Shown piece by piece: positions 1-64,000 of a DNA stretch of 64,000 nucleotides. Position 1 is the first letter of the stretch, and every line of letters begins with the position of its first letter. A program made the position numbers and the translations under genes. Origin of the DNA: Monocercomonoides exilis PA203 (Eukaryota; Protista; Preaxostyla); NCBI GenBank assembly GCA_001643675.2, contig LSRY02000015.1:1116001-1180000 (forward strand), written 5' to 3'. The notes under the pieces were generated by a model. That model worked only from the letters and a program-made list of their open reading frames with translations. It ran no database searches and was not told the origin of the DNA.

Positions 1-16
1 GTCCACGGGTGGCGCG

Positions 17-2752
17 ATGGTTCTGGGGGGTGTTTCTCGTCCGACGTTTGATGTGAGAAAAGATGAGGAGAAGGAGAAGAAGGAGAAGGAAGCAGAAATG
101 GAGAAGGAGCGAGCACGAGCAAGAGAGCGAAGAATGGAGTCGAGGCACTTGAGAGCAGAAGGAGAAGAGAAGAAAGAAGGAACAACGAGCAATGGAGAGG
201 ACGAACAGCAGGCGATGAATGAGCTGGAGGAGAACCGATCGCCATCCAGAGCATCGCGTCTGTCGCACATTGCGCGTGTGGGCAAATACGGCAAGGCAGA
301 GGAAGGAAACGGAGCGAGGAGAAGAAGACGCAGGGGGAAGAGCGATGAAGAGGATGAGGTGCAGAAGCGGCTGCTGGATGAGTGGGAAGAGGAAGAGGAT
401 GCGCTGAGGCAGTATGAGCTGGGGGAGATTGAGAAGGCGCAGTCGCGAAGACAGACAAAGCGCAAGAGCAAGCTGACGACGCTTTCGACATCGGCATCGA
501 CTGCATCGATGGCGAATGCGAATGCGAAGGGGAAAGGAGAGCTGAGAGAAGACGAAGACTCGGAAGAGGAGATGATGGAGGACGACTCGGGGTCGATGGC
601 AGACACAGAGATTGGGAAAGTGATGCAAGAGATTCACAAGCTGACTGTTGTGTGCGATCGGGTGAACAGAGCGAGCACGCGGAGCGACCAAGACCAGGAT
701 GCGTTTGAGCGGCAGCTGGGGTCGAATGAGAAGCATCGCGGGACGATTGAGAAGGATGTGCAGCACATCACCGGGGAGATGCGGGAGAAGCTGTCGATAG
801 AGAGCGGGCATCTGAATGGGCTGTGGGAGAAGCAAGGGGTGACAGACGAGAACAGGATCCATCTGCTGAAGGATCTGATTGCGAAGACAGAGTCTGGGGA
901 AGAGCACAGAAAGAAGAACGAGGCAGGGCTATTGGAGAAGATGAGCTCGTGGATGGAGCCTCGGATGAAGGCAGCGGCGGATGCGGGAGCAGAAGACAAA
1001 GCGAGGCGGGAAGAAGAGCAGAAGGCGTTTGATGAGCTGATTGGGCAGACGAGAGAGTGGCTGGAGGCAGCGCGGAAGCAAAGAGAAGAAGAGATGAATG
1101 GAGAGAAGGTGAAGAGGGATGCGCAGCTTGAGCAGCTGAATGGAGAGAGGACAGAAATAGAGAGAGAATTTGAGAAAGGGAAAGAGGAAAGCTCGAAGGC
1201 TGGGGAAGAGAAAGTGGAAGGGTGGCTGAAGACGACAGAAGAGATGGTGGCCGCATACGAGAAGGAGATGAAGGCGCTGAAAGACAACTTTGCAGTTGTT
1301 GCGAGAGAGAAAGTGACAGACGAAGCATCATCAGCCTCATCAGCATCAGCATCATCAGCATCATCAACACACTTCGAAGACGATGGGACAGAAGTGCGGG
1401 ATGTGATGATTGGAGACGATCTGGTGGCGCGGTTTGAGGAGATGGAAGAGTCGCACGAGGCGCATGCGGAGCACCTGACGACAACGCTGGAGTCGACGGC
1501 CACGGCGCTGCAGGAGTCGGAGGAAGGAGTGAAGCGCATCCAGACGAGGGTGGTGGAGTCGATCGAGAGGCTGCGTGCGCTGGAGGAGAAGATGGAGAAC
1601 ATCCTGCCGCGTGTGAAGGAGGTGGAGGTGAGAGTGGGGGAGGCAGAGAGCGAGGATGGGCAGGCAGAGAAGGAGGACAGCACGGCAGTGTCAGAGGTGC
1701 GGGCGAGCTCGGAGGCAGTGAAGAGGGCGATTGAAGAAGAGAGGCGGCTGGTGAGCGAGGTGGTGAATGTGCAGAGCCGTGTGGTGTCGTTTGAGGAGGA
1801 GCTGTTCACGGAGATGGAGAAGGGGCTTATTCAGGTGATGAAGGAAGGAGCAGAGAAGAGAGAAGGGGCGTCGGCGCAGAGAGCAGCGAGAGGAAGGACA
1901 GTGGCGGCAAACGGCACAGCTCGTCTGGATGCGGCAGAGAAGGAAGTGGCAGAAAAGGCAGCAGAGGCAGAGGCGCTGGCAGTGTCGCAGCTGAGCACAC
2001 AGGGGAGGACAGACACTGGGCTGCGTGTGGATGCGATGGTGGAGATGTCGACAGACGCGGCAGCGATTCTGGGAGAGCTTGTGGAGGAGAGGGCAGAGAG
2101 GGAAGAGCGGCTGACGGCAGAAGACGGGAAGAGAGAGGAATGCTTTGAGAGGATCGGGAATGCCGAGGCAGCGAGCACGCAGAGAGCAGAGAAGATTGCG
2201 GAGCACAGCACGTCGTGCAACGAGATCTCGAATTATGTGGCGTCGTTTGAGCCGCTTGTGTCGTCGTGGCAGGCGACGAAGGAGAAGCATGTGTGTGAGG
2301 TGGCGGAGTCGGTGATGAATAATGTGGTGGACTCGGTGTGGTCGGTTGTGTCGGAGGTGGAGGAGGCGCTGAACAGCATCCTGAACACGCAGCGGGACGG
2401 GCTGGTTGCAGCAGAGGAGAAAGGGAAGCACGAGATGGACGATGCGATGGAAGGGCTGGTGGAGCAGATGGGGGAAGTGGAGAAAGTGATGAGCGGGAAG
2501 CGGGAGGATCTGGCGGTGCAGGCGCAGGCGCTGGGGCAGCGGCACTCAGACGAGGTGGGGTGGCTGGATGCGAAGGTGAACTACATCGAGGACTCGTGGA
2601 AGAGGGTGGGGAAGAAAGGGAGGGTGTGCGGAGCGACGGTGGAGAAGTGGAAGAGGGCCGAGACAGAGTCAGCGCGAACACAGATGGTCGGGGTGATTGA
2701 GACAGAAAAGAAGAATGTGATTGCACAGGTGGAGCAGATGGCCCAGGCGTAG
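17..2752 (+). CDS. Long Glu/Ala-rich coiled-coil protein, probably a C-terminal fragment (frame is open to the window edge)
   Basis: 911-aa ORF ending in TAG; heptad-like E/A/K/M-rich sequence; strongly purine-rich coding strand; no stop between nt 2 and the ATG at 17. Confidence 0.7.
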   Translation: MVLGGVSRPTFDVRKDEEKEKKEKEAEMEKERARARERRMESRHLRAEGEEKKEGTTSNGEDEQQAMNELEENRSPSRASRLSHIARVGKYGKAEEGNGARRRRRRGKSDEEDEVQKRLLDEWEEEEDALRQYELGEIEKAQSRRQTKRKSKLTTLSTSASTASMANANAKGKGELREDEDSEEEMMEDDSGSMADTEIGKVMQEIHKLTVVCDRVNRASTRSDQDQDAFERQLGSNEKHRGTIEKDVQHITGEMREKLSIESGHLNGLWEKQGVTDENRIHLLKDLIAKTESGEEHRKKNEAGLLEKMSSWMEPRMKAAADAGAEDKARREEEQKAFDELIGQTREWLEAARKQREEEMNGEKVKRDAQLEQLNGERTEIEREFEKGKEESSKAGEEKVEGWLKTTEEMVAAYEKEMKALKDNFAVVAREKVTDEASSASSASASSASSTHFEDDGTEVRDVMIGDDLVARFEEMEESHEAHAEHLTTTLESTATALQESEEGVKRIQTRVVESIERLRALEEKMENILPRVKEVEVRVGEAESEDGQAEKEDSTAVSEVRASSEAVKRAIEEERRLVSEVVNVQSRVVSFEEELFTEMEKGLIQVMKEGAEKREGASAQRAARGRTVAANGTARLDAAEKEVAEKAAEAEALAVSQLSTQGRTDTGLRVDAMVEMSTDAAAILGELVEERAEREERLTAEDGKREECFERIGNAEAASTQRAEKIAEHSTSCNEISNYVASFEPLVSSWQATKEKHVCEVAESVMNNVVDSVWSVVSEVEEALNSILNTQRDGLVAAEEKGKHEMDDAMEGLVEQMGEVEKVMSGKREDLAVQAQALGQRHSDEVGWLDAKVNYIEDSWKRVGKKGRVCGATVEKWKRAETESARTQMVGVIETEKKNVIAQVEQMAQA

Positions 2753-3680
2753 GCTGTTTCTTTCTTTTATTTTTTTAAAGAAAAAATAAAAAAGAAAGAA
2801 AGAAAAGAAACAACATTTATGTGATTTTTTTAATCTTTTTTTCGATTTATTTGTCTTCTTTCTCCTTGCTCATTTCTTTCGATGAATGGATTCTTTATTG
2901 AATGTGTTCTTAATTTGAAAGCGATCCTTTTCTCTCTTGTTTTGCCCATCTTCATTCATTCATTTCTTGTTCGCATTTTATTGATCCGCCAACATGACTG
3001 CATCATCTCATAACTGCTGAATCGTTGAATATTTGCATTTTTTCAAATGGACAGCGAAACGAATTGAAGGAAGGAAGAACAAATGAGCAAAATTGAGCAT
3101 TCTCAACGAAATGCTCACAAGCAATGAGACATTTGCTTGAGCCAACAAAACAAGAAACGCATTTGAAGGATTTTCAAATGAATTTGTTTCATGGCTGCTT
3201 TGAGATATCGGTTGGCATGCTGACTTGAAGACAGAGATAAAGTGTGTTTTATTCTTGAACAAAGAAATGCAAGAAAGACAACCTCAAAGACGGACTGAAA
3301 GAAACAAATGAAGAATCCTTTGAAGCCAAAGAATAATCAGGCAGCTTGTTCGCCCACTTGTGGAACAATAGCTCTTCGCTTTGTTAAAACTTGTCAACTT
3401 GATTTTTTCAATTCATAAATGATTGGTTCAATTTGACTGCAATTGTCAAAGAGATTTCTTAAAAAAAAAAAAGATAAAATATTTGCTTCAAATCAACCTG
3501 TTATTTCACAAAAACAACAACAGATTAATTAAAGCAAAAAAAAAAAAAGAGAGAGAGAGAGATTGCGATGATAACCTCTTGAAGAAAAAAGAAGAACATA
3601 ACATGTTCCCTCGAGACTGATTAAAATCGAAGACATAAAGACTGTATCAAAAATTCATCCAAAATGAATGAAAACAATTG

Positions 3681-3716
3681 AAAAAGAACGAAAAAGAACG
3701 AAAAAGAACGAAAACG
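3681..3716. repeat. Short tandem repeat (AAAAAGAACG)x3 plus a degenerate copy
   Basis: Directly visible at 3681-3710. Confidence 0.8.
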
Positions 3717-4188
3717 AAGAAAACGTAAAATATTTTGTAAAAAAATTAAGAAAATTTGTGTGATGTGCATAGCCAAACTTTTTTTCAAAAAAACCCGAAA
3801 AATCTCTAAAACACCCGAAAAATTAAACAATAACTAAAAAAGAGAAAAAGTTGGCTTTCAAAAAACAAATCCTTTAAAAACCCCAAAATCTTTAAGGATA
3901 AAACTTTCAGCACAGATTTTGGCATCCGAATAGGCTTTCAACAGAACATAAATACTAGTTTAAAACACAACAAATAAACTTAACATTTTCAACGTAAATT
4001 TCAGGAAAATACAAAAAACATCAAAAGATCATGAAATACAACTCAAAATATAACAAATTTGTTCCTTGAAATCCAATCAACACAATTGCACGTTTTGACA
4101 CCCACAAATCACAAATCACAAATCGTGTGTCATTTGCCCTGACGCTTTCGTTTCAGCAAATTGCATCGTGAGCACATCGACAAACACT

Positions 4189-4922
4189 CTAATACTTCCA
4201 TTTCTCTGCAAACCCCTTCGCTCCGGAAAAAGGATTCACCAATTCTTCGAAAGCTTGCTGAAATTCCTTTTTATTGATCGAGCATTCACAATTTATTGCT
4301 CGTAAAAACTCACTCTCCGAAGAATAGCTCGTGCTCAATTGCTGGCCGATTTTTTCTCTCGAAAGGGGATCCATGCTTCCGCCATTGAATCCCTCAACGA
4401 ACTTGATGGCAAGGCTAATTGAGCTGAAAATGTTCGATGTGTAGCTGTCGAATGAAACAAATCCTTTTGCTGGCTCCTTTCTGCTCTTGCAATCTCGCTC
4501 CACCAGCCTTCTCATAAATATGAAAGACACAACCATTTCGCTCACTGACAGCTTGTGTGCCTCATTCACGAAACGATAATATTCATAAATATCTTTCCGC
4601 ATGCTCTTGCCAATGTCCGACAAATGAATGGCCAATCTGCCCGACTTGCGTTCAGCTGTTTGTGCAACTTCAGGAATGCTCTTTGACAGAAGTGCAATCG
4701 TGCATTTTGAAAATCTTTCCATCAGTTTATCGTCGACGGCTATTTTCGATTGATTCCAAACAACTTGACGAAAACGATCCTTCCTTGCTTCCGTGTCTTG
4801 ATCCTCTGTTTTTTCATTATCTTCAGACCTTTCAAAAGTGAACAAAAATAAGAATCAGGTTTTCCAATAACGCATGCACACTTCGGAGCGACAAGCTCTG
4901 AATCCTCCTCAGGCACCTCCAT
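4189..4922 (-). CDS. Pho80/PCL (P/U-type) cyclin-like protein, 2 exons (intron 4829-4881)
   Basis: Cyclin-box-like segments LSVSEMVVSFIFMRRL, SISLAIKF and ESEFLRAINCECSINKKEF. A 53-nt GT..AG intron joins MEVPEEDSELVAPK in frame to SEDNEK. Confidence 0.65.
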
Positions 4923-5930
4923 TTTCACTTTTGTTCTTGGTAAATACAAAGATCCTTCAAACTTTTTCATTTCACTAAATATGTATCGCATTAAATTGTT
5001 TATATAAACGATCACATCGATCAATCGTTTTATGCATAAAAAAAATAATACAGCCGGTCAGTGTTGTGATTGTTTTTCTTTGTGTAATTTGTTTCCAAAA
5101 AGAGATATAACTGGTATTTTGATACAAATAGGACTGGAAAATGTGAGCTTTACGGTTCATCACAATTTTCATCTTTTTTTTAATAACAGCACAATAAATT
5201 ACAAAATTTTTGTGAACTTATTATTCAAAATTGGTAAACTTCTCATTCAAAATTAATAAAAATGAGTATTTTAGAAAAAATTTTTTGTGAAAAATCGGTT
5301 TTTTGCTGAGTATTGGAAAGTTATTAAAATATACCTTTGTGACATGAAAAGAGAAAATTGAAAAAATGACAAAATGACTGACAGGATGGAAGAAAATGCG
5401 GACTTTCAAGCGTTATTTGCACAAGGCATTGAAAAATTTTCTCACTCATTTCTTTATTTCGCTTTCTCAGATTTCAAAATAAATTTGATTTTCATATCCG
5501 TGAACAGGCATTGTTGAAATCAAAACATAAAGTTTTCCAACATTTCACTAATGTGAAAAAAATGAACCCTTTTTCATTTTGTTTTTTGATCTCAAAAAGT
5601 CAATGAAAAGTACATTATTTTCAATGAAAATGCTTTAAGAATAATATTTTCCCCCATTTCACTTTCTGACACTCAACAAAAACAAATTTGATATAATATT
5701 TTATTCATTGGAACCATTCAATGTGATAATATTTATATAATCAGTTTATTTATTTCAAATTGTTAATGGTGAATATCTTCAGAAGTTCAAGCATGGCTTT
5801 AGCAACTTGGCTTATCATGAAACGAAATTTGACAATCAATAACCACAAATTCACACACGTTTCTCATTGAAATTTTATTAATGAAAATCGGAAAAAGAAT
5901 AACGTCATTATTCAATGAAAACAATTGCCT

Positions 5931-6333
5931 AATATAGAATGTGCATTAAACACAAAAATCACAAAAAATACTTGACAAGATCGATATCTCAATAACTGCA
6001 AGAGGAATAATTCTGATAATTTTCCTCTTAATATATCTATTCAATAAAAACTCATTTGATATCCAAAACTTTCAATATTTTTTCATTTGTGCTCAGAAAA
6101 AATAATAATTAAAATCTCGGAGAAAAAGGATTTTGAGTTTCTCCGAGATTTCAATATGTACTTTTTCTGAGCACAAATGAAGCTGCTTTGAAAGATTTGT
6201 ATTTCAGTGGAGTTTGTATTGATGAGATATATTGTGAGGAAAATTTACAGTATTATTCCTCTTGCAGTTATTGAGATATCGATCTTGTCGGATATTTTTT
6301 GCAATGTTTTGAATTTTGTGCACATTCCATATT
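5931..6333. repeat. Long imperfect inverted repeat (~195-nt arms, 12-nt loop)
   Basis: Perfect blocks 5974-6011/6252-6289 (38 bp), 6082-6101/6162-6181 (20 bp) and 6112-6125/6138-6151 (14 bp), all in the same register. Confidence 0.95.
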
Positions 6334-6880
6334 CACATAAAAAAAAGTTTTCAAAAAGAAAATTTCAACATTTGTCATTTGACAAATAATTACCAAGACA
6401 ATAACAATTAATTAGAAACCAATTTTGGCATTAGGCTACTTTAAAGGTACCTAAAAAATATAAAATAAGCTTCATGAAAAGGCTTAATGTTTTCGAGTGA
6501 ACATTCATCAACACTTTTTGGTGTTGACAATATGTTTTATAAATCATTCAACTTTTTTAGGGTTTTCGTTTTCTAAAACAACTGACCCCTAAATGATATT
6601 TTGAATAACTTTTTTGTGAAATTAACTAAATTACAAAAAAAAGACATTTTTAGGCTTTTTAATTTGAATTTTATAGCTATTTGCAATTGTTTGGGTTGAA
6701 AATGACTCTATTAAAGTATTTTTATTAAGTTTGAAATTAGTGTCGAAAAACTTAAGATTTGAATAAAAAACCATTCAATCATTTTTAGTTTTGATCAATT
6801 GGTTATTATTAACCTAATGTATTAATAATATCTTAACATTGTATTTTTTAGCTTTTTATTCATGTATTTAACGAAAAAAT

Positions 6881-7227
6881 CAGGTACCCTTGAAGTGGCA
6901 TCTTGCCCCAATTTTTGAATTTGAAAACCACTGCTGGAATTTAGAACAAAATTTTTTTCTTTAGGATTTTTGTTCCACACAATATTTTTCTGTCTTTTTC
7001 CCAATAAAAAAAAAATTTCTTCATTGTTATGCATGAGAATATTAGACTTATTATAATATGATTTCAGGAAATTTTTGGAACAAAATTCGATTTATTTCAA
7101 AATTGAAAAAAATTAGTTTCATCACTTGAAAATTTCTTTTTTTTTCAAAATATTCAAATAAACAAGTAAAATCATGTTGATTCCAATAATTTTCAATTTC
7201 ATTCTACTCCTCTTTCAAGTATCTGAA
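6881..7227. repeat. Degenerate inverted repeat upstream of the coilin-like gene
   Basis: TTTTGTTCCA 6968-6977 pairs with TGGAACAAAA 7076-7085; TCAGGTAC..TTGAAG from 6881 pairs with TTTCAAGTATCTGA ending 7227; nested pairings lie between. Confidence 0.5.
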
Positions 7228-7382
7228 TCAAAAATTAAAATGTCAATTCAAAAAAGTTTTCAAAAATATGTTTTTTCTAAATAATTTGTGAATCAAACCA
7301 TATTTTCAACAGATAATAATTGAAATAGATTTTGCGCTGAATTAAAAAGTGATTGAGTCAGTTTGACTCCATATTTATTCTA

Positions 7383-8853
7383 ATGAGATATAAGCTTCAG
7401 TTTCATGAAGAATTCTGTTTATCTCAACCACTTCAATGGATTGTTTTTCCTTCAACACTAAAAACTGTTAAAGATTTAGAAAAACACATCAAATCAACTT
7501 TTCGCATTGGACACTCGGTACAATTATCAATTGATGGTTTTGTTTTTCCTCGTAAATCTGCTCTTTGCGATTGTTTTCAAAAAAAGGACATTATAATGTT
7601 AGTTAGCATTATTCTCATTAATTCAGTTTAATTACATTTTTTTTAGCGTGTCTCGCCGAAGGAAACACAAAAAACATGTGGATCATATTGGAATCCATCA
7701 CAAGCACAGAACTTCAGATCTTTCAAAGCTTAATGAAATTGGAAGCTTAATTAGTTCCGATCCAAAATTAAAGAATAGAAAACAATCTATAGATAAACAC
7801 AATACTTCTATAATAAAAAAATCATCTAATAAAATATCAAGCATCAATGTACATTGCTCACCGTCAGAAGAACAAGAAGATTTGCCAATGATAATCGAAC
7901 ACAGAAAAGATCTTTCTGAAAAACTGAATGCAGATGACTTAGAGAATTGTGCTTTGAAGCCAATGGTGGATATTGTGTATCGACAAGATAACACTACTCA
8001 CAAATGTGGGTTTAATAGAATCGAAAGAATGAGAAAAAGAAGAAAAGAGCAAAAGAAAAAGAAAAAACTGAAAATAAAAGAAGAAAAAGAGCAGGAAAGG
8101 TTACGGCAATGTGCAGAATACGAAGAAGAAATGAAACGAAAACAAAATGAAACGATCCAAAAGAACGAGAAAGTACAAATACCGTTGAAGCATCTGGTAT
8201 TTGAATTAGAGACCGAAGAATATGCCACACACTCACAAACACCAACGAGCTCACCAGAAGCTCAAGACCAAGCAGAAGAACTACCGGAGCCAAATTCTTT
8301 TCCAATTTCTCCGTCGCCGCTTTTATCTTCTGCTGCAATGTCATCAAGCTCATCTTGTTGCTCTTCTCCACAAACAACTTCTCCATCTCCATCTGCTACT
8401 TCTGAACCATTTTTCAGCGAAGTTGATCTTTCTGCTCATTTCATACCAACAAAAACAGAAAAAATGGCGGATGATCTTTGCTATCAAGAAGAAAACGATC
8501 AGAGCGGAACAAAAAAAACTCGATTAACAAATCATAGCCATTATCAGGAGGAGATGCAAGCTAATACTTCGATTGAGAAAAATCAGAGTGCAGATGAAAC
8601 CTATGAACCAGGAACGAATTTATCGATCAATACCCTAAGGAAAAAAATGAGTGAAGAAGGCACCTTTTCAGAAGTTGTATTTGAAAACCATGATGAATTA
8701 TTAGAAGAAGGAGAAATTGATTCCGACAAAGAAGCGATTGAGAATGAAACACTAATGGTAAACGAGAAATTTGTCGATACATTGGAAATTATAACAAAAA
8801 AAGGATGTTCAATTAATTTCGAAAAAGCTATCGAACAACTTCAAGTTATTTAA
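7383..8853 (+). CDS. Coilin N-terminal-domain-like protein, 2 exons (intron 7598-7646)
   Basis: Exon 1 MRYKLQF..WIVFP..KTVKDLEKHIKSTF..VQLSIDGFVFP...KDIIIV fits the Coilin_N pattern. It is followed by basic NLS-like runs and low-complexity sequence; the 49-nt GT..AG intron restores frame. Confidence 0.6.
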
Positions 8854-9113
8854 ACGATTTATTTACACTAAATTGCAAATAAAATCTTTAAGTTTATTTA
8901 TTAAAAAGTATTTTCTCATTTCTTTTATTGAAATAAAAGAGAAATATATGTTCCGAAATATTATTATGTTATATAATTTATATTCAAAGGGAAAAATTGA
9001 TCACAGATCAATCGCATTTTTGGCTTGGGAAAGTCAAAGCAACATCCCTTGCATTTTATATAAAGGCACTCCTTCGTGGATTTCGAAAAGAAAAAGTATT
9101 CAGTTGATTATTT

Positions 9114-12100
9114 ATGGTACCTTCGGATAATACCACCCTAGCACCACAGAAATCTTATCTGACATTTGAAGATGAAGTTGTTCGATCTATCGAGTTCAGA
9201 GAGCTTTCTTACATTCGGAGATTCTTTTTTGCCATTGGATGCATTTTAACTTGCGGAATTCTTGCTCTTGTATGCCATTGGTTCCATAGGCTCTATGTGA
9301 TAATGAATTACAGAAAGTGCTCAGCTGAAAAGTCGACCAAGATTGTCATTACAGACGAGTACAAAAATTGTCATGATTGTGACAGAATTTCTTACAATGA
9401 AAATGGCAAGATCATTCATATGTTTCTTTACAAACGGATTCCTTTCTCATTTGATGAAAATGCAAAACAATTCGTTCCAGTTCGCTTTAATCCATCAAAG
9501 CCTTTTTACTATTACGAAAATGTTTTGTCTAAAGGTGTTTATGATCACGAATTAAAGAAATTAAAGGCATACAACGGGAAGAATTCAATTGAAGTTCCAA
9601 TAACTCCATTGTACAAACTTATTCTTGATGAAGGCTTACATCCATTTATATGCTTCCAAATATTTAGCATCATTGTTTGGAGTTTATACGATTACTATTA
9701 TTATGCGGTTCTTGTTGGTGTTATCACAATATTTACGGTCATTTCCCAAATTGTACAGACTCGAATTAACATGAGGAATTTACAAGAAATGACTCGATTT
9801 GAAAGCAAAGTGAAAGTTTACAGAAATGGAAAAGAAGGGCAAATAATAAGTTCATACGATCTTGTTCCAGGAGATGTATTTGAAGCGGAGAATGATATGA
9901 CTTTACCTTGCGATGCTTTGTTATTGTCAGGTCAGTGCATCATGAACGAAACAATGTTGACGGGAGAAAGTGTGCCTGTGATTAAAACAAGTATTCCACA
10001 TTGCTGTCCTCCTCAATGTAATTTATCGGAAAATGAAAATAACACTCAACAAATAAATTCAGAATCAGCTTCATCGGAATCGCAATCAGAAAATCCGGAA
10101 AAAGAAATGGAAAAAACTCTTCCATTTGTGAAACCAACAGAAATCTTAAATATGGAAAGGGACAAGTCGTACATTCTCTTTGGAGGTACCAAAGTAATTA
10201 GAGCTCGATCTCTTCCATCAACTTTGACAGAGCATACCAGACCTGTGTGCATTGCCATTCGCACATCCTTTTCCACTGCAAAAGGACAACTTGTGAGATC
10301 GATCTTATATCCAAGACCAACAAAATTCAAGTTCTTTGAAGATTCTTTCAAATTCATAGGAGTGCTTGCGTGCCTTGCTTTGATTGGGTTCATCGTGAAT
10401 GCCGTTATTCAGACAATGTACGGGGAAGAATTGCTATACATCATATTAAGAGCAGGAGATTTAGTTACAATTGCAGTTCCACCAACTCTTCCAGCGGTTA
10501 TGTCAGCAGGAGTGTCATATGCCATTGCGCGCTTGAAAAAGGATCAGATATTTTGCATTGCATCACAAAGAGTTAATGTCGCAGGAAAGGTTAAAGTTAT
10601 GTGTTTCGACAAAACTGGAACATTGACTGAAGATGGACTTTCTGTGCTTGGTGTTCAAGATGCTTCAAAAGTTCCAATTGACGCGCTGGATGTTGATTGG
10701 GCGCATACAGAGAATCATATGTACCCCCTGCCTCCTGCAGCTCAAACAGAGGCGACTACAAGCCCAACAGGAAATGAAGAAGATAGCATCATAGCATTTT
10801 CTTCACTGAAGACTGAAACAGAAGAACTGAATTCATTGCCGGAAATAATGAGTGCATTGTCAACATGCCATTCAATTGCGACTGTTGATGGGGCGAATGT
10901 TGGAGATCCATTGGACGTGAAGATGTTCGAATTCACAAAATGGAACATGACCGAAAGAGGCGGAGATTCTGAGCTCCAAGGACTCAATTCAATTGATTCA
11001 CAATGCAGCAAATGGATAGATGAAAAAACCGCAATCTCTTCTTCGTATCAGGCAATTGTATATCCATCAGAGAATAATTCGAACAATCAAATGAATGAAA
11101 GCGTAACTGAGAGCTCTTATTTACCATCATTTGTCATCGGAATATTGAGACGTTTTGAGTTCTCTTCTCATCTGCAAAGAATGTCAGTAATAACTCACAA
11201 AAATTCAATGGTCACACCAGATTCAGCTGCTATGTGCAATTCGTCTTCAGATTCTTGCCTGACACAATCGGCATCACTTGACATTTATACAAAAGGTTCT
11301 CCTGAAGCATTATTGCCTCTTTGCACACAATCATCAATTCCTTCAGATTTTCATTCAAAGCTCGCTTCATTCACACAACGCGGACTAAGAGTTCTTGCAT
11401 TAGGACACAAAACAATTCAAATCCCGATGAAATCCAATGTCACATTGTCTGAAGCAAGTGAGCAATCAACACCAAAATCCCTTGACTATGAGGTTGTGAA
11501 TAAGATGCCTAGAGAAGAAGTTGAACATGACCTTACTTTTCTTGGCTTTTTCATCATGGAAAACAAATTGAAGGACACAACAACTGCATCAATTAGCAGA
11601 CTCACAGCTGCAGGAATAAGATCGTTGATGGTGACAGGAGATAATCCACTTACTGCTATCAATGTTGCACGTGAATGCGGACTGATTCCATCTCCTCCTT
11701 TGCATGTCCCTTCGTCAGCAGAAGAAGAGGCAGAAAAGAACAAGAAAGCAGAACGCTCTTCAAAGAAAAAAAGCCGTAAAACAAGAAAGAATCAAGTGCA
11801 GACTGCATCAGCAATGGATGCATATCCTGTTTTCATGGCAGAGTTGGACAAGAATAAAAATGAAGTTGTATGGAGATCTCAGGAACTGCCTGGTTGGACG
11901 CTTGATCCTGAAACTCTTTATCCAATAAAGGAAGTCTCAGCTGACGAAGAAACTATCATTAGCGATGGTGATTTTGAAACGAGCTCACATCGTTTCACTC
12001 CTGTTGTGGCAACTCCACCAATCAACGCACAAGTTAATGACTTGCAATCACTAACTTCATCACCAGTAACTGAATCTCCATCAAGGACGTCTCTAACTCC

Positions 12101-13916
12101 ATCAGCAAGTGCAAATCCTCCGCCATCAGCTACACCAGCATCAAATTTCACATACTATTCAATGCCTTATCCCACATCTTCACCAGCTGCTCTTAGCATT
12201 TGCTCTGCAAGTTCAGCTTCTTCAAGTTCATCAGAATCTTCGGCTTGTTCCATTGAGCCGAATGACACTGCTTCTATTGTGACTCAAATGTCAAAGCAGG
12301 TTGTTATTCAAGAAGCTGTGATTCCAAATTCCGAACAATCAAACGAGTTCTTTGAGAAACCAATTAAAGTTGATGCAGTGAAATTCCACAATGTAAAGGA
12401 TCAGTCTTGCTTCGAGATAAAAACACATCATTCGGAACAGAGCGTTTCTCAATCAGAAGATAACAATGTATTTGCTGACTGGTGTGGTGGCCCTTGGGGA
12501 CCAGTTTATTGGAGAGGAATTCGCATGCCTTCCTCTTTTGTACCGTCACAAGAGAAAGAATCATCGTCTTTACAATCCCCGCCACCTTCTTCAGCATATT
12601 TCCTTGCAGTTACTGGCCCAGCATTCAGGCATATGTATAATGAATATCAGCAACAGTTAAAAACACAAAACACAACTTCATTGGCAAGCCTGTCAGATTA
12701 TACAAACCATAAATCCAACAAGTTATATGAAGATCCAACATTAACATGCTTGTTCCGAAAAGTCTGCTTTTTATCTCCTGTATTTGCCAGAATGTCACCT
12801 GATGATAAAGCGCATCTTGTTGAAACATTGATAGACATGGGATTTATTACTGGTATGTGTGGCGATGGCTCAAATGATTGTGGTGCCCTCAAAGCAGCTC
12901 ATGTGGGTATTTCTCTTTCAGAAGTGGAAGCGTCTATTGCTGCTCCGTTTACAAGCAAAAATGCAAGCATTGGATGTGTTGAAACATTGATTCGTGAAGG
13001 AAGAGGAGCACTGGCTTCATCCTTCAATTCATTCAAAGCGACTGCTATATTCTCTATGATCCAGTTTATTTCAACAGCAATTTTGATTGGATATGATACA
13101 ATGCTTTCAGACTTTGACTTTCTCGTGCTGGATATTTTAATGACTTTGCCCATTCTTTTTACAACAGGATATGCAAAACCTTCAAAAACGCTAAGCCACA
13201 AAACGCCGCAGGGGTCTTTGATCTCATTTCCTGTTATTTCGTCCCTGTTTGTGCATATTGCAATTACTTTTATTGTTCAGTTCGGAGCAACATTAGTCAT
13301 GAAGCAATGCTATGATTATGTTCCAATGGACCCAAGTGAAGAAGATTATGACTTACACATCGAATCCTATGAGACAACCACTGTGTTTCTCTCCTCGCTC
13401 GTATCCTATTTTGTCAGTGGCCTCGTGATCAACCTCACCGACTCGTATTTGCAGCCTCTCTACTCAAACTGGCTGCTCTGTGTGGCTCTCCTGTTTGTGT
13501 TTGGCATCATGGCCTTCACATTCCTTCAGGAGTGGTCCTGGTTTACTGAGTTGATGCAGATGGTCCGATTGGAAGACTCCAAGTTTATTATATACTCTGC
13601 ATGTGCACTTGTTGTATCTTTTATTGTTCTTGCTGCGATCGAATACGGGATTAGTAAGCCAAATCTACCAAAGAAAATATCGAGGGCTCTTAACCCAAAA
13701 AAGAAATATCATCCAAAAACAAAGAATCACAAGGTAAATGTTAGCGATCCTACAGATGCTAATTCGTGCTCAAGTGAGAGAAATACAGCCAAATCAGAAG
13801 CAAGTGAAGAAAAAGCAATAAAAACAGCAAAGATTCGATGTGCGAATTACAAGAAGCCTTATTATGCACTCATTCACCAGATGCAAAACGAACAACAGAA
13901 AGGAATATTAGCATAA
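9114..13916 (+). CDS. P5B-type P-type ATPase (ATP13A2/Ypk9-like, putative polyamine transporter)
   Basis: LTGES, TM4 PPTLP, phosphorylation motif DKTGTLT, GDPLD, KGSPE, TGDN and MCGDGSNDCGALK; multiple TM helices; no introns. Confidence 0.93.
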   Translation: MVPSDNTTLAPQKSYLTFEDEVVRSIEFRELSYIRRFFFAIGCILTCGILALVCHWFHRLYVIMNYRKCSAEKSTKIVITDEYKNCHDCDRISYNENGKIIHMFLYKRIPFSFDENAKQFVPVRFNPSKPFYYYENVLSKGVYDHELKKLKAYNGKNSIEVPITPLYKLILDEGLHPFICFQIFSIIVWSLYDYYYYAVLVGVITIFTVISQIVQTRINMRNLQEMTRFESKVKVYRNGKEGQIISSYDLVPGDVFEAENDMTLPCDALLLSGQCIMNETMLTGESVPVIKTSIPHCCPPQCNLSENENNTQQINSESASSESQSENPEKEMEKTLPFVKPTEILNMERDKSYILFGGTKVIRARSLPSTLTEHTRPVCIAIRTSFSTAKGQLVRSILYPRPTKFKFFEDSFKFIGVLACLALIGFIVNAVIQTMYGEELLYIILRAGDLVTIAVPPTLPAVMSAGVSYAIARLKKDQIFCIASQRVNVAGKVKVMCFDKTGTLTEDGLSVLGVQDASKVPIDALDVDWAHTENHMYPLPPAAQTEATTSPTGNEEDSIIAFSSLKTETEELNSLPEIMSALSTCHSIATVDGANVGDPLDVKMFEFTKWNMTERGGDSELQGLNSIDSQCSKWIDEKTAISSSYQAIVYPSENNSNNQMNESVTESSYLPSFVIGILRRFEFSSHLQRMSVITHKNSMVTPDSAAMCNSSSDSCLTQSASLDIYTKGSPEALLPLCTQSSIPSDFHSKLASFTQRGLRVLALGHKTIQIPMKSNVTLSEASEQSTPKSLDYEVVNKMPREEVEHDLTFLGFFIMENKLKDTTTASISRLTAAGIRSLMVTGDNPLTAINVARECGLIPSPPLHVPSSAEEEAEKNKKAERSSKKKSRKTRKNQVQTASAMDAYPVFMAELDKNKNEVVWRSQELPGWTLDPETLYPIKEVSADEETIISDGDFETSSHRFTPVVATPPINAQVNDLQSLTSSPVTESPSRTSLTPSASANPPPSATPASNFTYYSMPYPTSSPAALSICSASSASSSSSESSACSIEPNDTASIVTQMSKQVVIQEAVIPNSEQSNEFFEKPIKVDAVKFHNVKDQSCFEIKTHHSEQSVSQSEDNNVFADWCGGPWGPVYWRGIRMPSSFVPSQEKESSSLQSPPPSSAYFLAVTGPAFRHMYNEYQQQLKTQNTTSLASLSDYTNHKSNKLYEDPTLTCLFRKVCFLSPVFARMSPDDKAHLVETLIDMGFITGMCGDGSNDCGALKAAHVGISLSEVEASIAAPFTSKNASIGCVETLIREGRGALASSFNSFKATAIFSMIQFISTAILIGYDTMLSDFDFLVLDILMTLPILFTTGYAKPSKTLSHKTPQGSLISFPVISSLFVHIAITFIVQFGATLVMKQCYDYVPMDPSEEDYDLHIESYETTTVFLSSLVSYFVSGLVINLTDSYLQPLYSNWLLCVALLFVFGIMAFTFLQEWSWFTELMQMVRLEDSKFIIYSACALVVSFIVLAAIEYGISKPNLPKKISRALNPKKKYHPKTKNHKVNVSDPTDANSCSSERNTAKSEASEEKAIKTAKIRCANYKKPYYALIHQMQNEQQKGILA

Positions 13917-14674
13917 TAAAACACCCAACTTTTTTATTTGAATTTTCAGTTTTTTTTAAAGCTTATTAACATTATTTTGGTATTGTAAATCATATATTTA
14001 TTTCATTTTCATATATGGGTTTCATATCACTCCTTTCTGGTGTTTTGTTTTGTATAGTAAGTAATTTTAATAACATTTTATTTCTGAATAATCGATGTAC
14101 ATTGGTGAATAGATTATCAATCGTTCAATTGTTATTTTTATTTTGAATTAGTTACATTTTGCTTTAGTATTTTAGTTTTTTTCAATATTTTTTAAAACAT
14201 TTTTATTTTTTGTTTTCGTATGTTAACGTTGAATACTTCCAAGAATTACGCCTCTAATGTCTTTGCTTCTCTTTATTGGTCTTTCATTCTTTCTTTATCT
14301 TATTTTTTTTAAAATTAACTTATACTTTCTGATTGGAGAGTTAGTTGCATTTGTGCGGATTAAAAAACATTTTTTTGAAACTATTGTTTTTTAAGAGTAG
14401 TTCTTTTTTTATTTGACAATTTACGGATTGTAATTTATTTGAATTGTTACATAAAAGTTTTATTTTTTTCAGTATGTCCTAATCTTCCATTATCTGACTT
14501 ATGTTATGCTATAATTTGCATTAGCTTTACTCATCAACAGTGTTTTCTAAAGAATCTTATTCTTGCAAAGTTTGGAGTATTCATTAATTAAAGACGTTAT
14601 GTCGTTTTCAGTGATGTTTATTTGAATCAATTTTTTTCGTTTATTCTTTGAGAATATTTTGCTCTTACTCTCCC

Positions 14675-14848
14675 TGTAGGTGAAGGGAAGTGTGGCGGAA
14701 TGATTCACAGAGAGGGCGCCATGTGAGAGAGGAGATTGCGCTTTCGTGGTTGAATGGAGGTTGGTGCAGGCTGCCTCCAAGGAACCACTGGCAGACGATC
14801 GCTCTCTCGTGTCACTTTCTTGCTTTTCGCTGGCTCTCTTCACCTACA
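14675..14848 (+). ncRNA. Candidate structured ncRNA (GC-rich rod-like hairpin, unassigned family)
   Basis: GC-rich island in an AT-rich spacer. Terminal stem TGTAGGTGAAG/CTTCACCTACA; nested GAGAGAG/CTCTCTC, GTGGTT/AACCAC and TGGAGG/CCTCCA; extra pairs are G-U on the + strand. Confidence 0.55.
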
Positions 14849-16106
14849 AAGCACTAATTTTCAAAGGGTTTTCTTTTATTTTATGCTTTTGCTTTTCAGT
14901 TTTTAACGTTTTATTTGAAATTTTATTTTGATGTTGTAATAATTGAACTAAAAAATATAAAAAAATAAAAAAAATATAAAAAAACTATATTTTGTTTGAA
15001 AATCGGAACATTTTAAAGTTAATTACTGAAAATCCAAAATGCCAAAGCATACAGAACAATTAAATGATAAGTTGATGAACCTTTTTTCAATATTCACAAC
15101 AGCTTCACAATTTCTTTGCAAAAGAAGAAATGGGACAGAATTTTTTCTTTAAAGAAAAATTCAATGATTTGTTCCAAACTTTTTCTGCAAACGAATGATT
15201 ATTATTCTTTCATTATCGTGCAATATTAAATATTAAAATATAAAAAATCGAAAAAAAATCTTTGAAAGAATTATGTGGAACAAAATTCATAAAACAAAAA
15301 ATTTTGTTCCAAATGGTTAGTTAGCAAATAAATCATTAATGACTTTTTTGTCCGTTTTTCAATATGTTGCATTTTATCAATGAATTAAGCATCTTTCTCA
15401 TTATTTTATGAATTAACTTCAGTGCCTCTTTTTCATATTCTAACCGAACGGACATTCAGCGATTGTGCTTATTCTGCTATTTCGCTTTCAGATGAACTCG
15501 GTAAAGTGTAACTTATTGGGTCCGAAATTTTTCATAGAAATTATCTTTATTTATTTCTGAACATTCTTCATTGTTGAAAATTCGATTAATAAATGTGTAA
15601 TTAAGTTTCAACGATTAACAAATAAGTTGTGAATTTCAGTTTCATTACCAAAAATAAAACCAGAATTTTCAAATATTTATAGAAACAAAAAAATTTTCTT
15701 CATTCTCCAAACAATTTGCTTCTTTATTTAACTTTAATCAAAAAATTCTCAAAAAAAAAGGTTGTTATTTACAGAATCTATAAATATTTCATCATCTTTG
15801 AAGTTTTCTTTTCATTATCCATAAAAAATATTGAATGGATCTGTCCAACCTATTGAGTGATAATGATTAAAAAATAATGTTCTGATAGGATTTTTCAATA
15901 AAAAATATAATTTTTATACAAGAAATATCATTCGATGAATGATGATATTCGAATGTGTCGCATTTGGTGAAATATTGATAATAATTCACAATAAATCAGG
16001 ACCCAATATGTTACATCTTACCATGAACTCTTTGATTCACACAGCAAATTTACTTATTAAAACTTAACATTATTATTTTGTCAAAAAAGTCAAAGTGAAA
16101 AAAATT

Positions 16107-17837
16107 CTACTTTTTCTCTTTATCTCCCCCGTCCCCTGAATCCTTCCCGTGCTGTGCTGCATTCTGCGCATTCATCTCATCAATAGCTTGCATTTCAGTT
16201 GCAAGTTGTCTGATTGCATCTTCCGTTGGTTCAATCCCACTCTCCAACAAAACCCTGCGCAGCTCTTCGTCTTGCATTAAATCTTCTGCTGAGTGTGCGC
16301 TAGATTCCCCACTGCTCTGTGAACTAGCGTTGGCAGACGCTGTTGAAGAAGACTGAGCAGAAGCAGACGAAGGAGCATTGCTTCCAGATGCCTCTTGTTG
16401 CATATGCTCCTGCATAGACATTTCCAAAACTCGCGCCATTATTTCATCTTCGGTCAAATTCATGTCATCCATTTCGTTATCTGCATCTGAGAAATGCAAA
16501 ACATTAAAATTTGAAAAAAAGTTCAAAAAAATGTAACGATTTCAATGATGAAATAAGATAATCATACCGATTTCTTTGTTTAAAAATGAATGTTAATTTG
16601 AAAAAAGAATATATCAAAAAGAGTAAAGAATTGGAATGCAAAAGATTCATAGGATACCTCTACCTGGTTGTTCAGCACCACGCTTTTGTGCAGCTTCCAT
16701 GCTACTTTCACGAAGAGCCTTTACATATGAAGTGTATAAAATACGAGAAGCAAACAAATGAATCCAAAATAAACTTCGTGAGAAGGCATACCCAAGCCAT
16801 TTCTGGATCCATTTCCATGTCTCCTCCTTCAACATCCATTCCTCCTGCGCCAGCTCCTCCCAAACCGAAAATAGGTGAAGTGAGAATCATTGTGTCCAAA
16901 TCCCCTCTCCCTGGCTTGAATTCCATCAAAGCACTTACATGCATATCAATTATTGAGAATGATGAATTTTTGATTCGAAGCGTTTTTAAAAAAAAAGAAA
17001 ATAAAAATCAGACTGAAGCAAATCAAAAATTCCGTTAAACCTGTTTCCTTCTTTGTTTGTTGCATTAACGAGTGCATTCAATTTTTCTGCATTTGCAGCA
17101 ATTTCTCCAATACTAACAACAAAGATTCCAACATTGTTTTTCTACAAAAATTAAAGTGGAAAATTTTCATTAACTCACGAACAATCGCGATATTATATCA
17201 ACCTTTAGTTTTTTCCCCATCCTTTCACAAGCATTCAATGTTTCAGGAAGTGGATGTCCAACAACAGCGATTATTTTATTTGTTGGAGTTTTTTCTGAGT
17301 GACGACGTTTCATAACAAGCTTTAAGAAAATTTTAAAACGAAAAGTGAATGATATAATTGATATAATTAAAAAAATCAAATTCCACAAACAAGTGATATT
17401 TCCAAAGCTCTAAGAAAATCAGGACCGTCTTCAATGTTAAATTCTTCAACTGTCCTCATTAAATATGCAGCATCATGAGTTAAAGAAACAACAGCTTCAG
17501 CACTAATAAAAATATCAAATCAATTTCGAGGATGCCAATACAAGCAATATGTCAATAAATTTGTAAGTCAGAAAATTACAGCATAAACAATTGATATTTC
17601 ATACCCTCCAGATATCTTAACTATTGCGCAATTGTTTTCTGGGTTCTTTCCTAATGTGGCATCTATAATTGATCTTGTAGCAAAGTTTTGAGCAAAAAAG
17701 CGAGATGGAGTGTAGTCGGAGTTCCTCATGAACTCAGAATTATCCAGACTTATAAGGATATCGAATTAAAAAAATGCATCCATGAAAAATAACATAAAGA
17801 ACGTTGTATGTTCATACCAAATCACCGTATTCTCCAT
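16107..17837 (-). CDS. RPN10: 26S proteasome ubiquitin receptor Rpn10/PSMD4, 8 exons (introns 17749-17817, 17503-17604, 17320-17390, 17142-17202, 16934-17040, 16719-16791, 16487-16663)
   Basis: Spliced product MENTVICLDNSEFMRNSDYTPSRF..NPENN..LKKNNV..ILTSPI (vWA domain), then UIMs DPEMAWALRESSME and EDEIMARVLEMSMQE; all seven GT-AG introns keep the frame. Confidence 0.93.
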
Positions 17838-18118
17838 AGGTCCAACCAACTTTAACTAATGGCAACGTTGATCAAGAATATAGTTGTTGGATAAATTAAT
17901 CCATTTATTATTTGTAAAGTGATTTTGAAAAATATTGTAAGATGTTTAATGCATATTTCAAACTTCAAAAAACAAAAACACACAAAAAAATATTTATTCA
18001 GCATAAATAAAATCACAAAATACATAAAGAACATGAAAAATGGAAGTCAAGACGATAACATGATGAAATTTTGAATAACTGTATTAATAGACATCACAGC
18101 ATCATTTTACTCTTCCAT

Positions 18119-20278
18119 TTATTTCTTTTTCATGTTTCTTTTTCCAAAAATGAAATTTTTCCATCCTTTTTTCATGTTTTTCCCCATTTCATCAAAGGCA
18201 AACAGGTACTTTCGTTGCCACGGAGTAGGAAGAAGCTGCCATTTTTTTCTATTGTTAATCATTTGTTTAATCGAAAATAACTTTTTCTCCTTCAATGCTT
18301 TCAGTTGCTTTCTATGAGAAAATGATTGACTGGTTGGTTGAGAGGCAAGTCTTGGAGACTGCTTCGTCATTGAACAATATGAATTAAAAAGAAAATTTGA
18401 ACAAAACATTTCTGAAGATAACGGAGCAATGATTATAAGAGATTCATTTTCAGATTCAGATGTAGAAGCTATTTCATCATTTTTAACTAAATCATCGTCA
18501 CATTCATTGCAAATGATTCCTTTTTCCATCTTTTCAAAATCAAACTGCCCTTCTTTTTCTTCGAAATCATTAATCTCCTCCTTCTCGTCACACATCAGCT
18601 GGATATCGGTTTTTGTATTGAGGAGAAGCTGATAGCAATGATTGTTTGAAAGCAAGCAATCATCTTCAGAAAATGGATACTGGAAAAGTGACAAGGCATT
18701 CCTGCCGTCTGGAAGAATAAGAGTTTTTTGATTGGAAGCATTCACAGAAGATGAAGATAAAATTTTAGAAGATTCAAAATAGCTTGGCAATGTTGTTAAT
18801 GTGTTGAGTAATGAAAAATCGCGGTTCTTTGCTGCTTCCAGAGAAGTTCCTTGTTTCTTGCTTTGAGGAATTAACAGAAGATTATGTTTGGTTTGATTTG
18901 ATAATCTCAATCTTTGAGTATTATTCGATGACAATTGATCTCCACTGAACAATTCTGGAATAGCATTTGAATAATGAATGCGCTCATGCAACGAATCCTT
19001 TGAATCTTCACTCTCCGCTTTCATCAGAACAGATGCAGTTAATGGAGCAGGATGTGAAAACTGAAAAGGATAATCAAAAGAAAAAATAGAACTCTGAAAC
19101 TGATAATTATGTTGTTCTTTAACAGGAGTTGAAGATAAGTTGTGAGTATTCATCCATTCATCACAATTTGCAGAACTTTCAAAAGACACATGCTCAAAAG
19201 AATTTCCATTTTCATTGTAAATTTCGCTAATTTTATCGTCATTCATTTCTTTTTCCCTTTCCTTTTTCTTTTCCTCAGTTTCCTCTTTCAACTTTAATTG
19301 GATTGCTTCTTTTTCTTTCAAAGTCTCCTCATATTTTTCCTCATCTGTCAGCTGCTTCAAGCGATCCTCCTTCTCAAATCGCTTCTCTGCCTTTTCAATC
19401 ATCTCTCTAATTTCCTCCTTTTCCATCACACTCATATTTTCATCACCATCTCCGCTCAGCATGCATTTCAATTCTTCCACTGTAATAACCAACAAAGACT
19501 CATTTGCCTTCTCTGGCTCATGTACCTTGTCTAAACAATCCATTTTGACCATCGCTGCATTCCACATCAGCTGCTCCTCTTCGTTTTGGATCCAATCCTT
19601 CTGCACCCACTCTCCAAACAACTTGGCGAATTTTCTGGCCGCTTTTATTTCTTTCTTAATCACTTTCCTTTCTCTCGGAAGAAGTGTCATCGAAGTCGGA
19701 ATCCCGCTCATCCCGGTCTTCTTGAGCAAGTCCATATCGTATCTTTCCCATTGCTTAATCATACTTGTTTTCAAGCTGTTTATGATCGCTTTTTTTTCTA
19801 ATGGTATTTTTAATTCAACGGCCTTATCTGGAACTTTAATTGCCATTTCAATTTGAGTATCAACTGCATCCATTATCTGATTTTCAGGTAATGCATACAA
19901 AGATTTTGCATCATTTGCAACAGTGGGATCTGAATGTGTAATCTTTTGATGATCATTTCGCTGAATTGTTGAAAAATTCGAATGAAGATAAGTAGAATGC
20001 GTACTGCTTTCTTCAAGTGCTGTTTCTTTGCAATGTAGTTTTCTAATTGAAGAAATGTCAGTAAAAGTTTTTGTATGCGAATCTTGTGTGTGGTCTTCTT
20101 CTTGAGCACGGGGATTTTCTTCTCGTAATTCATTTCTTATTGCAAATGGAACAGAAGAAACATCTGTCAAAGTCTTTGAGCCAAATATAGAATTTTCAAC
20201 AAAGGTTGTACTGCAAGATAATGCCGTTGAGGGTTTATTCCATAGAGCATTTTCATTCGTAACACTTGAAGTTTTCAA
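18119..20278 (-). CDS. Hypothetical protein (~720 aa); true start probably in an upstream exon
   Basis: Long ORF beginning at TTG just downstream of a TTTTCAG acceptor (~20284); central Glu/Lys coiled coil; no recognisable domain. Confidence 0.6.
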   Translation of the reverse strand: MKTSSVTNENALWNKPSTALSCSTTFVENSIFGSKTLTDVSSVPFAIRNELREENPRAQEEDHTQDSHTKTFTDISSIRKLHCKETALEESSTHSTYLHSNFSTIQRNDHQKITHSDPTVANDAKSLYALPENQIMDAVDTQIEMAIKVPDKAVELKIPLEKKAIINSLKTSMIKQWERYDMDLLKKTGMSGIPTSMTLLPRERKVIKKEIKAARKFAKLFGEWVQKDWIQNEEEQLMWNAAMVKMDCLDKVHEPEKANESLLVITVEELKCMLSGDGDENMSVMEKEEIREMIEKAEKRFEKEDRLKQLTDEEKYEETLKEKEAIQLKLKEETEEKKKEREKEMNDDKISEIYNENGNSFEHVSFESSANCDEWMNTHNLSSTPVKEQHNYQFQSSIFSFDYPFQFSHPAPLTASVLMKAESEDSKDSLHERIHYSNAIPELFSGDQLSSNNTQRLRLSNQTKHNLLLIPQSKKQGTSLEAAKNRDFSLLNTLTTLPSYFESSKILSSSSVNASNQKTLILPDGRNALSLFQYPFSEDDCLLSNNHCYQLLLNTKTDIQLMCDEKEEINDFEEKEGQFDFEKMEKGIICNECDDDLVKNDEIASTSESENESLIIIAPLSSEMFCSNFLFNSYCSMTKQSPRLASQPTSQSFSHRKQLKALKEKKLFSIKQMINNRKKWQLLPTPWQRKYLFAFDEMGKNMKKGWKNFIFGKRNMKKK

Positions 20279-20733
20279 AAAACCTGAAAAATATAATGTG
20301 AAAAAAATTCAAAAATCGTAACAATAGAACAAATTTGGGAAAAAAAACCTTTCCCGTTGAGATGCCGAAAATCATTTATATCAAAGTGACTTAAACTTTC
20401 GCTTTCAAATTTGTCTACAACATTCTGGAGTGATAAACGATAATCAAACAAAATAATATTAATAAATGAAATATATAGTTAAAAATAAAGAGCATGAAAA
20501 GAAAATTAAAAGTAATATTATGAATAATTATAAAATAAACATTTCATGCCATATAAACGTGAAACGAAAAACGTAATAATCTGATTACAAAATTATGGTT
20601 TGAACAAAAATAATGTGTGCTAAAATTTTAAAATGTTATGAAATAATTTGTTCAATGTAAAATTTTATGCGAAATAAAGCAAATATTTATTCCACCCATA
20701 TATTTTTCTATTAATTATCCTCATAAGATTGTT

Positions 20734-23700
20734 ATGTTTCTGTTCATTGCTTTAACAATCTTTGCAGCTTCGTGTGCATCGCCAGAGAAGTTTGTATTGC
20801 GATTTCTTTCACTGTAATTTAAATTTTTGAATAGAAAAACGACGAAAATAGAAAATGTTACACGGGTTGAATTTTCTGCAGATATTGCAAGATTGATGAA
20901 ACTGATCGTGAATTCCTTATACTCAAATAAGGAAATTTTTTTGCGGGAACTTATTTCCAATTCGGCAGATGCACTCAGCAAAGTCAAATTTGAAGCAAAA
21001 ACTAATCCTGCAATCCTCGGAGAAGGGGAAATGCAAAAACTCGAAATCCATATTATACCAGACGAAGACGAGCAAACGCTGACTATTATTGATACTGGTA
21101 TTGGAATGTCTCGCGAAGAGTTAATTCAAAATCTTGGAACAATTGCTCACTCTGGGACTCTTCAGTTCTTTGAGAAAGCATCGAATGGATCCAAGGACAA
21201 TGACTTGATTGGGCAATTTGGTGTTGGATTTTATTCAGCATTTTTGGTTGCAGATCGGGTTTCAGTTACATCAAAGAGATATAACACAACACAAAATATA
21301 TGGTCTTCATTAGATGCTCAATCTTACACCATACAAGAAGATACAACAGGAGAAGACTTAGGCCGAGGAACGAAAGTTAAATTGTATTTAAAGGATCCAC
21401 GATTTGCGAACTCATCAATTATTCAAAAACTTATCCAAAAGTATTCACAATTTGTTAACTATCCGATTTTTGTGCGCTTTGAGAAAGAAGACCAGTGGAC
21501 ATACGAGCGAAAGATGAAGGAAGATCAGCGCGCATATGAAGAAGCAGAGCGGAAATGGTACGAGCAGTTCCATCCCCACGAGAAGCTGGAAGAGACAGAG
21601 AAGTTTGACGATGAGAACTACAACGACGAGGTGCCGGAGTCTGTCTATGAAGAGCGGCAGGTCAACCTTCTGCCTCCGATTTGGACGCGCAACCCAGCCA
21701 CAGGCCGTGACGAGGACTTTGTGTCGCGCGAGGAATACGAAGACTTCTTCATCACAGTGACCAATGGAGCATACCGGCCAGACTATCCGCTGAGCCACCT
21801 GCACCTCCACAACGAGGACGAGATCAAATTCAAGACACTGCTGTACATCCCGCCGAAGCTGCCGGCTGGGCGCACGCACTTCTCCATCGCGCGTATCAGC
21901 CCGCTGCGGCTGTATGTGAAGAAAGTGCTGGTGACGGAGGAGCTGGTGGACTTTCTGCCAGATTACTTGACGTGGGCGAGAGGTGTGGTGGAGATAGAAG
22001 ATTTGAGGGACCCACTGATTGCGCCGAAGGAAGGGGAAGAGCAAGAGCAGAAAACGAAGGACAAGACAGACGAAGAGGCCGACGAGTCGATTGCGCTGAA
22101 TGTGTCGCGGGAGATGCTGCAAGAATCAAAAGCGCTGAAGCTCATTGCGAAGAAGCTGGCGAGGAAGCTTATTGAGCACGTTGTGGCGCTGTCTGAAAGG
22201 GCAAGACACGAAGAGTCAGACGAAGATGTGGAAGCGTATGATACATTCTATCGCGAGTTTCAGACAGAAGTGAAGATTGGGATGAGGGAGGACGAAGACA
22301 ACCGGATGATTCTGGCGAAGCTGCTGCGGTTCAACACATCGCTTGTGACAAGCAAGTCGTATTCACTGGACGATTACATTGAGGAAGAGATGCAGAAGTT
22401 TGAGGAGAAAGAGAAAGAAGAGGCAGCTAGGAATCCAAATGGAACCTCTTCTTCTTCTTCTTCATACAGAAGGAGAAAAGAAAACATCCCCATTCTTTAC
22501 TATGCAGTAGACACTGAAAACGCTGATAAAGCCTTGTCATTTGTGAGGCAGTCACCGTATCTCCAGCCGTTCAATGCGGAGAATCGCAATGTGCTTCTTC
22601 TCTTTGAAGCAGAAGAAGAAGCACTGCTAATGCGGATGGCAGCGTTTGAGGGCCATCCAATCTATTCTGTGCAAGACGAGCTGAGGAACAAAGTGCGGGA
22701 GTTTGAAGAGAATGGGCCATTGAGGAAGAAGATAGCGCAATGGAGAAAAGATCTGGTGCCCTTGGTGAATTGGGCGACGTCTGTGCTGTCGGGAAAAGTG
22801 GATCGAGTGGACATATCAGCAAAGCTGGCGATGGGCGACTGGGACAGAGCACAGGAGCTGCTGAGGGAGATGAAGATTGACGAGAAGGAGAAGAAAAGAT
22901 TGAGGGCGATGCTGAGAAGAGATGAAGAGGAGCTGAAGAGATTGGAGGAGTTCAAGAAGCAGAAGAGAGGGCCGGGGAAGAAAGATGAATATTTGGAAGA
23001 AGATGAGGAAAAGAAAGAAAAGGAGGACAAGGAGAAAGGAAAAGACACAAAAGAAGCTAAAAAAGTAGAGAAAACAAAGGAATCTTCAAAGCATCCACCC
23101 GCTTTTCTCGCCGACAGCAAGGAGAAGAAAGAAAAAATGAGAAAACTTGCTCTTTTGGACATCAAATCCATTCCCTGTGCAGTTGTGGCTGGCGAAGGAG
23201 CATTGTCAAGTGGAATGAATCGTCTGTACCAGGATCATCATTTAGCCTCGAAGGAGCTGAAGGAGCGGTGGGCGAAGCGGGTGTTTGAGCTGAATCCAGC
23301 GTCTCCTCTGATTCAGAGGATGAACAAGGCGCTGATATCGATCCAGGCAAGAAAAGCAGCAGAAGTTAGAGGAAGAGAAGAAAGAGAAAGAGCAAAAGCA
23401 GAAGGAAGGGCGGTGGCAGAAGGGACGCCAGCGGAAGAAGAAATGATTGTGACAGATGAAGGCGAACTTATTTCACCGATTGCTTCGGACATGAAGAAGA
23501 TGGAGATGATGCTGATGACGATGTATGAGACCGCTGCGATGAATGCTGGATACGGTGTGGGGAAGAAGATTGCGTATTCTGATAGGCTTTTTGAAGTGTT
23601 GTCATCGATGGCAGGGCTGCCGCATGCTCCTGTGCTGCCGGAGGATGTGGATGAAGACTTTGAGGAGTGGCTGGAGAAAGAAGTGGAGGAGGAGAAAGAG

Positions 23701-24360
23701 GTGAAGAGGAAGAAGAAAGAGGAGAGGATGATGAAGCTGAGGGAGAAGGCGGAGAAGAAGTTTGATGAGGAAGAGATGAAGGATATGACAGACGATGAGA
23801 AAAAGGAATTTCTTAAGAAAAAAAAGAAAGCCGAAAAAAGGAAGAAGAAAGCGCAGGAGAGGAAAGAAGAGAAAAAGAAGAAGCTGTCGCATAAAAGACC
23901 CGATGATTCGTACTTTGACGAAGTGGAAGAAGAAGAAGACCCAGAAGATGTGATGCAGCGGCAGCTGGCGGAGAGGAGGAAGATGAGGCAGAAACGGTTC
24001 AGAGACCGGATGGAGATGCACAAAACGAGCGATCCGAAGAAGCTGGATGAGCAAAAACAGACAGTGAAGGAGAAGACGACGATGAAGAAGAAGACTTATA
24101 AGACTCCATTCACGTCGGATGAGGAGAAGGAGAAGGAGAAGAAGGAGAAGGAGAAGGAGAGGAAAGCAGGGAGGAAGGGGAAAGGGAAGAAAGGGAAGAA
24201 AGGAGAGGAGAAAATTGTGGAGAATTTAGAGGCAGAAGAAGAAGAAGAGTCGAAATATCTGCAGAAGAAGAGGCAGAAGGAAGAGCAAATGGAAGAAGGG
24301 TTGAGAAAATTGCGTGAGGAAAAGAAGCAAAGAGAAGAAAAGCAGAAGCATAGCTCTTGA
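20734..24360 (+). CDS. Hsp90-family chaperone with signal peptide (GRP94/endoplasmin-like), 2 exons (intron 20790-20834)
   Basis: Exon 1 MFLFIALTIFAASCASPEK; motifs LYSNKEIFLRELISNSADAL, DTGIGMS, NLGTIAHSGT, IGQFGVGFYSAF and LNVSREMLQ. Confidence 0.9.
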
Positions 24361-24691
24361 ATTATTTAATATGTGACCTTATTGTCCTTTGTATTTTTTT
24401 TAAAAATATTAATTTTTTTATTTATTTAATTTGTTCTTTGGTTATTTTCTTTCTAATCTTTGCTTTTTCAATTTTTTTTTATAATAATGTTGCATTAAAT
24501 CTTCTATCTTTGAAACTTTCAAATCTATTTTTCATTTCTGTTAAAATTGCGTATTTTCTATCTTCATAATAGATTTCAACCACTGTGTTATTTCCAATTT
24601 TTTTTTATTTTGATGAAAAAATATAAAATATAAAAGTAGTATGGGCATCGATCAATGAATTATTAATTGATGTGGTTTTTTGGCTATTTAT

Positions 24692-27600
24692 ATGAATCTA
24701 CATCTGCATTTGATAACTCTTTTAATTAACTATGTTTTATGGATTTTTCAAGATGTATTTTGCGTTGAATCTTCTTTTTCATCTTTTTCTTCGGACACGT
24801 CAAATTTATTTATTCCATTACAACCTTCTGTTCATCAAATTCTAAATGAAACTGGAAGGGAGTCTTTAAGTTCATTTCCATGCATATTATTTCAGTTTAA
24901 TAGTAATTTTTCTCTTCTTTCATCGTCTTCTTTTTCGTCCATTTCTCTTCAAAATGCATCATTTTTTTTAAGTTCTATAAATTTTGATGTTTACCATCAT
25001 TATCCGCTGTTCAACATTTCGTTATCTTCTGTACTTTCTATACATGCATTTACTATTAATTTTTCGACATTCAGAAACTGCTCAATTTTTCATTGTTTTG
25101 GAACTGTGTCAATCAAAAACATGAGTATTGCTTGCTCATTTATCAAGCCAATAGTCGTAAATCCTATTATAGATATGCGCAGCGAAAATGGACTGTTGGA
25201 TTTGTCATCTTTTAATGAAAATTCTCTTCAGTTCTCCCGCTCGTTTCTATTTGAAGGGATTGGAAAACAAGTGAGAATTGAAAATTGCAATTTTAATAAC
25301 GTTTCCTTCTGTAAATCGAAATCATCTTTAAATGCGCATATGTTTTTGGAAACTTGTTTCAGTTCTAATAATTATTTTCATGAATGCTCTGATCCAATAT
25401 TAGATATTCTACACGGAACTGATCATACAACAGAGATCTTCACATCATTAAACGATACTTTTGATAACTGTCACAGGCACTCTCGTGAAACCTTGAGATG
25501 GATATTTTGGCGTAAATCAAACTCCTATCAGAACAGTAGAATTTACTGTGAATCTGTCAAATTTGAAGCAGCAACATTTCAGTCATGCTCAGCAGAGGGT
25601 GAAGTGGGCGATGGTGAAACAACAGAAAACTGTGGAGGAGGAATCATGATGTATGTGCCAGCAGAACCACAATCACGCACAACTTCCCCAAATTCACTTA
25701 GCAAAGCTCCTATATTTCATTCTTCATCCTCTGCACGTATTTCAACTTCATCTTCCTCAACTGCTTTTCCTTCCTCATCTGCGACTGATTCCGTCCGGCC
25801 TTCACTTTCCATCCTCTCCTGCAGCTTCATCGACTGCTCCGCCTCTCTTTCTGGCGGCGGGGTGGCTGTGTTTGGCGATGTTTCTGTGCAAATCACAGAT
25901 TCCTTGTTTGTTCGCTGTGCAGCTGAAAAAGGCAGGGGCGGTGGCATTTTGACAAAGACAGCCAATTCGAAGGTGTTTTTGAGACATTCGGCGTGGCTGG
26001 ATTGTGCAGCACACGAAAAGGGAGCAGCAGTCGCAATGGACATGGGAGTGCTGAATATAAGTGTGCTATTTGTATTTTATTATTGCTTTATGGAGAAAAT
26101 GTTCCAATGAGAATAATTTTTTATTAATTTTCAAATATTTTTTTTTTAAAAAAAAAGATTTTTATTGTCTTTTTTATTTCTTTTCTGTTCTATTTGACTC
26201 TTGTTCGCATGATTGTTTATTTTATCTTTTTTTTTTCTTTTTCTTTTTTTTTCTTTTTCTTTTTTTTTTTTGCTTTATTGATGCCATTCACATTTTGTTC
26301 CAATTCTTTCTTCTTTCTTCTGTCAGGTCTCATGAGATATTACGCACTCAACTGCACTTTCATCAGATGCCTCAGCGAATCTCAGTCAGGTGGGGCATTC
26401 GCATTCTCTTTCTACACATTTTTCGATTCAGCAGATGGATCAGAAAATTTCCCATTTCCAACTTTTGTCTCGTCACAGTTTTCTTCTTCATCTTCTGTCT
26501 CATCTTCTGTCTCATCTTCTATCTCGTCTTCTGCATCATCTTCTTATTCGTCAACTTCATCGACAACTTCAACTTCCTCCTCTTCTCATTTACAATTTCA
26601 TTCACACACTCACACAAGCCACTTCTCCACATCACCTACACCTACACCTTCTCCTTCTCCTTCTCCCTCTCCTTCTCCCTCTTCCCCTTCACCAGCATCC
26701 ACTCCACCCATCACCAAACATCTCTTTTCCGGGTGCCATTTCGTCAACTGCTCCTTCAACCTCAACACTTGCGGCGTCTTCCTCGAAGAAAGCGTTCTTT
26801 TCCTTCAGTCTTTTTCTCTGGACTCTGTTCTGATGCCCTGGGAATCTCCTTTCTCCTCTTCATCTTCCACTCATCTGACTGACTTTGTGCACTTCAAGCT
26901 GCACATGCCTTTCTTTGCAGTTGACTTTGGTAGGATGCTGCAGCCGTTTGTGCAGATGAATGGAAATGAGAATAAAAATGAGAATTTTGATGAAAATATG
27001 AACGATAATGGAAGCAAAAATGATAGAAAACAGACAAACTTGGAAAATGACATCGCTCATGATTCACGAAACGATGATTCTGAAGCAAATAAATCTTCTT
27101 CATTGGATTCTTCTTCTTCTCCTCATCCTCCTTCTTCAGCTGAAAGTGACAATCACACAACGCACATCAAATCTAACTTATTAAGTTGCTCCAACAATAA
27201 TACTTCTTCTCCTCATCAACACTCGGATCAATACCCTCAACAACAGCTGAAGTGGTATATCCAAAGACTCAAATTCGCTTTCCTTTCCTCCTCCTCTTCT
27301 TCTTCATCCTCTTCCTCCTCAACAGCAAAACCCCATATCCACAGCAACCCCGTCACACCAGCCTCGCTATCAGTCCTCTTCAAGCTCAGCACGTGGCTTA
27401 ACAGCACCATCCAAACACGACACGTCTCCAAAGCAAAAGAAGGCGATGCGTCAAAGCTGTGTGGAGCAACATTACTCAACCCTTGCAGCAGCATCGCCAG
27501 TGCTGTTGATTTATGCCTGTCGCCCGATCAGATCGATGTACAGCTGCTGTTGTTGGCACAGGAGACAGAAGAGGAAGAGCGGAGAGTGTCAGAGGAGATG

Positions 27601-30600
27601 GAGAACGCATACAAGGACGCACTTCTGGGGACTGAGGAAGGAGGTTACCCGGGGCATGAAGTGATGCCTTCGAGGGTGTATTCATTGCCTTTATTACATT
27701 TTTCTTCTTCTTCTTCTTCTTCTGAAACTGCTGCTGCTTCTTCAAGACTGCACTCCAAAGCAACCACAAACCTTTCTTCTCAATCCAAAAGAAACACACT
27801 TAACAATCTGTATCTGAATGTGCTTCTGTTAGACAGAGACACATTCACCGAGTTCACCACCGTGAATGTGCTGAGCAAGCACGTTGAGATTATGGGCCAG
27901 TCACCTTCCTCTCATTCAGTCACATCATCACTGATTTCAAACAAACCAGCATTTGCAGTCACAACAGGAATGCTGCGGCTGAAGCGCATCACGTTCTTCC
28001 ACAAGTTGCATGTGGTGTCAAATGACTCACCGCTGTTTGTTGTCAAGGGAGCAGAGGATGATGTGAGTGCGAATCAGATGGATGCAGGTGAAGCAAGAAA
28101 GAGGATGATGATGGGATCAGCAAAGACAAATGTGAAGGAAGAACTTATTCGGAAGCTGTCACTGAATGATTCTGAGCAAAAGACAGAAAGAAATTCTTTA
28201 TCTGAAGATGATTTTGATTCAATTTCCAATATAAATGACAGAAACAAAGAGGTGAGCAGGGTACATAACCAGTTTGAAGTCAAAAGACAAAGTCCAATTC
28301 AAAGTATTGATGAGGCATTTACCGCAAAAGGCACACTCATCTTTGACGAGTCAATTCTGACCTGCACTCCAGGCGATGATGGCAAATACACTCAGCTGAT
28401 GGCTCCAGTTGTTGCTGTTGTGGATGGGTTTTTCATTGTCCTCAACTCGCAAATGAAGATGTTCAGTGTGAAATACCCGCTGATCTTTCTGTATGCTCCT
28501 TCACAACCTTCTATCTTTGCACGGTCTTTTTCTTTGCGTACCATTCCTGGCATTGTGCTGCAGAACTCGGTTATCTCAAACATTCACAGCTCCTCCAGAC
28601 TCTGTTCTGTCTTCTCTTCCACAAGCCAAACACTGCAGTCACATGGCAATATCACACCAGATTTGCCACAACGCAATGAATTCCAGCTTTCTCGTCCGTC
28701 TCATCCTCCTTTTGCTCTCTGGATACTCAACACAACCATAAACAACTGCACAGCGCCTTATTCGTATCGAGGCGGGGCATTGTATCTGAAGATTCCTTCG
28801 ACCACAAGTTCCGCTGCCAATGAGCTTTTAAGCTATTCGGACGAGCAGCTGCAGACTGTGTTGTCTATGCCTTCAACAACTATCATGCTACCAGCCAATG
28901 AAGAACTGGGACGAGTCTCACTTTCCTTTGTCAACGTGACCATTTCCAACGGCGGCTGTCTTGCATCTCCCTCTGCACCGGGCGAAGTTGGCAGAGGCGG
29001 AGGCGTCTTTCTTTCGCTGTGTCCGGATCAGATTGCTGACGGAAGCGTAGCTGCGAACATCCCCTTCCAGTTTGAAGACATTCGCTTTTATAACAACACA
29101 GCGTGCATCGCGCCGGACTTGTACATTCGGATGGCGTCGATGTCGGAGCAGCTGAAGAGTGCCTATTTTCACCTGTCGTTTGACGAGGATGATGAGGCGT
29201 ATCAGAATGGCATCATGGGGTCAGATGCAGCACGAGACAACCAATTGAAAGTGGAGGACGAAGAAATATGTGCAGATTATTCTGATATTGAGCTTCTTTC
29301 CCTGATACACTTCTACAAGTCAAGAACAGTGGTAGTGAGTCATAATGGTGTAGACAACACGTTGTGCGGGAGATTTTCAGCGCCTTGTTTGACACTGAAT
29401 CATGTTGTGCAGCATTTGCTGACAAAGGAAGAAAGAATTGCGGAGGAGCAGCTGAAAAATGAGGAAAACAATGAAAGCAGTGCAGTTATTGACATTAACT
29501 CTGAGCAGATAAAGTATGGGGAAATCTTTGTAGGTGAGAAATGTTCCATTGAAACTGTGATGATATTGAGAGATTCACATGTGTCTGTTCTTTTAATGTC
29601 TTCTTCTATCTCAACAACAACAGCAGCAGAGAAAAGTTTGCAAAGGAAATATGCGGAATTTAATGAAGGTGAAAATATTGATGGGCATAAGAATCTGTTT
29701 TTGGACACTCTTATAAGATCCTCAATAATTGTGAATTGTTCGTTTCCATTCTCTCCATATGATAGTGGTGTTTTGTGCTGTTTGGGCTCAGTTCTGTTCT
29801 CGTTCATAAGCTTTATCTTTGGCGGAGAGTGTGTTGTTACTCATGAATTCTTTATGTTTGCAAGTACTGACGAATTCACTCTCACAGATGTTAGCTTTGT
29901 TTGTAGCAATGACGTTGCACTCGCGATGGAAACAGCAAAGCTGCTATGTTGTGTTAGAGGAATTGTGACGATAGAAGGTGTTTCTATTGATGGAAATATC
30001 GCAGCAAATGAATTGTTTCAGGTGCGAACTGTTCAAACAGTGTCACTTTATTCTGTTTCAATTAATCATACTTCCAATGAAGGCGCCTTGGAACATAATA
30101 ACACGAGGATTTCTTTTGTGAATTGCTCCATCATTAAAATCGTGTCGTGCACATTTAGTGGCATTGTTAGTGTGGATTCTGTTCCGGCTTCTTCATTTGG
30201 AAATCTGTGCACATGGAACACCTCGTTTCTGCGAATGGAGAATAGCACTGCCACACTGCAAAACACAGTCATTGCGAATGCATCAATCGGAGGCATTTAC
30301 TCGAAAGGAAGCAATTTGTCATTGAACAACTGCACATTCATGAACAATTCACGTCAGCTGAAGGGGTTTGAGTCGTATCGTCGCAATGTTGTTTGCTCGG
30401 GAAAGGGGATTTTAACTGTCAATTCAATGGTCACTTCCAGCTTAAGCAATGAAAGAATGAACCATGAGATGTTGAAATCTTTTAAACTTAAAGATTCACA
30501 CTTTTTATCCAGTTTATCTGAGTTTTCTGATTTGATTCAATCCGAAATGAATAAAAATGAGAAGACCTCTTCTGCCATTCTTGCAACGCCGAATCAATCT

Positions 30601-33360
30601 TTCTGGATTCACAACGAAGGATGTAAAATTCGGGGTGTTCCGTCAATTCTTGCCTCCTCATATTTCATCCCTTCTTTGACAAAAGTGTCATATGAGACGA
30701 TCAACAAAGTCACACACCGAATAATATTTGAAGGGCAATTGCTATTTCCTTGTTTGCTTGCCTTCCGCATTGTGAAAACGAGCGGAGAAAGCTCAACAAC
30801 AACAGACTATCAGTTCACGAACGATCTGTTTGTCAACGAAAGCTACGTGATTGGTACCATCCCTTCTTCTGTGATCTTCTCATCCCGCCCCTTTGAGGAG
30901 GTTGCTGTGCAGCTGAGCTTCAGCACAGGAGTATTCTCTTCCGAATCATCATCAACTCCAACCAGAGCATTCACTCCGTTGTTTGTCCTGAAGAATGCCT
31001 CTTCTGTTTCAGGTGGAGAAGATGATCCTCCGATCGGGACAGGGAACGAGACAGGAGATTCTGGGAAGCACAAACCAAAACCGCATAACGAAAGCAGTGG
31101 TGGAAACCCTTCGTCGTCTCATCCAGAGAACAACCAGAAGGAGCTGAGCAGTCTGCTGCTGATCATAATTGTGGTTGTGTTCTGTGCGTTGCTATGTATT
31201 GTGATGGGTATTGTGGTGATATTTGTGCTGAGGAGGCTGTTCAAGAAGCGGATGATTGTGGAAGTGGCTGCAACTGACAGGGAAGCTCATCCGAAAGAGC
31301 AGGAAATCAACGAAATAGAAGACGAGAATAAGGAAATGTGCTTGCAAAACAAACTGAAGGAAAAAGAAAGCATCGAATTGAGTCAACGGCACTCGTCTCT
31401 TATATATTCAAAGGAGGCTGAAGAGATCATGGGGAGCAAAATATCATTGTATCTCAAAAATGACATGTTGAAAACTACAATTAACAAGGAAAAAGTAAAT
31501 TTAAACGATAGGAAATCAAAAAATTTAAAGGTGATTGAAAAAGAAAGTGAAAAAGAAGGAAGCGAGCAGCCAGCTGGCCAAGATGCTTTGAGCCTTGAAA
31601 TAAAAGGAACTAAAACCGTCGAATCAAAAACTCAAAAGACGGCTGCGAAAGAAAGTCGGGCAAGACATCGGCATTTGGATGTGGAGCTTGTGGAAGAGGA
31701 GCTGTTTGACGAGCCGCTTCCAAGGGCAATGCGAAAGCAGCAGCAATCACAGAAGAAAATACGCCTTGTAAGGAAGACAGGGGCAAGAAATGGCCTCAAA
31801 TGTGCAAAGAATGTGTCTGGACAGCAGAACAGAAAGAGAGGAGAAATGAAAGGCAATGCTGCAAGAAGTAATCGTTTTAATGGTGTTGGTGAAGGAAATA
31901 CGGCTTCTCAAACACCATCTTTGCTGTCCATTTCAATTCCAACTTCATTTTGTGAATCTTCGGCTCCATGCTCATCTTCAACTTCATCATCATCATCTTC
32001 TTCTTCTTCTTCAACACACTCACCATCGCCCTCTCCTTCTCCTTCGTCTTCTCCTTCGTCTTCTCTCTCAACATCCTCATCCTCGTTCACTTCCGCCTCA
32101 ACATCTTCAGCTTCAGCCTCAACTTCGAATTCTTCTTCTTCCTCATCTTCATCGTCTCCAACTTCTACTTCTTCATGTGAATCAACTTCTCCCTCCAAAA
32201 CTCAATCTGTTTCTCAATCACCTTCTCAAGCTTCATCTCGATTTCTCACTCCTTTTGCTTCGTCCTCTCCTTCACCCTCTCCTTCATCCTCTCCTTCATC
32301 CTCAATATCCCCTTCACCATCACCATCATCTTCTCCTCTATTTGGGCGCATTCCAGACAGCTTTCTGCACTCTTTTACGCCTCCGTCTAACTGTATCTCA
32401 GCTAAGCCATTTCACTCAGCTTCTCCTCAGTCCATCCTCAGCGACTCTTCTGCTGCAATAGCAACGGCTACTTCTACTGCTTCTTTCGCTGCCTCTGTTT
32501 CTGCTGTTTCTCATACAAATCATCTTCGAAGTTCGCAAAGTACTAGTCCAAGACCATTTATAGAGCGCGATTCTCAGTTGAACGGATTCGTTGGAAGAGG
32601 CGATGGAGATTCATTTGATGCTCCGACTTCACTTTCTTGTGCCAAGAAAGAAGAATTGAGCAGACATGTGCAAATCAGAAAGCATGTTCAAGGCACTTCT
32701 GATGTGGAGCATTCGATAAACATCAAAAGTGGAAAAGGAGAAAGTGATAAAAATACAAGTGACAAGTCGAACGAAGCAATTGGAAGACAAGAAAACAATA
32801 AAAATATACTCAGTTTTGGTAGCATTGAACGTGACGGAAAGGAAAGGGGGATTTTGGAAGGGAAAGAGGAAATTAAAGTAGAGGAAGAAAATTTTAATGA
32901 GACAGAAGAAGGTGAGGAAGAAGAAGTGGAGGAGGAATATGAGGAAGAAGAAGATGAGGAGGAGGAGGTGGAGGAGGAGGAAGAAGAGGAAGAGGAAGAG
33001 GAAGAGGAAGAGGAATCCGAAGAGGAAGAGGAATCCGAAGATAGCTCAGCAAAGCCAACATTTCTTGATAGTGAAGTTCATTATCAGTTGCTTTCAACGC
33101 AGCAAAAAATGAACACTTATAGACCCCTTCTTATTCCAACGCTGGCTGTGAGCCCAAATGAAGCTAAGATTTCTGATAACTTGGATGTGGACAACGAAAA
33201 TAAGAAGAATTGTGTGTTTGATGAAAACAAAGACAATGTCAACAATGCAAGCGAACTGAGCTTGAGCTCTGAATGCCCAAGCGGGATAGATTTGATGGAT
33301 CCCCAAAATGTTTTTGGTGCTTTGGGGTTGAGAGCAATAATGAGTGATTGCTACAAATAA
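24692..33360 (+). CDS. Large type-I membrane protein (~2800 aa) with GG[A/G][I/V/L] beta-helix-like repeats and a Ser/Glu-rich cytoplasmic tail, 2 exons (intron 26061-26326)
   Basis: Hydrophobic N-terminus; GGGV/GGGI/GGAL motifs; CG..PC modules; TM LLLIIIVVVFCALLCIVMGIVVIFVL (~31153-31230). A phase-1 GT..AG intron with a long polypyrimidine tract joins the two ORFs. Confidence 0.75.
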
Positions 33361-34022
33361 TCATATGGTTGTTATTCTTTTTCTGTGAATGTTGTAATAC
33401 TCAGACATTTGATTAAGATATTTAATGATGTTTTTTTATTTATTTATTTGACTTGAAAAGAATCCGTCATATTGGACTTTTTTTTTCAAAAAGTTGGGAT
33501 AAACGTTTTTATTGAGCCCAATTTTGAAAGTGCTATGTTAATTCATACATTTTATTCTAAATTAATCGGTATAACGATTTTTTTGATGTTTAGTTTTTAT
33601 TATTCTGATGTTTGTTTATTGTTTTTTTTCATACCCTTTAAATTGAGAACCTCATTTCAATAGATATGTATCGTGCTTATATTTATGAAGTTTTTTCAAT
33701 TTATTTGCAGAATTTTCGTTTATTTCACATTTTACAATTTACTTTCATCCTTTCATTTATTCTTTTTAAATCTGTTTTCTCCTTGAGTTTTTGAATGTCT
33801 TTAATTAAATATATATTAAATCTTATTTATAATCAAAAGTCGTTTTTTTTTTAAATTGAATTAGCAAAAGGGTATGATACGACCTGCAAAAAATTCCAAA
33901 AACAACTGTATTTTTTTTATGATCCAAAAAAGTCTGTCTTAAGTTTAATATCGAAAAAGCCTTTATTAGCTTTCCAAGTTCTTTTTGAAAATTATTTTGA
34001 TTTATTAATCGGGATTTTTTAT

Positions 34023-35033
34023 AGGGTTTTGATTTTATCTTGACCTTTTTTATTTATCTAAACCTTTTTCTTTTTTGTCATGCTTTTAGCTTTACACAAG
34101 CCTGCGATAAATAAAAAATAATCAGAAATGTTTGTAATGTTTTATTTTCCTTATTCTGTATTTTTTTTCGATATTTCATGTTTCACAAAAAGATCGAGGA
34201 TAATAATAATATTATATTTTGATCATTGACTTGCTGCTATTCCAGCGAATATTTTTTATTGGAAGTTTTAAGCTTTCAAATCATAATTCATCGTTTTATT
34301 TTTATAAGTTGAACTTGTTTTAAACTTTCTCAACTCGTTTTTTTTACACTTTTTCTCATTTCACTCATTTTTTCAAAAAACACGATTTTAAGGATACATA
34401 TGAATTTGTTTTGAAATTTATTGAAATAATTAATAAACATTATCAAAATAAAACGATTCTTGTATGTTTAAACGATTATTTGTTTGTTAGTATTTGGTAA
34501 TTTGAAACACAAAAAAATGATACATACATGCTTTTCAGTACAAATTCTTTTAAAGTTCATTTTCATTTCAATGCTTAATGCAAATAAACGATAAATATGA
34601 CTTTATATATTTTTTTCATTTAAATAAAATTTGACACAAACACTTGTTTTTATTAAAAATCGTGTTTTAAGCAAAAACAGTGAAATGAGAAAAAAAGGTT
34701 AAAAATTATATTGAAAAAGTTAAAAACCAGTTAAATAATAATATAGGAGTGTAGAATTATGATGTTGTGGCTTTTAACGTTTTATATAAAATATTCGCTT
34801 CAAAGCCAGCAAGTCTTTGAACTGGATACTTAAAATAAAAAAATAATAATAATTTTTAAGAAAAAAAATTTTATCAAAATTTAAAATAACAGAAAGTTGT
34901 AAATAATTTTGATAAAATAGTTTATAAATTTATTTTTTGTTTCAAACCTTTGCTAAGCTCGAAAAAAGCATCAGAAAGCTTCAAGAAAAAGTGTTGAGAT
35001 AAAAATTTGACGTCAAGATAAAATATGCACCCT
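34023..35033. repeat. ~1-kb imperfect fold-back (long inverted repeat)
   Basis: Nested paired blocks 34032-34044/35012-35024, 34228-34236/34807-34815, 34244-34255/34788-34799, 34280-34289/34754-34763, 34350-34365/34679-34694 and 34377-34389/34656-34668. Confidence 0.88.
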
Positions 35034-35487
35034 TAATATTTTTTTTTAAAAATTTCCTTTTGAATAATTTTTTCATATCACAAAAACTTCTTATCTTGAC
35101 CAAATTTTTATTCTTACTCACGAAAAACCACTAATATGGATATTACAACTTGATAATGTTGTTTCACACATCTATGTTAAGACTCTAGAGCATGAACAGA
35201 AATTTGATCAAAATATACAACTTTTTATTTATTCTAGAAATATACATGTGTAATTCTTTTTGAAAAGTCGCAAATGTTTAATTTTCAAATAAATCAAAAT
35301 TTTCAAATGTTGCTCACAATTTTGTTAACAAACACCAAACTTTTCAAATATTAAATTTATTATTTAATAATGCCATTTCATGAATTTAAAGAAGATTCAT
35401 CTAAGGAAACAGAAATTTGAGCAAGACATGAGATTTTTAATATATTTAAAAATAAAACGTTAGAGACTTTTCAAAAAAAAAATACCC

Positions 35488-35739
35488 ATATGGCATTTTT
35501 TTTTTGAAACTTCCTTTTGTTGAATTTTCAAATAAAAGAAGAATTTCATATTTTCATCAATTTTCTGTTACCACTTACAAAACTCTTTCAAAATGGAAAT
35601 AAAAGCAAAACTATGTTATTCTTTCCATTTCAGAAAAGTTTCGTAAGTTGGAACTGAAAACTGATGAAATTATTAGATTTTTATTTTTTTTTTTTTGAAG
35701 ATGGAACAATGGAAGTTTTCAAAAAAAGATCAGCCATAT
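35488..35739. repeat. ~250-nt imperfect hairpin
   Basis: ATATGGC/GCCATAT, AAACTTCC/GGAAGTTT, TTTCATCA/TGATGAAA, ACTTAC/GTAAGT and AAATGGAAA/TTTCCATTT; the inner three blocks share one register. Confidence 0.85.
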
Positions 35740-35819
35740 TTATATTAATATCTTATTAAAACTTTCACAAATTTTGTTTTCCTCAAATATCAGGGTTTTA
35801 TGAAAAAACTTAAAAAAAA

Positions 35820-35874
35820 TTCAAAAAAAAAATTCAAAAAAAAAAATTCAAAAAAAAAATTCAAAAAAAAAAAA
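35820..35874. repeat. Tandem repeat (TTC-A10-12)x4
   Basis: Directly visible. Confidence 0.8.
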
Positions 35875-36137
35875 TGATAAGGAATTTTAAAACTGACAGA
35901 AACAATAATTAACTGAGAGACAAGCAGCTCAATGATTAAGAAAAAAAGATTTAATAAAAATTCCAAGATTTAATTAAAAAAAATATTAAGAAAAATCAGT
36001 GAGAAAAAATGATAAACAAAAACAAATGTATTTTGGAAAATCACCAGGCAATAAGTTTGGTTAAAGCTTCAACCTGATAAACAAAATAAGGGTTGAAAAA
36101 ATAAAAGATCAAATAAAAATACTACTCAATTTAAAAA

Positions 36138-37599
36138 CTAACAAAATACAAAACATGAAGAGAAGTCATTTATTTCAAATAAGGAGTTTTCTATATAAAT
36201 GTTTTTAAAGCTGAAAACTATATCTTCGAAGTCTTCTTCTTCAAGCTTTTCAAAAATTTCTCTTTTTTCAGCCATTATTTCGTCATAATCAATTACATTA
36301 CCACTATCTTCGACAATTTCTCGAATTATTTCCCTATTCAACCTATCTGAAATATGTCTAAACGCACACAAACACATGTCAATTTGATGATCTTTCAAAG
36401 TGGATTTAAATATTTCCTTCAAAATGAAATCAACTACCCCGCCCTCTAACAAACAGCCAATACTCACTGAATCAGCAAATGCCATTTGTTGCAAACAATC
36501 AAAACAAACTTCAACAATTTCTTCGTGATATTCTCTTGCTGCTTTGCTCAATTTCATAACGAGTTTGGCCAACATAATGCTTTCCTCTATATTAATGTAA
36601 TCTAGCGCATTGCTATATCTTAATGAAACGAGCCATCTATTTAATGTGTGCACATCCTTCATTTCTTTCTCACTTTTGTCTTTTTTCTTCCATTCCACAC
36701 TCTCAATCAGCACCTTCATTTCGTTTACTGATTCTTTCGAGAAATCCAGTTCATTCATAATCTCACAGATTATTCCCTCTTCATCATCTTCTTGATAAAT
36801 AAAGAAATCCCAGATAGATTGATACGCAAGACGTGTAAGATTGCGGCGCTCTTGATGATATTTTATGATTTCCATTACGCTGTTGTTATTCTCTTCTTTT
36901 TTCTCGTTCTATTTTCATAATAAAAAACTGCAATAAACATAAATGATTCAACATGCACATACCAAATTATTTGCCATCGATCCAATTGCCAATAACGTCA
37001 TTTCCACTTCCTTTTGCATTTCCTCACTTTCTTCCTTCTGAGATGCAACTTTTAAAAGGCAGGGCACACAAATTGAGTTTAATTCAATTGTTAAATCTTT
37101 GGTATATAACATAACATAGCATTGGCAAAGTTCAATTTATAGATTTTCATTATGTTTTTCTTTTTTAGATGCTTCATTGTGAATCAGATTTTGAAATAAA
37201 TCGCGCAATGAAGAGATAACAAATGTTGGATTATATATCAATTTCAACGATGAGCAATATCCATAATGCTTCAGAAACGTAAGTGCGTTTTCCAATGAGA
37301 TTTTTTTATTTTCAATTTTATCTTTAATATTGTTAAATGTGAGTGGAGTAAAGGCTACTCTTAATTCCATTTCATTCATCTTGTTTACCAATTCATTCAT
37401 TTCAGCTATTTTTTGTTTTTGCTCTGCATCTGAACAACAATCTAGCTCAGAAAGCATTTCTTAAATTTTCAATGATTTTTGTGCGAAATAAGTTAATGCA
37501 AGAAAATAGGATCAAAAGCAACAACAAACTTCGAAAATATTCAATTCGCATCATATCAACCAGCTCGATTGTTGAAATATGGTCGTTTGAAGTTTGCAT
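36138..37599 (-). pseudogene. Probable pseudogene of a lineage-specific multicopy helical protein family
   Basis: Family-like motifs ELDCCSDAEQKQKIAEMNEL, ICVPCLLKVASQKEESEEMQKEVEM and IIKYHQERRNLTRLAYQS. In-frame TAA at 37461-37463 and 37137-37139, with protein-like sequence continuing past the latter; no AG acceptor where exon 2 should begin. Confidence 0.6.
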
Positions 37600-38041
37600 T
37601 TTTTTTTTTTTTTGAAAAGATTTTTCTTATGAATATGTCAAGGTCAACAAAAAATTACCAATCGCAAAGATCAAATTATATTAGCTTTTTCAGACACAAT
37701 TAAAAACATTATTTCTTGTTTCTCCGATTTTCACAAAAAGAAATTATTTTCAAAAAAATAATTGCATATTTTAACAAGACCTTTTCATTGTTTTTTGACA
37801 ATAAATTAAACGCATAAATTGAAAATGCAAGAATGTGATTTGTATTATTTTTTTAATTTTTTTTCTTCATTCTTTTGTTTGTTTTTCCTTTTGTGAAATT
37901 TTTGTTTTTTTCTTGTTTTTATTGATCATATTGCTGTAATAACTTCCATGTCTTTTTTTGTTTTATATTTAAGTATTGAAATGTTTTTAAATTACAACGG
38001 AATTTTTCTTAAGATTGGGTGCAGTGATCAACTTTCGAAAA

Positions 38042-39676
38042 ATGTCTCTTAAACGGGCTTCATCTGCTTTGAATTTACTTCAATATAAGCCAGAATTTGC
38101 TTCTTCTACGGATTCCGCTTTGAAATCACCTTCCGCAAGCTTTACACCTCTTACAAAAATTGTTGCAACTCTCGGACCTGCTACAAGTACTTATGAAACA
38201 ATTTGTTTGTAATTTTATATGAAAATTTATCTTTAATGTTAACTAATATGTTTTACTTCGTTTTCTTTAATTGTTGCTGGATTTTCAGCTCAAGTTGTAA
38301 CTGCAGGAGTGAATGTGATCCGAATGAACTTTTCTCACGGAACTCATGAATTCCATGAACAATTATACAAAATTGTCCGTAAAGTTGCTGAAGATCTTGG
38401 AAAAGAAGTTGCTATCATTGCAGATCTTCAAGGACCTAAAGTTCGGACAAATACATTTCCAGGTGGAAAAATTACAATTAAGCGAGGAGATAAAGTTTCA
38501 ATTGTTGGATCACCTGAACCAGGGAAACCAGGCGTTATTACTACAAAATTCACTCCAATGATCACTCATTGCAATGTTGGAGAGCCTGTTTTAATCGATG
38601 ATGGTTTAATTCGTCTTATAGTCCAAGAGAAAAATCCAAATGAACTTGTATGCTTGGTTGAACAAGGTGGAGATGTGAAAGATCACAAGGGCATAAACCT
38701 TCCAGCAACTGATTTGGGACCTCTTCCAGCACTTACCGAGAAGGATATTGAAGATGCAAAATTTGTGCTCGACACTCTCGAAGTGGATTTCTTTGCCCTA
38801 TCATTTGTGCGAAAGCCGCAAGATGTTCTTGATCTTCGACATCTGATTGAAGCTAAAGGCAAAGAAATGCGAATTATTGTGAAGATTGAAAAGCCCGAGG
38901 CCATAAAGAATCTTGATGAAATTCTGGCTGTAAGCGATGCATGCATGGTTGCAAGAGGTGATCTTGCAGTTGAAGTTGGTACTGCCAAAGTGCCATGCCT
39001 TCAGAAGCACATCATCCGACATTGTCTTGAAATGGGACTTCCAGTTATCACAGCAACACAAATGCTTGAATCAATGACCCACAACCCAACACCTACAAGA
39101 GCAGAGGCAACAGACGTTGCAAATGCCATATACGATGGCACAGACTGCGTTATGCTTAGCGGAGAAACAGCAGCCGGAGAATTTCCAGTGGAAACAGTGC
39201 ACACGATGCAGGACATTATTCTGGAAACCGAGTTTCACCTCAGAGACGGCAAGAGGTCGCAATTTGAGGCGGAGCTGTTCAACCCGGAGAAGCAGAAGGA
39301 TTCATCTGGAAAGACCTCAGGCTTTTCTGTTGGGCTTGCTGCACATATGCTTGCCCGCTCCACCGATGCTGTGGCTTTCGGCTGTGTGTCAGACACTGGA
39401 AATGCAGCTATCCGTCTTTCAACATCTCGTCCTGCAATTCCTATTTATGTGTTTTCTTCTTCGCTTTCGACGATCAGAAGAATGTGCCTTACCCGCGGAG
39501 CATATGGACTGATGATGTCTTCGATTCCTCCCGCTGAGGAGATATTTTCCGAAATGGAGAAAAAGATGAAGAGAATGGGCTTTATTAAGACTGGAGAAAA
39601 TGTTGTGTACACTGCCGGACTCCCAACTTTAGCACATGCAACAACAAACACCGTGCACGTCAAAACAGTTGAATAA
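38042..39676 (+). CDS. PYK: Pyruvate kinase, 2 exons (intron 38205-38288)
   Basis: TKIVATLGPA, RMNFSHG, DLQGPKVR, LIDDG, KGINLP, KIEK, MVARGDL, ATQMLESM, PTRAEATDVANAIYDGTDCVMLSGETA. Confidence 0.97.
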
Positions 39677-39938
39677 ACATTGTTCATTCTAGAATAATAA
39701 AAAGTTAAAAAATATTTTTTCCTTCCAATTTAAGTATTCAAAAAACTATTATTTCCATCGTAATGACATATTTTTTAAAATTATTTTTTAGTTAATATCA
39801 TGTAACACCAATCTAATAAAGCTATTCTCTTCTTTTTCAATAATTTTTTAACCCAAAATTAAATATATAATCTGTAGAATGTTGAACGTTCCTTTTCAAG
39901 AATTAGAAGGAAAATAAAATTTCATTTTTATTTCTTTC

Positions 39939-40892
39939 ATGCTACTGCATTATGCAGTATTGATTTCACTCATTTGCTTCCTCATTCAGGCTGGCAACAA
40001 ACCTGTCTCGAATAAATCAGAGAATATTTCATCTCTGTTGCATTTTCAAGATTCCATCGAACTGCCAAAATTTCATCGAGTTGAACTTCCACAGCAATTT
40101 GACTTAGAAGGATTTTGTCCATCAACTCTTCCACTTCAATTCGTCCTTGAAGATGATCATCATTTCACCCCAGCTCAAAAAGATCGTCAGCAAAAAGAAA
40201 TTCATAAACAGAATGCCCCATTACATGTATTTGACGAAGACAACAGAGTGGAGCTTAAAAATGCTTCGTATCCATGGTATTTGTTTTTGACATTTTGGTT
40301 TTTAATTGTGTAATTACTCAAGGTCATCAATTGGAATGCTTGTCTCTTCTAGAGGAGTTTGCACTGGTACTCTCGTTGGAGAAGATATTGTTTTAACAGC
40401 ATCGCATTGCATTCCCTGGAACGATGATGGATCAATTGATCGTATTCGCTTCCTGCCTGGATTTTACAAGAAACATGCACCATTTGGGTATTTCGTTTAG
40501 CAATTATCAAAATTTATTAAAATTAAGTTGCGCTTGAAAATGAATCACACAATTGCGCATTCTTTCTGTTATTCGTGTTTTATATCTTCAGATATGCTGA
40601 TGTGAAAACCGTATATTCTCTCACTCGTAATGGCGGGAAGATCAACGCAGTTCAAGCTGCATTTGACGTGTCTTGTCTGAAGATCAGCAAAAAGCTAGGA
40701 AAGAAAGCCGGATATGCCGGCACAGTGCAATGGAAGAGAGAATGGGAAGAGAGGTCAGACTGGTTTAATGTGGGATATCCTCAGCCAGAGCATGGATTTG
40801 ATGAAGTATGAAGTTCTGCTTCTGACGAGCATGAATGTTTTTAGTATTTTTGTCAAACATTTGATGAAACCTCGTTTTTGAAATGATTGAAC

Positions 40893-40926
<34 letters not shown>

Positions 40927-41880
40927 TTTTATTTCTATTTTCTGTTTAATAGAAATTATCATCTAACATTTCTCTTTATATTTGTATTTATGCATTTTTT
41001 TAAAAACTTATTTATTTATTTATAATCAGGGAATAACTCCTCTTATACAGGAGCAAGGAAACGTGACTTTCGTGAAGGAATATACAATTGGCTCTCTGAC
41101 TTCTTATTTAATGAAGACAACATTTGATTTGACACGTTTGAAGTCTATTTTTATTTTTAAGAAGCAAAAATATTTTTATCTTTCAATAAACTTCTGTTTT
41201 CTTTTTCTTTTTTTCTTTTTCTTTTTCTTTTTCTTTTTCTTTTTTTCTTTTTCTTTTTCTTTTTTTCCTTTTTTTCCCTATTTATTTATTTATTTATTTA
41301 TTATTTCTTCTTTTTTTGTTCGTTTCATTCATTCATTCATCTATTTCATAGGAGGGCATTCAGGTGGACCTATTTTTGGTTTCTTTGATGGGGAAGAATA
41401 TCCACGAGTGGCAGCTGTTGTTTCATCAGAGAATCCTGCTTCAAGTTTGCCTTTTTTTAAACCAATTAAACAAAATGTATAAAAAAAATAATTCTTTTAA
41501 ACAAATAAATTATTTATTATCTCTCTCTCTCTCTCTCATTCTCATTCTCATTCTCATTCTCATTCTCATTCTCATTCTCATTCTCATTCTCATTCTCTCT
41601 CTTTCCTTCCTTCCTTCTTTCTTTCTTTCCCAAATTAATTGATTATTTTTGTATTATTTCAAACAAAGAATCGAATCCGCATGGAAGAAACAATCTTTCT
41701 GGCGGTGAATCTCTTTCATTTATTGTTGGCTATGCAAGATCAGTTTCTGAAGCTGAAAACAATAAAGAGGAACTTAACGCACCCATAGACCACGAAAACA
41801 TGCAAAGGAACAATCCCAAAATTAATGAAAAAGAAATCTCGAATGTGACTTTAATATTTAAGAACGGAAAGGATCATTGA
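39939..41880 (+). CDS. Secreted trypsin-fold serine protease, glutamyl-endopeptidase/V8-like, 6 exons (introns 40277-40322, 40488-40591, 40806-41029, 41136-41351, 41445-41668)
   Basis: Signal peptide; DNR..YPWSSIG..CTGTLVG..VLTASHC (His), AFDVS (Asp), VGYP and DLTRGHSGGP (Ser); all five introns are GT-AG and frame-preserving. Confidence 0.85.
41521..41601. repeat. Intronic compound microsatellite (CT)n(CTCATT)10
   Basis: Ten perfect CTCATT units at 41535-41594. Confidence 0.95.
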
Positions 41881-42073
41881 GAACTATAATTTTGAAAAGT
41901 TTCAAATGAAATTTCTTTATCATATTTTTTTCCAAATGCATAATTGCCTCCTCAAATTGTATATTTTCGCATCACTTTACAACAGACAAATTAGTTATTT
42001 GTTGTTTTTAGGATTTCGGAATTCTGAACATTTATAAAAAAAAAACCAAAATGAATATTTGTAAAGGTTTCAT

Positions 42074-43847
42074 ATGATCAAGATGAATTGTTGTGAATCA
42101 CATCGTTTTCAAAATGGACCAGCTGTTGCTGGGAATATAATGATAGATGAAGTTAAAAATATTAATTTTGTTCCAAGAGAATTAGTTTCTAGTGCTATTG
42201 GAGTTTATGAACTTTGCGATTTTCTTTTTTCAATTAATCAAAAATTTTGCAATTGGGTATGCAGTATTTATTTCATCAAAGTTACTTTATTCTGATAAAA
42301 TTTTGACCAATTGTTTTGGAAAACGATACTTTATTTGAAATATAAGGAAATGTTTGAAATCACAAATACTTTGCCAAATGTTTCTGAACATCTCAAAGTT
42401 AAAGAGAATAAACATCAAAAATTTCAACAAGAATTTTACAAGAATGAATATGGATTATCTTGCACTGAAGGTGACTTTCTTTGCAACGGTGTTTATAACG
42501 CTGTTGAAGAAATATTTGATAATAAATCACTTACTCCCGAAGTTAAGGAACTCTACGATAATGCGGAATCACCACCAGATTTATCAAATATTGATAAGTT
42601 GATTTTTGAATTGCCAGATAATCAAAAACCTCATGATTTTCCAAAACTTTCTGAAGAATATTCAAATCCAGGCTATTTCATGGAGCATTGGATTGACACC
42701 TTTAAAAAGGAGGAAGCAAAAGAGGAAAAGAGAAGGTCAAATTCCTTTAAGAATGATAAGACGAGGAAAGGACACAATTCTTTTCTGCGTCAAACTCAGT
42801 CGAGCATAAAGCGTTTTATTACGGAAGGCTCTTGCAACTTAGATGATAATTGCATAAACAAGCAATTACAACAGCGAGAGATGGACTTTAATAAAGAATA
42901 CACAAAAGAAAGAGATTTTCAGTTTGTGCAATGTAAAGAACAAAATACACACTCTTCTTGTTCAACAAATGTTTCTCCTGTAGTTCAAGATTCAACTTTC
43001 TTTAAGAATATTTTTTCAAATCCGTTGGATTCTGAAGAAACAAAAAAACAGAGGCAAAATGTGAATAAAAATTCATTGTCTCCGCAAACATTTAATGAAA
43101 TTAATTTAGATGCTTCAAAGCAGGCAACTGAATCTATTCTTTGTTCTGAGATTTCTGAACAAAAACATCCATTGGATTTTCCTTATGGATTCAACAAAAT
43201 AGGCGAATCACAGAAAAATTTGCAAAGAAATACTGCGCAAACAGTGCAATCAAGCGAAAAATTATCAACAAAGCAAACTGAAGATTCTTTTTTTGCAACG
43301 GATTATGAAGACGTAAAGAAAAGGCAAACTTCTGACAAGGATCGGCCTGCTCCTGAGATGAAAATACAGTTTGATGATTTGTCAATGCACAATTTTGTAC
43401 CAAAAGCACCATGTGTTGAATTTATTCAGATGAATTCAGAACCTAAAACTGCAGTGAGTTATGCTATTGAACGAAAAAATTCAAGGTAATGAATTATTCA
43501 CTTTTGAAGTTGAAATTTCATGAAAAGTATTTTGTGAATTTAAATAATTATTTGAAAGTGTGAGAACAAAAGAGGAAGCAAAATGCACTCATATTAGTGG
43601 AGTTGCAATTAATAAATCTTCAAGTGAAGCACCAATATCCGGAAATTTGCGGATGCAAACGATGGCTGCAATCAAAGAAGGAGTTAAGCTGCGTCCGGCT
43701 GCAGATAGAAAGATTCCAGAAAAACAGTTTCCACCAAAGCCTCCATCTCTTATCGCTGATATGATAGAAGTGACAAAAAAATTAAGAATGCTTATTAATC
43801 CCAACGACGAATCATCTTCAACAAGCAGCGATAGTTTTGATGAATAA
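42074..43847 (+). CDS. SCAR/WAVE-like actin nucleation-promoting factor, 3 exons (introns 42257-42346, 43486-43558)
   Basis: SHD-like PEVKELYDNAESPPDLSNIDK...YSNPGYFMEHW..KEEKRR; C-terminal WH2 RMQTMAAIKEGVKLR, a central helix and acidic tail NDESSSTSSDSFDE. Confidence 0.75.
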
Positions 43848-44418
43848 ATCAGAAAAATTCTATCAATGGAAGATGTTTCAAATAATTATTACTCGCTTTT
43901 TACTTATTTTGCTAAGAAATTTTAATTTAATTTGTTTTTCTTGCACACGCTTATTTTCAGTTTTTCAAAGAATGTTGGTAAAATATTGCATTTTATATTA
44001 TTTCACTTTTCAAATCACTTTTCCTGTTTCGAAATTTTTATCATAATAATTTTTATTGAAAGATGATTTTGATTCATAAAACAGAAATCCTTCATTAAGC
44101 ATTTTAAATCGATGAATGCACACTGTTCAAAACGGGATTTTTTAAAAATTTGATATTTTTGGTGGCAGAGTTGGTTTGAAAACCACTTTGTTGGAAAAAA
44201 GACAAAATTCGTAACATGAACTTAATAAAAAATACTAATTTCAAAAAACTGTTCATTAAAAATCAGAAACACAAGAGTGTTTGAATATTTTGAACTCAAA
44301 AAGAAACAACACAAATCATTTAAAATCCAATTTCATCGTAACAAACTACTTTTGACTTGTGAAAATAACACAACTTTCGTGAAATCTATAACTGATTCTT
44401 TGAGAAATTAACTTCAAT

Positions 44419-47400
44419 TCATTTAACAAAATATTCAGAAACATTTTTATCCTTCTTCCTCTTGAAAGTATCTTTTTTCCTTTGAGAGTTTCTTTGCTGA
44501 ACGGTTTCAATGCTTTTATTGTCTTCACTTGAATTATCTGTGAAAGTGATTGCATCGGACAGTGTCATTACCGCAGCTCCAGCTGGAAAGCGCTGAATGA
44601 ATTCCCTTTTCAGCATGTTTAGAGACAAACGAGTCGATGGATTAAAAGATAAACATGCGTTCACAACAGTCGAAAGAGATGAACTCATCACAGATTCTAA
44701 ATTTGGCTTTTCTCCGTTGACAATTTTCTGTCCGGCAGTTACTGCTTCGTATTCTCCAAATGGAATCTTTAACAACAAGCTCTCCCACAGCATCAGCCCA
44801 ATCGAAAACGAAACCGATTCCTTTGTCGCTCCCAATTTCTTGTTGACCAATAATTCTGGTGCCTTCCACCTCAGACACTCTTTTTTGAAGTCATCCTCAT
44901 CCTCAAAGGCTGAAGAAGGAAGAGAGTCACTTTCATCATCATCATTGCCACTGGCAGATGTCACAACTGTTGATGAAGAGATGGACGATGAGTCTGAATC
45001 ATCATCTGACAATAAGTCTGAATGCATCACAATGCATATGACCATATGCTCGGAGAAGAGAACAATGTGCGGACTCAGATTATTCAATGATTGAAGAGGG
45101 TTTTCCATTTCATCAAAGGAGTGAAGAGCTCCATTCGCCACCCAGAACAGGATCTGGGCAGCTGTTTGTTCTCTCTCTTGAAGACTTCCAATCGCCATCT
45201 CTTTTGTCTTATTCCTCCCATGAAGAAGCATGAACAACGAATCCCTCAGATCCACAATAAGCTTCTCATGAGGCGATGAACAGGCCATTGCATCCACCAA
45301 GTTCGACATCGATGAAGTGGTTGGGCAAAGATCCTCTCTCTGAACAAAAGTCGAATCAGAATCGGTCGTTGAAGTGGATGAAATAGATGGCGATGGTGTT
45401 CTCTTCCTTATCTCTTCTTCCTCATCTTTCTCCAACATCCATTGAGGGATCTTGTCTGAATCCTTTCCCAAGATATATTCAGTTGACCCACTCTCAGAGA
45501 GAAGATGCTCTGATGACTCTGAATGTTGCAGATTCGTGTCATATATCCTCTTCTTCATCCTTTCCTCATTCTTCTTCTCTGCCTCATTCTCTGCTCTCCT
45601 CCACTGCTCCTCTGGTGACATCTCCATCGTCACCATCTCAAATGCCTTCGGATCCTTTTTAATATTATCATTCACAATTTCCTCGAGCTCTTCTGTTCTC
45701 ATCTTTGACTTCTTCCATCTGATAATAAAAATTACTGCAATAATTATAACAAGAAGTAGAATCACTGCCAAAACTATTGTACTCCATGATAAAGAATTGC
45801 TATTCTTTCTTTCAACGAGATTATCATAATTTTCTGTCTGCTTCTCTGTTCTGTTCTTCAGAACAAAAGGAGTGCTGTGTTGTTCCTCCTTCTTTCCAAA
45901 TACAATTGCCACTGTGACTTCTGCTTCATTCGGAGCTGATTCGATTGTGGTTGATGATATTGATCCGCACACTTCCTTCTCCGAGACAAAGTCAGCCTCT
46001 GAAAATTCATGCCGCTCAACAGCCTCGGCATCTCCAATCCATGAGCTAACTTTAAACGACAATTCACATGGAATAAGAACATTACCAATAAACCGAAGCT
46101 CTGCAACACTTCCCTTCTTCTCGCTTTTCACCTCCTTTAAAATTGGAATAAACAATGTTGATATTCTTTCAGATGCAATTCCTCCAACCTTGCATCCTTC
46201 ATTCAGAAACCACAATGAAGAATATTTCTCTTGTCCATCTCCTCCCTTTAAACTCTCGATCTTCACTAACCCTTCATCTGAGCAGATGATGTTTCGTCTT
46301 ACAGATGGAAACTTCGATATGCCTGGATTGTTGTTCAAAAACTCTCCCTTTTCAACACTCACATCCCCTCCAGAAATGGACACTCCTCCATCTTTTGCAT
46401 TTTTAATTGATGTATCTTTTACAATTACGGACGAATTCTCAAAATGAACAATTGATCCATCCCATTCACATGCATCTTCACTATCTTCCATACATCTTTC
46501 AACGTCTGAAGAATACTCTCCATCAAATAAACATGAATCCAAAATCATTTCACAACAGCTTTTTATCGATACGATGCTTCCTTTTTCTCGATTCATACAG
46601 CTTCTTTTGATTGTGCAGTTCCCAATCAAAGCAGATTCAAGGGGAGATATACAAGACATAATTGAAGTTCCAGATGATTGACGAGACACATTTTGAAGAA
46701 TCGAGTGCAAAACACATACATTATCACGTGATTCGGAATAGACTTTGAAAATTGATCCTTCATTAATCGTTGCGTTGAAAATATCAAACTCATTGAAAGT
46801 CCAGTTCCCGTTAGTCAGAGTAATCAAATCGGAAGAACAGTGAATATTTTCCACTTTTAACTGCCTAACAACAACATCTGTGCTCAGATGCATTAAATAT
46901 GGAGATGCAATGTTAGACACTGTGCAATTACCAATCGTTAGTTTCCCAGATACACTTTCAATCAAAGTTGGAATTGTTGCTTCAAAAAAATTATCATTCC
47001 TCGAATTGAATGAAGTTGACAAAATAGATAACATTCCTGCCACAAAAAATATCGTTTTATAAGTACTTGGAAAAGTCCTTGAAAATTGAATGTTAACAAG
47101 CTCAATAACAACATGCCCACTCACAGAAACCACATAATCCCGTGTGGACACCAGGAAAGGAGAAATACTGATGTTTGAAAAATCAAACCCTTTTGAACGC
47201 ATTGTTAACGATTTCAATTCTATTTCTTTCTCAATCTCACTTTCTCCATCAACGGCCAACATTGAGTTAAATTCTTCAATAATATGGTCCAGTCCATATC
47301 CAACACTCAAACATGGCAACTCCGATATCCCGCATTTCCTTGTATTGTTCCCTCCTTTTCCGTTCACATTCGATACAACGATTGTTGCTGATTGATAAAT

Positions 47401-50400
47401 TGTTATAAGCTCAATCAAGTCAATAGGAAAATCTCCATTTTTGTCACTTCCAAAAATAGCATTCGAACGGATGAAGACTTCCTGTCTCAAATCCATTTTG
47501 AACTGGCTTTCATTTATCTGTGCGGATATATTCGTGCATTCAATAAAGATATCTCGCCCAATCCAAGCATTGTTTCCTGAAAACGAAAGATTAAAAAACA
47601 GATAGTTAAGCTCTCCTAAAAGCTCTGTTCTCAAATATATCCCTCCTCCCATTCCATTTATCATCGAACAGTTACTTTGGGATATCCTTGTATCAAATAT
47701 TTTGAATTCACTATCTTCGTTAAGCTGAAAATATATCCCTCCTCCATATTCGCTTTCCCTTGATTGGCACGATTCCAGTACGCTTTCATTAACAACAAAA
47801 CTGACAAATTTTGTGGAAGAACTTTCAATAACGCACGGCCCATTGCTTTCTCGTTCAAGCATTCTGATGCTTGATTCGCTCATACTAAGAAATATCGATC
47901 CAGCATTCTCAAAGGTATTATCACCAGATATTAATACAAGAGAAGATTTGCTGAAGGACAACGATGTTGCAGACAATTTCTCAATATTGCATTTCACTCC
48001 TTCGCAGAAAATAAAGAAAGATTTGCTGACCCTAAGTTGGCTCACTTTCAGCGCCTTCAGCATCACCTCTCCAGATTTTACGATCAGAAATGAGGCAAGC
48101 GCTTCATTCGCCTGGAAGTTGCTTTTGACCTCACAATCATTCATTATTAGCAATTTTCCACCACTTTCAATAATCACCTTTTCATCAGAGGCTCCCGAAT
48201 TCGAGAAAATAAAAATAATTTCTGATATGTTCAAAAATCCAAAATTTGAAATGAATGACATGTCATCGCTTTGTTTTTGTATCAAAAATGTCAACGAAGC
48301 TTTTGAGTTTTCTTTCTCGTTTTCATCAGAAGTCTTCAAAATGTGATTTGTGAGGTTCCACTCATTGTTTATAGTTATCGTTCCACTTAAAAGTATTTCT
48401 TTCATTATTTCTGAAGGTTTTATCTGTTGCATTCCCTTCCAAAATGAAAAACATGGATCTTCTTTGCTGCCGCATCTCATAACATCAAAGCCATCAGACG
48501 AAATATATATAGTTATGTTTGAGTATGCGACAATAAATCGAAACAGATCTGAATTGTTAATTCGTTTGTCACTTCCCACGAACAAATTTGAATCCTCTTT
48601 CATCAATGAATAATCAAACGAAAACGAACTTGTTGTGATGCTTTCATTCAAATCTCTTGAAAGAAGAAACATCACTTTCCCGATTTTTGCATCATTTCCA
48701 GCAAATTTCACAGTTCTCAAACAAAATGGCTCAGAAATCAATGAAGATGAACAGTCTAGATAAATCACTCCACCTTTCCCATTCGCCAAAGAGCATTCAC
48801 AATTCTCTGCAACAGAGTTATTAATAATTAGTGAATGATCCTCTTTAACATAAATCTTCATACATCCTCCTTCACGTCCTTCAGGTGTCTTTATTTCCCT
48901 CAGAAAACATTCTTCAATTACAACAGATGCATCAAATTCAAATGGAGTAACACTGAATGCATGTAATATAAGATTACATTCCTTCAATTCAACTTTTCCT
49001 CCTTTGACATTCATAATTTCAAAATTTACTATTTCGCTATTTTCAAACTCAATCGAACAATTCTTCATATAAGTTTTGTCGCTCCATGTTTGTGAATAAA
49101 TAAAGTGATTAATTTGACATATAAATGAGTTAGGTAAAGAAAAATATATCCATTCAAATCCAATAGATCTTTCATTGAGGAAAATCGAATTGAATAGTGT
49201 ATTTGAAATATTGGAAAGAACCTGAATGGTTGATTGTTTATTTGAAACAAACGAATTGACGATAATTCCAGACATATCAAAAGAATTTTTCACAGTCGCT
49301 GATCCGTTAACAAAAAGCTTCGTCTGATCAAAAATATCAGCGTGTAAATTGTGAATGCTTCTCCAGAACGATACACATGGATAATCAGCAGACCCGCATC
49401 CAATCATATCGTAGCCATTTGAAGACAAATATATCGAAGTTGACTTGAATTGTATCAAAAACAATAAAAGGTCGACTGCATGCTTCGAAAATCTTCCATC
49501 ATCGACTCCTTTTGCATCAACAATCGGGTTATTATCTCCATCTGCCAATGAAAACTTAAATTTCTCCAATCTGACTGTATTATTCAAGTTCACACAGTCA
49601 ACAAAAAGATCTTTTCCTTCTGCACCATCATTGCTTGAAAATGATAGATCATTCAGAAAAATGTTTCCATCCGTTTCTCCTTGAATGTCCAAAAACAATG
49701 CTCCTCCTCTTCCATTTGCCATATTTACACAACAGCATTCTGTTTCGTCTCTGGCAAATGTGAAGCTGCTCTGCTCGTTCATTTCACAAAGCAAAATCCC
49801 TCCGTTTCCTGTTGTCGAACAACATCTTTTGAATTTGCAATCTTGAATTGTGACAGATGCTCCGTAACACTCAATAATCAAACCTCCATCTTTCACACAA
49901 ATTTCACTTGCATTTATATTGCTCAACTCCAAAGTTGACAGAGATTCCCCAATAATAAGACCTTCGCCTTCTCCATTCAAGAGCGAAAATATTGAGTTGT
50001 TTGCAATGAACGAGTCACCAACAAGTTTAATTATTCCTCCGCAGACAGAAAAAGAGATATTGTCGATCGACACATGATCAAACCTAACTTCTCCTCCTGC
50101 ATTTTTTATAATATTCATTTCTGTTTGGAGCAGTATGTTTTCTTTTGGTTTAAAAGCACAACTTATCATTGTCATTACTCCAACGCTCACACAAACCAAT
50201 GCTTCATTTTCTCTTCCTAGTGTTTGTGGAAGATTGAACAACAAGCGACTGAGAGTCAAGAAAACGTCTCTGTTGCCTTCCGTCAAGCAAAAGCATCCAT
50301 GTTCACAGATTTCCAGTTCGCATTCGCTCATCTTCCCTCGCACGGACAAAGATTTTCCTCTTCGATTGATTGTTGCATTTAGAGAGTTGTGATTATTGAT

Positions 50401-53400
50401 TTGGATTGTTGTTTTGTTGTCTGCCATATTAAGAAATCCATCAATTAGCTTGTCGCACGGAACTATTTCGCTTCCGCACAATTGTCCATCTGAGCTTTGG
50501 CCAGCCTCAATAAACACAGTTGTGCTTTCTGTTGGAAACAAGAACTTCTTTATCGATAAATCAATTACAGAATTCACCAAAGAATCAACAACCCAGAAAT
50601 TCCTCTCAGGTGTTTCAGTCTCATCAATTGTTCCCAACCATAGTCTTTCAATTAGCAAAGACCCAGGAGCTGAACAAATAAGGAACACATCTGAGCCTTT
50701 AATAGCAGCATTCCCACAAAAGTTGTTTGATCTCATCGAATAATTGATTCTATCATCTTCAAATTCGATAAACAGACCACCTCCGAATCCCATTTCTCCA
50801 ACAACAGCGCAATTTTGCACATTATTCAAATCAAATGTGAGTGATCCGCCTGTTCTTATAGCAAAAAGTCCACATCCTCCACTTGACGGAATGCCTGTGC
50901 ACAATTCTGTATCAAACGTACAATTTATCACATTCACGTTTTTGGTTTGTCCGACTGTCCCTTTTAATACTCCACCATTTCCACTTTGGCGTGTGTTTTT
51001 CAAAAAAGAGCTATTTGTGATTGAAAGTCCAGAGCCTTCATCAAAAAATATTAAACATCCATTTTCAAAAGTTGAATCGTTCAAAACACTCTTTTCCATT
51101 TGAAGGGAAGAACTTTCCAAAACAATCAATCCTTGTGATGACTCGCTTTTGACTTTCTCAACTTTCAATACTTCAATGACCGCGTGGCAATTGTTCAGTT
51201 CAAACGTTGGAAGAAGATTAAACTTCATATTGACAAGTTTGAGACGAGTTATAGCAATATTCCCTCCATTTGCTTTTATCAGACAAAATGAGATGTTTGA
51301 AAGTTGATCGATTTGATAAAAAGAGCAATCTTCAATTCTAAGCATTTCTTTCATGCAATATATCAAACTGGTTCTTTGAGAAGCAACAAACACCGATGGA
51401 AGAGAAAATGAAAGATTTTTTATACATGTTTGCGATACAGTTTCAATAAATCCTTCTTGATCTCCTCTTCCACTATCCGAAATAGATATGGATGTCATTT
51501 CTTCGTTTAAAAAACCGCAAATCTCAAACGTTCGAAGTTGAAATTTTACATAATCTATCAATGTGTACCCAGGTTTGATTTTGAGTTTGACAAATGAAGA
51601 GGGAGCAGGAAACCTGACTAAAACAGCTTTAGGTATCGTTCTACAAGGAGCATATTCAACTCCGCATCCAGAGTGATCGAACCCATCCATATCACTTCCA
51701 CCAATAAACGCAGTACCATTGAAATCATCGAGATATGCACAAAGAGGAATGGCAAACTCCACATTTGTTGAATCTCTTTCATATCCCATCAAATCTGAAC
51801 GACTCATAGAACCTATATTGAAAGCAAATGATTGAGTATTAATAGCCTCAACAAAATCCTTTCCATTCAAAAAGATATTATTTCCTTTCCATGCATTGCA
51901 CGATATAAAAGATAATTCTGCCAATGAAAAGTCATATGCACCATCTTCTTCATACAAAAATATTCCTCCTCCTAGTCCTTTCCCTGTTTCTTCACTCTCA
52001 TCATTTGGCACATTGCACTTCTCCAATTTCATTGCTTCCATCCGTAATTTGTTTCTGCCACTCAAAAAGCACATGAATCCACCTCCACAAAGTCTATTAC
52101 CAGAGCTGCACTTTGAGGATATTGTGCAATTCTTTAATGAAACAATTCTGCCAGTTGATGAGGTGTGTTTTATTATCAAACATCCTCCACTTCCTCCAAC
52201 ATGTTCAATCCCCTTCAGATAACTGTTATTCAATGCAACAGAAGCTGCATCTCCAATATTGAAAAAATTGGTCTCAATTGGCATGAAAGTGCTTTCATCA
52301 AATAAGAAATCGTCAATTTTGAGAGAACCTCCTTCAATCTTTAAAAAACTGAATCCAATTCGTGAGTTCTGTTCTATATCAGAAATCTTCATACCACATG
52401 AGTTAAGTGAGAGCATCTGTGACAAACAAACAATAAACGAAGATGATAAAGCCAATGAAGTTGAAAGAAGAAAAGAAATATTTGTCACTACCACTTCAGC
52501 AATTGTTTTGATTCCCCATTCAAATGAATTTCCTTCTATAAAAGCAAATTCAATTTTTGTTTCCTTTTCTAAACATTTCATATCCCAAATATTCTCTTTC
52601 ATTTCAATACATTCATTACAAACGAATCCAGAATTGAGCACAATATCCTTGTTTTTCGACTCAAACCGCAATGTTACTATTTTCCCAACTGTGAAACATG
52701 GATAACCTTTAAATCCACATCCAGAAAAATCTCGCGAATTATCCCCTCCAACATATCCTGGAAAAGAAAAATCATCGAGAAGAAAAAGCCTAAGCGGAAT
52801 AAGATACTTTTCATTTCCTCCTTCAATACCCATTGCTTCATTATCATTTGCTTCTAAAGTAGAAATAACACCTACAAAACGATCCTTTGTTATTGTATCA
52901 AACAAACTTTGCGAGTCAATAAAAATGTTATATCCACTTCTTGAAGCTTTATTTGAATTGATTAATGCTCCAAAGTGCAATAAACAAAATTTGAAGTCAT
53001 TATTCCCATTTTCATTGCATTTAACAAATATCCCTCCTCCACATCCTCCTTTTGACTCTGTTTGATTTGCCTCACAGTTCTCAATCACTGTTTGATTGTT
53101 TCCTTTATCTGCACGAATCTGCGACTCTCCACCAATTTCTACGAATAACGCTCCTCCATTACCTTTCAATGCTTGACATCCAGAAAAATTGCAATTACAT
53201 ATGCTTAGTTTTTGATTTCCTCCAATTACACAGTTTATCCCACTTCCATCACCTTCAGATAAATGTATATCTTTAAAAATGCAATTATCAACATCCAAGC
53301 AGCTTCCTTGTTGACTCATAATAACTCCATTTTCTTCAGACCCAATCCTTTCGAATAAAGTTTGATCAATTTTCAGTGTTCCAACAGAATTGTACTTTAT

Positions 53401-56400
53401 TAGTGCTATATCGGAAGAAAGCTCCAAATTTGTGAAGTTTGTTTTCGAAATTACTCCACCTCCAGATTTCACCAATTCAATGACACAACTCGAAGAAAAC
53501 GACAGTCCATTAACAGTCGATGAAATCAGGGACACTGTTCCTCCAGCGCATGTGATAAGCGAACAAGAAAAACATTCAGCATTTCTAACTTCAAAACTGC
53601 ATAGTGAGATACACAGAGTTGAATTTTGACACGAAAAGAGCGCTGAATGTGAACTTAATGTGGATGGAAAATTAAATTGCAAATCTTCAAACAATGTAGT
53701 GGTTCTTGTTGAAATAAATCCCTCTTCGAAGCTTTGTGAATCTTCATCAATTATAAATCGAGAGTTGTGAGCTTGTCCTTTCACAATTATATTTCCGAAT
53801 TCAAAAGATAGCTCTTTTCTGAGATTTGTTCCATTATTGATTGAAACTTTTATTCCACTTGTTGTTGCATGTTCTTCAACTGCATAATTCAATGTTTTGC
53901 ACTGCTGATCAACATATCCACACATGTACCAATCTCGCTTATTTGATCCTCCAACAAAGTATTCTCCTGGCTCACTTCGAAAGAAAAGCACAAGTGGAAT
54001 AACATTGTTTTCATCCCCATTTTCGTACCCACATAATTCATTTAAGTCATTCATATTCATTTCAAAATTTAAATGTGCTTTATCAACAACATTTAGGAAG
54101 TTTTTTGCTTTTATGAATATGTTACGCCCTCCAACTGTTGCTGAGCAACACTCAAATATCACATTCACAACATTAAAATTTGTTGTTTCTCCTTCCAAAG
54201 TCAGGTGGATTGCACCTCCACATCCGCCATAAAACAAGCTATTTAACGAGCTACAGCAAACGAATTCTGTCTTGCTTGTATTTCCTACTCTAAACTGCGA
54301 ATCATTTTCCACCATCACACAGAATCCTCCCCCATTTCCATTTTCACATGTGCAATTCCTCAAATTTATGTTATTCAGCTTGAGAGTTTCACCAGATAAT
54401 AACGTTTTTGATAAAATGCATCCGTCTCCATTTTTCCTTGTTATGGAAGAGAAAGTGGTTTGTGACAATGCAATCGATAATCCTGAATCAAGCGAAATCA
54501 AAGGAGAACTTTTCAGAAAGAAATTCATGATTAAGACTTTGTCCATCAATAGAATTCCACCCGGAGAATAAAGATAAAACAACGAAGACTCAAACGCATT
54601 TTCATTGCAATGTCCAGTTGATGATCTAATCTGCATATTCCTCAGATGTGCGCTTCCTTTCCCAGATATTGATAGAATCCTTAAAGACGGATTTTCATGA
54701 CTATGTTCAAAGGTGAGCCACAATGCAGATAATACGCCATCTGAAATTGAAAAGAAACTGATACTGTTTGCCTCACATGAGACACTCAACACAGTCGAAG
54801 TTGCATTTTCTCCAATTATCGACAATTTCCTTGATCCAATTATTATTTCTTTTGACTCTGAAACGTGCTCTCCATCGTTCAGAAAAATTCTTGATTCAAA
54901 TTGTGACAAGCATTTTTCGAAAGAGTGCCTAACTGTTAAACAAGCAATCTCTTTCGATAAACCACAAAGTTGATTTTCATCATTGCCGTTTCCAGATACA
55001 TAGCAAGAAGTGAAAAATGTTTGATTATTTGGTAACCATTCTGGTTTATATCCTCCAAAACTGTCACAATATAGTCGCATGTCATTTGCGTTTGTTGAAA
55101 AGCAATCCTTCAATGGATTTGAATTTAAGCTTACGTTCTCGCTTGATATTACCAAATAAATATCATGACCTGCTGGAATCTGTGTATTTGTACAGTGACA
55201 TTCATGAAAAAATAAAAAGAAAAAAAACAGATAATCAACTTGCATTTCACTAAAATCAAAAAAATGATGTCGAATTGCACCTCCTTGTGAAACACATTCA
55301 CAATTCACGAATTGGCAACTTCTCATTCCAAACATTGATCTATAAGACCACGACACAATTGCTCCTCCATATTTATCATTATTAAAGCAATTCACAAATT
55401 GACTATCTATCAAGTCTGCGTGAGATCCATCTTCATTTATATGTGGGCATTCATTCTTCATTCCAATTTCACTCACACTTATTGCGCCAGCTTGATTTCC
55501 TGAAGTGGTATTTAAGAATTCAGAACCTTGAATCAGCCAACATCCAATATTTGATTTTATCCTAATTGACCCTCCGTCCCTAAAAGAAGAACTGTTAATA
55601 AATCGAGAATTTGTGATTTCGATACTGTTTCCATTCTCAAAGCATATTGACCCTCCTCTTCCTTTTGGAGCGGAGCACCCAATAAAAGTGCAACGTAAAA
55701 CAGCAAGAGATAATAATGAACCAACAACTATTGCACCTCCACTTCCTGTTGTTGTTGTACACTGAAAAAATGAATCATCGCAAAACGTCGCTGATGTGTT
55801 CAATATTCTTCTTCCTTCAGCACCAACGAATTCTTCATGTATATTTGATTTTCTGGAATTCAAATTAAAAGAGTTGTTAAAAGAGTCTAGAACAGATAAC
55901 GAAATCAAATGACTTGTTCTTTCAAAATCATTATTCAAAAAATCACAACACGATGTAAATGTGCACGAGCAAATTGAAATCACATTATGAATCAATTCAT
56001 CTTTTAGAACATGAGTTTTAGAAGTTGAAGTGATATTCCAAAATGTTGAAGATTTTAGCAAAAAATTTGATGAAAACTGAGAAGATATAATATCAGAAAG
56101 AAGATGAAATGAAGCGATATGTGATGAAACAATACAAAGTGAATTCATTTGAGAAGAAGTGAGTAAGCGATTAAAAGAAATGACTGGTGAAATGAATTGT
56201 TTTGTATTGTCAAAAAATATCGAAATGTTGTTCAAAATCGCTGATGAAGATTCAATAACCAAAGGTGTTCTTGCGAATTTCGTTGAAAAAAGAAAGATGG
56301 ACGAACAAGTGACAATCAATGAACTATCACTTATTATTGAGAGATGATAATTATGGCATTGCTTTAGCATTGTGCTTGATATTGAAAGTGTTGAATTGTG

Positions 56401-56775
56401 AAGATTAACACCACCAAAAATCGAAGAATAACATCCAAACATATAAAATTGCTCCTCAAATTCCAACTCAAGATTTATGCTTTCGAAACCTCTTTTTGAA
56501 AAAATCTGATTGTGAACATCTTTATTTTTTGTTTGAACAAGAAAAGAGTTTTCGATTTTCGAATCCTTCGTTGATTTTTTCAAATCATATTCATTCAAAT
56601 TATTATTGGCAAAACACAAAATATCTCCTGAAAATCCATATTCAAAAATATTTCTTTTTTCGTTCTGAATGCTGGTTTTGTCTAAAGTTTGATTTATCAT
56701 AAATTCATTGGAATCTGATTCAAAGCATCTTTTTGCAATGAATCCTTGAACAAAAATCAAACAAAAAATAATCAT
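44419..56775 (-). CDS. Giant (4118 aa) single-pass receptor with repeated GGA[I/V]/CG..PC ectodomain modules and a C-terminal TK-like pseudokinase
   Basis: N-terminal hydrophobic signal; eight D..CG....C modules; TM WSTIVLAVILLLVIIIAVIFII (~45720-45790); kinase C-lobe CLRWKAPELL..SFSIGLMLWE..IPFG..IVNGEKP. Confidence 0.85.
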   Translation of the reverse strand: MIIFCLIFVQGFIAKRCFESDSNEFMINQTLDKTSIQNEKRNIFEYGFSGDILCFANNNLNEYDLKKSTKDSKIENSFLVQTKNKDVHNQIFSKRGFESINLELEFEEQFYMFGCYSSIFGGVNLHNSTLSISSTMLKQCHNYHLSIISDSSLIVTCSSIFLFSTKFARTPLVIESSSAILNNISIFFDNTKQFISPVISFNRLLTSSQMNSLCIVSSHIASFHLLSDIISSQFSSNFLLKSSTFWNITSTSKTHVLKDELIHNVISICSCTFTSCCDFLNNDFERTSHLISLSVLDSFNNSFNLNSRKSNIHEEFVGAEGRRILNTSATFCDDSFFQCTTTTGSGGAIVVGSLLSLAVLRCTFIGCSAPKGRGGSICFENGNSIEITNSRFINSSSFRDGGSIRIKSNIGCWLIQGSEFLNTTSGNQAGAISVSEIGMKNECPHINEDGSHADLIDSQFVNCFNNDKYGGAIVSWSYRSMFGMRSCQFVNCECVSQGGAIRHHFFDFSEMQVDYLFFFFLFFHECHCTNTQIPAGHDIYLVISSENVSLNSNPLKDCFSTNANDMRLYCDSFGGYKPEWLPNNQTFFTSCYVSGNGNDENQLCGLSKEIACLTVRHSFEKCLSQFESRIFLNDGEHVSESKEIIIGSRKLSIIGENATSTVLSVSCEANSISFFSISDGVLSALWLTFEHSHENPSLRILSISGKGSAHLRNMQIRSSTGHCNENAFESSLFYLYSPGGILLMDKVLIMNFFLKSSPLISLDSGLSIALSQTTFSSITRKNGDGCILSKTLLSGETLKLNNINLRNCTCENGNGGGFCVMVENDSQFRVGNTSKTEFVCCSSLNSLFYGGCGGAIHLTLEGETTNFNVVNVIFECCSATVGGRNIFIKAKNFLNVVDKAHLNFEMNMNDLNELCGYENGDENNVIPLVLFFRSEPGEYFVGGSNKRDWYMCGYVDQQCKTLNYAVEEHATTSGIKVSINNGTNLRKELSFEFGNIIVKGQAHNSRFIIDEDSQSFEEGFISTRTTTLFEDLQFNFPSTLSSHSALFSCQNSTLCISLCSFEVRNAECFSCSLITCAGGTVSLISSTVNGLSFSSSCVIELVKSGGGVISKTNFTNLELSSDIALIKYNSVGTLKIDQTLFERIGSEENGVIMSQQGSCLDVDNCIFKDIHLSEGDGSGINCVIGGNQKLSICNCNFSGCQALKGNGGALFVEIGGESQIRADKGNNQTVIENCEANQTESKGGCGGGIFVKCNENGNNDFKFCLLHFGALINSNKASRSGYNIFIDSQSLFDTITKDRFVGVISTLEANDNEAMGIEGGNEKYLIPLRLFLLDDFSFPGYVGGDNSRDFSGCGFKGYPCFTVGKIVTLRFESKNKDIVLNSGFVCNECIEMKENIWDMKCLEKETKIEFAFIEGNSFEWGIKTIAEVVVTNISFLLSTSLALSSSFIVCLSQMLSLNSCGMKISDIEQNSRIGFSFLKIEGGSLKIDDFLFDESTFMPIETNFFNIGDAASVALNNSYLKGIEHVGGSGGCLIIKHTSSTGRIVSLKNCTISSKCSSGNRLCGGGFMCFLSGRNKLRMEAMKLEKCNVPNDESEETGKGLGGGIFLYEEDGAYDFSLAELSFISCNAWKGNNIFLNGKDFVEAINTQSFAFNIGSMSRSDLMGYERDSTNVEFAIPLCAYLDDFNGTAFIGGSDMDGFDHSGCGVEYAPCRTIPKAVLVRFPAPSSFVKLKIKPGYTLIDYVKFQLRTFEICGFLNEEMTSISISDSGRGDQEGFIETVSQTCIKNLSFSLPSVFVASQRTSLIYCMKEMLRIEDCSFYQIDQLSNISFCLIKANGGNIAITRLKLVNMKFNLLPTFELNNCHAVIEVLKVEKVKSESSQGLIVLESSSLQMEKSVLNDSTFENGCLIFFDEGSGLSITNSSFLKNTRQSGNGGVLKGTVGQTKNVNVINCTFDTELCTGIPSSGGCGLFAIRTGGSLTFDLNNVQNCAVVGEMGFGGGLFIEFEDDRINYSMRSNNFCGNAAIKGSDVFLICSAPGSLLIERLWLGTIDETETPERNFWVVDSLVNSVIDLSIKKFLFPTESTTVFIEAGQSSDGQLCGSEIVPCDKLIDGFLNMADNKTTIQINNHNSLNATINRRGKSLSVRGKMSECELEICEHGCFCLTEGNRDVFLTLSRLLFNLPQTLGRENEALVCVSVGVMTMISCAFKPKENILLQTEMNIIKNAGGEVRFDHVSIDNISFSVCGGIIKLVGDSFIANNSIFSLLNGEGEGLIIGESLSTLELSNINASEICVKDGGLIIECYGASVTIQDCKFKRCCSTTGNGGILLCEMNEQSSFTFARDETECCCVNMANGRGGALFLDIQGETDGNIFLNDLSFSSNDGAEGKDLFVDCVNLNNTVRLEKFKFSLADGDNNPIVDAKGVDDGRFSKHAVDLLLFLIQFKSTSIYLSSNGYDMIGCGSADYPCVSFWRSIHNLHADIFDQTKLFVNGSATVKNSFDMSGIIVNSFVSNKQSTIQVLSNISNTLFNSIFLNERSIGFEWIYFSLPNSFICQINHFIYSQTWSDKTYMKNCSIEFENSEIVNFEIMNVKGGKVELKECNLILHAFSVTPFEFDASVVIEECFLREIKTPEGREGGCMKIYVKEDHSLIINNSVAENCECSLANGKGGVIYLDCSSSLISEPFCLRTVKFAGNDAKIGKVMFLLSRDLNESITTSSFSFDYSLMKEDSNLFVGSDKRINNSDLFRFIVAYSNITIYISSDGFDVMRCGSKEDPCFSFWKGMQQIKPSEIMKEILLSGTITINNEWNLTNHILKTSDENEKENSKASLTFLIQKQSDDMSFISNFGFLNISEIIFIFSNSGASDEKVIIESGGKLLIMNDCEVKSNFQANEALASFLIVKSGEVMLKALKVSQLRVSKSFFIFCEGVKCNIEKLSATSLSFSKSSLVLISGDNTFENAGSIFLSMSESSIRMLERESNGPCVIESSSTKFVSFVVNESVLESCQSRESEYGGGIYFQLNEDSEFKIFDTRISQSNCSMINGMGGGIYLRTELLGELNYLFFNLSFSGNNAWIGRDIFIECTNISAQINESQFKMDLRQEVFIRSNAIFGSDKNGDFPIDLIELITIYQSATIVVSNVNGKGGNNTRKCGISELPCLSVGYGLDHIIEEFNSMLAVDGESEIEKEIELKSLTMRSKGFDFSNISISPFLVSTRDYVVSVSGHVVIELVNIQFSRTFPSTYKTIFFVAGMLSILSTSFNSRNDNFFEATIPTLIESVSGKLTIGNCTVSNIASPYLMHLSTDVVVRQLKVENIHCSSDLITLTNGNWTFNEFDIFNATINEGSIFKVYSESRDNVCVLHSILQNVSRQSSGTSIMSCISPLESALIGNCTIKRSCMNREKGSIVSIKSCCEMILDSCLFDGEYSSDVERCMEDSEDACEWDGSIVHFENSSVIVKDTSIKNAKDGGVSISGGDVSVEKGEFLNNNPGISKFPSVRRNIICSDEGLVKIESLKGGDGQEKYSSLWFLNEGCKVGGIASERISTLFIPILKEVKSEKKGSVAELRFIGNVLIPCELSFKVSSWIGDAEAVERHEFSEADFVSEKEVCGSISSTTIESAPNEAEVTVAIVFGKKEEQHSTPFVLKNRTEKQTENYDNLVERKNSNSLSWSTIVLAVILLLVIIIAVIFIIRWKKSKMRTEELEEIVNDNIKKDPKAFEMVTMEMSPEEQWRRAENEAEKKNEERMKKRIYDTNLQHSESSEHLLSESGSTEYILGKDSDKIPQWMLEKDEEEEIRKRTPSPSISSTSTTDSDSTFVQREDLCPTTSSMSNLVDAMACSSPHEKLIVDLRDSLFMLLHGRNKTKEMAIGSLQEREQTAAQILFWVANGALHSFDEMENPLQSLNNLSPHIVLFSEHMVICIVMHSDLLSDDDSDSSSISSSTVVTSASGNDDDESDSLPSSAFEDEDDFKKECLRWKAPELLVNKKLGATKESVSFSIGLMLWESLLLKIPFGEYEAVTAGQKIVNGEKPNLESVMSSSLSTVVNACLSFNPSTRLSLNMLKREFIQRFPAGAAVMTLSDAITFTDNSSEDNKSIETVQQRNSQRKKDTFKRKKDKNVSEYFVK

Positions 56776-57064
56776 GTCACCGATGTAATTGAGCTAATTC
56801 AGCCTCAACTTAAAATCAAAAACACAAATTCGTGTTTTTTTGAATATTGGTTTACAACCATAATATTTTTGTTTTTTCAATTTTTTTTTAAAATATTCAT
56901 TGAAAGATATTTGATGATAATGTCAAGCTGTTTATTTAACAAATTGGAAATAAAACGAAAATTTTAATTTTTTTAAATAACGATATTCAAATTTTCAAGT
57001 ATTGGCAATATCACGTAAATGAAACTCATTACACAAAACCAATAAAAATTTCGAATACTAACAA

Positions 57065-60000
57065 TCAGTTAAAACAACCGCTTCTTGATCGAATGAATTC
57101 AGTTCCTCCTTCCTTAAAAATAATTGAGCCATCAACAGAATCGATTCGAAAAGATAGTGAAGTCGATAATTTGGCATTTGAGGCTTGTTGAGAAGCAGCT
57201 TTCCAATCGAAAGGTTTGATAGCCCCATTTCTAAGGCGCTTTTTCTTAAACACAAACGGGGGAAGCAAAGATAGATGATAAAGTGCATCATTTTTATTGA
57301 GTTGCTTCATATCTAATTTACCAGAAGAAGGGTTAACATCAATTGAAGATACAGTAAGATTTGAACTAATATCATCAATAGGGCTGGACTTAGAAACTTG
57401 ATCTTTCTTTTGGCCTTCATTTAATTGTTTTTGAACCAATGATAATGAAGGTGATATGCTTGAAGAAAAAGGTTCTGCTATTTCAGGGGTTGACATGGAG
57501 CACATGAGTGAATATTTACTCATGTGAAGAGCATTTGAACATTTTTCATATGCACCAGTATCAACAAGATGAGGAACATGTTCAATTTTCAACGAATTCC
57601 AACCTCTGCATTTCATCGCATCCAACAAAGATGATAAAACATATCGAAGCTTCTGAACTATCCACTCTCTTCTTATTCTCATTTCCTCTAATATACCTTC
57701 GTTCCTACTTCTGCAAAGTATGTCGTTCTCGTTCTCTTGACTGATGAAATCTGGATCATCGCTCTTCTCATGTTTGTGCTGGTGATGGCGCGACAGATGC
57801 ATTCCGCCTCCCCTTTCCATGTTGTTCAGTTCTCGAAATCTGTTCCGCCTAATTCCATCTTGCCCAGTTGCATACAATATGCCAATGCCTGCAAAATATT
57901 CCACCTCTTCCAAGGGATACACACTTCCCCCATCTGATACAAGGCGAGATGTCAAACTCTCTTTCTCATTCTTCTCCTTCCAGTTTTCGCCAGATGCTGG
58001 CTTTGTCCCATTCCACCAGCACCCTCCTGTGGCACCGATACTTCTACATCCTCTTTTTGTATCATGCGAACTCAACACATCACCCACGCTACTCAGAAGC
58101 ATCAGCGTGCTCATCTCAATAACTGTCCCACTTTCAATTGCGTTCTTCAAAATGTCTTTTCCTCTGAATTCCCCAATCATGTTGCCCAACTCCTCGCTTC
58201 GTCTTGCTTGCCGCCTGGTGCTGCGTTGCGAGAACACAGTGTATCCTTCATCCGCCGTTCGCCCAAAGTGATTCAGCGAAGAAGGAGAAGAAGGAATCAC
58301 AAAAGTGGGACTACCACTCAACGCTGATGGCATCGATGATCCAAATGAGGGAGAAAGCGAAAATGGTGTTGGAGATTTGTGCTGCCCATTATGGCTCGTT
58401 GCCCTTTCTGAAGAAGAATGCTTCATTGAAGACGGTGATGAAATTGCATTGGATGCTCTTGAATCGTTTTCGATAAACACTGACTTTGTCGTCTTTGCCA
58501 TTCGATTACTGTATCCATTCCCATTACGCCTTCCCTGTAGAAGATGTGTTGAGCTCATTGGAATTCCTTGTGTTGATGCTACTGCCCTTCCAACCACAGT
58601 GGGATTACTTTTTCTTTTCTTGCCTCCTTTTCTGCGAGATAATTTTGATGTTCTACGTCTTTTTTTGCCTTTTCGTTTCTTACTTGAATTGTCTTGTCCT
58701 TCTTCACTATCTTTCATAAGCATAACATGAATATCAGATTCCTTGCTGAAATCTGCTGCTTCTTCGACAGCATCAAGCTGGTAAGACTGATCTGGTTCTT
58801 CAGTCTTGTTTGACTCTTTTTGACTTTTCTTGATGTATTGCTTCTTTAAATCTTTTGACTTTTTGAGTGTTGATTTTGAATGAAGCTTCTTTTTCCTCTT
58901 CAACAATTTTGAACTGAGCTTGTCTTCCTCTTTTGTGTTAAGCCTTTCCTTTTTGTGCCCTGTGGCTGATGAATAATTGTTCTGAAGCAAAGAAAGCAAA
59001 GATGCTCCAATATTTCTTTTTCTTGTCACCATCTGAGTAACCGATGCATCATCAGTCGCTTCTGTTGACTGTTTCTGCAAATATGATTTTAACTTCGATC
59101 CATTTCCTTCATGTGAACTTAGCAAAGGTGAAGATTGCAATTTCTTATGCTTCGGTGAGCGAGGCAAATGAGGAGATGACTCCGTTGATTCAGTTGCTGT
59201 GTGCTCAGAAGAGAAAACAGTTGTATTTTCAGCATCTTCGTCTGTCGCAGTGGATGAGCTGTCCTCAGAACTTTTCCCTTCTCCTTGATGTTGATTGCTA
59301 ACATTTGGTGACTGGCTTTTTTCTGTCAAATCGTCAAACATCATTTCATTGCTATCTGATTCGAGAAAGTTGCTTGAGCTATCAGCTTGCTCATCTTTAT
59401 TATCTGCTGATGATTTATCCCTTTTCTTCTTTGTTTTAATGTGACTGTCCTCTTCGTTTCCTTCAGAAGTTGATTCATTTTCATCAAACAAGAACTCATC
59501 CCCTTCACTATCACCATCATCTTCTTTGTTATTGCTCCAGCGTTCTTTCTTGCTATTTGTCCCTGAAATCTCTATCTCATTTGCGCTGCTTCCTCTTCCT
59601 TCTCCAATCCACCCATTGTTTGTATTCCCGATTTCCCCTGCATTTCCTCCTTCTGCTGCAGCAGCTGTCGCCGCAGCAAGAAGAGCAGCACGACGAAGCT
59701 GCTTCTTTCTCGAATTCGTAGTCCACCTTCTGCTTCTCCTCGCTTTCTTCTTTCCTTTTTGTCTGCCTCGAGGTATTTTGCTCGAAGCATTCACAATTCC
59801 ATTCATATCTTGCACAGCTGCATTTGGCACAACTGTTAGTGGCACGTTGTTTTGGGCTTGAATGGAAGCTAAACCAGTTTGTGGAATGATTCCTTCTACC
59901 AAGCTTGTTGCTGTTCCTTTCTTCACTTTTCGCTTCCTAATCTTCTCCACATACTGTGGAGGATCAAAATACACTCTTTTTCTTGATCTTCCCTTTGGCA

Positions 60001-63000
60001 CATATCCGTATTTAGGCTCAAGCACAACATACTCTTCATACTCTTCATCTTCTCTACAGGGTGACAATGAGGGTGATTCAGTTCTAATATGTGTTTGTGT
60101 TGACAACGATGGGGAGGTTGTGAGCGGCGTGGTGCTCATTGAAGAAGGTGTCAATGAAGGAGACAACGAAGGACTCGAAGAATTCGAGTTGGGGTTCCGA
60201 GCCAAAGGAGTGGCCAAAGAATTGGCAGGATGAAATGGAAGCGATGGGGAGCGTGTCAGTGAATAAGAATAGAATTGTTGCTGTTGCTGTTGAGAAGGTG
60301 AGAAAGTGAGTGGCTTTGTGGGTGGTGTAGCTGATGCTGATAGACGTGAAGGAGAAACAGAAGAAGGCTGGCTAATTGGCGACTGATACATCGCAGAGGC
60401 AGACGTTTGAAGAGCGCTGCTTGGAGGCAACGATGTAGTCATAATCAGAGGACGGGTCTGGGAAGATGGTGATGGTGGAAGAGATTGTGGAGAAGAGGTG
60501 TTTGTGAGAATTCCGTGTAGATTTGGTGGCAGTGCATGAAACGCAAAAGAGGATGGAAGCATATTTGAGGCAGATGTTATGAGAGAAGGTGAGTCAGGAG
60601 CGTGTGTTTGTGTGCTTGATGGTAAATGAAGTGCAGTAAGTGGAAGTGAAGCGATTGTTGATGATTGAGGAGTTGTTTGCCCAGTAGAAGATGAAAAAGC
60701 AGAAGAAACATTTGCATTTAAAAGACTCTGTGATTGGCCTGGTTGTTGAATCAATGCGTTCCTCTGGCTGATTTGCTGGTGAAGTTGTTGTCTTTGCAAA
60801 GGTGTCATCGCTCGAAGTAGTTGAGGCTGCAATTGCTGTGTCATAATAGATGACAGATTATTTATTACTGGAAGAGTTTTCAGTGAAGGAGAAGAAGAGG
60901 AAGTGGAAGCAGAGGCAGAAGAAGAAGGATTAACTGCCAATGAACCGATTCCCATTTGAGAAGATGGAGAAGATGGAGAAGATGGCTGAATAGCCATCGA
61001 TGCAGAAGGAGAAGACGGCAGATGCTTGGCAGATGACTGAGGAGATGTTCCAGTTGTTCCAGAAGCAGCTGAAGCTGCTGACACAACCTGCATCTGGTTG
61101 ACTCTCTGCCGAAGGGCAGACGATTGAGCGGGAGAAGTTGCTGTAAATGGCTGCAACGAGCCACGCAACGGCATCAAAGCAGCAGTAGCTGAGGAAGGTA
61201 CAGATGTTGATGAAGGAACGATGGCTGCATAGGCAGAGGAGGGAGAAGGAGGATAAGAAGAAGTGGCAGATGAGGATTGGACTGTATTTGCTTGAGAAGT
61301 GATTTGTGATCTTTCTTGATGTGAAGGAAGCATTTGGTGAATTGGAGAATTCGAAGCATTCAGCTGGCTTTGCATCTCAGTTTTCAAAAACTGCTGATGC
61401 GATGTTTGAGACTGCAACGCAAGAGATGTCTGAAAAGCAAGTGGAACTTGATGAGAAGCGAGCAACTGCTGTCTTTGTTTCTGCTCTTGTTGGAGTTGCA
61501 TGTGCTGTTGGATTTGTAGCTGAAGAATCTTCTGCTGCTGAAGCGAAGAAGTTGAGTGGCTGTTCGGATGAGGAGAAGGGTTTGGATAAGCAGACATCTG
61601 CTCTTTGGCAAGCTGATCATAAGATATTGATTGATGCAATGTACCTGATTGTGAAGGAGATAAAGGAGAAGTTGTTGTTGTTGTAGTTAATGATGATGAT
61701 GATGAAAAGGAGGTGAATGTTGGTGAAAGCAAATGAGAATCAGCAGATGATTGAGGTGATAAAGAAGTCAATGTTCTTGTTGATGATGCTGTGGATAAAG
61801 GAGTTGAAGGATTTGAAGAAGAAGTAGCAGAAATTGAATGTGTGGTTGATGTTGGCGTTGATAAAGGTGTGGTTTTTTGAGCTTGATTTCTCAAAAGCGA
61901 TGCCAAAGAGGAATTTTGAGGCAATTGCAGTGCAATTTGGTTGTCTTTTTGAATGCTATTACTGTTTATATTCAATTTGGAGTCAGAAGGAAGAGCAATC
62001 GAACCAACAGAAGGCGGATGCTCAGGAGAATCAGAATAGACAGATTGAGTATTTTCTTTTGATGCAGTTGAATCTGTTGCGATTGTCTGCTCATTCGTAA
62101 GAGAGCGAAGAGAAGAAGGAGACGACAATGAAGGTGAGTGAGAAGCAGGAAATGGATTAGCATTTGAGCTTCGAGGAGAAAGTGAGGATGAAGTTGCAGA
62201 AGAAGGAGAAGAAAAAGACAACTCCACCATCTGCTTCGCACTGCTTCTTGTTGCTGGCTTCGGCTGTGAAGAATGCGGAGAAGGAGAAACAGAATGTCTC
62301 TGAAGGATAATTCGCTTCGGCACTTCTTTCGTTCTTTGGAGAGCAGTTGGTGACAATTGTTGTGTGCCATGCTGCACAGGCGATAAGCCAGTCAATGAAA
62401 TAGAAGAAGATTGAATTGGAGGCGTGTTGCGAGCACGGAGGATACGGAAGCTCTCTGAAAGAGAGCTGAGATTGGTTGTTGAATTAATGCTGGTTTGAGG
62501 CGATGTTGCTGTTGCTGCTGCTGCTGATGATGATGATGTCAATGCTGTCAATGACTCAGCAATAGGATTTGTGTGTTTGCGGTGCTGATTGACATTTTTA
62601 AGTTGCTTTGAAGAGTTTCGGATAGGAACGTGAGAAACGTTAAGCCTTCTATTGCTTAATGGAGGTGTGGATAGTGTTGATGACAATACTGGCTTTTCAC
62701 GTTTATTTGAAATTATTGTTGAAGAATGTCTAAATGAAGAGGCAGCTGAATGAATGTTGTGCAAAGTTAATGCCGCATTCACTTTCTTATCCAAAAAGTC
62801 CAACAAACAAAGCTGTGATTGCAACACGTTCTGATAGCGATTCAGAGTTGATGTGGAGTTAAATGGATGCAAAACAGTTTTCCCAACAATGAGAGATGAA
62901 TGATTCACAGGAATTAGTGAGTTCAGCAGAACAATCATGTAAGCCGTCAAATTGTGTTGCACAAATGGCAGTGATGAAGCATACTGTCTATTAAATCCGT

Positions 63001-64000
63001 GTGCAGAGGCTAATGAAAATGCAGTTGAGGAAGACGAAGAAGGAGATGATGAAGGAGATGATGAATGATGTTTTCCAGAAATTGTCTGAGGAGCACAAAA
63101 TGCCACGTTTGAACTGGAAAAGGAAGGTTGAGGTGAAAGTGTTGCATTTGTGGCTGAGAAAGGCTGAGGAGACAAAGAAGCAGGAGATGAAGGCGTTGAT
63201 GTTGCTCTTTGAGGAGACGAAAAGGAGTTTGAAGGAGACAAAGAAGCTTTTCTTTTGGACGTAGGCGAAGGTGATGGAGAAGTGGCAGACGGAGAAGCAG
63301 AAAATGGAGCAGAGGAGCCTTTCTTGTTTTGTTCCTTTTGCATGTCTGAGGAAGATGTAGTCGAAGCAGATTGAGATGATGACGATGACGTTGACGAAGT
63401 GCTGGAAGATGTATCGTGCTGAGACAAGTTCGGCAAGTCCATTGAAGAAATAAGCGGAAATGGAAACACATTAGCACGTCCGGTTTGCCTGGAACTGACA
63501 GAAAACGGGAGTTCTTCGATTGCGCGATATGAAGACGGAGATGAAAGTGCACAGTAAGTCGGCGTGGATGCAATGGAAGAAGGAGAAGTCAGCAGGGTTT
63601 TGACTGAAGTGAACGGAGATGGAGACAAAAATGATGGCTGCGAAGGTGAAACATCGTAGTGCTTCTGACTCAAAGAGCGCCTCAAGCGAGTGAAGTGGGT
63701 TGGCTGTGAAGAATGGCCTGGATAAAAATTATCAGAAAGGTTGCCTGCTTTTGACAAGCAAGACTCTTTCAGAAATGATGAATGATACAAATGTGATGTT
63801 TCTGACAAATCGAAGTGGAGTGGTGTGAAGGCGGAAAGTGAAGACAGTGAACGAAGAGAAGCGGAAATGTGTGAAAAGATCAGTTTTTGAGGCAGTTGAG
63901 GATCAGCTTTCCTTTCAGAGGATTCAACAGGCAGGATGAAAGAAGAGGATGTTGGTGTTTGAACAAGGTACCTGAAAGCAGGGGATGAAGTGAACGAAAT
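57065..64000 (-). CDS. Very large Ser/Pro/Gln-rich, probably nuclear protein (partial; frame open to the window end)
   Basis: >2247-aa ORF with no stop up to nt 64000; poly-S/Q tracts; basic NLS-like clusters; AT-hook-like PRGR and PKGR motifs. Confidence 0.7.
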   Translation of the reverse strand: MSFTSSPAFRYLVQTPTSSSFILPVESSERKADPQLPQKLIFSHISASLRSLSSLSAFTPLHFDLSETSHLYHSSFLKESCLSKAGNLSDNFYPGHSSQPTHFTRLRRSLSQKHYDVSPSQPSFLSPSPFTSVKTLLTSPSSIASTPTYCALSSPSSYRAIEELPFSVSSRQTGRANVFPFPLISSMDLPNLSQHDTSSSTSSTSSSSSQSASTTSSSDMQKEQNKKGSSAPFSASPSATSPSPSPTSKRKASLSPSNSFSSPQRATSTPSSPASLSPQPFSATNATLSPQPSFSSSNVAFCAPQTISGKHHSSSPSSSPSSSSSTAFSLASAHGFNRQYASSLPFVQHNLTAYMIVLLNSLIPVNHSSLIVGKTVLHPFNSTSTLNRYQNVLQSQLCLLDFLDKKVNAALTLHNIHSAASSFRHSSTIISNKREKPVLSSTLSTPPLSNRRLNVSHVPIRNSSKQLKNVNQHRKHTNPIAESLTALTSSSSAAAATATSPQTSINSTTNLSSLSESFRILRARNTPPIQSSSISLTGLSPVQHGTQQLSPTALQRTKEVPKRIILQRHSVSPSPHSSQPKPATRSSAKQMVELSFSSPSSATSSSLSPRSSNANPFPASHSPSLSSPSSLRSLTNEQTIATDSTASKENTQSVYSDSPEHPPSVGSIALPSDSKLNINSNSIQKDNQIALQLPQNSSLASLLRNQAQKTTPLSTPTSTTHSISATSSSNPSTPLSTASSTRTLTSLSPQSSADSHLLSPTFTSFSSSSSLTTTTTTSPLSPSQSGTLHQSISYDQLAKEQMSAYPNPSPHPNSHSTSSLQQQKILQLQIQQHMQLQQEQKQRQQLLASHQVPLAFQTSLALQSQTSHQQFLKTEMQSQLNASNSPIHQMLPSHQERSQITSQANTVQSSSATSSYPPSPSSAYAAIVPSSTSVPSSATAALMPLRGSLQPFTATSPAQSSALRQRVNQMQVVSAASAASGTTGTSPQSSAKHLPSSPSASMAIQPSSPSSPSSQMGIGSLAVNPSSSASASTSSSSPSLKTLPVINNLSSIMTQQLQPQLLRAMTPLQRQQLHQQISQRNALIQQPGQSQSLLNANVSSAFSSSTGQTTPQSSTIASLPLTALHLPSSTQTHAPDSPSLITSASNMLPSSFAFHALPPNLHGILTNTSSPQSLPPSPSSQTRPLIMTTSLPPSSALQTSASAMYQSPISQPSSVSPSRLSASATPPTKPLTFSPSQQQQQQFYSYSLTRSPSLPFHPANSLATPLARNPNSNSSSPSLSPSLTPSSMSTTPLTTSPSLSTQTHIRTESPSLSPCREDEEYEEYVVLEPKYGYVPKGRSRKRVYFDPPQYVEKIRKRKVKKGTATSLVEGIIPQTGLASIQAQNNVPLTVVPNAAVQDMNGIVNASSKIPRGRQKGKKKARRSRRWTTNSRKKQLRRAALLAAATAAAAEGGNAGEIGNTNNGWIGEGRGSSANEIEISGTNSKKERWSNNKEDDGDSEGDEFLFDENESTSEGNEEDSHIKTKKKRDKSSADNKDEQADSSSNFLESDSNEMMFDDLTEKSQSPNVSNQHQGEGKSSEDSSSTATDEDAENTTVFSSEHTATESTESSPHLPRSPKHKKLQSSPLLSSHEGNGSKLKSYLQKQSTEATDDASVTQMVTRKRNIGASLLSLLQNNYSSATGHKKERLNTKEEDKLSSKLLKRKKKLHSKSTLKKSKDLKKQYIKKSQKESNKTEEPDQSYQLDAVEEAADFSKESDIHVMLMKDSEEGQDNSSKKRKGKKRRRTSKLSRRKGGKKRKSNPTVVGRAVASTQGIPMSSTHLLQGRRNGNGYSNRMAKTTKSVFIENDSRASNAISSPSSMKHSSSERATSHNGQHKSPTPFSLSPSFGSSMPSALSGSPTFVIPSSPSSLNHFGRTADEGYTVFSQRSTRRQARRSEELGNMIGEFRGKDILKNAIESGTVIEMSTLMLLSSVGDVLSSHDTKRGCRSIGATGGCWWNGTKPASGENWKEKNEKESLTSRLVSDGGSVYPLEEVEYFAGIGILYATGQDGIRRNRFRELNNMERGGGMHLSRHHQHKHEKSDDPDFISQENENDILCRSRNEGILEEMRIRREWIVQKLRYVLSSLLDAMKCRGWNSLKIEHVPHLVDTGAYEKCSNALHMSKYSLMCSMSTPEIAEPFSSSISPSLSLVQKQLNEGQKKDQVSKSSPIDDISSNLTVSSIDVNPSSGKLDMKQLNKNDALYHLSLLPPFVFKKKRLRNGAIKPFDWKAASQQASNAKLSTSLSFRIDSVDGSIIFKEGGTEFIRSRSGCFN

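Follow-up and report, generated by a model that had tools for sequence, protein, structure and literature searches.

The closest described counterparts of the elements considered here are Stowaway-like and Tc1/mariner MITEs such as MADE1, which are short, ORF-less, TA-duplicated, high-copy and dispersed, and which consist almost entirely of an inverted repeat, so that a long hairpin forms from either a lone DNA strand or a read-through transcript. Human MADE1 is the source of the mir-548 hairpins (PMC1784062). Among other inverted-repeat elements, hAT-type MITEs combine short terminal inverted repeats with 8-bp target-site duplications, and Foldback (FB-type) and other long-inverted-repeat transposons carry arms that are closer within a copy than between copies. 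On the RNA side, hpRNA loci and plant-type long miRNA precursors are long, nearly unbranched and strand-specific stems.

A 64,000-nt window of the Monocercomonoides exilis PA203 nanopore assembly had been predicted to carry at least five long spacer hairpins, read as a single recurring set of hairpin RNAs under selection or of structured spacers. Four of the five are real fold-backs, whereas 6881-7227 folds no better than dinucleotide-shuffled sequence, and a sixth fold-back at 35247-35488 (z -6 to -7) had been overlooked. At a probability of about 0.88, the recurrent fold-backs are decaying copies of four MITE families (A, C, D and E), 6881-7227 is no hairpin, and 14675-14848 is a separate object and likely a structured RNA. 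The features, in window coordinates, are as follows.

5935-6329, no strand: copy of palindromic MITE family A, about 395 bp, the entire element consisting of two inverted arms
6427-6907, + strand: copy of MITE family B, not palindromic overall, with terminal inverted repeats of about 25 nt
6881-7227, no strand: the supposed second hairpin, made up of the last bases of the preceding MITE copy (family B) and a degenerate repeat fragment (about 6946-7117), with no real fold-back
14675-14848, + strand: GC-rich rod, candidate structured RNA, single-copy, 69 base pairs, unrelated to the MITEs
34024-35032, + strand: copy of the family C element, about 1.0 kb
35070-35233, + strand: degenerate fragment of a family E relative, 74% identity
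35247-35488, no strand: copy of palindromic MITE family E, 242 bp
35491-35736, no strand: copy of palindromic MITE family D, 246 bp, the hairpin originally listed as 35488-35739

The fold-backs at 5931-6333, 34023-35033, 35247-35488 and 35488-35739 are Tc1/mariner-style MITEs, a call based on hundreds of candidate copies per family, on TA target-site duplications and on terminal inverted repeats. The matches cover nearly the whole element and number 179-981 candidates per family (at least 534 for family A, 179 for C, 736 for D and 981 for E), counts that represent a rough first look in which palindromic copies were possibly counted on both strands; the 40 matches scored for each of these families are spread over many contigs, with identities of 75-88%. 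Element length is 242-1010 bp, the elements are free of overlapping ORFs of 150 aa or more, and in families A, D and E the inverted repeats span the whole length. TA flanks both ends of 18 of 26 copies in family C, 13 of 26 in family D and 18 of 26 in family E (background TA dinucleotide frequency 0.046), a 2-bp TA duplication being indistinguishable from a 4-bp ATAT duplication in families D and E. Each element would be a short, non-autonomous DNA transposon that consists of a pair of inverted arms and has a TA dinucleotide as its insertion site. The resemblance to Stowaway-like and Tc1/mariner MITEs extends to all the traits listed above, including the capacity of one strand to form a long hairpin; in contrast to those described elements, the present ones are new sequence families in an oxymonad.

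Tc1/IS630-type DDE transposases presumably move these families in trans. The genome contains at least 108 DDE_3 (PF13358) loci with E of 0.001 or less, most of them above the family cut-off and many with intact ORFs of about 424 aa, as well as four loci with weak Transposase_1 matches. About 930 bp separate an intact 422-aa DDE_3 ORF from a complete family A-type terminus (TA and CAG with about 105 bp), for which no partner was found within 4.9 kb. Since the search for an autonomous element sharing both termini was negative for every family, the link to Tc1/mariner is drawn from the TA duplication and the CAG termini.

Family A provides the most detailed picture. Its copy in the window, flanked by TA at 5933-5934 and 6330-6331, has degenerate termini (TAG...CCA, as against CAG...CTG in the family), and its ungapped 172-nt arms are 82% complementary, with z of about -25 against dinucleotide shuffles. 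Family members genome-wide match at 80-86% identity on both strands; the TA/CAG...CTG/TA boundary, read from the alignment, is present at about 25 of 29 left ends and 24 of 29 right ends; and the consensus is about 96% self-complementary (0.955) over 358 bp and carries one or two units of a 19-bp subterminal repeat. The mismatches between the arms of the window copy form 19 clusters (P about 0.0001), with a perfect run of 38 bp (P about 0.002) and no gaps. The original prediction had argued that neutral decay should scatter mismatches, an argument that fails because these clusters coincide with positions that are hypervariable across the whole family (Mann-Whitney p = 0.00017). Substitutions thus pile up at family-hypervariable positions, whereas every copy retains the subterminal segments, where the transposase probably binds. 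Moreover, clustered mismatches without register shifts, described as an architecture common to the clearest hairpins, belong to 5931-6333 only; in the copies at 35.2-35.7 kb, mismatches fall at random and there are 5-8 gap positions.

The family D and E copies lie side by side and share the TA at 35489-35490; a second TA at 35737-35738 closes the family D copy, whose fold-back (35488-35739) reaches z of about -10 against dinucleotide shuffles. Consensus self-complementarity is 0.891 in family D and 0.835 in family E. The two neighbours share terminal sequence, an exception to the claim that the hairpins have no primary sequence in common, which holds in general. The family C copy, with at least 179 candidates at 81-87% identity, is built differently: it has terminal inverted repeats of about 50 nt starting with GGG, an internal inverted repeat of about 165 nt, and flanks of TA on the left (34022-34023) and TT on the right. 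End-to-end register is kept by only 58-65% of its pairs (z about -10), and 34023-35033 is therefore a combination of terminal repeats and the internal 165-nt inverted repeat, not one rod.

The supposed hairpin at 6881-7227 begins inside the family B element, within its right terminal repeat. Searches for inverted repeats found none there, and its z-scores of -0.7 with DNA parameters and -1.5 with RNA parameters led to its rejection as a hairpin. The family B copy itself is bordered by an 8-bp target-site duplication, CCAATTTT, at 6419-6426 and 6908-6915; at least 67 candidates (80-89% identity) were counted in the genome, and the duplication is exact in five of the six copies examined and retained at seven of eight bases in the sixth. 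Short terminal inverted repeats and 8-bp duplications are also the mark of hAT-type MITEs, to which family B may belong, although Merlin and P elements, too, give duplications of about 8 bp. Family B forms no fold-back and is of interest here only as the place where the supposed hairpin begins.

Among the listed hairpins, the RNA reading of the original prediction fits one, the single-copy rod at 14675-14848, and does not fit the MITE hairpins. The rod has a GC content of 54% in a spacer of about 27% GC, a z of -4.8 and predicted folding energies of -83.3 kcal/mol on the + strand versus -61.1 kcal/mol on the - strand; its pairs comprise 34 G-C, 23 A-U and 12 G·U, the last in both orientations, against a single A·C mismatch. 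BLAST and a covariance model each return a single match in 82 Mb. Rfam gave no match at the gathering threshold across the whole window and only chance-level matches around the rod (E > 4), no tRNA or tmRNA was found, and no paralogue or homologue was found; with neither an Rfam match nor a paralogue, the rod becomes a candidate unclassified structured RNA. On these folding predictions, it is most likely a structured RNA made from the + strand and belonging to a class absent from Rfam. As a strand-specific, nearly unbranched 69-bp stem in a genome with a Dicer-like enzyme and Argonaute, it recalls hpRNA loci and plant-type long miRNA precursors, a likeness of shape only, with no homologue or family match behind it.

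A possible but doubtful alternative is that the rod is not an RNA gene: it could be a decayed inverted duplication, or a coding exon or UTR whose pairing is incidental. Such an origin would suit the missing Rfam family and the lack of a paralogue or homologue to supply covariation, as well as a GC content like that of M. exilis coding DNA and reading frames that stay open across the rod for 57 codons on the + strand and 98 codons on the - strand. Additionally, a polypyrimidine tract ending in AG lies just upstream and would allow the rod to be read as an exon or part of a UTR. However, a DNA palindrome in neutral decay would not be expected to show either a strand difference of 22 kcal/mol or a 12:1 ratio of G·U to A·C with both G·U orientations represented (binomial p about 0.003). 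The encoded peptides have no significant Pfam match, the best (E = 0.2) falling far below the family cut-off, and the rod lies 759 nt past the stop codon of the upstream P5-ATPase gene, as against a mean 3'UTR of 312 nt in M. exilis (PMC8767320). A structured RNA continues to be the preferred reading of the rod.

The MITE arms behave differently within the window and across family A. In the window copies, identity between an element's own arms is equal to or below identity with the arms of other copies (0.793 vs 0.792 in family A, 0.742 vs 0.768 in D and 0.667 vs 0.725 in E), and because own arms are no more alike than arms across copies, these copies are best regarded as decaying relics, not selected RNA structures; they would be decaying neutrally. 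Across family A, by contrast, 183 Watson-Crick-compensated double changes stand against 15 uncompensated ones, where about 38 doubles are expected under independence, and the best partner of the left arm is the copy's own right arm in 12 of 30 copies. This co-variation implies that the lineages giving rise to new copies retain or restore their palindromy through a DNA-level process, for which hairpin-templated repair or arm-to-arm conversion could account. Arms closer within than between copies are a trait of FB-type and long-inverted-repeat transposons, and larger fold-back relatives at other loci, 0.6-2 kb in size, show 100% identity between the arms of one copy over the stretch that was searched, as against at most 88% between copies. 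In contrast, the window copies of the palindromic families measure only 242-395 bp and show arms that have drifted apart; the arms here also seem to lack the tandem-repeat organisation of Drosophila FB elements.

The notion of a cruciform-forming DNA element class, also raised in the original prediction, was loosely right, in that the elements are palindromic MITEs. A stronger version, in which they are a functional class whose palindromy is actively maintained because they act as recombination or replication hot spots seeding fold-back duplications, would draw on the concerted evolution of the family A arms and on the D/E-type sequence found at the centres of near-perfect 0.6-2-kb palindromes elsewhere in the genome. 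Concerted arms are, however, predicted equally by the copying or repair of such elements, with no need for a host benefit, and the window copies show no arm maintenance. Furthermore, the palindromic flanks examined are themselves multi-copy repeat families and therefore represent larger fold-back transposons instead of host structures, all of which makes a functional cruciform class improbable.

Less probable still, and close to refuted, is the reading in which the fold-backs together make up a single functional system in the spacers, as hairpin-RNA genes under selection (long hpRNA, endo-siRNA or miRNA-like precursors, or structured UTRs). In its favour, the hairpins are long and stable (z -6 to -25), family-level arm co-variation exists, and MITE-derived hairpins give rise to miRNAs or siRNAs in other eukaryotes (PMC1784062, PMC9641971). 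The search for Dicer and Argonaute genes proposed at the outset was also borne out, with four Piwi-domain loci (up to 179 bits) and one 1200-aa open frame with two RNase III domains; a parallel search for RdRP gave no match and was uninformative, its control likewise being without a match. Against this, one of the five listed hairpins is not a hairpin, and each MITE hairpin is one among hundreds of dispersed transposon copies with target-site duplications. Three of the listed hairpins have arms that derive from multi-copy transposon families marked by target-site duplications and terminal inverted repeats, the very outcome that the original prediction had named beforehand as contrary to its view. 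Both strands also fold about equally well (minimum free energies of the + and - strands of -197 and -206 kcal/mol for family A, -236 and -227 for C, -85 and -78 for D, and -53 and -56 for E), and single-arm mismatches of the G·T and A·C kinds occur in similar numbers (122/109, 75/57 and 51/71), so that no RNA-type wobble signature exists. With hairpins that have no strand preference and window copies in which the arms are not conserved beyond the family level, the single system of selected hairpin RNAs is not supported. For the decaying MITE copies, hairpin potential would instead be a by-product of element design, a property of the DNA that is equal on both strands.

The idea that AT-rich, low-complexity DNA forms such hairpins by chance, or that they are nanopore assembly artefacts, is encouraged by the shuffled-like behaviour of 6881-7227 and by spacers of only 22-27% GC, but it is refuted for every other hairpin by z-scores of -5 to -25, by three BLAST-significant local inverted repeats in the window versus a mean of 0.05 in 20 block shuffles, and by the recurrence of the same elements on dozens of contigs, each with its own target-site duplications.

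Transcribed MITE hairpins may nevertheless have a secondary role as Dicer substrates. A bolder pair of proposals holds that the rod is the precursor of a new structured or Dicer-processed class of oxymonad RNA and that the MITE arms are kept by active hairpin-templated correction, feeding long dsRNA hairpins to Dicer and Argonaute; these readings we consider rather unlikely. If the second were true, a hairpin-RNA system would exist as a genome-wide transposon product, not as dedicated genes.

Altogether, these results remove a tempting false lead, as the long rod-like spacer hairpins of M. exilis are transposon copies, and any prediction of hairpin RNAs or miRNAs in this organism needs these MITEs to be masked first. 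The genome paper assigns 35% of the M. exilis assembly to "unclassified repeats" and makes no mention of MITEs (PMC8767320); part of that fraction can now be named and its anatomy given. The MITE part of the finding is ordinary. The rod is different, and offers a cheap and concrete candidate to be checked against published cDNA data. The co-variation of family A arms, together with the larger fold-back relatives, suggests that palindromes in the M. exilis genome are regenerated at the DNA level.

The long intergenic fold-backs of the original prediction are real in part, and the hairpin-RNA system proposed from them is not supported. Scanning the window from end to end for inverted repeats returned five pairs. 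By BLAST self-comparison 3 local inverted repeats are significant, whereas 20 block shuffles that preserve dinucleotides give 0.05 on average. Four of the five hairpins originally listed fold better than shuffled sequence (z from -4.8 to about -25) and one does not, while a further hairpin, absent from that list, was recovered beside them.

Fold-backs and associated elements in the window (z, folding against shuffles)
5931-6333: hairpin of family A; z about -25; inverted-repeat pair 5954-6125 / 6138-6309 (172 nt, 82% complementary, ungapped)
6427-6907: family B, a non-palindromic MITE, in the spacer at 5.9-7.3 kb
14675-14848, candidate on the + strand: GC-rich rod; z -4.8
34023-35033: hairpin of family C; z about -10; two inverted-repeat pairs within it
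35247-35488: hairpin of family E, the addition to the list; z -6 to -7; inverted-repeat pair 35254-35326 / 35408-35480
35488-35739: hairpin of family D; z about -10
31957-32009 / 32941-32993: inverted-repeat pair that is not a hairpin; pyrimidine-rich against purine-rich triplet low complexity, coding

The candidate that fell away, 6881-7227, reaches z of only -0.7 (DNA parameters) or -1.5 (RNA parameters), and begins within the right terminal repeat of the family B copy. At 34023-35033 the 1-kb element does not form a single unbroken rod: of the pairs predicted for it, only about 60% stand in end-to-end register. The low-complexity pair falls inside a 2388-aa ORF (26194-33360), for which Pfam gave no match, as it gave none for the ORFs at 4189-4845, 7648-8853 and 36138-36875.

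Each AT-rich hairpin was searched against the whole M. exilis assembly (82,301,135 bp, 101 contigs), with candidate counts that are first-look lower bounds: at least 534 for family A, at least 179 for family C (query 34000-35060; 81-87% identity), at least 736 for family D (query 35470-35760) and at least 981 for family E (query 35230-35500). Forty scored matches of family A lie on many contigs and both strands, near full length and 80-86% identical. Alignment of 25-29 further copies of each family with their flanks gave family A the termini CAG...CTG and one or two units per element of a 19-bp subterminal repeat; TA adjoins the element on the left in about 25/29 cases and on the right in about 24/29. 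Family C begins with GGG and ends with CCC; families D and E begin with TGG, end with CCA and have about 40 nt of terminal sequence in common. TA stands on both sides of 18/26 (C), 13/26 (D) and 18/26 (E) copies, against a background of 4.6% of dinucleotides in the window. Since the window copies are short and ORF-less, and each family is present in many copies that carry terminal inverted repeats flanked by target-site duplications, the AT-rich hairpins of families A, C, D and E are MITEs; multi-copy transposon arms with target-site duplications, the outcome that the original prediction had itself named as speaking against it, were thus found for all four.

The TA duplication points to a Tc1/mariner-type mobilisation. 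The DDE_3 transposase loci of the genome number at least 108, many of them intact, and one (L132, G000:C12:941207-944611) carries at 431-535 a complete family A-type terminus, comprising TA, CAG and about 105 bp of arm, with an intact DDE_3 ORF of 422 aa (1459-2724) some 930 bp away. Neither a matching second terminus nor an inverted repeat was found in the joined 4.9 kb, and this locus is only a possible autonomous relative.

The family B copy is bounded by an exact 8-bp target-site duplication, CCAATTTT (outer limits 6419-6915); the family has at least 67 candidates genome-wide, and an 8-bp duplication accompanies 6/6 copies examined, one of them differing at 1/8 bases. This suggests a hAT-like or Merlin-like origin. 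Four MITE pieces (C, an E fragment, E and D) are nested in the spacer at 34.0-35.7 kb, where the adjoining E and D copies (35245-35738) are separated by a single TA common to both (35489-35490), so that the TA beside one element served as the insertion site of the other. Just downstream of the nest, A-runs interrupted by TTC repeat in tandem over a short stretch (35810-35880), at intervals of about 11-13 nt.

TA-duplicating, hairpin-forming MITEs are a classic kind of element, and the families described here are of that same kind, new families in an oxymonad and no new kind of system. In annotation, the likeness of such MITE hairpins to small-RNA precursors is a recognised pitfall (PMC3495686); hairpin-forming MITEs are also a known source of genuine miRNAs (PMC1784062, PMC9641971). 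The M. exilis genome paper reports 46% repeats, with 'unclassified' repeats making up 35% of the genome, and does not mention MITEs (PMC8767320); MITEs and RNAi are absent from the M. exilis literature searched.

To the original prediction, the clustered symmetric mismatches looked more like selected RNA structure or a cruciform-forming class of DNA element than like neutral decay; four tests say that the MITE hairpins are not selected as RNA. Minimum free energies are equal between strands, at -197/-206, -236/-227, -85/-78 and -53/-56 kcal/mol (+/-) for families A, C, D and E. RNA made from a given strand would tolerate G·T mismatches, and A·C mismatches would be tolerated on the other strand only; in copies with only one arm departing from the family consensus, the two types are balanced in the three families counted (G·T/A·C 122/109, 75/57 and 51/71). 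In the window copies, the left arm matches the right arm of the same copy at an identity of 0.793 (A), 0.742 (D) and 0.667 (E), and the right arms of other copies at 0.792, 0.768 and 0.725, respectively; since own-arm identity is no higher, pairing at the window loci has not been preserved since insertion. The clustered architecture itself holds in the family A copy only, with 19 mismatch clusters (P about 0.0001) and a 38-bp perfect run (P about 0.002), whereas mismatches in the D and E copies are randomly scattered, with 5-8 gap positions. Even in family A the clusters are explained by the family: the mismatched pairs sit at family-wide variable positions (mean variability 0.159 vs 0.077, p = 0.00017), and the long perfect helices are subterminal segments conserved in all copies.

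At family level, the arms of these small MITEs show evolution in concert, most strongly in family A. Among 30 of its several hundred copies, 183 double changes are Watson-Crick-compensated and 15 are not; arms changing independently would be expected to give about 38 doubles in all. The two arms of one copy are on average more alike (identity 0.872) than same-side arms compared between copies (0.844), and in 12/30 copies the left arm's best partner is its own right arm. Such co-variation is weaker in family D and almost absent in E. The family A signal is the same for both strands and so is a DNA-level effect; the palindrome may have been kept or regenerated in source lineages, or one arm may have been corrected against the other upon hairpin extrusion of the element.

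Elsewhere in the genome, imperfect MITE sequence of D/E type forms the centre of near-perfect palindromes 0.6-2 kb long.

Larger palindromes, by locus outside the window (coordinates within the locus)
L035 (G000:C44:386044-389298): 653-2614
L122: 3591-4410
L124: 3582-4422
L125: 3674-4240

That these are D or E copies within perfect palindromes of unique flanking DNA, produced by fold-back repair at the hairpin, was rejected for L035 and L122, because their flanks are repeat families, one with at least 53 candidates and the other with at least 1208, often present as inverted pairs about 300 bp apart. In both of these tested loci the searched stretch of arm shows 100% identity within the copy and at most 88% between copies, the same pattern as in family A of arms more alike within than between copies. 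The palindromes look like a class of larger fold-back transposons with arms evolving in concert.

The RNA reading retains support at the rod at 14675-14848. It is a single match in the genome by BLAST, a genome-wide search with a single-sequence covariance model of its structure recovered nothing but the rod, and it is without a terminal inverted-repeat or duplication signature. Its GC content is 54% vs about 27% in the surrounding spacer, and the predicted fold is unbranched, with 69 pairs (34 G-C, 23 A-U and 12 G·U, the G·U in both orientations) and one A·C mismatch only; the minimum free energy is -83.3 kcal/mol on the + strand vs -61.1 on the - strand. Such strand-specific wobble pairing fits RNA under selection and not a decaying DNA palindrome, which makes the rod a candidate RNA on the + strand. 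Rfam gave no match at the gathering threshold across the window and, with E allowed up to 10, none significant in the region of the rod, a tRNA and tmRNA scan found nothing, the open frames of the rod have no significant Pfam match, and the exact 25-mer at its apex has no match in JGI metagenomes. We put at slightly better than even (about 0.55) the probability that the rod is a structured RNA of a class without an Rfam match.

The rod lies 759 nt past the stop codon of a gene for a P5-type cation-transporting ATPase; the mean 3'UTR in M. exilis is 312 nt (PMC8767320). The 1600-aa ORF of that gene, 9114-13916 (+), contains E1-E2_ATPase, P5-ATPase and Hydrolase domains, and AATAAA stands directly at its stop codon. 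The search for Dicer and Argonaute genes suggested by the original prediction was productive, with two RNase III domains in one 1200-aa open frame (Dicer-like) and Piwi domains at four loci (together G000:C22:80457-81815, G000:C28:121800-122711, C47:1987965-1988648, C47:1302294-1303028 and C8:157110-157766); for RdRP (PF05183) the genome gave no match, and neither did the control. The rod is a possible Dicer substrate, and it deserves comparison with the existing M. exilis transcriptome.
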